Assembly: GCF_000143415.4 (NCBI RefSeq)
Contig: NW_003314275.1
Span: 186,001 to 250,000 of the forward strand
Length of the DNA stretch: 64,000 nucleotides
Direction: 5' to 3'
From: Selaginella moellendorffii
Taxonomy: Eukaryota; Plantae; Lycopodiophyta
Below, piece by piece: positions 1 to 64,000 of this stretch. Under the pieces are notes generated by a model. It saw only the letters and a program-made list of their open reading frames with translations, had not been told where the DNA came from and ran no database searches. The position numbers were made by a program, and so were the translations under genes. Each line of letters opens with the position of its first letter. The stretch's first letter is position 1.

Positions 1-2531
1 GGCTTGCACCTCTGAAAATAGGATTCTCCACCAAACACCAACCCCCTCTTCCAGAAGGCAATATGCTGTCTAATCCCGGCCACTATACTTTCCTGGTCTT
101 TGAGTCCATCCGGGTGCATCGGCCGTGGGGAACCCTAAGGAATCATAGGTTCCCCAGTTATGGGATCTCTCTTGAAGAGTTCAATGCCGTCCACTGGCAG
201 CCACACTGTGTCCCATTCTCTCATCTTGTACCTCATCACTGGAGCATCGTCACGCATGCTGAAATGAAACTGAAGAGGCTTGGAGTGGCCAATTAGCGTT
301 TCGGATCCGTCCCTGATGTAGCCTCTTACAAACCCCTTAAAGTCTGGAACCTCTGTCAGAAGTGCAGCTTCAACAGTGCCTTTGATGCAATTTTGGAATT
401 CATCGTAGAGTTGTGGGAGGGTGAGGACATTGGATCGCCGGAGGGACTCTGCCAGGTGACTGAACATGGCATCGACGTCTTCATGAGTGTGCCCAACCAT
501 GAGAAAGCCAAGTGTAACCGTTTCAAATATGCCTTTGGCAACAAGCATCGCCAAGTACGCGAAGACGTACATGTTTTTGTTCTCACTGCCAGCATTGTCT
601 GTTTGGAGCAGAAGATGGGGTGGAAGGCCACATCGGCCGCAAGAACTTCCTTGAGATTCTGCTTCGTTTGGATGAGGCTGTGCATTCACCGGGCGACCAG
701 CCTCGTCGGAATGGCATGAGGCCTCACGTGATAACCCTACAATCTGACGGCCAACATATTCACTGGGATGGCATGGGGCCCCACGCGATACTGGAAGCCT
801 TTGCTCCTCCTCCAGCTGAACCCTGTATGGGGTTCGATCGACAAGGGCCTTATGCAAGGGTTGGCCGTTCAGCTCAGTCTGCGCACTTTGCAGAGACCTT
901 AAGTGTTTTGCTAGGGACGCAATCATCATGTTTGCACCCCCGCCACCCCATAGAGGTACAAAGAAGTTCCCATAGTTCTGGGCACCATGCCCATGAGCGA
1001 TTATGCCAAACAGAGACACAGGCAGCTGCATGGATGAAGAGATTGCCTTGGGGGCAGGATTGAGTCGAGGTAAGCACGTCTTTTTCTGGTCCATTTTGTC
1101 GTGGATGATGCAGAGGTAAGAGTCAGGTCTCTCCATGGAGAGAATCCTGTTATGATAATATGCAGTCCTGCAGCTTCTCTGCTCGATGTTGTGGTCGAGC
1201 CGCCTTCTAACCAACGTCTCTCGCTCTTGAGCGCTGCAAGAATTCTTCGACAAAGCCATTTTGATAGCAGTGCACTCGTCACACTTTGAAAAGCTGGAGT
1301 ACTTTCCTATACTCACATCCTTGAACCTGTTGCTCCACAATCTACTAAATCTAGATTGGCTCAGCTTCCTGTAGCCATTACTCTGGAGTTCCCGATTCAC
1401 ATCTTCCAATATGGCCCCCTTGGTATACATGGAAGGGAGAACTCGTTGGGTGTCTCGTGTTCCATCTTCCAAGAGGCGGGTTTTATGTGGTTGCTGCTCG
1501 CTACATGTCTCGACAAACCTCTTGAAGATTGCCTCTCCATATACAACATGACCCCTGGTTTTGTGCGTACCGTCGTTCCCATGGACTGCCTGTTGAACCC
1601 TTTGTTCCTCGAACTCAATTTTGATTCTGTAGAATGTGGTTCGAGGGACTCCATAAATGATTCTCCATGCCTTCATGCAGACCAAACCCCTCTGGAAGAC
1701 CATGCCCCCCACCTGATGTTCTGAAGCATCAACAGATGACCGTAATGCCTCATACACAAAATTGCAAGCTGCCTTCCAGGACAATGTCTTGTATCTTGCT
1801 CTCTCCTCTTCAATAGCATCCCAATTAGCATGTTGACAGCACCTCCTCTTGCAACAAGCAACTGTCGAGACCATTCGAACCTCCATCGCCATTTTCTGCC
1901 TTTTCGGTTCGTTGCTCAGATCCCTTTGGCTGCGCTTTAGGAAGGTGTACTTTCTTTTCCCATGAAGAGATGTTCTGTCATCAGTTGTACTGGTGTTTGA
2001 TTGTGAATCCTTCACATTCTCAAACACTAAGTGCCTCAATTTCCACCGCACAATGCTTCCAATAGTCAGACTGTTTTCTTCTGTGTCAACAACCTCTAAA
2101 ATCGCAACTCCAATATCATCCCAGCCCAATTCTTGATTAGCAACCGCATCTCTTGGATCGACAACTGTGGCTAAGCCCTCAGCTACCACCTCCCCCTCGG
2201 GGTTGTTTAGAAACACTTTTGCCTGAATCCATGTAGCACGGTTCTTAAGATCCACGGAGGGAACATGCGTCGCACTTGCGCTGTCCCCAACATCTGCTTT
2301 CTTCTGAAGATTTTTCAAGGCAACAACAACATTTACCCCGACGACCATCTCTCCTCGTTCAATAGCGACCACATTCCCATCCAAGACAGTCTCTACTGAT
2401 ACAGCAGCATTGCCTTCCCCAAGCCTTTGACAGTGTATAACAAAGTTCCGATCCATAGACACAAGGGTCCCTTTTGCAACTCTCTTCCCACCATTCAAAA
2501 TGTAAACCTTTTCCCCAACCCTGAAGGCCAT
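1..2531 (-). pseudogene. Sola-like DDD transposase, copy A; premature TAG at 135-137, C-terminus continues beyond the window start
   Basis: 798-aa ORF with FSKCDEC (CxxC), IIHDKMDQKKTCLP (D1), LQTDNAGSENKN (D2) and GHTHEDVDAMFS (D3). Copy B has CAG at the stop position. Read-through gives ...IRQHIAFWKRGLVFGGESYF, matching ORF 29578-30156 of copy B. Confidence 0.75.
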
Positions 2532-2719
2532 TCTGAAAGTGCAGAAAAGAAGTTAAGACCATACAAAAAATGATTGGAGAATGGCCTAAATCATAACATA
2601 CCAAACAACCTCAATAGCATGAGGCCACATGCCATTATTCAAACATGCTATTGACACCCACGTGAAATTTCGCATTCACAAAATTGGCATGAGCCCTCAT
2701 GCCATTAGTGGTACCACTA

Positions 2720-2911
2720 ATGGCATGAGGCCTCACGCTATCTTTGGCCCCTGCTAGCCTGTTGCTATATTCCTTTTGCCTTGCTGCAACTATATATATT
2801 TTTGTGTGCGTGACTAGTCACCCATACAAAAATATATACAATTGCAGCAAGGCAAAAGGAATATGGCAATAGGCTAGCAGGGGTCAAAGTTGGCATGAGG
2901 CCTCATGCCAT
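2720..2911. repeat. ~190-bp near-perfect hairpin bounded by two 22-bp palindromes
   Basis: Arms ctttggcccctgctagcctgttgctatattccttttgccttgctgcaac... and ...ttgcagcaaggcaaaaggaatatggcaataggctagcaggggtcaaag, centred on tgactagtca (2811-2820). Confidence 0.9.
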
Positions 2912-4068
2912 CTTGATATACACACAGCTGCAGGCAAGTAAAAACATACATGACAATACGCTAGCCATGAAATTGCAAGGGCCCAAGATGGCATGTGGCC
3001 TCATGCCATTTCTAAATGTGGTCCTAAGCCATTCCATGGTGAACATACCAGGAAGCACAAGTGCCGAATATCAAGAGGAAGCGGTAGCCACACCAAAGAC
3101 AGTGCCGCTCGCAACACCGCAACTACTCATAGCGCCGCTCGCAACACCGCAACTGCTCGTAGCGCCGCTCGCACAAACTGCCACTCGCATAAACTGCCGC
3201 TCGCAATGGCGCTCGCAATGCCGCAACCGCTCGTAGACGCATAAACCACAGCCCACAACGCCGCTTACACAAGCAGCGCTCACTGCGCTCAGCGGAACCA
3301 AGAACACGGCGCACAAAAATGATAGACCTAGGAATGAGTTCGAGAATTCAAAAATAACACACGCTTGAACGTCACATCAAATCCTCTGACAAACCAGATC
3401 TTATGATTCCTCTGACAAATTTCAAACTGAGTAGCTTCTAGACTTTGCTGTCGAAGGTTGAACTTTGTCACATCATGTCTTTGCCTCGATCCAGCTGTGC
3501 CATGTCAGTGATTCGAACTTTGCCATGCCATGTCAGCGATCCGTGCCAAGATTATTCGCCGTGTAAAGGAATAATTACGCTGTGTGTGTACGTCCATTTA
3601 TGGCAATATAAGGCCACACGCCATTCAAAGAATAATGCTCGACATAAGGCCACACGCCATTCAAAGAATAATGCTAGTCGAGCATTTTTTGGTGCATTTT
3701 TGGGTTCAAAATTGCATGAGCCCACACGCTATAAAGTTTACCTGTACCAAAAATAGAAATAGCTTTATTTACTTGGGAATTTAAGTGGTTGAGGCATTTT
3801 TAAACTTACAAACACATGCCCTACTTACATTCCTTTGGTTGCCTAAAATTCAAAAATATTATAAACCTTTCTTTTTGCATTTTCAATGTTTTCAATTATG
3901 GTTTTTGATTTTCGTAGGACCAGCCTAGTAATCTATTTGCATCCCGTCATGTTTATAGCTAGCTTTCGTTCGTCCCCTTCGCTAACCTGAGATACATCTG
4001 CTCGGCATCTGCCTCTTACAGCATTTGCCCAGAAAGGGCATCTTTCTTCACGCAGCATTTGCCACATG

Positions 4069-4087
4069 TTTAGGGTTTAGGGTTTAG
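4069..4087 (+). repeat. Short plant telomere-type repeat (TTTAGGG)2TTTAG, telo-box-like, in the divergent intergenic region
   Basis: Read directly. Copy B has one more unit at 33682-33707. Confidence 0.8.
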
Positions 4088-5682
4088 CAATTCAGTAGCT
4101 TGATAAACATGCAAATACAGAACTTGATGCAAAATCCTTTGATATGTCACAATGCCCCTAGGACCATAAACACATTTCAATAGAGAGGGTCCTTTCATTT
4201 CATAACTCCTTACGTAGATCTTGGTGAAACCAGAGTTAGTGAAGTTAGTTTCTTGTGATCCCGCATCTGATTGTGATGTCCCTTTGCAGTTTCGATGGAA
4301 AGGTCAATGCACACCAAACTGTGAAATCTTGGAGCAAAATAACGGTCGGATCTATGGCAAATGCCCCTGAAACATTGTAAGGCTCGTGTGGTCTCATGTG
4401 GTGTCCGATTGAGATGCTTCTTTGTAGGGTCATCAAGAAAGACATTGTATACCATTCTGTAAAATCTAGTTGCGATCTAACGGTTGGATCTCCAGAAAAC
4501 TCAAAAAAATCTCGCGCGTGTCAGAATATCCTAGGAATATACTCCTATGTGCCCCTGAAAATGGCATGCGGCCCCACGCCATTCAAGAGATAATGCCAGA
4601 TGACGCCGAGAATTTTTTGGTGCATTTTTTGGGTTCAAAATTGCATGAGCCCACACGCTATAAAGTTTATCTTTGCCAAATAGAGAAAAGTTTATCTGTG
4701 TCATGTGAGGTAGTTACAGTCCTTTGTGCTCGGCATCTGCCTCTTGCAGCATTTGCACTGAAAGGGAATTTTTCTCCATTCAGCATTTGGCCCTGAAAAT
4801 GGCATGCGCCCACACGCCATTCAAGGAATAACGCCACAGGACGCCTGGATTTTTGGGTTTAAAATGTTTAGGGTTTTTTGGGTTTTTTCAAAATATTTTG
4901 GGTCCAACGTTTTTTGGGTTTCTTTGGTTCAAAATTGCATGAGCACACGCTATAATATTGATTTGAGAGAAAAATAGAAACAGATAGAATTTCTTTATTT
5001 AGCTGAACATCTGCCATTTTTGGAAATACAAGATGCTTTGGAATATCCAATCATGCATGGTATAAATATAGCGAGGGTATTAAATGATATCCCAATCATG
5101 ATCTTTCTTTTGGATTTCGCGTGCATGCAGTCCGAGGAATGATGACGTTGCGGATTTCTTTTGGATTTTGTGTGCTTGCATGCGCGCGGCAATCCAGAAA
5201 TTAATGGTGGCGCCCAAGTCCGAGGAATGATGACGTGGCGGGATTACCAACCGTTGTGACATTTCGCGCGTGTGAGGTTAGGTTTTGCATTTTGCTTTGT
5301 ACTCGCGCTCGCACACTCGCGCTCGCGCTCGCATCACACTCGCGCTCCCGCTCGCATCGCGCTCCCACTCGCGATCACGCTCACTTCTCTACAGGTTTCT
5401 CGTGTGCATCGGCGTCCACTCGCGCTTGCATCACACTCGCGCTCGCATCGCGCTCGTGTGCATCGGCGTCCACTTCAAGACACACCCAGTTTGTAACTTC
5501 GCCGCCAACTCCGCCGCCCACTCCACCACCCACACGCAGCCCACTTGGCGTCCCGGGAGATTTCAGCACCACTCTCCAACTGTAAGTGGCAGAGTAGCCT
5601 TGCTGCTACGATCCGCTGCACACACAGTGCACATTCGCCAGCGAGTCCGGCCTCGATTGTCACGGCCTCCATTCGGCTTCAA

Positions 5683-8600
5683 ATGGTAAGTCTTTTAGAC
5701 CAAGTAGAAAATGGCATGAGGCCACATGCCATTCAGTAGCAACATTGGCATGCACCGATTGGGCTCTCGAGTGCAGTCCGGTTACAGATGGCGTGTAGCC
5801 TCACGCCATCTTAGGATGCAGCCTCAAGACATCTGATGCAGTGGTGAATGGCGTGTGGCCTCACGTTATTTCCAGCTGCTAGCTTTTCATCTATCAGCTC
5901 TAATTGTTGTGCATTTTTGAACAGGCGAGGAATTGCGTTCTTCTTCCAGCCACTGTCAATGTGGATGCAGAGAAGGGGGAGGAGCTCACCAGTTGGACTT
6001 TCGGGATGGAAGGCGAGGATCTGATGCTGTACAACACAGATGGTGGGAGAAAAGAATGCATGGGGATCCTCATCCAAGTGACAGACACTCCATGCAGTTC
6101 CATGCAAGAATATGGACTGGCACTTGTGGTAGAGACAGCGTCCGCCTTCAAGATCCACCTTGCACATCCTAGCGGCTTCCCGGAGGGGGGCAGCGGCTAT
6201 GAGGAATTCCTAGAGGGAGCTAGGGAGAGGTTGTCCAGGAGGCCCACAATTTCAAATACGCTGCGGGTCTATGAAGATCACATGGAATCCACGGACCTCA
6301 CCTACGGTGATGTTCAAAAACTATATTCCAACATTGAGCCGTTGAGAGTGCCTCCAGTTTGCGAAGCGAAGGGGAAGGGGGTCGATCTGGAAACTACCCC
6401 GAAGCAGAAAAGGGTGGTCAAGCTCAAGCCGACGTCCGACTCTGCTGCTCCAAAAAAGAAGCTACTCGGTGATGCCATTGCCTCGGGTTCGAACACTACA
6501 CCCACCAAAAAGAAGAGCCGCAAAGAGCAGAAAGAGCAAGAAGAGGCAGCAAAAATCGTCGCAGATAATAGTACTTGTTACTATTCCAACAAAGTATATA
6601 CAATCGACGTGAGCCGTATCAAGATCCAAAGCAAATACAACCACAGGCTAGTATCTGATGAGTGGGTGGAGAAACTGAAGCAGAAGATGCTGGCAAGTCC
6701 AGTAACACCCGACATCGCAGACGTGATCCCCTACTACCGAACAATGAAGGGCGAGACGAGGTTTCCAGACTTGATCAATAGGAAGGTGTTGGACGATCAG
6801 AACATCCGGTTCTATGCCGTCTCCGGGCAGCATTCTAGCTTGGCGATGCAACAGATAGTTGTGGATATTATGGTGGGCGAGGAGGTGAAGAAAGTCTTCA
6901 AGACAAGAGTTGTCCGCCTGATAAAAGGCAACTCGCCCCTCCGATCTATCATATACATCTCCCACGCGCAGAATGTCAAGCAAGAAACGTGCTACAAATC
7001 GGGTCTGCACGAGACATTGGCACGAACACGGAAGCTCTGGGTTCAACTGAAGAAGCCACAAAAACCAGGACAAGGACGTGCACTAGCAACTAGCGCCTGG
7101 CAGGTAAGCCTCGTTGCATGTGGCATAGCATGTGGCCTCATGCCATTTCCATTGCAGGAATTCTCGAGTCTTCTCTCGAAAACACTGGGGGTCAATGACA
7201 CACTCAGCATCCATAACATTCTACTCACGACAAAAGTTGTTTTTGACAAATGGGTAGATGTGCTAAGGAGGTACCATGACGGGGAGTTGCTAAACTCAAT
7301 GGGTGTGGAGGACGGCCGGAAGCCCAATGATTTGAAGCTCAACGCCTTGCGTTTCTCGCGGTCTCTAGACGACGACGACCTTCTGACAGTGGCTAATGCT
7401 CTTCTACGTGGTGAGGTAGTCTTCAACAAGACCAAAATGACTCCCGGCCATATTGTGACATACGAGGACTTGTGCACGACTCTGAGAGCTCGTGCGCTAT
7501 TGAAGGATTGGATCTTCGAGCAAGTGGCCGTGGCGAGGGTGAGCATCGACACCACGCAAGAGATGATGGAAGAGCTGGACTTGTCAAATGAAGACATCGA
7601 CGAGTACGTGAAGGGGGCCCCCAAGTTCATCGATCTGCTGCGGGATGCCACGAAAAGTAAAGCTGAGAAGTTGGATCAGTATCCAAATTTCATTAAGAGG
7701 GATGTCGACCGCCGGCTTCAGAAACAGCTCGACCCCGCAGCAGAGGCCTATCGAGAACCTTACCGGGTATACGTGAATTCGGATGAGGATCAAAGGTGGA
7801 GGAGCATCGTTTCCCGCGGAGATGAGCAGGTCAAGAACATCTTTTGTGTGATGGACTTCACAAACAAGGAGATCACTCATGCAGACGAAGTCAGCTCCAT
7901 CATTGACTTAATGGTGGGACTTGCGGAGGTGGAATCTTCAGTCCACTATATGATCTACGACTCCGAATCCTATCACAAGTTCTGGAAGGCCTTGAACGAG
8001 GTGAAGGCTCGGTTGAAAGGCAAGGAGATGCGGGAGATCCATGGGATAATGGCTAAGAAGAAGATACCGACGAATGTCCGCATCTTCACAGTCGCCCTTA
8101 TTATTGGTCCTGCAGCAGAGTGGGACTGGAGTGACTTCCCAGCTTCGTTCAACAAAGCCGATCGAATTGATCTGAGGGAGGTCAATTTACCCGTGCCTGA
8201 GGAACTGAAGACGGCTATGGAGCTTTTGAATCCAGAGAAAGCTCCACGTGCAGCATGGGAAATGCTCAGCTGGGTCTTCAATGCAATAGCGGGTGACTCC
8301 AAGGGCAAATGCGTTGTCGAGTACAACTGCGGCGGACTATTCTTTCGAGCCGCACTACTCAAGGGTGTCCCGTGTGTTGCGGTGACAAACTCCATTGAAG
8401 AGGTGACTTCAATGGAGCATATAATTACAGTTGCCAAAGAAAAACAGTATCTTCTCTACGAACCTGGTGAGTACGCACTTTAAGTTTAAATGTTATCTCA
8501 CAAGCTCTGTATGCAGGAGCGTGGCCACCCCCAGATGCTGAAACGGCGTTAACAGCTACTGTTGGGCCGAGCTCACAACCTGCACAAGGTAAGGTCACGT

Positions 8601-11285
8601 GAGGCCTCACGCCATTTTGATTATAGATCATTGTGAATATTTAGACACGAGGACTGAAAAGCGCACTGGTGGCGCGTCGAAGAAGGACAAACAGACAAGC
8701 AATAGGAAAAAAGGAGGTACAAATTATATTTGCAATGGCGTGTGGTCTCATGCCATTCCTTGCAGGAGACACTTCTTCAAAGGCAAAACAGGCAAGCACC
8801 AGCCAAGCTCAAACTGACAGTGGTCATAAAAAGCGAAAGCACGTTGGACAGTCGTCGGGATCAGAGGCGTTTGATTCGAAAAGGAAGAAGGGCAACGAAA
8901 AGATGATAGGTAATGCCTCGCGGTTATGGCGTGTGTGCTCATGCCATTCATTGCAGATCAAGGGCTGAGTGAAAGGAGCCAGTCACCACCTTCTGACTCA
9001 GATTCCTATGGCGGACTCCCCTTCCCCAATCTCAATGGAGAGGTACAATGGATGAGGGATGCTTTTCAAGTCAGGGCCACGTTTTTCTCATCTCGTCGTC
9101 TTCGAAGGGTGCAAGAACGTGCAGAAACCATGTTAAGACAGTCGGGTGAGGATACGGTCCTAGGTCACGCACTAAAACAGGCTATGGATGTCTTGTATTT
9201 TGAGATGGAGACTCGGCCAGATGATTTTTCCAAGATGGTCCTGGAAAAACAAGCAATCCAGCCTGAGCAGCCTATGGAAGAAATGCAAGAGGGGGATGAG
9301 GAGCCAGAGAAAGATAATGAGCAGGAAGAGCAGAAGGACGAAGAGGAGGACAAAGAAGAGGAGGACGAAGAAGAGGAGGACGAAGAAGAGGAGGACGAAG
9401 AGGACTTGGATGGTCCTCACAATGGTGACGATCACAATAACGACGATGACGATGATGACGATGATGGCCAGCCTGAGGTGGCCAAAGAGCAGCGGAGGAA
9501 GGTCATACAAGACAAACCATCAGATAAATAATAGTACATCCATTCCTAACCTTTTACCATTTCTAACATTGTCCATGTAGGTCGCAGAAGAAATGGTAAG
9601 TAGAGATTATTCAGTTGAATTAAGATACAAACTCTAGCCTTTAGTGTCGAGGAAGGATAGTGCCAAGCAAGGGTCGAAACGTATGTCCAATCCTTCAGAA
9701 TCAGCAGTGCGCCCAAGTGATATCGGTCCTAGTTCCTCAATAGCAGTTGATGGTAAATACAGTATAGTCGATTCAATGTGCTAATGAGTTTGTTTTTAGT
9801 AGCACGGGAGGATACCATCTCAATCGAAGGGAGATATTTGGACATGCATATGGATCCGCCAGTGGACTCTACTTGCCTGCAAGAGTCATCAGAGCTGGTG
9901 GAGGCTACTATCCATATCAACGCCAAGCAAGCTGACCACGCTCCACTTGATGCTGCCCATACCACTGAGTCAATCTTGTCCACGTATCCAACTGACGGTG
10001 ACCAGGCGCCATTGGACCCACATGAGGCCGCCCCAGCCGCCGAGCCGGTCGTATCCTCATTTCCAACGTGTGCCCAATCGTCTGACTACGCGCCGTTGGA
10101 ACCTCCCTACACCGCCCCTGCTGCCTGTTCGGTCATGTCCACTTTGCCAACGGAGGCACCAGCTGAAATGGCGTGTGATCACACGCCATCGGAACCACCC
10201 CATGCCACTGTTGAGCCAGTTGTACCAGAGTCTACAGCTGAAATGGCATGTGCCCACACGCCATCGGATGCGATTGACCCCACATTGCAGAGGAGAGTAT
10301 TTCCGCCCTTCACGTTTCCTCGACCAAAACCCTCTGAACGACCATCGGGAGCACCATTCGCTAATATTGTAGATGGTAAAATTGACTTGTACCATTTTTT
10401 ATGCTAACGCATTTCATTTCAGAGTCACGGCGAAAGTACTGTATCGTTTTTGATCTGAACGGTGTCCTTTTCTCCCATGAGCGTGGCTCGTCCTCGAATG
10501 TCACTGCACCCTCCAAAGCCTGCGGTCGCAAGTTGGTCAAAAGAGACAGATTCACATTAATCACACGGGAGAAACTGCGGGATCTAATAATGACCATGCG
10601 ACACTTAAAACAGAGGGCCGGGTTCAATTTGCAATTGGGAGTTTGGACATCCATGATGCGCCACAATGCATTAACGTTGCTACAGATGATGCACGATCAG
10701 ACGCGAGTAATATTACCATTTGACTTTCTCCTAACGCAGGAGGATTGCTTGACTATGGTCCATGTGAGGGGTAGCAAGCCCATCTTCGTCAAGGCAGAGG
10801 CTGTAGTGATGAACCGGACTGCTAGGTCAAGTGAAATCCTCATCATCGATGACTCGCCGACTAAAACTGCAGCGAACACGCACACATATGCAGTGCACCC
10901 CATCTCTTGCAGTATGGAAACTAGGGAGAAGAAACCGTATGTTCTGGGGGACCTTGCAAAACGGCTTGAAGCGATAGTGATAGAGAACCGGCCAGTCCAG
11001 GAGGTGGCTGCAGAAATCAACCAAATGGCAGATGGAACGGTATATCAAAAGCCATTTGATCGGACAAACACCAGTCATCATTTATGGCATGTATATTGTC
11101 TAGCCAAGCACTATCCGCATCTCCATAATCTGCTCAACCGGATGGGTTCTTCGACCACTGAACATGAGCGTGGACGTATTAGAGAAGAGATGGCATTACT
11201 ATTGGGTTTAAATCCTGATAGTGTGGAGAGTGATGAAATTCCAAGATTATTGTATAGGCGTTGGAGGCAAAAAATAACAGTCTGA
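5683..11285 (+). CDS. Predicted 11-exon, ~1,635-aa protein: ParB/Srx-like domain, degenerate beta-class amino-MTase fold, charged linker, FCP1/NIF-like HAD domain (copy A)
   Basis: Exons 5683-5685, 5925-7103, 7158-8466, 8517-8588, 8645-8716, 8766-8909, 8957-9523, 9581-9595, 9645-9752, 9800-10375 and 10423-11285 splice in frame (4908 nt). The donor at 9524 is AT here but GT in copy B (38357). Motifs: FYAVSGQHSSLA (ParB GxHR-like), KCVVEYNCGGLFFRAALLKGVPCVAV (SAM motif I-like), IVFDLNGVL...LGVWTS...ILIIDDSP (HAD). Confidence 0.7.
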
Positions 11286-11692
11286 GATGGCATGTATTTA
11301 TTTAAAAATGTAACTTATTATGGCATGGGGTTCCATGCCATTGTATTAATATTAAAAGACAATTCTTTGAGAGGATTTGCATTATACTAGAAGTGTTACA
11401 GCATGTTATTGGAAGTCTACGAAGTTGTTTTATTAATAAGGGGAAAGTAAAGGTTGAATGGGAACTTGGGCTCCACCTAGACTCGGAGCAACTGAGCCAA
11501 TATTAAAAGGATGGAAAGAAATTGGACGACGATGACAAGGAGAAGAGAGAGGTGAAGCAGTGAGAAGTGATTGAGTAGACATTTCCTTGTTTAAAATAAA
11601 ATGGCATGTGCCTCAATGCAGTTGAATTTTGTTATATTTATATACTATATAAAGGTTTGGAAACCTTATTTTACAAGTGGGATAATGACAAT

Positions 11693-11716
11693 TCCCACTT
11701 TAACGAAATAGAGCTT
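11693..11716. repeat. Right TIR of copy A (TCCCACTTTAACGAAATAGAGCTT)
   Basis: Identical to 40548-40571 and reverse complement of 27947-27970. Confidence 0.95.
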
Positions 11717-11790
11717 AAAAGAAAATGACTTGAAATGAACTTCTACTGCACACGTCATAAGCTTATACATCCAGTTGGGGTCGTTTGGTA
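11717..11790 (-). pseudogene. 74-bp fragment of the MTase exon of a family-2 ParB-MTase gene, flanking copy A
   Basis: Matches 20721-20794 with one mismatch, then joins LTR sequence through a GGTA microhomology. Confidence 0.85.
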
Positions 11791-12744
11791 TCCAAGTAGG
11801 TAGTGCCACCCACATTTGGACTGGGAGCATCGGCCAGTCGATCTCCCGGGGGAACTAGAGCCGGCTCTTGAATACTTCACCAAGCTACCCCGCTTGTCGG
11901 TCCGTATTCACTCTAGTCTTGGACTTCCCAGTGGTCAGCTCATCACCCAACACTGAGTATGGCCTTCCTGGGCCCAACTGGCCTTTCCTGGGCCAAACTA
12001 GCCTTCCCTGGCCAAACTGGCTCCATTGGGCTCCAACCCCCACACTCTCCCTACTATACTTTTGGAACCCTCCGCAGCCCCCCCCCTTGGGGGATGATCA
12101 CTTTGGGCTTTCACCCAACTGCCTGTATTAGTATTTGGACTCGGACACGATCTCGGTCCCGGTTTCGGACTCGGACTCGGTCTCGGTCTCGGTCTCGGTC
12201 TTGGTCTCGGTCTCGGTCCCGGTTCCATCTCGGACTCCATCTTGGACTCCATCTCAGGTCCATCTCGGACTCCATCTCGGGTCCATCTCAGGTCCATCTC
12301 GGACTCCATCTCGGGTCCATCTCGGGTCCACCTCGGGTCCACCTCGGGTCCATCTCAGGTCCATCTCGGACTCCATCTCGGACTCCATCTCGGGTCCATC
12401 TTGGGTTCATCTCGAACTCCATCTCGGACTCCATCTCGGGTCCATCTCGGACTTCACTTCGGACTCCACTTCGGACTCCACTTTGGACCCCAACTCAGGT
12501 CCATCTCGGACACTTCCACGTGTCATGTGTTGGTCCTTTTTGGGTCCTTTTTTGGAGCCTTGCTTATTGCTCGCTTCGTGCTCGTTCCTTGAGCACTTCG
12601 TTGGGAGTTCCACTCCCACTCTCGACCTTTTCAAGTCAGAGCTTTTAGTCCAAACGTGTTATGCTCGTTTGGCTTTCGCTTCGGCCACTACCACGTGGCG
12701 CCCTTTTGGCTCCACTTTGGGGCCTAGGGATTTTGTGTCTCACA
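11787..12744 (-). repeat. Truncated 3' LTR with (GACTCG)n/(GTCTCG)n and CCATCTCGGACT/GGT tandem arrays
   Basis: Homologous to 18209-19440 and ends in the same gtgtctcaca terminus. Confidence 0.85.
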
Positions 12745-12911
12745 ACTCCACCACCCATAAACGAAGTTCGATGTCCTCATCGAACGGTAAACCATTTTGT
12801 AAAGTAACACTCGCATGTGTTACCATTTCCATCCTTGGCACTCAACCAATATTAGTCTATGGTTTGACATTGAAGGCTCACCATGCCTTATCCATCCTCT
12901 AAGGAGCATAG

Positions 12912-13735
12912 TGTAAGCGAATAAATTTTCCATTCTACTTTAGTCACTTAACCACACCTCCGACCACTTGGAGGAGCCTCAATCACAACCTCCATAAGTC
13001 CAATTCAGGACTTGGGACTAGCTAGCCCCGAGAATGGCATCCATGCCACTCAACATTTGCACTTGGTCCAAGTGCTCCACGTGTCCGATCCCACGACCGA
13101 CACTCAAAGGTACCACCGACATAGCAGCCTGTTACGCTAAGGCCATGCCCAATCACCTTTGCCACACTGGTAGTCCAATACCACTTGCATCACAGTCTTG
13201 GCTCTCCAAGACTAGGTAAACCATCCGTGAGTGGTCATCTCAGATCCACTCTTTAGCATCCTTAGGATGCCCACTGACAAGGGGAATAGCCTTCCCCAAT
13301 ATCCCTCTATCAGTCCCCACTAAGTCCCTTTCTGCCCCTGGCCGTGTTTGCCAACACTGCCACTGGATCGAGTGCCATTGGACCACTAAGTCCCACGGTC
13401 CTCTGGGACTTCCTCACCACACGACTGTGTCCTTGGTCACTACCCTAGAGGACTGCTCCTCTTCCTTTCCACAGTCTGGGCCTTTGGGACAACATTTCGG
13501 AACACCGTGGCCTTACGCGAGCCACCTGGGTACTCTCCTCGCCTTCTGCCCTTGGGTGCTCTAGCCATGGGCTTAGAGCGGGTTCCGTTGAGCCACACCA
13601 GGTATCCAAGTAGGTAGTGCCACCCACACTTGGACTGGGAGCATCGGCCAATCGATCTCCCGGGGGAACTAGAGCCGGCTCTTGAACACTTCACCAAGCT
13701 ACCCCTCTTGTCGGTCCGTGTTCACTCTAGTCTTG
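12912..13735 (-). repeat. Partial LTR of the same family
   Basis: Starts tgtaag...ttagtcacttaaccacacctccgaccacttgg, homologous to 17514-18343. Confidence 0.85.
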
Positions 13736-13744
13736 TTCACTCTA

Positions 13745-15690
13745 ATCACACAAGATGCCTGGCGTGACTCCCCACGCCGGTGCACCAACTTATTTTTAAA
13801 GCGCGCTACAGATCACAGCTTAGGAACCTAGTTCCCCCACACTGCCAAGTCCTCTCACTTGACATATCTGTGATCATGCATGGACTCCTCCATGCTTGGC
13901 CCCATGGGCCACCCTTTTTGAAGTTAGCACCTTCAACTAGGGTATTTGTTCCCCCCAACTTGCCAATCTCACTTAGCAAGTCATTCGGCCACCGTAACAT
14001 GGTTCATGCATAAGCGTGAAAGTCCTTAACCATCAACTTTCGTTCAAAGCCTTCTCTTTGAACACTCGGGAACTACTTCCCTAACCTTGATAGCCTTGCC
14101 TCATGGCAAGCTTCAAGACCACGCTTCTGCTGCGCCACTCTGATTTCGCGCGTTTCTTGAACCATTTACGCTTGGCCTCTCTAGGTACTAAGCTACCTAG
14201 AATCCTCTTTGGGAACCTTGAAGGAACTCTGTCCCTTAGCTTGCTAAGGCCCCCCCTTTTTGCAAGCTTTCCAATTACCATATAGTTTAACATGGACAAT
14301 TCCATATTTTAGACTCTCCATGGCATCACGGTTGCTAGCGGCAACACCCTCGAGCCCCCACTTGATTCTCCACTCCCAGCTGGCATAACCAACCTTGGTT
14401 ATGCCCTTTGATTCCTACGGTTTGGTTCTATCCCCTTACTTCTTGCTTTTTGGCCACCTTGACCAAGCCACACCATCATCAATAGTTCCAATCAACACTT
14501 TGAACTTAGAACTTTATCCCTTAACCTCACAAGGACCTTGTCCTTGTTTTGGCCATAAGATCATCTAGTGATCTAACCTTGGCATCTTAACAGGTTTGCC
14601 AATAGGTACTAGGTCTTCTAGAATTTTAAGTTGTTGACCATGACCCCGGGGGCATCCCCCACACTTGGCGGTGCACCCAAGCCAGCCCATCCGGCCAAGG
14701 GTCCATAGCAACTGAGACCGGGTGTCCCCATCTCATTCACCACGTCCTTGGTGCCACTTGCACCAAAGTTTCCAAGTTAGATATGCCGAGCTTTCACACT
14801 AAACAACTAACCGTGCATCACAACTCCGAAGTATCCCTCGCTTGGCGGTGTGCCCAAACCAGTCTCCCCATTGAGAGTCTATGACCACCGAAATATGAAT
14901 GTCCTCATATTCCAAACCATCACCACGCCCTAGTGAGTTGGGACTTGAACCCAAGCACTAGAGGGTCGGGACTCGAACCCAACTTCCGTATATGCATCTA
15001 CGGACGGCATCACACAAGATGCCTGGCCTGACTCCCCACACCAGTGCACCAACTCATATTTAAAGCGCGCTATAGATCACAGCTTAGGAACCTAGTTCCT
15101 CCACACTGCCAAGTCCTCTCACTTGACATGTCTGTGATCATGCATGAACTCCTCCATGCTTGGCCCCATGGGCCACCCTTTTTGAAGTTAGCACCTTCAA
15201 CTAGGGTATTTGCTCCCCCCGACTTGCCAATCTCACTTAGCAAGTTAGCCGGCCACTGTAACATAGTCCGTGCATAAGCGTGAAAGTCCTCAATCATTGA
15301 CTTTCATTCAAAGCCCTCTCTTTGAACCCTCGGGAACTACTTCCCCAACCTAGATAGCCTCGCCTCATGGCAAGCTTCAAGACCACGCTTCTACTGTGCC
15401 ACTCTGATTTCGCGCGTTCTATGAACCATTTACACTTGGCTTTCTAGGTATCTAGCTACCTAGAACTATCTTTAGGAACCTTTCGAAGGAACTCTGTCCC
15501 TTTAGTTTGCTAAGGCCTCTCCTTTCGCAAGCTTTCCAATTGACATATAGTCTAATATGGATAATTCCACATTTTAGACTTTTCATGGCATCGCGGTTGC
15601 TAGTAACAACATCCTCGAGCACCCTTTTGATTCTCCACTCCCAACTTGCATAACCACCATCGGTTATGCCCTTCGATTTCTATAGTTCAA
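13745..15690. repeat. Internal direct duplication of ~680 bp (13745-14420 vs 15009-15690)
   Basis: Both units start atcacacaagatgcctggc and give near-identical ORF translations. Confidence 0.85.
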
Positions 15691-17498
15691 TTCCATCCTA
15701 ATACTACTTGCCCTTTGGCCTCATATGTTTCCTTTGGTTATTCTCCTCCAGACTAGAAGGATAGCTTTGCACATTCTACCATGCCTTAGCAAGTATTCTT
15801 AGGGATGAATTTACCTAATAGCTTAGGGAGTGGTTCCTCAATTTGGGCATGCTCACCTTATAATCCCACACACCGGGATTACCGTTGCTGCTTATGGGCC
15901 TCCATATGCCCATCACTAGCGTTGCCAAAATCTCATTTTTGGCTTTGTCCAATTCGGGTAGACAGTCTTCTCCTGTCTCCGCAACCTTGGACATTTGGAT
16001 AACACCTTCTATCCATCATTCGCTAGGGACTTAGTCCCTTGGGCCTTATCTATTGCCCTTGCGACCTCAAACACCACCTCCTGGTGTTCTAGAGTGTTTA
16101 AGTGTCCCAATGATGGCCTCCGTGACAATGAGCATTTCCTTTATGACATTGATTTACTATATTGCAACATAAGCAGTTTTTCCCCCATAAGGGTATATCA
16201 AACTTTCTTATCCCAACAAAAGGTCTTAGGTAGTTACCTTCTACCAATTTAACCAATTATTTTGCACCTTTTGCTTAGTTGTCTCATAGTCGTCAAGTCC
16301 TACAACTCATTGTTGGTGCTTTCACACCTCCATCATTATTTGGGTCACCACACTTTAACCGCATGCCTTCCAGCTTACGCTATGCCATTCCCATTTCCAT
16401 TGGGATTCCTTTGAAAGGGGTTCTCATTAACCCACCAACTTGACCTCAAGGCAGCACGCCTTGGCACATTCGGTGTTTCCACACCATCAGCTCCATGAGC
16501 CTACCTCTAAGACACTTCCTATTGGTGTCTAGGTCTTTTGCCAAGACCAATATGGTTGCATCTTATGCCAATTATCCATTAGCACTGCACCATAGAGTCC
16601 ACGCACAACTTTGTATCAAAGTTGTTTTCTTTCGGGAAACCCTTTCCCACAACTTTAGCATGGCACCTTCTGCCATCAATGAAATACACACTGTTCTCAT
16701 GCTTGGATCTCAAGATCCTCCCCATCCTTCATGGGGCACCACACACCTCAGTCCAAATGCTTCCATCAATCCCTTAGGATTATTCCTTGACGCCATTAGA
16801 GTCATCAGACTTTTTGGACTTTGCTATTCTGACGACCCATGAGGTCCTACTTTTGAGGTGCTAGCTCACTGGAATACAACTCCTTGTATTCATGTCCTAA
16901 TCACAAGGACTATTTTTGCAAGTGTTATTCCGACACTTGATTGTTCTCTAGGGGCAACCTTTTGCCCCTTATGACCACTTGTCCATGTGATGAGAATACC
17001 AACTCATCCTCTAAGCACACCCCCAACTTCTTGGGTTGTTCCAGCATTTATTAGAGGTAGCCCCAGCTACCATTTCAAGGATTTGTGTCCTCATCCATAC
17101 TTGACCTATTCTGGTCTCAAATTCATGAGCACCAACCTCAACTATATGAGGATAATCTTGCGACTCCTTTCTTGTTTTGGAGTCTCTATCTTTCCCGTGA
17201 TCCCAACTATAGTTGTTTACCACAACTATATTAGCCCATTTGCTGCATCAAACACTCATCTGGATCATATCCTCAACTCTCTGAGGAAACCTTTATACTG
17301 TTCCCAAGATCCCAAAGTCGTTCCTTTACTGGCCTTTTCCATCCACCACATTGCGCATAAGTTCACGCGTGAACTTGAGTGGAGAGCCATGTCTTCCCGA
17401 CTTGCTACTCCTCAAGGATAGGCCCACTCCTCGGACCTTCTGATGCCAACACTAGTGGTGATATACTTGAGCACCAATAAAAGTCAGACTAAGGAACA

Positions 17499-17510
17499 GC
17501 TCCGATACCA
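17499..17510 (-). other. Primer-binding site (tRNA-iMet type, TGGTATCGGAGC)
   Basis: Lies 3 nt from the LTR terminus at 17514. Confidence 0.85.
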
Positions 17511-17513
17511 AAG

Positions 17514-19440
17514 TGTAAGAGACTAAATTTTTCCATTTTACCTTAGTCACTTAACCACACCTCCGACCACTTGGAGGAGTCTCATTCACAACCTCCATAG
17601 GTCCCATTTAGGACTTGGGGCATGCTAGCCCCAAGAATGGCTTCCAAGCCACTCAACCTTTGCACTTGGTCCAAGTGCTCCATGTGTCCAATCCCATAAC
17701 CAACACCCCAAGGTACCCCCGACATATCGGCCCATTACGCTAAGGCCATGCCCATTCACCTTGGTCACACCGGTGGTCTAACGCCACCTACACTATAGTC
17801 TCGTCTCTCAAAGACTGGGCCATCCGTCCATGAGTGATCATCCCAGATCTACTCTTTAGCATCCTTAGGATGCCCACAGGCATGGGGAATAGCCTTCCTC
17901 GACAACCCTTTTACAGTCTCCACCAAGTCCCTTTTTGTCCATGGCCATGTTCACCAACATTGCCATTAGATCAAGGCCCGCAGGCCCGACCTCTAAGTCC
18001 CACTATCCTTTGGGACTTCCTCACCATGTGACCATATCCTCGGTCACTGCACTAGAGGACAACTCCTCTTCCCTTTCATCGTTTGGGCCTTTGGAACAAC
18101 ATTTCGGAACACCGTGGCTTTACGCAAGCCGCATGGGTACTCTCCCTGCCTTTCGCCTTTAGGTGCTCTAGCCATGGGCTTAGAGCAAGGTTCTGTTGAG
18201 CCACACCAGGTATCCAAGTAGGTAGTGCCACCCACACTTGGACTGGGAGCATCAGCCAGTCGATCTCCCGGGGGAACTAGAGCCGACTCTTGAATACTTC
18301 ACCAAGCTACCTCGCTTGTCGGTGCGTATTCACTCTAGTCTTGGACTTCCTAGTGGTTAGCTCATCACCCAACACTGGGTATGGCCTTCCTGGGCCCAAC
18401 TGGCCTTTCCTGGGCCAAACTGGCTCCACTGCAGTCCTCCCCCTACTATACTTTTGGGGCTCACCAAACCCCCCAGGGTCTGGGAGACGAACGCTTTGGG
18501 CTTTCACCCTCTCAGGCTCCGGACTCGGACTCGGACTCGGACTCGGACTCGGACTCGGACTCGGATTCGGGCTCGGACTCGGGCTCGGGCTCGGGCTCGG
18601 TCTCGGCCTCGGCCTCGGTCTCGGTCTCGGTCCCGATCTCGGTCTCGGTCTCGGTCTCGGTCCCGGTCTCGGTCCCGGTCTCAGTCTCGACTTCGGACTC
18701 CATCTCGGNNNNNNNNNNNNNNNNNNNNNNNNNNNNNNNNNNNNNNNNNNNNNNNNNNNNNNNNNNNNNNNNNNNNNNNNNNNNNNNNNNNNNNNNNNNN
18801 NNNNNNNNNNNNNNNNNNNNNNNNNNNNNNNNNNNNNNNNNNNNNNNNNNNNNNNNNNNNNNNNNNNNNNNNNNNNNNNNNNNNNNNNNNNNNNNNNNNN
18901 NNNNNNNNNNNNNNNNNNNNNNNNNNNNNNNNNNNNNNNNNNCCACCTCGGAGTCCATCTTGGACTCCATCTCGGACTCCATCTCGGGTCCATCTCGAGT
19001 CCACCTCGGGTCCATCTCGGGTCCATCTCAGGTCCACCTCGGACTCCATCTCGGACTCCATCTCGGACTCCATCTCAGGTCCATCTCGGACTCCATCTCG
19101 GGTCCATCTCAGGTCCATCTCGGACTCCATCTCGGACTCCATCTCGGGTCCATCTCGGACTCCATTTCGGACTCCACTTCGGACCCCAACTCAGGTCTAT
19201 CTCAGACACTTCCACGTGTCATGTGTTGGTCCTTTTTGGGTCCCTTTTTGGAGCCTCGCTTATTGCTTGCTTCGTGCTTGTTCCTCGAGCACTTCGTTGG
19301 GAGTTCCACTCCCACTCTCGACCTTTTCAAGTCAAAGCTTTTAGTCCAAACGTGTTACGCTCGTTTGGCTTTCGCTTCGGCCACTACCACGTGGCGCCCT
19401 TTCGGCTCCACTTTGGGGCCTAGGGATTTTGTGTCTCACA
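17514..19440 (-). repeat. 5' LTR (~1.9 kb) with hexamer and dodecamer microsatellite; assembly gap at 18709-18942
   Basis: TG...CA termini, adjacent PBS, homology to the two partial LTRs. Confidence 0.85.
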
Positions 19441-20244
19441 GCCCCCTAGCATTTCATATCAATCTCCACCTCCATCCCCAAGTTCTACCAACATTCCACC
19501 TTCACCTCCACATAACAATCTTTTTTCTGCTGAGGGCTCTAGTGAAGTTGAACTAGAGCTCCCTATATGTGAAATTCCGAATCTTACTACTAGAGAGGGA
19601 TTGCCTCCAGCACTTCAAGAGCAATGCCACATGTTTTTGCAAGATCTTGCTTTTGACATGGCAGGACTACTTGAAAGCACAGAACGCTATTACATTCGGT
19701 GTCCAATATACTACTTTTTCTTGGACAAGACAAATGGCTCTATAGGTTTACAAACTTTTCTTGAGCACTATAGGAATTGCCCAACGGCGGATCTGGAAAA
19801 TGTGCACGTGTGGATGTACAATAGATAGAAAAAGTATTACATACAATTGTTTACAAAATGTTGAAGGAGGAGATGGCAACACACAAGTGCTACAAAGTGA
19901 TGGTGACAGGTGAGAATGATAATTTGCAATTATGATATCTGACACTAACACTGACATCTGACAATTTTACTGATATCTGACACTTTCACTGACATCTAAC
20001 ATATAATAAGCTTTCTATTTTATGTAAGGATGCAATTAACTTTCTTTTGCCTCATCATCAACATAATGATTTATTTTATACTTCCTCATATATTGGTATT
20101 GTGGGGAAGATTCATCTTGCATATGTTGAGTTATGGCTTCTGCATAGTCAGGGAGACTTCCAAAGCCTCCAATTCTAGAAACTCCAGGTGACTGTGATCT
20201 ATAAAATAGAATTAAACATATATTGAAATTTTAATAAACATAAT

Positions 20245-23200
20245 TTACCTCCTTGAGTTTGGAGGCAACTCACGAAATCCTCTAAGCCAGCGTTTGAAGA
20301 AATGATGTTTTTCAATAGCAAACACTGATTTACCAGAGTCACGTGCTACCTCCACCATAGAATCACTACCTGCTATGCAATCAATCACAACACCATCTGG
20401 TGGGCAATAGAGCTCAAGCAAGACTTGCATTGCTGATAGAGTTCGAAATCGGTACCCTGGAAACGTGTTGCGGATCTGCTCATCCACAAGGTTGGGTATG
20501 ATGTTAGTGGAACTGTCATACCCAGGCAAAACACGTGCTGCACGTTCGCTATCATGAAACCCATCATATGTGTTTTTGCAAAAGGCATGATAGGTCCACA
20601 TCATAACCTGGAAAATAAAAATGTTTAGAAATTAGATAAAAATATAAAATACATACTCACCTTTTCAGGCTTCCCTTGGACACCCCTCGTATCAACGTCA
20701 ATAGGATCCAGGATGCACCCAAAAGAGAATGACTTGAAATGAACTTCTACTGCACACGTCATAAGCTTATACATCCAGTTGGGGTCGTTTGGTAGGATGA
20801 AGACGACATGGCCAGCTTCGAGCATAAATGCTTCAGACAATAGGAATGCATTGCGTATGTGGTCAGGTGTGAGAAAGTTCCAATCCTCAACTTTCCCATT
20901 GATATCTGAAAGACCATCTGGAAAGTCGAAGAAAATGAAGTCCGCAACTGGGAGCAAAGGCCTTTGTATCCTTCAGCACCAACAGTTGAACTGGCACCGT
21001 ATATCCATGTTGATGTCATCTTCCATGAAAGATGTCAACAATCTACTATAAGAGCCAATGAAGATACCCACAATGCCTCGTTGTGTTATTAAGGACACAT
21101 GACGGACCTATAAAAGAGCTAAGTGAATGAAAAAAGCAATAAATAGTATGCTACTGTCATATAGCGTGTTGTCGATGAGAGTTCCTCCAACTCTTCTTCA
21201 CAAGCATCTCATCGAGCTGGAATGAAATTACTACCAACAGTCATTGCTGTAAAAAACATGTATTACCACCTTTAGTTTGTAAAATTCACTTTTGCTTACC
21301 TCGAGGTCGACATGATATTCTATGAACCACTTGATCATCGTTATTTACTGGTAGAACCTGATCCAAATCTTGGTTGTTTGATGGTTGAATTGGAGCTTGA
21401 TCCTGGCTGTCTGGTGGTGGAACACGAACTTCATCTGGAGCTTCCTCATCTTTGTCTCCATCGTCACTTGCATTGCTATCGTTGTTAGCATTGACAACTT
21501 CCTTGCGATCTAGTGTAGAGGTCTCCTTCCCTAGGAGCTCCAACTCCCAAGGGCATTCTATCTTCCATGCCTTCGGAACTCTTGCAAACATTGTTGGGTA
21601 CATTCCTCCATCCCTTACACCTTTTGCAACAAGTTGAGTGCAAACTGGTGCCTCAAATGGCATGCCTCTATATCGAAGATACCTATAAACAATATATATT
21701 AAAAAACAGTCTTAGAAATCATATTATACTTGTAAGTTGCACATCGCATGAAATAAGGTTGACCATGTTGGCAATCATAAGCTGTTGTGCTTGTAGACTT
21801 CTTTGGCAGCCACCCCTCTTTGATCCCTTCCAATGACGTGTTGATGTAGGTGTCGAAAGACATGAATGTGTTATCTGGATCGTCACCAATGTGTGGTGCC
21901 AAGAACTTCTCACATTCACTTATAGTTTGCGTGATGTAGACAGCCCTTTTCATCATGTTCTCAAATAGTTCTGGCAGTCTTTTCTCTCTGTTCATCAAAC
22001 AGACATTGAGGAACTTCAGGGTCTCTATCTGTTGCTTATATAGAAGCTTTGATTTTGCGATATTGTAAATCATGTCATCTGGAGTTTTGTTCACTGCAAA
22101 AGTAACATATGCATAATTGAGAAAAATGAAGTGTGATAAGAAATTTACATTCATGAGAAGAAATTTCAGCTATAGTCTCTAGCCACTCCTTCGGCTTGTG
22201 ATTGTTTGCAATGCATACTAGTTTCTTCAACTTTGAAGACTTTGCATGTTGCATTTTGTGCTCAATTTGTACGAACTCAGTAGAGAGCTCTTCCCGACTC
22301 TTCTCTGGATATGCAAGTTTGTAAGCATCTTGCTTGAGCTTCACCAAAGGCTAAAAACCAAAATAATTATAAGAAACTTTTATAAAATAAAAGGGAAAGA
22401 CATACCTTACACCACACAACGAGCATAAAATTGATTGGGTTGTTGAACCAAGTTGTACCATCATTTCGAGTGTGTGACTACCAAATAAGTGTTGCAAGAT
22501 TGTCCATAACATCGAGCAACTTCGATTTTTGGCAGACTTGAGTGAGGATGACATCTGCCAACATTATGGTGAAGGTTTTGTTTTTGAACAGCAAACTGCC
22601 CAAGCCTACATTTAAACACAACAAAACAAGTTATAGTGGAGTTAGAGGTAAACTATAAAACTTACGCATTGATCTTTTGGCAGGCCAAGATAAGTCTATT
22701 GACATCGAAAGGTCCCCTTGTGTAGACATGGCTGACTGGAACATTGATATGGTAGACAGGATCATTGCAAAAATGATCGTCGATACACTTCATCCAAGCT
22801 CCATATCGGTGGTTACCATCAATAATTTGGAACATTGTCCCCGCAAGCTGTCGAGTCTCAGGATGTCTGATAAGCATGTCATCAAATTCTAGGGACTTCC
22901 TCCTCCAAATAGAATCCTAGCTATTCACAATCTCGGGTGTGACGGTAATGATCTCCGTTGTTCCTGGCTTGCAAAAAGAGACTAAAAACATACCGATATT
23001 TGTTGCAAGGCCATTCTGTTTGAACAAGCTGTATATATTTGGGTTGACATACTTGGATGCTATGCGGACAAGGTTCGTCTGCTACAAATGGCAAAGTGGG
23101 ATTTCTCTAATCAAGTCACAAGGGCCTGGCCACTTGAGTGCCTCAAGTGTTTGGTGAACTACTTTTTCCCTTGTCCGCATAATAGTCTCTTGGAAGCGCT

Positions 23201-23714
23201 TGTCCACCACATTGTCAGGAAGGTCTGCAACTCTTTCAGCTCCAGGCTGTTCCTTAGGTTCCCTATCATGAACACCACTAGATTGCCCAACTTCAGGGAT
23301 TTGTGCTGGTGGTGGGCCAGTGAGGAGTAAAGGTGGAGGTGGCAGTGGTGATGGTGGGGGTGGTGGTGGTGGCGATGGTGGCGGGGGCAGAGGCAATAGT
23401 GGTAGTGGTGGTGGCAATGGTGGTGGTGGCGGTGGCGATAGTGGTGGTGGAGGTGGTGATGGAGGTGGTGGAGGTGGCGATGGTGGTGGTGGAGGTGGTG
23501 ATGGCGGAGGTGATGGTGGTGGAGGCGGTGAATCTCTAAGTAAATGTGTTTCTGTTGTGCCAATGGACATGTCGATCATGATGTCATCGTCAGTGCCGAA
23601 TTGAACTTCTCGTGTCTTCTTGGCTCCAACAACCTTTTTATGTGTTACAATTTTCCTTTTTTGCAAGGGAAAATTTTTTTTAGTCAAACTAAATAAAGAT
23701 AATAAGAAATTCAA
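20245..23714 (-). pseudogene. Family-2 ParB-MTase gene (multi-exon, in-frame stops): poly-Pro N-terminus, ParB/Srx domain, beta-class N6A/N4C DNA methyltransferase-like domain
   Basis: FQIIDGNHRYGAW (IIDGNHR at 22806-22826). ADFIFFDFPDG (motif IV-like) lies before LLELYCPPDGVVIDCIAGSDSMVEVARDSGKSVFAIEK (motif X-I-II-like). TAG stops near 23082 and 22920. Confidence 0.8.
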
Positions 23715-23752
23715 ACAGTCAAAGAGAAAGAAAAATCAAGTGGGCCTAGACT

Positions 23753-24624
23753 CCACCTCGGGCACTTTAGAGGCCAAAGGGGTTGAGGTTATTTGAATAA
23801 CCTCGGCCCCTGGGCAGCCAAAGTGCCTGAGGTGGCCGGCCTGAGTTCGACCTTGGGCAGTTTTGCTGCCCGAGGGACCGAGGTTATTCAAATAACTTTA
23901 GCCCCTTGGCCAGAAAAACTGCCCGAGATGGCCAGCTCGGGCTCAACCTCACCACCCGAGGGGTTGAGGTTATTCANNNNNNNNNNNNNNNNNNNNNNNN
24001 NNNNNNNNNNNNNNNNNNNNNNNNNNNNNNNNNNNNNNNNNNNNNNNNNNNNNNNNNNNNNNNNNNNNNNNNNNNNGCAGGAATTTTATGCGAATCGGTG
24101 TTACGGAGGGCACAATTAATCCTGGCATGATCAAGGAATCTGGAAGTAAAAATGCTACCGAGGCTGAGTTTCGAGTTGATTGCTTCTATTTCCATTTTTT
24201 TCGTCTTGCTTCTTTCAGCAATGCTGCTTTCGGGCGAGCCACTTCGGGCAGTTTTGCTATCCGAGGGACCGAGGTTATTTGAATAACCTCAGCCCCTCGG
24301 GTAGCAAAATTGCCAGAGGTGGCTGGCCCACACTAGACCTCGGGCAATTTGGCCACCCGAGGGGCCAAGGTTATTCAAATAACCTTGGCCTCTCGGCCAG
24401 CAAAACTGCCCGAGGTGGCCAGCTTGGGCTCAACCTTGGGCAGTTTAGCCACCCGAGGGGCTGAGGTTATTCAAATAACCTCGGTCCCTCGGCTAGCAAA
24501 ACTGCCCGAAGTGGCTCGCCCTAAAGAAGCAATCAAGAAAGAAGCAAGAAGAAAAAAATGGAAATAGAAGCAATCAAATCGAAACTCAGCCTCGGTAGCA
24601 TTTTTCCTTCCTGATTTCTTGATC
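23753..24624. repeat. Tandem array of ~96-bp palindromic units with core GAGGTTATTYRAATAACCTC; right part inside a ~500-bp inverted repeat (24129-24624); gap at 23977-24076
   Basis: Cores at 23785, 23880, 23966, 24271, 24367 and 24463. Confidence 0.92.
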
Positions 24625-25974
24625 GTGCTAGATTTCTTGTGCGCTCAATCTCTCCCACTCGCACGCTCAATCTCTCCAGCTCACGCGCTCAATCTCTCCA
24701 TCTTTTCCGTGCTCAATCGCTCGATCTCCTTCACACTCAATCCCTCGATCAATCCCTCAATCTCCTTTGCGCTCAATCTCTCAATCTCTCGCATGCTTTT
24801 TTTCTCTTTTGTGGGGATGAACAACCGTCGCTCCACTCACGGTGCGAACAGTAACCTAATCTTGGCAGCTACCCTAACCCTAATCCTGATGGCTGCCCTA
24901 ACCCTAACCAGTCTCTCATCCTGGCTGTTCATTCCGAATAACCTAAATCTCAACTATCACAATATCTTTGATCTTATTTTATCTTATCATTATTATTATA
25001 TGTAAATTATGCTTCTTTATTTTGTATATTTTAATGATGATATAACTAGCACCTATCAACATTTCTGTTATTAGAGATATGATATTATATTTTACAAATT
25101 ATCTAGAAAGGATGCATTCTCATCAATATTTTGTACATATTTTGGAATCGTTAGAAGAACTTTAAAGAGTATAAATAAGGCACGTTAAATATATTGTACT
25201 ATATCGATCTATGAATGGATGAATCCTCATCCAGAAATTTATTTTGTGTTGTATTAGATCCTAAACAATAGGCACATGCTAAATGTCATTGAGCAGTGTT
25301 CACAATTATGGATAAAACTTGAGTTGTACTACGAATCAAATCTGTCAGTGAAGAATAAGAATTGACAAGATTTATTATCAAGATTTATTATCATCTACCA
25401 CTTAAAATTTGACAACTTGACATATCACACGTACTAACGTCAAATTGGATTTATTTTTTTGACACGCTATAGTAGAATGTCATTACTGGTATCATTATTA
25501 ACTATCAAACTTCATGTGCTGAAAATCTTTCCTTGGATCTATGTGTATACATGCATCAAACATCATAATAGATAATAATAATATTAATATTGTCACACTT
25601 GAACATGTTAAATTATTTATAGAATTTAAATTCATTTTGTATGTTGTCTTCTTATTACTCTATTTAAATTTTAATTATGTTTCACTATGGATTTTTACAA
25701 GTAGCATAAAGAGAGAGAACTCCAAAACCTATTGAGAAGGATGGAGAGGTTTCTTCTTCATTTTCAAGATCACCCACTTCTTTCATTCTCTCAGAGTATT
25801 GTTTTTGAAAGTTTTCTATGTTGGTGTTTTGATCTTCGTCTTGGCTCTATTTCTTTAGAGGCTGTGATTCGCAATGACACTGGTATAGTTGCATACTCAG
25901 AGTTTCTTCTTTCTGGTGTGGGCGAGGGTGGACAACAATGGGATTTATAGAATTTCAAGTCGAAGGAGATTCGA

Positions 25975-27946
25975 GTGTTTGGATCTCCAGTCAAAATGCC
26001 AAAATGCGCTTCAACCAAAGTGAATGTGAAGCAAGAGTCAGTCATTATCCTCTTGTCCTCTTTTAGTTCAAGTGGAGAAGTCATGCTAGTGTTGGCACCG
26101 AATTCATCAGCTCCAACTCCAGCTTCAGCTCCAACTTCAGCAATATTCAAAGCCATTAGCAATGCTTTCCAGTTTTCACGCCTCTCAATCGACGTGCACT
26201 TGTTTTTGTATAGGCTTGTTAATGAGCTTCCATCCTCCTACAACGGCAACATTTTCTTCAAGCTACCACCTCTTGTCAGCAGCACAAGTTCCAAACGAAA
26301 GGGGATGGAAACCAAGTAGGATGTCCACAATTGGTGCAAGATCAAAACCACACACTTCGAACATTTTGAAGGCATAGTATCTATAGTTCATTGTGGCGAG
26401 CATTTAAATTGTGTGGATGAAGCATGCAATCGAGACTGCTGTAGAAACTCTATATTTTTTGAAGGGTCCAATCAATCCTCCAGCTTGTGACACCATTGCT
26501 GTTGGATTCAAGTGTCGATTTTGCAAAAATGCTCCTCTATGTTATGCTATCTGCGAGGCTAAGATGTACTACTTTTTTCCACATGATGGAATGGCTGGAA
26601 GAGCTGTAGTGCATGTTGGCACACACATGCATCTAATGCAGGAAGGGATACAAAGGAGTTCTCTCAACCGTTTCAAAGATGTTATGCAGGAAGAGACTAT
26701 GAGAAACTTATCTGCAACTCTGAAGCATATTCAGAAGACCATCCTCAAGGATTTTATCACAAACACCTTACTCAATCCAGGTTGCCAAAAGACTCAACTA
26801 AACGAGGCTAGCTTGCGGGACTTACTACGAGGAGTACAACCTGCTACTAGCCTAAGGAGGTACATCCATTATATTTCATACGTTATAATAATAATTTTTT
26901 CTTATATTATATTGCTTAGGATAAAATCTTGGATATGTGAATCTCGAGAGGGGAAGTTGCAATCAAAAACTGACTCCATCCTTGAATTGAAATGAACTTG
27001 TCCATACAAGTTCATCCATGAAAGTTTGTTTCCAGACCAAGTTGTGAATGAGCAAGAGCGCCCCTTCATCTTCAAAATATCTACCATAGGCCCTACCTTT
27101 GGTGTAGATCTTGTCTCCCGAATGGACATGTTTGGGTCCAATAACCTTGCAAATGCATGGGTACATTTTGACCATATAGAGCGCGTATCGAGTTGGACAA
27201 CCATAGGAGCTCATGTGTATGATCCAAGGTAATTTTTATTCTTATTATATTGAAATTGTTATAATATTTGTGTTTTCATAGGCTATGCTGTAACTTAACA
27301 ATTGTGACAGCAGAGTTTAAAGTACAAGATCAGACAGCACAAGAAATATTTTGGCTCTCCGATATTGTCCTAAAGCAGACTGGTAATCCTGCAAACTTTT
27401 GCAGTTTCATGGTAGATGGGGCTGGTGCAAACTGGAATGGTGTCTGAACAGTTTTTGGGAATGGTCAGCCATTGGAAGGTCGTGAGAGGACTTGTGAGTT
27501 CCATTGGGCTCAAAGCCTAAACCAGCACTACCACCTTATCAAGACAGAGTTTCAATCAATATTTAAGGAGTTGTGCAAACAATGGCAAGTTGCACCTTTT
27601 GAAAAAGAGCATGAGGCAAAAGCAAATGAGATTCGAATATGGTGGCGTGAAGATGGCCATATAGACGTAAATTGCCTACCACAACTTGAGTCATGGTTAG
27701 GGTGGTGGGAAGTTAGGATATTCTAGTGGGGACATCACTCTTTTCATATTGGTTTCTATTTTTTCTTCTCCTTTTATTACCTCTTAATATTGCCCTTTCC
27801 ATTAGGATCAACCACTTGAGGACCTCGCATACACCCCAACTGTGAATCTCTCTGAAAGTAAGCACTGGAGTTAGCGTTCCTCTGAGGCAGGGAAAGGGAA
27901 GATGAGTCTATACAAAGCCTATCTATCAGATTTGATACGTGCTATA
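25975..27946 (+). pseudogene. MULE-like DDE transposase, 5' part (Cys/His-rich GCM/WRKY-like region plus catalytic core)
   Basis: FKCRFC...CEAKMYY...HVGTHMH, AWVHFDHIERV (D1), FMVDGAGANWNG (D2), RTCEFHW (CxxH), PTVNLSESKH (E). Short introns and several stops. Confidence 0.7.
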
Positions 27947-28606
27947 AAGCTCTATTTCGTTAAAGTGGGATTTATTCAGTAAAATGGGACTAGGTACAAA
28001 TTTTTAAGTATTTGAAAATGACATGAAATTATATGTTTTTTGTCCAGGGGCTAGACATATCTGGGGCATGGTGACTAGCACAGTGACTTTGTGTCCAGAC
28101 TGAGTCCATCTGGTTGTATAATAAATCTCATTGTCAAGGTGAACAAGCCGAATCTGAAGCTAAAGAAGAGCGATGGCATGCGCGCATACACTATTTGTTT
28201 GTTCATTGAGCGTGTGGTGAGCTTTCCAAGATGAACGTCATTCCTATTAGCCAGACATATAACTTAATGGTGAGAACATTTAGATATTATTCAATGTTAT
28301 CTTTTTCTAACGAATCTAATTGTGAAGGTGTAGCAAGAGGCATTGCTAGTCTGGAGAAGTCATTTAACTCATTTGACCCTTAGTGTATTTTCATGAAACT
28401 AAATAACATTCATATTATTAAGGAATTTCTCTAGTACCTTTTTTTTACGACATAGAGGCTTGCATTTCTTTCAAAGGTGATTTAGTAAAAGGCCTGAGGG
28501 CACATGCCATTCTATTTCTCAAACCGGTATTAAGATATACTAGTGCAAAGGGAAAAAGGTATTTGGTGATCAAGTAAATGGCATGAGGGCACACGCCATT
28601 ATAAGC

Positions 28607-28966
28607 CTAAGCGCTAGTGGACACCTCCTTTTTGGTACTCTCAGCGGTACTATCATCCTTCTCCGGGTCAATTGTTTTGCTTTGGATTGTTGTCTCTGAC
28701 GTTACTGGGGCGTTCTCCATAGTTGTTAATGTTGCCGTTTGTTTAGAAAAATGATCACCTGGAGTATAGTACGGGGAGTTTGGAAGACTTATATATTCTA
28801 CATCTTCACCTATCTCCTTCTCCGTCTCCTTTTCTACCTCACTTACAGATTTTGTGCTTGCCATGAAAACGCTCTTCACCCTAAAATATGGAGTTCGTTG
28901 TGTTATAAAAGGAAACCAACACACACGCTGCAAGGGAATGATGGTACATAAAGCACGTAAGCCCAC
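28607..28966 (-). CDS. Small acidic Ser/Thr-rich ORF near the left end of the transposon, function unknown
   Basis: MASTKSVSEVEKETEKEIGEDVEYISLPNSPYYTP...; flanked by palindromes; no family recognised. Confidence 0.3.
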   Translation of the reverse strand: MGLRALCTIIPLQRVCWFPFITQRTPYFRVKSVFMASTKSVSEVEKETEKEIGEDVEYISLPNSPYYTPGDHFSKQTATLTTMENAPVTSETTIQSKTIDPEKDDSTAESTKKEVSTSA

Positions 28967-29577
28967 AATATGGGTTTATGTGCCATTAATATGGGCCACA
29001 CGCCATATTATTAAAGTTATGCACGTGTGATTGGTAAATGCATATGTCACATCATCTTTGTTTTACCTCACACACTATATCAGGCCTAATGAACCATATC
29101 ACATGTGCGCACATGCTATATATATGGAGAAGTATTATGCAAGGATAGAAAAATTCAATGCATGATTGTGGAGAGCAATGGCATGAAGCCACATGCTAAA
29201 TAACATTTTAGAGAAAGAATTAAAATAAAAACATGCAAACAGTACTGAGTGGACCAAGACTTAGAAGTGCACAATTGAATGAGGTATTTCTAATAAATAT
29301 TTCACTCACCTCATATAGGAATGGCTACCACTCTCAAATGGCGTATCGCCTCATGCCATCACCTCGCAATTTGTTATAACAATCCGATGAATTCATATTC
29401 GGCTTGTTCACCTTGAACTTTAAGTAAGATTTGCTAGAACAACTAAGAATTTATACTTGTTATTTGTATCATCTCACCTAGGAATGGCGTAAGGCCACAT
29501 GCCATCACGTCTCCTTTGATTCAGATTCGGATTGTTCACCTTGAAATAAAATACATTAGAAACTTAGTAAAGGAATA

Positions 29578-32386
29578 TTAATGAATCTCACCTTGAACCC
29601 GGGTTATGAATGCTCTTGCTGCATCTCTTGCATGGTCTGGCAAGGTGATGGTGGCACTCTGCTTCCGCATCCAACCATGCACAACATTATCCACCGATAT
29701 GCTCATGCTGGGATCCCTTGGATTCAGCACCCATCTCTTTTCTAGGCAATCCTTCGTATATACGGAACTTGGCTTGAACCACTCCACAGTTACATTGAAG
29801 GAGTTAGTTTCTGCGTCCTCCTCTGCATCAGTGATGCAGCGCCCCACCCATATCATTTGTTTTTTATTACTGGGTCTGACAAGCACGACCATTCCTTTGC
29901 AGACCTGTATTGGATTGAATGCTGAATCCAGCTTCTTGTTCCTCGGCCCACAATAGTGATCCTCAACATCGTTATCTGTCACTGCATTTCCAGAGGACAT
30001 TGTTCCGCTACTATCTGGTGCTCTGGGTTCTGGCCAAAAGGACTCTTCCAATTCTTCATATACAACCGGCCCATTTTGGATAGCAGATATAATTTTCTCC
30101 CAGTATTCGATCAAAGGCTTGCACCTCTGAAAATAGGATTCTCCACCAAACACCAACCCCCTCTTCCAGAAGGCAATATGCTATTCACTATACTTTCCTG
30201 GTCTTTGAGTCCATCCGGGTGCATCGGCCGTGGGGAACCCTGAGGAATCATAGGTTCCCCAGTTATAGGATCTCTCTTGAAGAGTTCAATGCCGTCCACT
30301 GGCAGCCACACTGTGTCCCATTCTCTCATCTTGTACCTCATTACTGGAGCACCGTCACGCATGCTGAAATGAAACTGAAGAGGCTTGGAGTGGCCAATCA
30401 GCGTTTCGGATCCGTCCCTGATGTAGCCTCTTACAAACCCCTTAAAGTCTGGAACCTTTGTCACAAGTGCAGCTTCAACAGTGCCTTTGATGCAATTTTG
30501 GAATTCATCATAGAGTTGTGGGAGGGTGAGGACATTGGATCGCCGGAGGGACTCTGCCAGGTGACTGAACATGGCATCGACGTCTTCATGAGTGTGCCCA
30601 ACCATGAGAAAGCCAAGTGTAACCGTTTCAAATATGCCTTTGGCCACAAGCATCGCCAAGTATGCGAAGACGTACATGTTTTTGTTCTCATTGCCAGCAT
30701 TGTCTGTTTAGAGTAGAAGATGGGGTGGAAGGCCACATCGGCCGCAAGAACTTCCTTGAGATTCTGCTTCGTTTGGATGAGGCTGTGCATTCACCGGGCG
30801 ACCAGCCTCGTCGGAATGGCATGAGGCCTCACGTGATAACCCTACAATCTGACGGCCAACATATTCACTGGGATGGCATGGGGCCCCACACGATACTGCA
30901 AGCCTTTGCTCCTCCTCCAGCTGTATGGGGTTCGATCGACAAGGGCCTTATGCAAGGGTTGGCCGTTCAGCTCAGTCTGCGCACTTTGCAGAGACCTTAA
31001 GTGTTTTGCTAGGGACGCAATCATCATGTTTGCACCCCCGCCACCCCATAGAGGTACAAAGAAGTTCCCATAGTTCTGGGCACCATGCCTATGAGCGATT
31101 ATGCCAAACAGAGACACAGGCAGCTGCAGGGGTTAAGAGATTGCCTTGGGGGCAGGATTGAGTCGAGGTAAGCACGTCTTTTTCTGGTCCATTTTGTCGT
31201 GGATGATGCAGAGGTAAGAGTCAGGTCTCTCCATGGAGAGAATCCTGTTATAATAATATGCAGTCCTGCAGCTTCTCTGCTCGATGTTGTGGTCGAGCCG
31301 CCTTCTAACCAACGTCTCTCGCTCTTGAGCGCTGCAAGAATTCTTCGACAAATCCATTTTGATAGTAGTGCACTCGTCACACTTTGAAAAGCTGGAGTAC
31401 TTTCCTATACTCACATCCCTGAACCTGTTGCTCCACAATCTACTAAATCTAGATTGGCTCAGCTTCCTGTAGCCATTACTCTGGAGTTCCCGATTCACAT
31501 CTTCCAATATGGCCCCCTTGGTATACATGGAAGGGAGAACTCGTTGGGTGTCTCGTGTTCCATCTTCCAAGAGGCAGGTTTTATGTGGTTGCTGCTCGCT
31601 ACATGTCTCGACAAACCTCTTGAAGATTGCCTCTCCATATACAACATGACCCTTGGTTTTGTGCGTACCGTCGTTCCCATGGACTGCCTGTTGAACCCTT
31701 TGTTCCTCGAACTCAGTTTTGATTCTGTAGAATGTGGTTCGAGGGACTCCATAAATGATTCTCCATGCCTTCATGCAGACCAAACCCCTCTGGAAGACCA
31801 TGCCCCCCACATGATGTTCTGAAGTATCAACAGATGACCGTAATGCCTCATACACAAAATTGCGAGCTGCCTTCCAGGACAATGTCTTGTATCTTGCTCT
31901 CTCCTCTTCAATAGCATCCCAATCAGCATGTTGATAGCACCTCCTCTTCCAACAAGCAACTATCGAGACCATTCGAACCTCCATCGCCATTTTCTGCCTT
32001 TTCGGTTTGTTGCTCAGATCCCTTTGGCTGCGTTTTAGGAAGGTGTACTTTCTTTTCCCATGAAGAGATGTTCTGTCATCAGTTGTAGTGGTGTTTGATT
32101 GTGAATCCTTCACATTCTCAAACACTAAGTGCCTCAATTTCCACCGCACAATGCTTCCAATAGTCAGACTGTTTTCTTCTGTGTCAACAACCTCTAAAAT
32201 CGCAACTCCAATATCATCCCAGCCCAATTCTTGATTAGCAACCGCATCTCTTGGATCGACAACTGTGGCTAAGCCCTCAGCTACCACCTCCCCCTCGGGG
32301 TTGTTTAGAAACACCTTTGCCTGAATCCATGTAGCACGGTTCTTAAGATCCACGGAGGGAACATGTGTCGCACTTGCGGAGGCCAT
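29578..32386 (-). pseudogene. Sola-like DDD transposase, copy B (N-terminal deletion, stops, frameshifts); includes the C-terminal domain that lies outside the window for copy A
   Basis: ORFs 31133-32386, 30842-31117, 30111-30677 and 29578-30156 are colinear with copy A. The C-terminal segment GMVVLVRP...IWVGRC...VTVEWFKP looks like a BAH/SH3-type barrel (weak). Confidence 0.8.
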
Positions 32387-34994
32387 TCTGAAAGTGCAGA
32401 AAAGAAGTTAAGACCATACAAAAAATGATTGGAGAATGGCCTAAATCATAACATACCAAACAACCTCAATAGCATGAGGCCACATGCCATTATTCAAACA
32501 TGCTATTGACACCCACGTGAAATTTCGCATTCACAAAATTGGCATGAGGCCTCATGCCATCTTGATATACACACAGCTGCAGGCAAGTAAAAACATACAT
32601 GACAATACGCTAGCCATGAAATTGCAAGGGCCCAAGATGGCATGTGGCCTCATGCCATTTCTAAATGTGGTCCTAAGCCATTCCATGGTGAACATACCAG
32701 GAAGCACAAGTGCCGAATATCAAGAGGAAGCGGTAGCCACACCAAAGATAGTGCCGCTCGCAACACCGCAACTATTCGTAACGCCGCTCACAACACCGCA
32801 ACTGCTCGTAGCGCCGCTCGCACAAACTGCCACTCGCATAAACTGCCGCTCGCAATGGCGCTCGCAATGCCACAACCGCTCGTAGACGCATAAACCACAG
32901 CCCACAACGCCGCTTTTACAAGCAGTGCTCACTGCGCTCAACGGAACCAAGAACACGGCGCACAAAAATGATAGACCTAGGAATGAGTTCGAGAATTCAA
33001 AAATAACACACGCTTGAACGTCACATCAAATCCTCTGACAAACCAGATCTTATGATTCCTCTGACAAATTTCAAACTGAGTAGCTTCTAGACTTTGCTGT
33101 CGAAGGTTGAACTTTGTCACATCATGTCCTTGCCTCGATCCAGCTGTGCCATGTCAGTGATTCGAACTTTGCCATGCCATGTCAGCGATCCGCGCCAAGA
33201 TTATTCGCCGTGTAAAGGAATAATTATGCTGTGTGTGTACGTCCATTTATGGCAATATAAGGCCACACGCCATTCAAAGAATAATGCTAGTCGAGCATTT
33301 TTTGGTGCATTTTTGGGTTCAAAATTGCATGAGCCCACACGCTATAAAGTTTACCTATACCAAAAATAGAAACAGCTTTATTTACTTGGGAATTTAAGTG
33401 GTTGAGGCATTTTTAAACTTACAAACACATGCCCTACTTACATTCCTTTGGTTGCTTAAAATTCAAAAATATTATAAACCTTTCTTTTTGCATTTTCAAT
33501 GTTTTCAATTATGGTTTTTGATTTTCACAGGACCAGCCTAGTAATCTATTTGCATCCCGTCATGTTTATAGCTAGCTTTCGTTTGTCCCCTTCGCTAGCC
33601 TGAGATACATCTGCTCGGCATCTGCCTCTTACAGCATTTGCCCAGAAAGGGCATCTTTCTTCACGCAGCATTTGCCACATATTTAGGGTTTAGGGTTTAG
33701 GGTTTAGCAATTCAGTAGCTTGATAAACATGCAAATACAGAACTTGATGCAAAATCCTTTGATATGTCACAATGCCCCTAGGACCATAAACACATTTCAA
33801 TAGAGAGGGTCCTTTCATTTCATAACTTCTTACGTAGATCTTGGTGAAACCAGAGTTAGTGAAGTTAGTTTCTTGTGATCCAGCATCTGATTGTGATGTC
33901 CCTTTGCAGTGTCGATGGAAAGGTCAATGCACACCAAACTGTAAAATCTTGGAGCAAAATAACGGTCGGATCTATGGTAAATGCCCCTGAAACATTGTAA
34001 GGCTTGTGTGGTCTCATATAGTGTCCGATCGAGATGCTTCTTTGCAGGGTCATCAAGAAAGACATTGTATACCATTCTGTCAAATCTAGTTGCGATCTAA
34101 CGGTTGGATCTCCAGAAAACTCAAAAAAATCTCGCACGTGTTAGAATATTCTAGGAATATACTCCTATGTGCCCCTGAAAATGGCATGTGGCCCCACGCC
34201 ATTCAAGAGATAACGCCAGATGACGCCGAGCATTTTTTGGTGCATTTTTTGGGATCAAAATTGCATGAGCACAAAATTACATTGTATACCATTCTTTATT
34301 TAGCTGAACATCTGGCATTTTTGGAAATACAAGATGCTTTGGAATATCCAATCATGTATGGTATAAATATAGCGAGGGTATTAAATGATATCCCAATCAT
34401 GATCTTTCTTTTGGATTTCACATGCATGCAGTCCGAGGAATGATAACGTTGCGGATTTCTTTTGGATTTCACGTGCATGCATGCGCGCGGCGACCCAGAA
34501 ATTAATGGTGGCGCCCAAGTCCGAGGAATGATGACATGGCGGGATTACCAACTGTCGTGACATTTCGTGCGTGTGAGGTTAGGTTTTGCATTTTGCATCG
34601 TACTCGCGCTCGCACACTCGCGCTCGCATCGCGCTCCCACTCGCGATCACGCTCACATTCGCGCTCATCTACCTTCTCTACAGGTTTCTCGTGTGCATCG
34701 GCGTCCACTCGCGCTTGCATCACACTCGCGCTCGCATCGCGCTCGCATCGTGCTCGTGTGCATCAGCGTCCACTTCAAGACACACCCAGTTTGTAACTTC
34801 ACCGCCAACTCTGCCGCCCACTCTGCCGCCCACTCCGCCACCCACACGCAGCCCACTTGGCGTCCCAGGAGATTTCAGCGCCACTCTCCAACTGTAAGTG
34901 GCAGAGTAGCCTTGCTGCTACGATCCACTGCACACACAGTGCACATTCGCCAGCGAGTCCGGCCTCGATTGTCACGGCCTCCATTCGGCTTCAA

Positions 34995-37900
34995 ATGGTA
35001 AGTCTTTTAGGCCAAGTAGAAAATGGCATGAGGCCACATGCCATTCAGTAGCAACATTGGCATGCACCGATTGGGCTCTCGAGTGCAATCCGGTTACAGA
35101 TGGCGTGTAGCCTCACGCCATCTTAGGATGCAGCCTCAAGACATCTGATGCAGTGGTGAATGGCGTGTGGCTTCACGTTATTTCCAGCTGCTAGCTTTTC
35201 ATCTGTCAGCTCTAATTGTTGTGCATTTCTGAACAGGCGAGGAATTGCGTTCTTCTTCCAGCCACTGTCAATGTGGATGTAGAGAAGGGGGAGGAGCTCA
35301 CCAGTTGGACTTTCGGGATGGAAGGCGAGGATCTGAGGCTATACAGCATAGATGGTGGCAGAAAAGAATGCATAGGGATCCTCATCCAAGTGACAGACAC
35401 TCCATGCAGTTCCATGCAAGAATATGGACTGGCACTTGTGGTAAAGATAGCGTCCACCTTCAAGATCCACCTTGCACATCCTAGCGGCTTCCCGGAGGGG
35501 GGCAGCGGCTATGAGGAATTCCTAGAGGGAGCTAGGGAGAGGTTGTCCAGGAGGCCCACAATTTCAAATACGCTGCGGGTCTATGAAGATCACATGGAAT
35601 CCACGGACCTCACCTACGGCGATGTTCAAAAACTATATTCCAACATTGAGCCGTTGAGAGTGCCTCCAGTTCGCGAAGCGAAGGGGAAGGGGGTCGATCT
35701 GGAAACTACCCCGAAGCAGAAAAGGGTGGTCAAACTCAAGCCGACGTCTGACTCTCCTGCAGCTCCAAAAAAGAAGCTACTCGGTGATGCCATTGCCTCG
35801 GGTTCGAACACTACACCCACCAAAAAGAAGAGCCGCAAAGAGCAGAAAGAGCAAGAAGAGGCAGCAAAAATCGTCGCAGATAATAGTACTTGTTACTATT
35901 CCAACAAAGTATATACAATCGACATGAGCCGTATAGACATCCAAAGCAAATACAACCACAGGCTAGTATCTGATGAGTGGGTGGAGAAACTAAAGCAGAA
36001 GATGCTGGCAAGTCCAGTAACACCCGACATCGCAGACATGATCCCCTACGACCGAACAATGAAGGGCGAGACGAGGTTTCCAGACTTGATCAATAGGAAG
36101 GTGTTGGACGATCAGAACATCCGGTTCTATGCCGTCTCCGGGCAGCATTCTAGCTTGGTGATGCAAGAAATAGTTGTGGATATTATGGTGGGCGAGGAGG
36201 TGAAGAAAGTCTTCAAGACAAGAGTTGTCCGCCTGATAAAAGGCAACTCGCCCCTCCGATCTATCATATCCATCTCCCACGCGCAGAATGTCAAACAAGA
36301 AACGTGCTACAAATCGGGTCTGCACGAGACATTGGCACGAACACGGAAGCTCTGGGTTCAACTGAAGAAGCCACAAAAACCAGGACAAGGACGTGCACTA
36401 GCAACTAGCGCTTGGCAGGTAAGCCTCGTTGCATGTGGCATAGCATGTGGCCTCACGCCATTTCCATTGCAGGAATTCTCGAGTCTTCTCTCGAAAACAC
36501 TGGGGGTCAATGACACACTCAGCATCCATAACATTCTACTCGCGACAAAAGTTGTTTTTGACAAATGGGTAGATGTGCTGAGGAGGTACCATGACGGGGA
36601 GTTGCTAAACTCAATGGGTGTGGAGGACGGCCGGAAGCCCAATGATTTGAAGCTCAACGCCTTGCGTTTCTCACGGTCTCTAGACGACGACGACCTTCTG
36701 ACAGTGGTTAATGCTCTTCTACGTGGTGAGGTAGTCTTCAACAAGACCAAAATGACTCCCGGCCATATTGTGACATACGAGGACTTGTGCACGACTCTGA
36801 GAGCTCGTGCGCTATTGAAGGATTGGATCTTTGAGCAAGTGGCCGTGGAGAGGGTGAGCATCAACACCATGCAAGAGATGATGGAAGAGCTGGAGTTGTC
36901 AAATGAAGACATCGACGAGTACGTGAAGGGGGCCCCCAAGTTCATCGATCTGCTGCGGGATGCCACGAAAAGTAAAGCTGAGAAGTTGGATTAGTATCCA
37001 AATTTCATTAAGAGGGATGTCGACCACCGGCTTCAGAAACAGCTCGACCCCGCAGCAGAGGCCTATCGAGAACCTTACCGGGTATACGTGAATTCGGATG
37101 AGGATCAAAGGTGGAGGAGCATTGTTTCCCGTGGAGATGAGCAGGTCAAGAACATCTTTTGTGTGATGGACTTCACAAACGAGGAGATCACTCATGCAGA
37201 CGAAGTCAGCTCCATCATTGACTTAATGGTGGGACTTGCGGAGGTGGAATCTTCAGTCCACTATATGATCTACGACTCCGAATCCTATCACAAGTTTTGG
37301 AAGGCCTTGAACGAGGTGAAGGGTCGGTTGAAAGGCAAGGAGATGCAGGAGATCCATGGGATAATGGCTAAGAAGAAGATACCGACGAATGTCTGCATCT
37401 TCACACTCGCCCTTGTTATTGGTCCTGCAGCAGAGTGGGACTGGAGTGACTTCCCAGCTTCGTTCGACAAGGCCGATTGAATTGATCTGAGGGAGGTCAA
37501 TTTACCCGTGCCTGAGGAACTGAAGACGGCTATGGAGCTTTCGAATCCAGAGAAAGCTCCACGTGCAGCATGGGAAATGCTCAGCTGGGTCTTCAATGCA
37601 ATAACACCTGCTTCTGACTCCAAGGGCAAATGCGTTGTCGAGTACTACTGCGGCGGACTATTCTTTCGAGCCGCACTACTCAAGGGTGTCCCGTGTGTTG
37701 CGGTGACAAACTCCATTGAAGAGGTGACTTCAATGAAGCATATAATTACAGTTGCCAAAGAAAAATAGTATCTTCTCTGCAAACCTGATGAGTACGCACT
37801 TTAAGTTTAAATGTTATCTCACAAGCTCTGTATGCAGGAGCGTGGCCACCCCCAGATGCTGAAACGGCGTTAACAGCTATTGTTGGGCCGAGCTCACAAC

Positions 37901-40129
37901 CTGCACAAGGTAAGGTCACGTGAGGCCTCACGCCATTTTGATTATAGATCATTGTGAATATTTAGACACGAGGACTGAAAAGCGCACTGGTGGCGCGTCG
38001 AAGAAGGACAAACAGACAAGCAATAGGAAAAAAGGAGGTACAAATTATATTTGCAATGGCGTGTGGTCTCATGCCATTCCTTGCAGGAGACACTTCTTCA
38101 AAGGCAAAACAGGCAAGCACCAGCCAAGCTCAAACTGACAGTGGTCATAAAAAGCGAAAGCACGTTGGACAGTCGTCGGGATCAGAGGCGTTTGCTCCTA
38201 AAGAAGAGGAGGACGAAGAAGAGGAGGACAAAGAGGACTTGGTCGGTCCTCACAATGGTGACGATCACAATAACGACGACGATGATGATGACGACAATGG
38301 CCAGCCTGAGGTGGCCAAAGAGCAGCGGAGGAAGGTCATACAAGACAAACCATCAGGTAAATAATAGTACATCCATTCCTAACCTTTTACCATTTCTAAC
38401 ATTGTCCATGTAGGTTGCAAAGCAAATGGTAAGTAGGGATTATTCAGTTGAATTAAGATACAAACTCTAGCCTTTAGTGTCGAGGAAGGATAGTGCCAAC
38501 CAAGGGTCGAAACGTATGTCCAATCCTTCAGAATCAGTAGTGCGCCCAAGTGATATCGGTCCTAGTTCCTCAATAGCAGTTGATGGTAAATCGAGTATAG
38601 TCGATTCAATGTGCTAATGAGTTTGTTTTTAGTAGCCAGTAGGGAGGATACCATCTCAATCGAAGGGAGATATTTGGACATGCATATGGATCCGCCAGTG
38701 GACTCTACTTGCCTGCAAGAGTCATCAGAGCTGGTGGAGGCTACTATCCATATCAACGCCAAGCAAGCTGACCACGCTCCACTTGATGCTGCCCATACCA
38801 CTGAGTCAATCTTGTCCACGTATCCAACTGACGGTGACCAGGCGCCATTGGACCCGCATGAGCCGCCCCAGCCGCCGAACCGGTCGTATCCTCATTTCCA
38901 ATGGACTCAACGTGTGCCCAATCGTCTGACTACGCGCCGTTGGAACCTCCCTACACCGCCCCTGTTGCCTGTTCGGTCATGTCCACTTTGCCAATGGAGG
39001 CACCAGCTGAAATGGCGTGTGATCACACGCCATCGAAACCACCCCATGCCACTGTTGAGCCAGTTGTACCAGAGTCTACAGCTGAAATGGCATGTGCCCA
39101 CACGCCATCGGATGCGATTGACCCCACATTGCAGAGGAGAGTATTTCCGCCCTTCACGTTTCCTCGACCAAAACCCTCTGAACGACCATCGGGAGCACCA
39201 TTCGCTAATATTGTAGATGGTAAAATTGACTTGTACCATTTTTTATGCTGACGCATTTCATTTCAGAGTCATGGCGAAAGTACTGTATCGTTTTTGATCT
39301 GAACGGTGTCCTTTTCTCCCATGAGCGTGGCTCGTCCTCGAATGTCACTGCACCCTCCAAAGCCTGCGGTCGCAAGTTGGTCAAAAGAGACAGATTCACA
39401 TTAATCACACGGGAGAAACTGCAGGATCTAATAATGACCATGCGACACTTAAAACAGAGGGCCGGGTTCAATTTGCAATTGGGAGTTTGGACATCCATGA
39501 TGCGCCACAATGCATTAATGTTGCTACAGATGATGCACGATCAGACGCGAGTAATATTACCATTTGACTTTCTCCTAACGCAGGAGGATTGCTTGACTAT
39601 GGTCCATGTGAGGGGTAGCAAGCCCATCTTCGTCAAGCCAGAGGCTGTAGTGATGAACCGGACTGCTAGGTCAAGTGAAATCCTCATCATCGATGACTCG
39701 CCGACTAAAACTGCAGCGAACACGCACACATATGCAGTGCACCCCATCTCTTGCAGTATGGAAACTAGGGAGAAGAAACCATATGTTCTGGGGGACCTTG
39801 CAAAACGGCTTGGAGCGATGGTGATAGAGAACCGGCCAGTCCAGGAGGTGGCTGCAGAAATCAACCAAATGGCAGATGGAACGGTATATCAGAAGCCATT
39901 TGATTGGACAGACACCAGTCATCATTTATGGCATGTATATTGTCTAGCCAAGCACTATCCGCATCTCCATAATCTGCTCAATCGGATGGGTTCTTCCACC
40001 ACTGAACATGAGCGTGGACGTATTAGAGAAGAGATGGCATTACTATTGGGTTTAAATCCTGATAGTGTGGAGAGTGATGAAATTCCAAGATTATTGTATA
40101 GGCGTTGGAGGCAAAAAATAACAGTCTGA
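34995..40129 (+). pseudogene. ParB-MTase-HAD cargo gene, copy B (stops ending at 36994, 37480 and 37768; deletion near 38195)
   Basis: Colinear with 5683-11285. Confidence 0.8.
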
Positions 40130-40575
40130 GATGGCATGTATTTATTTAAAAATGTAACTTATTATGGCATGGGGTTCCATGCCATTGTATTAATATTAAA
40201 AGACAATTCTTTGAGAGGATTTGCATTATACTAGAAGTGTTACAACATGTTATTGGAAGTTTACGAAGTTGTTTTATTAATAAGGGGAAAGTAAAGATTG
40301 AATGGGGACTTGGGCTCCACCTAGACTCGGAGCAACTGAGCCAATATTAAAAGGATGGAAAGAAATTGGACGACGATGACAAGGAGAAGAGAGAGGTGAA
40401 GCAGTGGCAGGGGGAGGAGAAGTGATTGAGTAGACATTTCCTTGTTTAAAATAAAATGGCATGTGCCTCAATGCAGTTGAATTTTGTTATATTTATATAC
40501 TATATAAGGGTTTGGAAACCTTATTTTACAAGTGGGATAATGACAATTCCCACTTTAACGAAATAGAGCTTTATA

Positions 40576-41712
40576 GAGCAATCTTCAAAAGCACTGGCAT
40601 TCGAGGAAGGAAGATACATGGGAATAGGGCTTTCTATTAAGATGTTACATGATAGGATGAAGAGAAAATTAACACCACCCACCCGAACAATGGCAATTGT
40701 AGTTGAGGAAGTGTTCCGTGGCACATTTATGGAGTACACTCCCCGAGCTTCTATTAGTGATATGAAGACTGTCCGCTCAAAGCGTCATTTTTCCTGTGCT
40801 AGGGAAGATGTTGGTACGGACCTTGGAGCGAAAAGCTCTCATAGGCCTGATGTCAAGTACCATTCTACTCCAAGACACCGCTCTCGGACTGAGCCACCTC
40901 AAGTGGCTGATGAAAAAAGTGCATCGCAACAGGTTGAAATTGCTTACCATAGCGTGGAGCCGAAGCAATAGGCAATCTGACACGTGCCAGCAAAATCGAA
41001 TGTAAGGTGTGTGGGGATGCTTCCAAGGGGCAAGTGTTGGGCTTGGATTCGTGGTGATAAATCTGCTTCTGTTCCAGCCCCATATTTCTATAGGGAACGA
41101 AAGCAAGTAGGATTTTCGAGATGGTGCTGGCTATATTGTTGCAACACCGACGCCAACCATACGAAGCGGCTTGAAGACACTATAGTGACTAAACCTGATG
41201 CAGTACCTAAAGAATGTCTGGTTGCTAATAGGGTCGCACTCACCTCAGATGAGATTGAAAACCTTGAGAAATCTAGTTTCAATCTTGAGAGGAGAGTTGG
41301 AGATATGAGTGACAAAACCAGGACTATTCCTATAGAGATGCACAGGAGGCCAGCATGAAAAGGTAAGGCAGTTAAATCTATTAGTACCGTCTCCAAGCAG
41401 AAGCAAGGTAAAATAAATTTAGCTCAAACACTTGAGTGTGAGATTCTCTCTACGAAGTATATCATTACGCTTGCAAAGGAGTATATAGTCAAAACAGAAG
41501 GTGGAGAGTACACAATTGCCATTCACGACTTTCCTTTTTGCACATGTCTAGACTTTACGAAGCGCGAGGAACATAGGAAGGCATATGCTCCTTGCAAGCA
41601 TATATACTACATCTTCATCAACATCTTACATCAGGATCCTAAAGTGGATATTCATATACACCAAGCAAGCTTTACTATTGCTGAGTTGCAAAAAACTTTT
41701 GGAGCTAACTAG
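40576..41712 (+). pseudogene. MULE-like transposase, 3' part with SWIM zinc finger
   Basis: Continues the frame from 27946. FPFCTCLDF...APCKHIYYIF (CxC...CxH) at ~41530-41615. Confidence 0.8.
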
Positions 41713-41803
41713 ATTTCTTCAACACTATCGATGTTTATTCTCTATCAATAAAACTTATTATACTTTATATAATTAATAAAAATGTGCTTTTTCATTTCAC
41801 TTT

Positions 41804-42058
41804 TCATTTTATATACTTCTGAATGTTCTTGTCGCAATACTGCTCATAGTACTCGTGTGTCTCCATTTCTGTCTTTACCATCTCAAAAAAGATTTCATGG
41901 TAGTCTTTCAGGTGCATGATGTTGTAGTGTGTCGTGAGAACATATATACCATCATATTGATCATTGCCATTATTTCCACCAAACACTAGAAAACATATAG
42001 GGCATTTCTTGAAAGTGGCAGAATTGCACTCAATCAGTAAAAGAGCATTCTTTTTCAC
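41804..42058 (-). CDS. Small ORF convergent on the SWIM gene, possible cargo exon
   Basis: 84-aa ORF with CPIC; nothing recognised. Confidence 0.2.
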   Translation of the reverse strand: MKKNALLLIECNSATFKKCPICFLVFGGNNGNDQYDGIYVLTTHYNIMHLKDYHEIFFEMVKTEMETHEYYEQYCDKNIQKYIK

Positions 42059-42774
42059 TTAATTTGTTGCACCCTCTGTCATTGCATTTATCTCCAACTC
42101 ATGATCACTATCCTCACTATCCTCTCTTTCATTCTCTTGTGTGGTTTGGTTATGTTGTGCAATGGGATAGTTATTGCATCTCCTAGCCCTTGAACCCTAG
42201 GAAGAAAGATTGTGAGAAGTAAAATTACCAACACTAGAACCCATAGACATTTGTGTGTATTTCCCTTTTTTCAAATGAAAGTGTGAATGAAGATTTCTAA
42301 ATTTTAGATAGTATGCTATGACAAACCCCTCAAAAATGCATTCTAGAAAGAACCAAGTCCTTCTTTTATATGCAATAAGCTTACATCAACAGTTATTTTT
42401 TTTCCTTTCAAACGGTTATATGGCTTTACATAGAATCTTATTTTAAATTTAATAATTTTTTAATTCTAACAAACCTGACATTTACTAGCTAGAAAGCATA
42501 AAGTACAAATTTAAAGAAGTTACAAGAATACTCTTTTTGCAAACATTTTATTTTATATTCTAACAAATGTCCCTATCATTGCATGTAGTAAATATTTAAA
42601 TTATTAGAACAAGAAGTGTCCTTTAAAACATTTTTATCTATATAATATATAGAGAGTTATGAAATTATTAGGTTTGCCATAACCTTAAAATTTTAAAGTT
42701 TATAATACTAAATTACAATTGAAAATTGAGCTCAACTCGTGAACTCAACTCTTTAACTCGTGAGCTCAAGTATG

Positions 42775-45560
42775 GTCCACGCCCCATCCTTCAAGTGGCC
42801 TTTAGTCACAGCTTAGGACATCACCATCAGCGTTTGGAAAACCATCTAGCATGTCAAAGAACATGAAGTTTATGCTCTCAAGCGGTCGCTTATGGATCTT
42901 CTGACAAAAGCACTCCCACTTTTGCCGGATAGCCATATTCTCAGCATCCTCCTTAAAAGATGCCATCAATGAACTGTAGGAGCTAATAAAGATCCCAACT
43001 TCACCACGAAATGCCATTGGAGAAACAAGGCGAATCTAGGGGGAGAAGACAAAGGTCAAATGTGAATTTAAGAAAAATTTACATACCAGTCATATGGCAT
43101 AAAAAATTTAGAAAAATTTACATAACCGTCATGTGGCATGTGGTAGATGTAAGTTCCTCCAAATCCTCTTCTTAAACATCAAGACGAGTTGGAATGAAGT
43201 TACTCCTGACAATTTTTGCTACAACCATTTTGAGGAATTAAAAATAGGAGAGACTTAAGAGAAATATACCTCGAGAAGTTCCTCAGTTGTGGGCACGTCT
43301 TGAATGATCATCATCACTATTGATTGATTCCTCTAGATGTGGATTTGCACGCTTTTGTTGAGGTAGAACTTCTTATACATTCTGGTTCTCTTACTCCACT
43401 TCGTCCCGAGGAATTTTTTGCAAGTTGTTCTGACAACCATCTTCATTCTCCTTGCCATTGGCACCAACAGTGTCGACATTCTCATGGCCATCATCTTCAT
43501 CATCCGGCATGTCTTCATTATTGCCTCTTGTAGCCTCTCGGTAGGTTGGTGCATAATTTGGCATCTCTAATTCCCAAGGACAAGCTCACTTTATTGCTGT
43601 TAGAAATTTTGTTGTTGTCGGGTACATGCCTCCATCTCTTACACCATGCCTCAAGAGTCGTTTGCATACTAGTGTTTCAAGAGGAATGCCTCTATTTTGG
43701 AAATACCTATAATAGAATATAAACAAATTGAATATGGTTAAGAAACTGTATGTTACTTAAAAGCCGCTCACTGCATAAAGGTTGCCCAAGTTGTTTATCA
43801 AATGGAGTCTTGCTTATGGCCTTCTTTGGTAGCTATTCCTCTCCGAGTTTTGTAAGCTCAGTGGTGACAAAGTCCTTGAATGGAAGTTGTTTAGGATCAT
43901 CCCCTATGAAAGGTGTTAGAAACACCTCCCATTCATATATAATTTGTGAAATGTAGACAGTCCTCTTTATTATAGTCTCCATCATATTGTCCAAACCTTT
44001 TTCTCCATCTCTGAGTCTACTATTGAGGTCGTTCAGAATGTGTATTAGAATAGAGTCTTGCCCACTAAGAAATAACTTTTGTGAGTAACCTTCAAGTAAA
44101 CACAAACAATACTTACTTTCATGACAAGCAAACTCTGTTATAATATCAAACCACTCCTTTGGGCATCGAGGGTCAACCACACTGAGTAATTTCTTTACCT
44201 TTATTTTCTTTATGATGTTGATTTTCTTGTCAATTACAGCTAAATGCTCTGAGAGTTTTTGATCATTTTTAGCTCAATGCGACTATGCATATGCATCTTG
44301 CCTAACCTTCACCAATGGCTGAAGACATCACAAACATTCTATGACAAGAAGTATACTTGGAAGAACATACTTTACTCCACACGGCTATCATAAAAGCCAT
44401 TAGATTCTTGTACCATCTATTGGCAATTTGATGACCTCTTTAATGCCGAGTAAGTGATGCTAAATTATCACTATAGTGGCTGTAGACTTCATCCTCATCG
44501 AGATTGGCAAGAAATTGGATCTGCTCGATATCATGTACTAGGCTTTTCTTTTGCACTACAAACTATCCCAACCTGCAAAACACAAATTGTTAAAAGTGAT
44601 TGAAGATGGAACATTGGTGTGATAGACAAGATCGTCTCAGAAGTATTCATTGATGCACTTCATCCACATACACCAGCGATGATTCCTATCGATAATGTAG
44701 AACATTTTCCCCACAAATTGTTGAGTCTCAAGATGTCTCATAAGCATGTTATCAAATTTGCAGGACTTCATTTTCCAAATGTCATCCTAAACCCTCTCGA
44801 TTTCTAGTGACATCGAGAGGGCATTTGTCATTCCTGGCTTGAAAACCGAAATAAGCAATATACCTATGTTTGTCCCAAGGCCATTTTATTTGTATAGACT
44901 ATAGATATCCATGTTGACAAAGTGAGGTGAAGTAGACCAAATGATGCTTGTTTAAGTGAATTGACACAGTAGGATTTCTCGGATCATGTCTCCCAGGCCT
45001 TCCCACTTGAGAGACTCTAGAGTCATGTGAACGGCCTTCTCTTTGGTTCTCAAAACTGTCTTTTGGAAGTGCTTGTTTATGACGTGTTCAAGTAGCTCCA
45101 CTTCTCTTTTAGCTTCAGCTACACCTCCAATAGCACCATTATCAAATCTAGCCCCCAGCTCGGGCCCAACACCCCCGTCAGGCGCACTTGGGGACTGCTC
45201 TGTAATGCAGCTAGTTTTTGCCAAATTTTGCGAATATGTTAAGAGTAGTGGCATTTGTGGTTGTGGCAGCAATGGCAGTGATGGCAACAGTTGCAATGGC
45301 GCTACTAATGGTGAGGTAATGGCAATGATGGCAGTGGTGGTAATGGTGGTGAAGGTGGTGGTAATGGTGGTGAAAGTAGTGGTGGTAATGGCAGTCAAGG
45401 TGGTGGTGGCATTGATGGCGGTGGTGGCGAAAATGGGGGTGGATGTGGATTGGAGCTATCTGGTTGCGAAAATGGCAATGTAGACGGTAGAGTTGTTGCT
45501 ATGGAAATCTCTATCTGAAGGTCAAATTGATTGTCATCCTGGATCTCGTCTTCCTCATGT
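42775..45560 (-). pseudogene. Third ParB-MTase gene, diverged paralog of 20245-23714, heavily decayed and 3'-truncated
   Basis: KHFQKTVLRTKEKAVHMTLESLKWEG vs KRFQETIMRTREKVVHQTLEALKWPG. FYIIDRNHRW (IIDRNHR at 44676-44696). KRTVYISQIIYEWEVFLTPFIGDDP vs KRAVYITQTISECEKFLAPHIGDDP. INFMFFDMLDG vs ADFIFFDFPDG. Confidence 0.8.
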
Positions 45561-45682
45561 CTTGTTCTCTTTGATCCAACATCTTTATCCTTTTCTAGTT
45601 TATTTTGTTTTCATTTTTAAAAATAAGAAAAACTCATTATAAAATAAAAATGTATAAGAAGTAATTGCATGGTGGTCATCCA

Positions 45683-46310
45683 CTGGTACGCTAGCGTACC
45701 AACTGAGGGAGGCAACGCCCAAGCCCACTTGATGTCCGGGCTAACTCAGCCCACAGCCTAGCCGAGTGCCCCGGCCGGGCCACACGGCCCGGTTCGCCAG
45801 CGTACCAGTGCGGCCCACACCGAGTGCCTGGCCAAATTCCCAGCCGAGTGCTCGGGCCAGGCCACACATGCTATCCTGCCCCGCACAGGGCCACAGCCCG
45901 GCCGACTACCCGCGCTGGTATGCCGGTGAACCAGCATATGTGGCCAGGTCGGGCCACACGTGCCGGCCTGGCCCGCGCCTGGGCACTTGGCACGGGCCAA
46001 GCCACGCAGGCAGGTTCCCTGGTGTACTGCCTCCCCCCCCCCCCCGTGTGCCTGGCCTAGGCACTTGGCACAGACTAGGCCACATGGGTGGGTTTGCCAG
46101 CATACCAGCCCGCCCCACACTGCCATGGCTGGCTTGCACTGAGTGCCCGGCCAAGTGCCTGGCCTAAGCACTTGGCGCGGGCCAAGCCACGCGGACGGGT
46201 TTGCTGGTGTACCAGCCTGCCCCACACTACCATGGCCAGCCCCTGCTGAGTTCCTGGCTGAGTGCCTGGCCTAGGCACTTGGCGAGGCCTAGGCCATGCA
46301 GGCAGGTTGT
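45683..46310. repeat. GC-rich array with a ~20-bp palindromic core CTGGTWCGCYRGCGWACCAG at ~100-bp spacing
   Basis: Cores at about 45683, 45789, 45915, 46011, 46089 and 46196; several are degenerate. Confidence 0.75.
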
Positions 46311-46312
46311 AT

Positions 46313-49300
46313 GTATGTGTTGCACCTAAGACTTGGGATTTAAAGGGTCCCATGATCAAGTCTTGTGGTACCAAGGGATGTTAGGAACCTGGAGGCTTGG
46401 TGTGCTTAGCTGCTTGTGCCTGCGGGGAGTGTAGCTGAACCTTAAGTCCAGTCTAACCCAGGGAGGGGGATTGGGAGAGATTTAGAAATCCGTGGATGGA
46501 TGGCTAACGCTCCGTTGCTCGTGCAGTGAGTAGCTAAAACAAAGTAAGACCAAGTAGGAGCTGGTACCATAGGCGGGAACCTTGGCGAGGGAACTTAGCT
46601 AAAGCTAAGGCAGTGTTAGTCGGATAAACGAGGTAAGCTGGCAAATTGGAAAGGAAAAATTTGTGGCTTACAATTTGGTATTGGAGCCTTTTCCTCAGTT
46701 CTAGCGAAGGCAAAAGCGGGGCGTAATTTGGTATTGGAGCCTTTTCCTCAATTCTAGCGAAGGATAGAGGCGGATTGCTGAGAGATGGCAAAGGCGAGGC
46801 GTAAACGAACCAAGGCAAAGACGAAACCTCCACTAGAGTTGGAGCTCCCGGTTGAACAAGAGGCTATGGATGAGGAATCTTTGCATGAGGAGGACTCCAG
46901 TGAGAAAATTTCCAAACAGGAGTCCGATGATGAGGTTTGGTCGTCCAAGGCTCGATTGGATGTTCTAGAAGGACAATTGGCATAGACCAATGCCCTACTG
47001 GAGACTCTCATACGCAAGCTAAAGCATGACAAAAAGCGGAAAAAAAAGCGAAAGACTGCGGATGCTGGCAGCGCAGAAGGTGTGGACCCTTCGGTAGGGA
47101 CTGAGGTAAAACCAAATAAAGTCGAACAGACCGAAGTGGAATTAGTCCCTCAAGCAATTCCCAAGAACAAACCAAAGCCCCCACTGGTCTTCAAGGGAGT
47201 GACTGACTATAAGGTGGTGGAGGATTGGTTTTACGATATGGAGGACTACTTTCGAGCATTGTGGTTACCGAGCTTGGAAAAGGTCCCATGTGCAAAACCA
47301 TACTTGGCAAATAATGCCAAGTCTTGGTGGAGAACAATAGAGGCTAACAAAGGACTGGTAGCCACTTGGGAAATGATGAAGGCAAGGATCTGCGCGACAT
47401 ACGTTCCTTCGAATGCTACTCTGCACCTAAAGGATGAGCTGAGTAGGCTAAAGTAGACCAGAAGCATTCAAGAGTATGTGATACTAGTCATAGATATGGG
47501 TGATATGGATGCATTCCATGCCTTCATATCAGGCTTGCAAACCTGGGCTCGCGGTGAAGTGATACGTTAGAACCCGACCAACTACAAGGAAGCGTTGGAT
47601 GTGGCTATCAAAGTGCATTTCAACGATAATCTGTGAAAAGGGAACACGACAGGGTCGGGGTCCACGTTTAGCAAAGTGGCCAAACCAAGGGGAACATATA
47701 GCAAAGGGAAATTCAAGAAGACTTTCTCTAAGAATGAGTCCTCGGGGTTCCGGAAAGGCAGATTCGGTGGCTAGCGAGTGAGTATGTGGGGGAGTCAAGC
47801 AAAAAGAGACAAACTCATGGATTAGAAGGGCAAGTTGGCTAGCAACATGGGAAACAACATATGCTACAACTACAGTGAAGTGGGACACTTCTCTAGGGAA
47901 TGTCCTTACCCAAAGAAGGCTAAAGTTAATATGGCCATTAAGTCGAGTGAAATCCAAATTGAGGTACGTGATCCAGTCCCTAACTCAAAGTTACTCATTA
48001 CACGAGCAACTTTGGTAGAGAGTCGTTCGCGACATCTACTAGCCCTCCGAGCTTCCCTCAGAGGTAGCTTTGTTAAGATCGTTATTGATACGAGTGCTTC
48101 AGATAATTTTGTGGCTGCAGACATAGTCCGGCAAGCTGGACTAACGGTGCAGCAGCTAGGCGAACCAAGGACTATAAAGTTTGTTCAAAGTAGCTAAAGC
48201 ACCGATGAGGTACTTCGACAAGCGAGAGTCAAAGTAGGGACATGGAAAGTAGACATGGATTTCATTCTATTGGACATGGCAGGATTTGACGTAATCTTCG
48301 GGATGGATTGGTTCAATTGGTTTGACATGGACAAAGTAGGAACCTTGTGGTACTAGCGAATGCCCAAGGAAGAAGATCTAGCGTGGAGGCCCAGGATCTA
48401 AAGGTAGGACAATGCAAGGCTAAAGATTCCTGCCTAAACCTGGTGTCCACGAGAGGACAACTCACTTAAGAAACGAAGGCAGCATTTTTGTGCTTACTCT
48501 TAGTGAAGAGTGACGTATACCATGCAAGAGGAGCTACCGGCAGCGTTGCCCCCCGCATGACCAATAGAACATAAGATTGAGCTGGTTGAGGGTGCTGAGG
48601 TGGTGGTTCCCCCCCCCCCCCTCCCTCTAATCGTTTGAATGAATGAAAAAGAACTCAAGGAGCTCAAGCGCCAACTAGAGGAGTTGGTGGATAAAGGGTA
48701 TGTTAGGTTGAGCAAGTCACTGTATAGGGTGCCGGTGTTATTTGTGAAAAAGAAAGATGGATCTATAGACTACTGATTGCTCAACAAGTATACAAAGAAG
48801 AACAAGTACCCTTTCCCAAAGATTGAGGACCTGTTTGATAGGTTGGGAAAAGAAAAATACTTCTCGAGGATTGACCTAAGGTCAGGATACTACCAGATCA
48901 GGTAGCAGAGGAAGATGTTGAGTAGACAACCTGTCGAACAAGGTATGGGAACTTGAGTTTCTGGTGATGCCCTTTGGGCTATGCAATGTGCTGGCAATAT
49001 TTTCGGCATTGATGAACCACATCTTTGTACCCTATCTGGATCACTTTGTAGTCATCTATATTGATGACATCCTAATCTATAGCGAAACGCTAGAGGAGCA
49101 TGCCGAACACTTGACAAAGGTGTTTGAGAAACTAAGGGAACACTAGCTGTATGCTAAAGAGAGCAAATGTGACTTTGCTCAACAAGAGGTAAAGTTTCTT
49201 GGGCATATGGTAGGCAAGGACAGGCTCAAGGTGGACCCTGAGAAGGTCCAAGCGATCCAAGATTGGGAGTTACCATTGAATGTACACAAGTTAAGGGCAT

Positions 49301-51814
49301 TCTTGGGGCTATGCAACTACTACCGAAAGTTTATCAAAATCTATTCGAGAGTAGCTCTACCCTTAACGAACCAAATGGGAAAAGGGAAGATGGTATGGAC
49401 AGCGGAATGCGAAGCGGCATTTGTCCACCTCAAGGGGAAGTTGAGGAAGGCTCTTGTGTTGGCGTTACCAGACTTTGGTAAGGACTTTGAGGTAGAAACA
49501 GATGTTTCAGACTTTGCGTTGGGTGCAGTTTTGAAGCAAGACAACCATCCAGTAGTGTTCTTCTTAAAGAAGTTGGATAAGGCTCAATGGAAGTGGCCTA
49601 CCCACGAGAAGGAATTGTTTATAGTGGTCAAAGGGCTCAAGGAGTGGTGACACTACCTTGGGAGACACTTCAAGGTTTACACGGACAATGTGGCAACGAA
49701 ACACTTCTTGTCACAGCCCGACCTAAGAGGGAAACAGGGTCAGTGGGCCAATGCTATAGCTAAGTTTGATTGCAATATTCTGTACAAGCCTGGGAAGAGC
49801 AACATCATGGCGGATGCGCTAAGTCGAAAAGCGAGCTTGAAGTTGGTGATATCCAGCGTTACAGCAACCTTTTGGGATGATATGTGGACAGCATATCAAA
49901 ACGATGGTCTAGCACAAGAAGTGTTGTTGAGGAATCTAGAGGCACAAGAAGCTCACCAAAGAGGTGAACTGCCAACGGAAGAGAAAACGGGCTATGCGAA
50001 ACGCAATGGACTCATCTATTACAAGCAAACGAGGGTGTATGTTCCAGAAAGGGAACTAAGGAAGGTAGCCTTAGAAGAGTGTTATGACAGACCTCTTGCG
50101 GGACACGGTGGAGTGCCCAAAATGATGGGCTTACTCAAGAGGAAGTACCACTGGCCAGATATGGCTAAGGACGTCAAAGACTATGTAAAGACATGTCCAA
50201 CATGTCAGTAGGTCAAAGCCATGACTAAGGCTAATGGGGGCTTGTTACAAAACATCCCAATTCTAGATCATCTATGGAAATGTCTTACGATGGACTTTAT
50301 CATGGGACTCCCCCCAAGTGAAGGGTTTGATGCGATATTTGTGGTGGTGGACCGATTTTCAAAGATGGCACATTTCATACCCACCACAATGGAGGTGGAT
50401 GCAGAAGGTGTGGCAAAGTTGTTCTTTGAACAAGTGGTTAGAGTGTGGGTAAAGCCAGAGGAGATCATCTCAGATCGAGATAAGATCTTCACCAGCAGGT
50501 TCTGGAGAACTCTCCTGGAACAGTATTGCACCAAGTTGAAATTCAACATAGCTTATCACCCACAGACAGGTAATGGGGTATTAAGTCAAATTGGATGGCA
50601 CTAACACTTCTTGACAGATAGACAAACGGAAAGGGTGAATAGGCAGCTGGAGGATTATTTGCAATGCTATGTCTCTGGAAACCAAACTGATTGGGTAAGT
50701 CATTTGGGACTTGCGGAAATGTGCTATAACAACTCACCACACTCAAGTATCGGGGTGAGTCCATGGGAAGTCATCAATGGGTGAGTTATTGAAGGTCCTG
50801 TGGAAGTTAGCGTGGCCGAGTACCATGGAGAGTTACCCGCAGTGGAGGCATTCATGGCGGAAAGATTCAACATTTGGAATTTGGAATTTAGTGAGGGATT
50901 CCTTGGAACGGGCCCAACAAAGGCAAATCAAACATGCAAACCATAAGTGTCGGGACGTAGAGTTCCAACCTGGGGAGAAGGTGTGGCTGAACACCAAAAA
51001 CCTAAGGCTACCAAGTGGGATCAGCCAGAAGTTAACCCAAAGGTAAGATACATGTATTCTTGGAAATGAATTGATCTTGAGTTCCTTAAACTCAGGGGGT
51101 TCCAAAAGTATAGTAGGGATAATGAGGTCTAGGAACCAGTCTTGAAGGAACTCTTCAGTGGTGCTTCCAAACTAACTTGAGGTTGAGATTGGGGCTGAGG
51201 GGCCTTGGGTGGGAGTGAGCATGGACTCGGGTGGTGCCGGAGGGGCCACCCAAGGAAGTGCTCCAGAGCAGCTCCCACTCCCGAAAGGGAAACTAACTAT
51301 AGTGCTCCCAGCTCATGTGGAATGGTGCCCCACTTGAGTACCTTGCAGCTCGTTGGTCCTCGCCCTTCTTAGGGGCTTGGACCTTCTCTTCAGGATGGAA
51401 GTGGGGCAAGGTAGAGGTACCGGGCCATTAGGCTACGGTGTTTTGCCTCAGCATCCCAAAGTATGTGTTGCACCAAAGACTTGGGATTTAAAGGGTCCCA
51501 TAATCAAGTCTTGTAAGGGATGTTAGAAACCTGGATGTTTGGTGTGCTTGGCTGCTTGTGCTTGTGGGGAGTGTAGCCAAACCTTAAGTCCAGTTTAACC
51601 CAGGGAGGGGGATTGGGAGAAATTTGGGAATCCGTGGATGGATGGCTAACGCTCTGTTGCTTATGCAGTGAGTAGCTGAAACGAAGTAGAACCAAGTAGG
51701 AGCTGGTACCATAAGCGAGAACCTTGGTGAGGGAACTTAGCTAAAGCCAAGGCAATCTTGGTTGGATAGACAAGGTAAGCTGGCAAATTGGAAAGGAAAA
51801 ATTTGTGGCTTACA
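46313..51814 (+). mobile_element. Decayed Ty3/gypsy LTR retrotransposon
   Basis: Shared LTR segments 46313-46672 and 51461-51814, both ending ggcttaca. PBS TGGTATTGGAGC at 46676-46687. Domain order gag-PR-RT-RH-IN. Confidence 0.92.
46785..51046 (+). pseudogene. gag-pol with stops and frameshifts
   Basis: Gag (VEDWFYDMEDYF), degenerate zinc knuckle (CYNYSEVGHFSRECP), protease (VIDTSASDNFV), RT ([16 protein letters not shown]), RNase H (VETDVSDFALGAVL, ADALSR), integrase (TMDFIMGLP, VVVDRFSKMAHF, ISDRD). Confidence 0.92.
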
Positions 51815-52039
51815 TTTCCATTTTCTTGATACAAATAGTGATGATATTTGGGTTATAGCTTTGTGTTATTAGCATTGGTGTATTTGCTAGTTAGCAATTA
51901 TGTTGATATTTAAACTAATGAAACTCAATATCAATCTTTATTTACAATGACTATAAAAACCTTTAATATTAATCTTCAACACATATCCTCAATCGGTGTT
52001 AAACTCAATGGTCATAATCACTATCTTGTTTCCAATTTA

Positions 52040-53914
52040 TGCATCTAGGGAAAGCAAATAGAAAGGCTGATGCTCTCTCACTTGAGTTATTTTGCACCCT
52101 CACCTAGAGATTTTATGTTTAACCTCCAATATTAGACTCTCCTTAATTCTTATCACTTTCAAATCAATTCTCTTGCTCAATTTTTTGCTCTTTTTATCAC
52201 TCCCTCAAATTGTAAATTGAAGCAACCCAAGCCACTAATTAATTTGTTCAAGAAACTCATCAATCAATTTTTTTTGGTGCTTCTCTAACACAACATAGTG
52301 TTTATTGATTTCTTTAGTTTTATGATAGGCTTCTTCATCAACATGCTCAATTATATGTACTTGATAGAGATGTGGCTACATGTTGTTTAAGCATACCATA
52401 ACACCTTTACTACATAGCATTTTGGCATTCAAAAGATACTAGAATTGGTCCAACACTAATTTTGGTGGCCCTATATGTGTAAGTATATTGAAAATTTTGT
52501 TCGTATATGTGATATGTGTCAACAAACTAAGCTACCTTAACACCCTTCATCTAGTCTTCTTCAACCATTTTCTCTTGCTCCAAAGCCTTAAAAATCTATA
52601 TTTATAAATTTCCTTACTAATCTCCCACCTTCACAAGGATTTGATAGTGTTTTTGTTGTGATTGACCATTGTTCTAAAATGATACATTTTTTGTTATGTC
52701 AAAAGATGATTAATGGGGAGTAGTTCGCTGAGCTTATCTACAAAAAGATTTTTTGTCTTCATGAATTGCCAAATGATATTGTTAGTGATCAAGGGCTTCA
52801 ATTTGTCTCCACCTTTTACCACAAATTTTTGTCTTTCCTTCCCATCAAAAGAAAACTATTGACTTCTCACCATCTTCAAAGTAATGAGCAATTAGAGGGT
52901 ACTATTCAAACTTTGGAGTAATATCTTTAATACTTTATTTCCCATCAATAAGATGATTAACTTGATCTCCTTCCCTCTACTAAGTTTGTTTATAACAATT
53001 TTCAACATTCTTTAATGCATCACTCTCTATTTTTTGTTAACTATAGCCTCCATCCTCATTGGTCATATTAGCCTTTAGTCTTACCAATGACTTTGTTACT
53101 GCACATACTACTGCTATGGATTCTCTTCATGAGGAAATTCATCACCACCTTTCTCATGCTTAAACTGCTCATCACTATACTATTGATTGTTCTCACCAAT
53201 TTGGTCCTTCTTTTCCAATTGGATCAACGGTTTAGTTTATTGTCATTGGAAGACCACACACCCTTACAACAAATTAGATTATTAACACCTAAATCCTTTT
53301 TCTATGCTCTTTTGTACTTCCAAGGTCACTTATTAGCTCAAACTCCCTCCATCTTGGGCTTGCACCCAGTCTTTCATGTTTCCTTTTTTAGAACCATATC
53401 ACACTCTTGTTGCCATTCTTGACTCAAAGTATTGGTATTGCAAACTGGCTTAGGTATTCTCCTGATGATTGTACTTGAGAGCCTACTTTTTATCTCACTC
53501 ATGCTTCTAAGTTCATTGCAGATTTTCATTAATGTTATCCCCTCAAGCCTGGTCCTACACCTCTCTAGCTTCCACTTGGTGCTTATCATCAAAAGGAGGG
53601 ATAATGTCACATATTTACTATTTTTTTCATCTATATTTGTTGAAATATATTTGATGACAAGATTCAAACTCCAAACCTTCATTTAGCAGATTTGAACCCA
53701 AGATCTATGCACATAGATGGGCATTCAAGATTAGTATGGACCTATACCCAGAATAATTTCTTGAGACATTATATAATAAGGGTTTCTAGGATTTTGTATT
53801 CAAAGTGTTTAACATAAATCATTTTTTCTCTATTGTTTTGTCTTTTCTTCTCTATTGTTTTTATCTTTATCTCAGTAGTTTATCTCTTCTACTCTCAATA
53901 ACAAACTCCTGACA
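52040..53914 (+). mobile_element. Old AT-shifted Ty3/gypsy remnant (RNase H end, integrase, PPT, probable 3' LTR 53605-53914)
   Basis: GKANRKADALS, FDSVFVVIDHCSKMIHF and LHPVFHVS; PPT aaaaggagggataa followed by TGTCA...TGACA. Confidence 0.7.
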
Positions 53915-55826
53915 ATAAGTTGCAACAATTATGCCACAAAACTTTAAATCTACATTTGCTTAATTGCTATTAATATTTCATTGAATGATATAGTTTTTAA
54001 GGAACAATTTTGGCTTGGCCTCCATAATAATATAGATTTCACACAGACTTAGTCTTTAAGCAACCAACACATGAGTATGGCACAATTCCAATGAAGATTG
54101 GAGCCATACATCAATGATATTTTTCAAATACTAAATGACAATGTTAGATTGAGAATTACCTTTGCATGTATTGTGGAGATACAAACCACTTCTGAGAAAG
54201 ACCATTTTTGTTAAAGTGAGACCTCACTTCTCTAATTTATATTTATATTATCTTAATCATATTTAATTAGCTATTTAATTAATATTAATTAATATCATAA
54301 ATTAAATGTTTTTACAATGTTGTCACTTCAAATTTTGATTGTATGTTGCTCAAGAGTAGTCATTAATATAAGCATGATGAGCATAATACATTCTACCATC
54401 ACCATCCAAAATACTCTATATACCAATTTAAGCTTTCTCTCAAACAAATTTTTATAAGGATCTATGATACAAATGATGAAAAGAATGATGATTTCTAAGA
54501 GATTTGGGAAAATTAGAAGAAAATAATAAGAAGGTAAATATACCTTGAACTCAAATGTTGCTTCTAGTGGGACAAAACTGAGTAAAAACCAAAGATAAAC
54601 TCTCCAATATGAGCAAAGTTGTTGATGTGAGGTAAGATGCCCCAAATGATGAACCTTATTAGAATAGATGTATAAGATTTGAGAGCATTAGACCAAAGAG
54701 AGCCTCCTAACACTTTAACAGAGATACAGTCCTAAATGAATGTATATAGAAGGCTACTCCCAAAACTAGATAAATATCAACTTACCATGCTTAGATAAAT
54801 GTTGATGAAGAGATGGTAAATGTTTGTGAGCAAGTGAAACATAATTGCATATAACCACATACAAGAGATTAGACATGATCCATAATGCTTTTTTTACCAT
54901 TGCTATCAAGTCTAATGCCCCATATTCTTTCAATCTATAAATAAAATTATTTTCGTTAAAGTGATACTCACAAATTAATTTAAGACTCTCAAAGTAATAA
55001 TAAAATCCACCTCAAATCACATTTCCATCTCCATTAGGCACAACATCTACTGATTTGGTTCTTGAACACCTGACCAAGCTCCTCGGCTACTGCTACTACT
55101 GCTACTTCTGGAAGATCTTGACTCTCAATCCAAAACCCTAACAACAGCCGTCAAATGGTCCCACACCCCACGGCCCTGCTTGCGGCACATGAGGCTAGCC
55201 ATGATCAAGAACTTGAGCCAGTGCTGGCAAACTAACATAGCCTGCGATCTTTTGCACTCCGGTTGTCTTGGGCCAGGGTGTTTTAGGATCTTTGAGAGAT
55301 TATCAATGGACGAGCAAGGCTCTGTCGAGGCCTCTGAAAGGCGTGTCAATTCCCCGTCCGGGCCATGGGCAATTCTGAGACTGCTCGAGCAAGATCAAGC
55401 ATGGGGACACAAGCATTGACAGGTATGCTTTCAAGATCACACGAAACTTTCAAGTCTTTAGAGAAAGTTTCAAAGTCCAAAGTTCCATGTAACATCATGC
55501 CATTCACAGTGGTGATCCAATGTTCTTGGAGCAGTAGTGATCCCACAAGTTCACTAGATGAGCTGCCTCAGGCAAGTCCGACCAAAGACAAGTTCATTGT
55601 GTGGGACTGGATCCATGGAACTTATCAATGCTGCAGTCTAACTCCAAAATCGCCACCAGCGATCGTCAGACAAGATGCCCACCAACAAGGAGGAGGCCGA
55701 GGCCAAATTCGAGGCTTATGGACTCTAAGATTCTCAAACTGTCTTGTTCTATATGGCGTGCCATCTACACCTACAAACTCGCTAAGCAGGCAGCTACTTC
55801 AGTTTCTGTACAGTACAGTAGCTTTG

Positions 55827-56261
55827 CTATTGCGAAGCTAAAGGGGTGTAAATGCACGGTTGGACGCAGCTGTAGCTTCTTGGGAATTCCGGCCACACAC
55901 GACGCCTCACGTCGAAAGCCACAAGCCGTAAGAAGTAAAAGTCGTCCAAGAAAACAAGCAGGTTGACACCCACGACAACCCATTGCGGGTGGTAGTCAGG
56001 ATTGCTCCTACGAATGCCATCAAGCTGCTTCACCACCATACCACTTATTGCCTTCAAGAGCCCACTCTCGTGGTTAACCTCCAGTAGCGTCAGCCCTCCA
56101 TCATCCATCTGCCCGCTTGGAAGTGCGGTGTAGCATAGCGCGACCACCATGATCCTCAGCCCAGAGCGAAAAGGAAACGCATGGCAGTAAGTGAAGCCGG
56201 CCAGCTCCTCCGGCTTTGGAAACACTGGCAAGGCTCGTTTACCTTGCTCAGAGATGTCCAC
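55827..56261 (-). CDS. Hypothetical protein or gene fragment
   Basis: 144-aa ORF in coding-like GC context; no family recognised. Confidence 0.2.
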   Translation of the reverse strand: MDISEQGKRALPVFPKPEELAGFTYCHAFPFRSGLRIMVVALCYTALPSGQMDDGGLTLLEVNHESGLLKAISGMVVKQLDGIRRSNPDYHPQWVVVGVNLLVFLDDFYFLRLVAFDVRRRVWPEFPRSYSCVQPCIYTPLASQ

Positions 56262-57580
56262 CCCACTCCACTTGCCATCTCCCTCCTCGGCCTCCCGCGC
56301 CTCACCCCGCGCCTTCTCAATTCCCTCTCAATTCCATTGACCTAATTCTCCTGACCCGATCTCAATTCTAAGAGATAAGAACACCGTCTTTTTCACTCAC
56401 TCCGCTGTGCTCTTATATCTTTATTGAGAGATGGTAAGTACAAAAGAAGAAATTTCTACATCACTAGTGAAAGTTATGATCTGGGTCCAAGTTTTAAATC
56501 CTGTTTTTTTCCTTTTTCCGCATTCAAAATCTCATGCAAGAAGAAAGGAAATTTATAAATTTAGACAATTTATATTTAAAAGCCATTAATGGTTTGAACT
56601 TAGATTTTAGTGTTGGGTAGGAACTCCCACAAAAAAACATTGTAAACCATGTCCATATCAAAACCATTGCGTGCAACTGGTTTTTAGACATGGTTTTTCT
56701 AATAAAAACCATGGTCACCTGTGACTGTTCTCGTGGCTGAAAATCAGTTCATAGTGATCGACCTTAAGTTTGCATATCGGGTAGACATAGAGCACTTGTA
56801 CAGTGACAAGAAGGAAGCAGCTGCATCCGATTGTCACAAGCTGCTTCCCTGCCTACTGGAGTTGTGGATGGGTTTGCGCCTCGAGGATCAGGTGATTGTT
56901 GAAATGCTGGGGAAGTGTTGGGCCTGTTTGCAAACCACATAGTCTGGATCACGTACTCAGGGACAGACAAGGTTCTTCTTGCCAGCAGCTGATGGTTGCT
57001 TTCCTCTGCTGCGAGTCTAAAGTATATGTTGTCAGAATAGCAATCCGTGGAAACAAGAGTGTTTTGGAGGTCTGTGGTGGTCCATGTGGCAGAGGTACTC
57101 GCTCGGATCCCTTGCAGGTGACTGGCGTGCCTAGAGTGCCGCCCATTGTCCAATGCGACGAAGCGTTACCCGAAGTTCAAAGAGCATAGCGGCGCCCCAA
57201 GATTATACCTGCTATACAGGCCTGAGCCAAGCCAAGTGCTACGACCAAGCGACTCGTGGCAAAGGTTGGGATATAGAAGCACACATCCCTCCAATGTTTC
57301 ACTCTCTCGTTTGCTAGGCCGGGCCGAATTGCTCTCACTCCGCCCGGTGAGGAAAAGAATCCATTTTACTCTTGAGTGAAAAGTACATAGTTTTTAAATT
57401 TACACCAAGTTTTTCAAACCCCTCAAGTAGTCCCGGATCAATTTCGACATGAAGACCTCGATGAAGCCCCATTTACTCTGCCCCGTCTTTGTTGCGGATG
57501 ACATCCCTGGCTTCATATGCCGCTAACGGTGGTTGTAGCCAGGCCTCGCAGGCTTTCGAGAAGATGGCATGGACGTGGTT

Positions 57581-58950
57581 TCAGGCAAGTGTGTTACCAT
57601 GGTGTTCTCCCAAACTTTTAAAAGCTTTATTTACATTGAGGAACCTCGCGACCAAGAGAGCAATCGCCCAACAATCCATCTCTCTCGCCTGGAGCAGCAC
57701 ATACAAGAGTATGGCACAAACACATCCCACCGCGAGATTGGATCCCTGCGAGATGGCAATGCAGCAGAGCATCACAAACAAGTCCCTCCTACTAGTTTGA
57801 TCCCGGCACGCCATCGCCTGCTCCACCCCGGAGAAGAGCAGCAAGATCCCCAGCAGTCTCACTGGAAAAGCTGGGAGAATTCTCACCAGTGAGCTCCCCA
57901 AGAGAAGCCCCAGCACAAGCTTGCCACCGCCACCCCACTCGTGGCTCCGAAACGATACTGCCCGGCCAGTCCTCCAGCACCATGGCAAACCAGGAGAGCT
58001 CCAAACCAGCAGCCCCCGAGACTTTGGTCGGAGTCACGGCGTCCTTCTTGGCTAGGAAGAGATCGCTCGAGAGCTTGCAAACCGCCACCACCGAGTTGAG
58101 GATGGTGAGAGGGAGCTGCGGGATGGCGGCTCTCACAAACCCCGTCTTCCAGTCGTGGGAAGAGATTCGAGCGATCCGTGGCGTGGCCGGGCCAAACTGG
58201 AGCTCCTTGAGAATGTGTGGCCTCCTCACGAACGCCAGGAGGATCCCGAGCACGAACACTGCCAAGGCAGTCGGGATCCTCTGGAAAAACGTCACGAGCT
58301 TTGACGATCTCGCTTGATGTTCTTCACGGTGCTCTTCATGATCATCGTGATGACGATCACCTTCACTGTTCGTCACGAAGTACTCGTAGCCCTCGCCGGA
58401 TCCATTCACCAGCACGATAAATGCGAAGCAAATCACTGCGAGGAGAATTCCATCCAAGCCCAGCCATGGTCGATCACCCATTGCCTTGTCCCTAGAGAGA
58501 TTTTGATCCTTCATCACGTACTTGACAGCCTTGACCGCGAAAGAGAGCCCATGCGCAAGCTGGATGCCACGAACCACCGGCAATGGCACGATCCAAGCCA
58601 CGACCCGTGATCAAGCCCGTGATTCCAAGCACAAACACGATCGCAGACACAGTGATCCCCGCGGCCATGATCTCATCCACACTGAGATGCTTGGATTCGG
58701 TGAAGGCCACCGCCGCGATGGATTTCATGGGCTGGACAGGCCTCGGCCCGCCAAAGAGCACGCTGGTGAGAATGTTGTAGATGCCCGTGGCGATGAGAGA
58801 CGTACCAGGATCCATGCCATTGACGAGAGCTAGAGCCACGACGATCGGGATGAATGTGCCCAGGTCGCCCAGCGAGCCGCTGAGCTCCTGCCATGGCCGC
58901 CTGCACTGGAGATTGCCGCGCAGCCCTGTGCCATCACTGGGAGAATCCAC
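57581..58950 (-). pseudogene. Molybdate transporter (MOT1/MOT2 family), frameshifted
   Basis: ELSGSLGDLGTFIPIV, PVQPMKSIAAVA, PLPVVRGIQL, PQLPLTILNSVVAVCKLS and HGAGGLAGQYRFGA are spread over four ORFs. The apparent start codon is GTG. Confidence 0.88.
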
Positions 58951-59244
58951 CGCTCCTCCCGCTCGCCCCTCTTCCTCCCACTGACCTCCAAGAACCCTAA
59001 ATTTATATAGTCCATGGCTCTTGTACTTTACCAAGCGACCATTGGAAATGAGCAAAGAATTTTCTCTTTAATCATACATGATGATCTGTCAAAGAATACC
59101 CTCTTTAATCACGAGGACACAGAATCTATACTCACTCTAGTTTCAAACAAAATTGCTACTATTTGCTAGTAGAACATAGGCAAAAGAATTCCTAGAATCT
59201 ACACTTAAAGCTTGTTCTAGCACAACACCATGAGATCTTTGTCC

Positions 59245-59571
59245 TCAATTTCTAGACTTTGCTCCCAGCAAGCACGTCCAATCCACTGAAACTGGCTTGT
59301 AAGGCATGCTCCTCACAAGTTCCTGGACCTCTTCCATACACCCAGCTCGCCCCAAGCAATCCACCATGCAGCAGTAAACTTGCCTCGATCCTTGGTAGTG
59401 GCGAGATGCCCTTCTTGGGCGTGCCAAGAACATAATGACCCACAAGTGGCAATTGCGTCGCTCCATGGAGTCAAACACTGCTCGCGCGCGCTGGATCTTG
59501 CCCAGCTTGCCATACCGAAGGATGACGAGATTGGAGAGGTAGCTGGGCGATCTCGATCCGGGAATGGGCAT
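59245..59571 (-). pseudogene. PLS-class pentatricopeptide-repeat gene fragment
   Basis: YGKLGKIQRARAVFDSMERRN and YCCMVDCLGRAGCMEEVQELVRSMPYKP...WTCLLGA. Confidence 0.8.
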
Positions 59572-60199
59572 CGCTCGCCTGCGAGGAATTGGTCACGGAA
59601 GTGATGAGATCCACACACTCGGACTTGGACAGCATCAGTTTCGCTCGACACCGAAGCTAGCCACTCACGAGATTAGCGAGAAGGGAGAGATTAGGGAAAT
59701 TCTTGATGGCATCCTTCCAAAGTAGCGCTTCCCGGATCCCCTAGCTTGGTTTGTTCATTCTAGTGAGTCAACGCATTGCAAAGAGCTTTTCCTAGCTGCC
59801 TTCAAACAGTTTCCTTAGGCACTATAGATATGAATAGAAATTAAAAGTGTGTAATTTGTGAACCTTAAAGTGAAATAAAAATGACACTACACACTCATAT
59901 AAATATGATAATTCAACTTATTCATTCATTGTTCATAGCTTTTTCAATGGCTCTCATGGCTTCAACGTGTGTGTGGCCAAAAGAGAGATGCTACAGTCTG
60001 AAAAAGCTAATCCTTATGTACAGTTTGAAAAGTTGGTCCCCACGTTCATTTGGTTATTGATGACGACAATGCTCATTAGCCAATCTTTTGTCTCGCTATT
60101 GAGCTTGCCTTATGTTCAACTTTGCCAACTCAAGCTTGTTTTGTATATCTTTCAAGAAATCACAAACATAAGGTACCCGAACTAAAGCTAAATTCAAAC

Positions 60200-60482
60200 T
60201 CACAGGAGATTTATGCTTATAGCCATACATCACCATAAAGAGAGTGTTATTGTGAATAAATTGAAGCAAAGGTAAATACTTCTCCCATACTCTCTATCGA
60301 GTCAAGTTTCTCACAAAAGATTTTAGCATATCTTCTAATAACTGATTCATGTGTTTTATCTGCCCATTAAGTTGTGGATTCTCACCACTACTTATGCTTA
60401 GTTTAGTCTTTAGCTTCTCAAAAACTGTCTGCCAAAACTTGGACATGAATTTGGGATCCTGATCATTATATTTAAGAAACAA
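60200..60482 (-). mobile_element. Ty3/gypsy integrase fragment
   Basis: DQDPKFMSKFWQTVF...PQLNGQIKHMNQLLEDML. Confidence 0.75.
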
Positions 60483-62073
60483 AGAGAAATTATTTTTGTT
60501 TATTACGATCTAGACAATGCAAAAGCTAAATCTAAACCAAAATCCTAAATCCAAGCACTCCCCAAGGACAATCAAAGTTGCCCCTCATTTCCACCAATGT
60601 GAGTGCATGGAATATAGAAAGGGAATATAGAAAATATGCATATCAATTAGCCCAAAAACCATAATTTATATATAAAAGCGAGTGGTCTAGATTGAAAATA
60701 ATCTGACGGTTACCAAAATCTCACTATGCTAATATTAGTATACGGCATTAGAGCTGTACACTTGGACCGCATGGTTCTAAAATTGATATCAAATAAAATC
60801 AAAATTTTAAAAATTATAAATTCTAGCTATTATGTTATAAAATATTTTTAGAACCAAGATAAACATATCTACTATAACTCCAAAAATCCTTAAGTTAATT
60901 ACATTTTGAAACTTAAATAAAAATTTCCAGTAAAGAAGACTAATTTGTAAAAACAACAAATATATGGTTTCTGTATAAACTCTATATATACTGTATTTTC
61001 ATCTCTGTTATATACTATAGACAGTCTATACATATTTATAAAGTTAACACCAAAAACTAAGAAATATATTATCTTTAGTTCTAAATAATATGAAAATTCA
61101 AAATTTTAAGAAAGCACAAAAACAAATTATTTGTTTAGCATTAAAAATGAGGCTAGTTGATAGCATTCGCAAGAGCTATTAATAAACTTTGACAGAATTT
61201 CATTATCAAAAACCATCCCCATGATTTGTAAGTGAAAATAAAGCCACTTGACTAAGTACCTGCTGGAAGCCCTCACAAGTATCATTTGGCTGGAAGTTGT
61301 GCTTTGCATCCTTTGAACAACAATATCGAGAAAATGGGGATATATATTGCAAAAACAAAAACAGAGGAATTCTTAATTTATTCTTGGGGTACCCAAACAT
61401 GTTCCCCGCCTATCCGCCTTTATTAAACTGATCTGTTGATGAAGCAGCTTCCAAATCGTTGCACTACAAACAGGTTCTTCCAGTCCTTCATGCAAATCCA
61501 CATACCGCCTCTGACTGACCACCGTACCATATATGCACGTCAAAATCGAAGAAGACATGAAGAAGTAACCTCAAGCCGCTACCAACAGATGGCTGAAGTT
61601 CACCTGTTTTCCTCCTCCGATGATAGCAACAAGCAGATTGCAATAACGAAGTGAAAACCATGTTGCATGTTAAGTACCTGTTCACCAAAAGAAACACGAG
61701 CTCGAAATCCGAAATGTCACAGCATCACGTCAAAGCCCAGGCTGTCTGCTACAGGTTGAAAGCAGAAACAGTCCAATTCGCTAGGCCAATCAGAAGATAA
61801 CGCTGAGCCCGTGAAGACATGTTCTTGCTGCAGGTGCCACCCAAACAAACTTGATGGCAGCAGCTGCATCCAACAGCAGAAGTGTACAAAAATGGTCACA
61901 TATGCAAGACACAGATCTGCAGAAACCAAAACATGTCGAAATTTTTGAAAACGTTGCTTGACCCAGAAGATATCCAGGAGACCGGGCACAGTACGCAGCT
62001 CGGCAGGGTCCGTGACATAACTTCTGCACCAGGTGTCGAAATTGACCAAATAAAGGCACCCAGCGTGATGAAG

Positions 62074-62757
62074 AAGAAGGAGTTCCCAGGTAGGGCAAGC
62101 ACGTTCCCACCCAGAATGGGCGAGCTGGGCATTAGCCCAGCGAGCATGTTCTGGAGGGAACGTGCGAGCCCGTGCCTGAGAACGACCTTAACGGGCTGTG
62201 GCGAGACCATTAACAGACACGTGAAAGAATGTTATTCGAGGATGAGAGGGTTCTCCAGAATTGGCAGCTGGTAGCCTGGTTCTCCAGAATGGCAGCTGGC
62301 AGCTAAGTTCTGGAGAACTTGGCAGTTGTCAACCATGTTCTCGCAGAGAACTTGACTCGATCCGACGGCTGCCAACGGTTAGATCAAGTTAATGGGTGAG
62401 CCACAGCCCATTAAGAAGGAGTTCCCGGGTAGGGCAAGCACGTTCCCGCCCAGAACGGGCGAGCCGGGCATTAGCCCGGTGAGCACGTTCTGGAGGGAAC
62501 GTGCAAGCCCGTGCCTGGGAACGACCTTAACAAGCTGTGGCGAGACCATTAACAGACACGTGGAAGAATGTTATTCGAGGATGAGAGGGTTCTCCAGAAT
62601 TGGCAGCTGGTAGGCTAGTTCTCCAGAACCTGGCAGCTGGCAGCTAGGTTCTGGAGAACCTGGCAGTTGTCAGCCATGTTCTTGCAGAGAGCTTGACTCG
62701 ATCCGACGGCTGCCAATGGTTGGATCAAGTTAATAGGCGAGCCACAGCCTGTTAAGA
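62074..62757. repeat. Tandem duplication of a ~340-bp unit
   Basis: Units start aagaaggagttccc at ~62074 and ~62413; internal ttctccagaa/ttctggagaa inverted motifs. Confidence 0.85.
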
Positions 62758-63519
62758 ATCACGTCGATGCACACTCGCAAAGAAAATCCAGCCACTTGCA
62801 ACATGTGGTCGCCAAATTGAAGCAAAAGTATGAATAACCTCCCGAAAGCCGTTGGTTTGAGTGAGCAGAGTATACCTGCCATATCCTCACAGCAGCATAT
62901 CCTCACGAATAAGGTCGCAAAAAGCACATAAACCATAAAAGGCTCCCCTGCTGCAGATGCCGCCTAAAAAAAGATGGCAACACAAAGGCTAAATCAGGAC
63001 GAATGATTATAGATGCTTTCCAGGTGAGGTCGAAAGAAATGAAAGTTTCATCATATCCGTGAGAAAAACGTGAGCCCATCCACTGCACGCAGATCCACAT
63101 AGGCAACACAATATCTCCTACATCCGATGTCGAAACTGACCAATTTTTGGCGATCTGAAAACACGACCTATAGAGTGATATTCACTGTCGGATGAAAAGT
63201 TGTGCCGCGAGATTGGCTCAAGGGCAAAGGCAGATTTGAGCTGTGGCAGCCTCCATGATGAAAAGGCACACAAACTTGAGCAGATCTAGAAAGACTGTAG
63301 TCTGCAAACCATGAAAAGCTGAACCATGATTCATTCCATCGACAGATCTCTTCAAAGCAGCCATCATCATCGAATAGCTCCTAATTGAGACAAGGAGGCT
63401 AGTAACTCCCGCCTTGAAACTCAAGAGCAGTTGCCCTTGAACAAGCAGTCTCTCAAACAATCACTCCATATCAGATTCACACAACACTATCAAAACTTTC
63501 TAGAGGTATTGAGAATGTA

Positions 63520-63870
63520 TATGTTGGTGAAGAAGCATTTTTTTGGCCTGGGATGAAGTTAGATGTTAAGAAGTATGTACATGGTTGTTTGACCTATCAA
63601 GTGGTTAAAGTTGATCATCAAAAGCTCACTAGACTTTATCATCCTTTATGTATACCTAAGAATAAGTGAAATAACATTTTGATGGACTTTATCGCTAGTT
63701 TGCTCAAAACCTTTCAAGGAAATGATGCTATTTGGGTTGTTGTGGATTGTTTGACGAAGATGGCTCACTTCTTCCTTGTGAAGACAATAATAAAAGTTTC
63801 TAAACTTGCTCAATTGTTTGTAAACCTATTATTCAATTTCTATGGTTTGCCAGGTAACATTGTGTCTAGC
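63520..63870 (+). mobile_element. Ty3/gypsy integrase fragment
   Basis: FFWPGMKLDVKKYV and MDFIASL...DAIWVVVDCLTKMAHF. Confidence 0.8.
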
Positions 63871-64000
63871 TTTATTCCATTTTTCTTCTTTTGCTCTTTC
63901 CTTTTCATTCATTTTCATGGCAGATTAACAATCTCCTCCTCCTTTGACTCTAGAGCAGCAAGTTGATGCAATTACTTGATGCTATTTGATTGCAATTGAA

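Follow-up and report, generated by a model that had tools for sequence, protein, structure and literature searches.

Transposon-borne ParB-like accessory genes of Selaginella moellendorffii and their lineage-specific palindromes extend an algal transposon design to land plants

KorB, a member of the ParB family, acts on short palindromes that are dispersed over a whole mobile element, the IncP plasmid RK2, where it controls promoters. In the Mutator-like VANDAL transposons of Arabidopsis, the accessory protein VANC acts on element-specific short motifs, and the protein and its motifs diverge together. Petroll et al. (2025; bioRxiv 10.1101/2025.02.11.637652; also Curr Biol 2025) described ParB-like accessory genes in transposons, next to which inverted repeats are arrayed in tandem; they suggested that such a protein attaches to the element encoding it, and likened it to VANDAL. 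Their PAG3 of red algae is found in large DNA transposons of several superfamilies, its ParB call being a weak HHpred match (E 0.29). For the brown alga Ectocarpus, Sola1-1_Ec32 (Genome Biol 2025, PMC12477816) is described as a giant Sola1 element in which a gene combining ParB and N4/N6-methyltransferase domains lies on the other strand from the transposase. Here we analysed 64,000 nucleotides of Selaginella moellendorffii (contig NW_003314275.1, positions 186,001 to 250,000; this whole stretch is the window), for which a preliminary description had proposed a new system of ParB-methyltransferase genes, each paired with its own palindromic sites. The same idea is already in print in Petroll et al. 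(10.1101/2025.02.11.637652) and in the Ectocarpus paper (PMC12477816), and the system can therefore not be called new. What we report extends the 2025 algal transposon design to land plants, and the gain lies in this extension and in sharper evidence.

Three palindromes recur in the window, all of them real, far above chance and each restricted to its own element; shuffle tests and half-site counts bore out this part of the preliminary description. For the palindrome of element A, ATGGCRTGWGGCCWCAYGCCAT, 39 matches were found in the window at ≤3 mismatches (43 at ≤4) as compared to 0 in 100 shuffles, and all 39 were located within 711-10264 or 28489-39108, inside the two copies of the element. 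Half-sites of this motif numbered 71 inside the A copies versus 6 across the other 39.7 kb of the window, where A sites were not found, other transposons included. The second palindrome was matched five times, always within 23785-24482 (0 expected), and a sixth unit is truncated by an assembly gap at 23977. For the third palindrome, the window contained zero exact matches to the consensus given in the preliminary description; at ≤3 mismatches there were four, all within 45683-46215 (0.01 expected). These copies are decayed, and the C array is heavily decayed at CpG.

The layout of the sites differed between the elements. In B and C, tandem units of 96-107 bp are positioned directly 5' of the gene, whereas the sites in A are dispersed, with about 22-27 per copy, five of them inside 38-59-nt GT..AG segments. 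In copy 1, the palindromes at 711 and 768 fall within the transposase ORF. Each B unit is a ~80-nt inverted repeat centred on GAGGTTATT-YR-AATAACCTC. The B array is broken within one of its units by the gap at 23977-24076; beyond it come ~150 bp of non-repeat sequence and then three more units, so that the unit count is provisional and the array may be discontinuous. Another gap (18709-18942) sits between two microsatellite blocks, outside all genes and arrays of the finding, which is unaffected by it; ORFs reading through this gap are artefacts of N. Between the two A copies, the palindromes were not diverging more slowly than their flanks (5/403 versus 211/10020; not significant).

Table 1. 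Elements, accessory genes, predicted domains and site arrays located in the window.
Feature	Position	Strand	Description or evidence
Element A, copy 1	1..11716	+	96-98% identical to 30116-40571; left part outside window, right end 11716
Transposase ORF, A copy 1 (798 aa)	135..2531	-	Pfam DUF7869, E 1.1e-42
Intergenic region between divergent transposase and accessory genes, A copy 1	2614..5869	.	13 copies of 22-bp palindrome
Accessory gene A, copy 1	5683..11285	+	main ORF 5904-8483 (859 aa), several short exons, last ORF 10401-11285
Predicted ParB/Srx-like N-terminal domain of A	6573..7056	+	AlphaFold2 pLDDT 75-90; fold searches
In-frame 54-nt segment with palindrome 7125	7104..7157	+	bounded by GTAAGC and TTGCAG
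N6/N4 DNA methyltransferase-like (beta-class) region of A	7743..8450	+	VIA-align, language-model features
FCP1/NIF-like HAD domain of A	10401..11285	+	Pfam NIF, 27.7 bits vs cut-off 21.8
Gene B, ParB-like + methyltransferase-like	20245..23714	-	ParB exon 22665-22916; methyltransferase-like exons 20245-20957
B array, 96-bp units	23743..24515	.	starts 29 bp upstream of gene B first ATG
Mutator-like transposase remnant of B, first part	26408..27946	+	FMVDGAGANWNGV ... RTCEFHWAQSLNQH type peptides, by eye
Element A, copy 2	27947..40571	+	both ends present but defective; nested in element B transposase gene
Mutator-like transposase remnant of B, second part	40573..41709	+	SWIM-type CxC...CxH zinc finger, FCTCLDFTKREEHRKAYAPCKH, by eye only
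Gene C, decayed relative of B	42775..45560	-	tblastx, blastn vs B; several in-frame stops
C array, degenerate ~107-bp units	45681..46308	.	CTGGTWCGC-YR-GCGWACCAG; directly 5' of gene C

Element A probably represents a 12.6-kb Sola-like DNA transposon, in which a DUF7869 transposase gene faces the accessory gene; the assignment to Sola draws on the parallel with Ectocarpus Sola1. Sola elements make 4-bp target duplications, and the single complete copy, copy 2, is flanked by a TATA duplication (27943-27946 and 40572-40575) and bounded by a 24-bp terminal inverted repeat, AAGCTCTATTTCGTTAAAGTGGGA. The similarity of the two copies stops at GAGCTT in both. Copy 2 has been damaged by a TAG stop (36992) and by the deletion of 494 bp, and its transposase carries frameshifts. 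As the preliminary description had recognized, the stretch at 34995-40129 is a copy of gene A, to which it is 96-97% identical.

The N-terminal domain of the A protein is predicted to have a ParB/Srx fold. Its best Foldseek matches were Noc, ParB, PadC and Srx (probability 0.97-1.0), and VIA-align matched it to PadC (Z 9.3, rmsd 3.1, 99 residues) and KorB (8qa8; Z 8.7). The A model was matched to pNOB8 ParB-N (VIA-align Z 8.3, residues 7-296) and to Noc (Foldseek TM 0.55), and a helical domain (residues 203-395) was modelled confidently. In the A family, the signature F.AISGQHS..A replaces the GERR box and contains no arginine, which makes CTP-dependent clamping appear doubtful. The in-frame 54-nt segment with the palindrome at 7125 is either a mini-intron or a linker; it corresponds to a gap in the alignment with the fern homologue P0031 and to a low-pLDDT loop in the A model.

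Of the methyltransferase part that had been proposed, a resembling candidate region of low model confidence is present in A, but no member reaches the Pfam gathering score and the catalytic motif is lost. For residues 400-635 of A (model pLDDT 50-62), VIA-align returned M1.HpyAVI (Z 8.5), CcrM (8.2), MboIIA (8.1), M.BceJIV (8.0) and PvuII (7.6), where a Z of ~8 is near the level that the tool calls common and generic Rossmann folds also reach 7-8. Language-model matches of this region were nearly all to PF01555 clusters, at only 0.78-0.80, and a Pfam search of A gave no PF01555 match. Motif IV, which precedes motif I in the permuted beta-class order, reads DFTN (VMDFTN), and motif I is degenerate (EYNCGG). 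In the NIF domain, FDLNGVL stands in place of DxDx(T/V), the second Asp being changed to Asn. Both enzyme-like parts of A, methyltransferase-like and FCP1-like, are thus devoid of their catalytic motifs. A word-index protein search with the A ORF found nothing, and a PDB sequence search with A found nothing useful. In three raw-read RNA-seq runs of Selaginella moellendorffii, gene A was covered by 0-4 reads, with neither splice evidence nor signs of expression, and the few reads (95-99% identity) mapped only in 5683-6243. X1 is probably DNA.

Genes B and C are homologous, are both encoded on the minus strand and share ~50% amino-acid identity in conserved blocks. Since A displays no BLAST-level similarity to B or C, the three sequence-distinct genes of the preliminary description remain as three lineages, but they belong to only two families, and gene C, to judge from its reading frame, is a pseudogene. 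An hhalign comparison of the A-family ParB region with B and C was too weak to establish homology, as it aligned only the 15 columns round SGQHS/DGNHR with a probability of 1%. The putative domains of B were called from motifs read by eye, language-model features and a sub-threshold Pfam match. Specifically, the ParB exon encodes the motif IIDGNHRYGAW, fitting the DGxHR variant of box II in the nuclease-like and methyltransferase-fused branch of the superfamily, and has language-model matches to ParB_N and DUF6551 (0.92), while the last exon matched Pfam N6_N4_Mtase with E 3.7e-4 and 21 bits, below the gathering cut-off of 26.7. The ParB part of the earlier proposal was thus sustained for A by the fold searches and for B by the classification of this exon with ParB_N. 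AlphaFold2 on the B ParB exon alone gave no usable model (pLDDT 39), a word-index protein search with this exon found nothing, and PDB sequence searches with the ParB exon and the last exon of B found nothing useful. Motif IV, read from the ORFs, is DFPD in B (FFDFPDG) and DMLD in C (FFDMLDG). B and C have in common a TAG that interrupts the reading frame where the ParB exon begins, and no donor-acceptor pair joins exon 1 of gene B to the ParB exon in frame.

The candidate Mutator-like transposase remnant of element B lies back-to-back with gene B and is split by the insertion of A copy 2. It gave no match in a Pfam search, and no terminal repeats of element B were found between 19.2 and 42.9 kb. 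Atlas matches that portrayed the transposase-like ORF beside B as a viral glycoprotein were at low recognition and were discarded as noise. No transposase similarity was detected downstream of or adjoining gene C. In the window, the link between gene and palindrome is seen in a DUF7869/Sola-like element and in an unrelated Mutator-like element, and C consists of a gene and an array without a transposase.

In the liverworts Calypogeia and Riccia, relatives of A have this gene too; their palindromes are quite unlike those of A, and some of them occupy the matching position in the gene. This supports the idea that protein lineage tracks the palindrome, and the co-variation extends over four plant lineages. 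The Calypogeia palindrome, GCCTCGAGA-N3-TCTCGAGGC, is present in 15 copies. The Riccia palindromes, CTTCGGGACGCGTCCCGAAG and TCATGGGGACGCGTCCCCATGA, amount to 46 copies at ≤2 mismatches over both loci, with one cross-match in L007 left out of this count. None of the A-family motifs occurred in foreign loci among the four A-family loci compared, and in all four some palindromes are positioned directly after the ParB N-domain. Furthermore, Riccia L008 has a divergent transposase and accessory gene, as in A, with a transposase at 6794-4353 that is homologous to that of A (E 1e-44). The orthologous ORF of Calypogeia matched PF01555 with E 1.6e-3 and 18.9 bits, below the gathering score. Among ferns, the 1125-aa homologue P0031, which has a NIF domain, can be aligned with residues 245-624 of the A ORF (E 2e-16) and reads LDLNGLL in its NIF domain, the same DLNG as A, and a second homologue, P0013, has a NIF domain with E 5.8e-17. 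The expectation that homologues elsewhere are accompanied by palindromes held for the Calypogeia and Riccia loci, but not for the Selaginella homologue locus L002 and the homologues on the short contigs L004-L006, where no repeated palindrome was found; these may represent transcripts, domesticated copies or relics. P0002, a bacterial repeat protein of 2573 aa, was a spurious match outside the accessory family.

We propose that each element carries a two-part self-recognition module, in which an accessory protein would bind a lineage-specific palindrome, and we give this proposal an even chance of being correct. The first part would be a protein whose ParB/Srx-type N-domain and helical domain are joined to an N6/N4-methyltransferase-like domain without catalytic capacity, with a dead FCP1-like domain in addition in the Sola-type element. 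The second part would be a palindrome of 20-22 bp, containing CpG and differing between lineages, to which the protein may attach as a dimer. In B and C, which are Mutator-type, these sites are arrayed in tandem at the 5' end of the accessory gene, while in the Sola-type A they are spread across the whole 12.6 kb, where they occur between the two divergent genes, within coding linkers and within short GT..AG segments. The most probable role of the accessory protein is to mark or regulate the element that encodes it, possibly by acting on the element's own promoters, by countering silencing or by helping the transposition complex to assemble; it would not write methyl groups. The closest working analogy would be KorB on the palindromic operators dispersed over plasmid RK2. 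A broader and distinctly more tentative reading is that non-seed land plants harbour an old Sola-type family in which a ParB-like pseudo-enzyme and its palindromes evolve together as the eukaryotic equivalent of ParB/parS or KorB/OB. The sites would be kept dense even within the genes of the element, in the form of mini-introns that can be spliced out and hold conserved positions, and would serve self-recognition and the escape from, or tuning of, host silencing.

Alternatively, the palindromes could be subterminal or internal transposase sites for the transposition complex, linked to the ParB-like gene only by the element that they share. Many DNA transposons carry repeated subterminal transposase sites, and sites are indeed present in both halves of element A, with five in the left part at 540-1540 bp from the end. 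However, the 24-bp terminal repeat of A bears no resemblance to the palindrome, and even the outermost sites keep a distance of 400-540 bp from the ends of the element. In addition, the B and C arrays abut the 5' end of the accessory gene and not a terminus, and the gene-palindrome link occurs here with two unrelated types of transposase. In red algae, Petroll et al. (10.1101/2025.02.11.637652) report the link with Plavaka, Zisupton and Fanzor-encoding elements; what all of these, algal and plant, have in common is the ParB-like gene. We therefore regard transposase sites as an unlikely explanation.

It would also be conceivable that the palindromes have no protein partner and are self-propagating or structure-forming repeats that accumulate in large silent transposons, be it as hairpin or cruciform DNA, as sources of hairpin RNA and small RNA, or as products of slippage or unequal recombination. 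Supporting this idea, the B units are ~80-nt tandem inverted repeats that resemble hairpin-RNA loci, and A copy 2 is without the stretch between the near-identical palindromes 2684 and 2890 of copy 1, which fits recombination at the sites. Moreover, the elements look methylated and silent, since 48 of 115 departures from the inferred original A motif are CpG transitions and there are almost no RNA reads. On the other hand, the 22-bp A sites are too short for hairpin RNAs, the sites are missing from the rest of the window, and the four lineages of the A gene family differ in their perfect palindromes, some of which share one intron or linker position, a pattern of which neutral spread is an unlikely source. 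Repeats without a partner thus seem improbable to us. That the accessory protein is catalytically active and writes 6mA or 4mC on or close to the palindromes, as the preliminary description had envisaged, is very improbable: the predicted methyltransferase-like fold with its motif I region and the DNA methyltransferase domain annotated for the Ectocarpus Sola1 counterpart (PMC12477816) speak for it, but the (D/N/S)PP(Y/F/W) motif is replaced in all three genes (DFTN, DFPD and DMLD), motif I of A is degenerate and no member reaches the Pfam gathering score.

Binding of the accessory protein to the palindromes of its element, if it occurs, would give eukaryotic transposons a second, independent route of self-recognition beside VANDAL/VANC, built from a bacterial ParB module and enzyme domains without chemistry. 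The window is a natural specificity panel, with three lineages side by side and a different site in each, and the liverwort relatives supply extra protein-site pairs; cognate versus non-cognate binding is directly testable.

As compared with the known systems, a ParB-like N-terminal domain fused to a DNA-modification-related domain and tandem inverted repeats beside the gene are shared with red-algal PAG3. The layout of B and C is exactly the same, and A is a variant with dispersed sites. The second domain differs, being a 2OG-oxygenase in PAG3 and methyltransferase-like here; PAG3 is known from red algae, and the text consulted on it mentions neither dispersed sites nor sites in introns, nor does it tabulate co-variation. 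In its described architecture, Sola1-1_Ec32 matches element A. The passage on Sola1-1_Ec32 (PMC12477816) mentions no palindromes and treats the methyltransferase as possibly active, whereas the element A protein lacks the catalytic motif and has an additional FCP1-like domain. Bacterial and phage ParB-methyltransferase fusions (PF02195 + PF01555) have the same domain order and beta-class amino-methyltransferase topology, and B carries their DGxHR-type motif. In contrast to the plant genes, the bacterial fusions keep DPPY and reach the Pfam thresholds. VANC has no sequence or fold relationship to the plant ParB-like proteins, and its motifs are not palindromes; its function is experimentally established, whereas the role of the ParB-like protein is one that we infer. 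The KorB/OB, ParB/parS and Noc/NBS systems are bacterial and need the GERR arginines for CTP, while A has SGQHS and B has DGNHR; the plant proteins are without a ParA partner here and bear what appear to be dead enzyme domains. Nevertheless, the predicted N-domain of A finds some of its best structural matches in KorB, Noc and ParB.

The three palindromes of 20-22 bp that the preliminary description had assigned to element A (a Sola-like transposon of 12.6 kb, present in two copies), the Mutator-like element B and its decayed relative C proved to be real and confined to their own elements. At up to 3 mismatches, motif 1 of element A was matched 39 times in the window, as compared with 0 matches in 100 shuffles, while motif 2 of B had 5 matches versus 0 and motif 3 of C had 4 versus 0.01 expected; an exact match to the consensus initially proposed for motif 3 was not found in the window. 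All of these matches fell within the respective element. This was in agreement with the half-site counts for A, which amounted to 71 within the two copies and 6 in the other 39.7 kb. In motif 1, R/Y marks the two CpG positions, and CpG transitions accounted for 48 of the 115 departures of its sites from ATGGCGTG-WGGCCW-CACGCCAT. The ancestral A site therefore contained CpG and decayed like methylated DNA. By eye, the same CpG decay was apparent in the C array and in the liverwort sites described below.

Features of the window (45% G+C, two assembly gaps), a plant genomic region of nested transposons
Feature	Position	Strand	Remarks
Element A, copy 1	window start (runs off) to 11716		
Transposase ORF, copy 1	135-2531	minus	Pfam DUF7869, 1e-42
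Accessory gene A, copy 1	5683-11285		faced by the transposase ORF
859-aa ORF of gene A, copy 1	5904-8483		intact
Palindrome-bearing segments of gene A	5686-5736; 7104-7157; 8589-8626 or 8644; ~8707-8765; ~8909-8956		
Assembly gap	18709-18942		flanked by two microsatellite blocks; outside every feature of the finding
Exon 1 of gene B	23159-23604	minus	
Assembly gap	23977-24076		within the element B palindrome array
Element A, copy 2	27947-40571		24-bp terminal inverted repeat, TATA at both flanks
Exon 1 of gene C	44952-45483	minus	
C array units	45977-46308		each with a second palindrome-like motif (AGTGCCTGGCCTAGGCACT) besides motif 3
Ty3/gypsy LTR retrotransposon	46313-51817		abuts C array; RNase H and integrase ORFs; LTRs (46313-46676, 51461-51817) 89.6% identical
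MFS_MOT1 ORFs	57792-59055	minus	Pfam match (molybdate transporter); probable host-gene exons
346-bp unit	62074-62758		two tandem repeats, 92% identity, with 28-30-bp repeats inside

In element A the sites are dispersed: 13 lie between the divergent genes, 2 in the transposase ORF and 9 inside the accessory gene, and five further sites in the left part are visible in copy 2. Copy 1 retains the intact 859-aa ORF and a last ORF of 294 aa with a NIF/FCP1-like domain. Copy 2, which carries a TAG at 36992, a 494-bp deletion and transposase frameshifts, is dead. It also lacks, at 32539-32560, the stretch that two near-identical palindromes enclose in copy 1 (2684-2911), which suggests recombination or slippage between sites. 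Five of the nine sites inside the accessory gene sit in segments of 38-59 nt with good donor and acceptor bounds, and we regard these short segments as probable mini-introns. Their GTAAG... and ...TTGCAG boundaries are strong, and several of them end in the same GCCATTC.TTGCAG, which would fit the copying of a single mini-intron unit bearing a palindrome. Another two sites fall in coding sequence for a recurring linker peptide, AEMAC.HTPS. In three RNA-seq runs from the same species, gene A had almost no reads and no evidence of splicing was found.

An exhaustive HMMER search with the A protein returned 16 weak matches only, most of them in land plants: Selaginella, two liverworts (Calypogeia and Riccia) and a fern (Adiantum). 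P0031, the fern protein of 1125 aa, aligned to residues 245-624 of the A ORF and likewise has a C-terminal NIF domain. The A protein was modelled with AlphaFold2 from a 21-sequence alignment, resulting in a mean pLDDT of 65, with values of 75-90 for the first 170 residues. Foldseek matched the N-domain to Noc, ParB and Srx (probability 0.97-1.0), and VIA-align matched it to the ParB-family structures PadC (Z 9.3) and KorB (Z 8.7), as well as residues 7-296 of the model to pNOB8 ParB-N (Z 8.3). The ParB fold initially suspected in this protein was thus recovered in its predicted structure. The ParB box of the A family reads SGQHS throughout, without the CTP-binding arginines.

Residues 400-635 of the model resembled beta-class N6/N4 DNA methyltransferases (M1.HpyAVI Z 8.5, CcrM 8.2, MboIIA 8.1, PvuII 7.6) in a low-confidence part of the model for which generic Rossmann folds also scored 7-8. 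Language-model features for ORF residues 615-859 fell nearly all into PF01555 clusters (0.78-0.80), and the orthologous Calypogeia ORF had a weak PF01555 match (E 1.6e-3); these two independent leads agree with a putative methyltransferase-like region in A. Judged by its motifs, the catalytic chemistry of the enzyme-like domains is gone: motif I reads EYNCGG, motif IV DFTN, and the HAD motif DLNGV rather than DxDxT, with DLNG also in the fern protein. Motif IV is lost both in A and in B, where FFDFPDG is a degenerate DPPY, and for this reason the accessory proteins are unlikely to write 4mC or 6mA marks, as had been considered.

Genes B and C, both on the minus strand, are homologous to each other (~50% amino-acid identity in conserved blocks, 67-76% at the DNA level), and BLAST detected no similarity of either to A. 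Gene B contains the motif IIDGNHRYGAW, in an exon classed as ParB_N and DUF6551 by language-model features (0.92, high recognition), as well as VIDCIAGSDS...AIEK; its last exon had a sub-threshold PF01555 match (E 3.7e-4). A protein search with the ParB exon of B found no homologues outside the window. Gene C has several stops, and B and C have in common an in-frame TAG at the start of the ParB exon (22917-22919 and ~44787, respectively), for which a splice solution skipping it in frame was sought and not found; B otherwise has long ORFs. Exon 1 of both genes encodes long stretches of low-complexity, proline-rich sequence, (PPPPSPP)n in type, from which spurious ORFs also arise in other frames. 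Upstream of B, on the opposite strand, remnants of a Mutator-like transposase without a Pfam match were recognized by eye, with the SWIM-type finger end at ~41.5 kb; this transposase was split when A copy 2 inserted into it. No transposase was found beside C. The B array consists of 96-bp units, each an inverted repeat of ~80 nt, and starts 29 bp upstream of the first ATG. As a gap interrupts this array in the middle of a unit, the visible units do not fix their total or the continuity of the array. Gene C is immediately preceded, on its 5' side, by degenerate 107-bp units. Directly beyond the right end of A copy 1 lie 74 bp (11717-11790) that are 98.6% identical to part of a gene B exon (20721-20794), followed by blocks (11787-13735) that are repeated at 17509-18421, near the other gap. 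The arrangement reflects either a second B-type fragment that has been rearranged or a duplication in the assembly.

The expectation that homologous genes elsewhere would have palindromes of their own held for the A family in Calypogeia and Riccia but not for a homologue in Selaginella itself. In Calypogeia fissa, GCCTCGAGA-N3-TCTCGAGGC occurs in 15 copies across 4.9 kb, in and after the gene. The two Riccia sorocarpa loci, L007 and L008, together have 46 copies of CTTCGGGACGCGTCCCGAAG and TCATGGGGACGCGTCCCCATGA (up to 2 mismatches, one L007 cross-match excluded), and both forms have the core GGGACGCGTCCC in common. When all motifs were tabulated against all loci, no motif was present in a foreign locus. 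L008 has a homologous transposase upstream on the opposite strand, and therefore the same two-gene architecture as element A. Furthermore, the protein alignments break just after the ParB N-domain (A residues ~387-417) in all four lineages. At this point there are palindromes in A (7125), Calypogeia (10499-10604) and L008 (11723-11780), a single motif 10-mer in L007 (~11668) that does not qualify as a site at the limit of 2 mismatches, a gap in the fern protein, and a disordered loop in the AlphaFold2 model of A. The Selaginella moellendorffii homologue (L002, 10001-11425) corresponds to the helical middle part of protein A and is located among host genes (ArfGap, VQ, SCAR). Neither palindromes nor a transposase were found at this locus, which may hold a domesticated or relic copy.

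Conceivably, the palindromes could be transposase sites, or repeats without any protein partner. The link spans two unrelated transposase types in the window and several element types in red algae, where Plavaka, Zisupton, Mutator and Fanzor-associated elements are named by Petroll et al. 2025 (10.1101/2025.02.11.637652). The common factor is the ParB-like gene and not the transposase. Considering also that the A protein has a ParB-like fold and that each lineage keeps strictly to its own sites, the best explanation appears to be that palindrome and ParB-like protein form a protein-site pair, by which the element would recognize itself through its accessory protein and its own palindromes.

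The design is not the new system it was first taken for, since algal papers already describe it. Petroll et al. 2025 (10.1101/2025.02.11.637652) report tandem inverted repeats next to ParB-like accessory genes, propose self-binding and draw the comparison with VANDAL. An Ectocarpus transposon paper (PMC12477816) places a ParB and N4/N6-methyltransferase gene opposite a Sola1 transposase and, on green algae, refers to Iyer, Abhiman and Aravind 2011. Our literature search found no paper reporting the combination of ParB-like gene and palindromes in land plants. The gains from the window are the juxtaposition of three lineages, each with its own site; enzyme domains that are dead; the spread of sites through a whole element, where they also occupy probable mini-introns at a conserved position; and a clean table of palindrome co-variation over four plant lineages. 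The dispersed site layout of element A resembles that of the operators of KorB, which is also among the top structural matches of the A protein and whose operators are dispersed across plasmid RK2.
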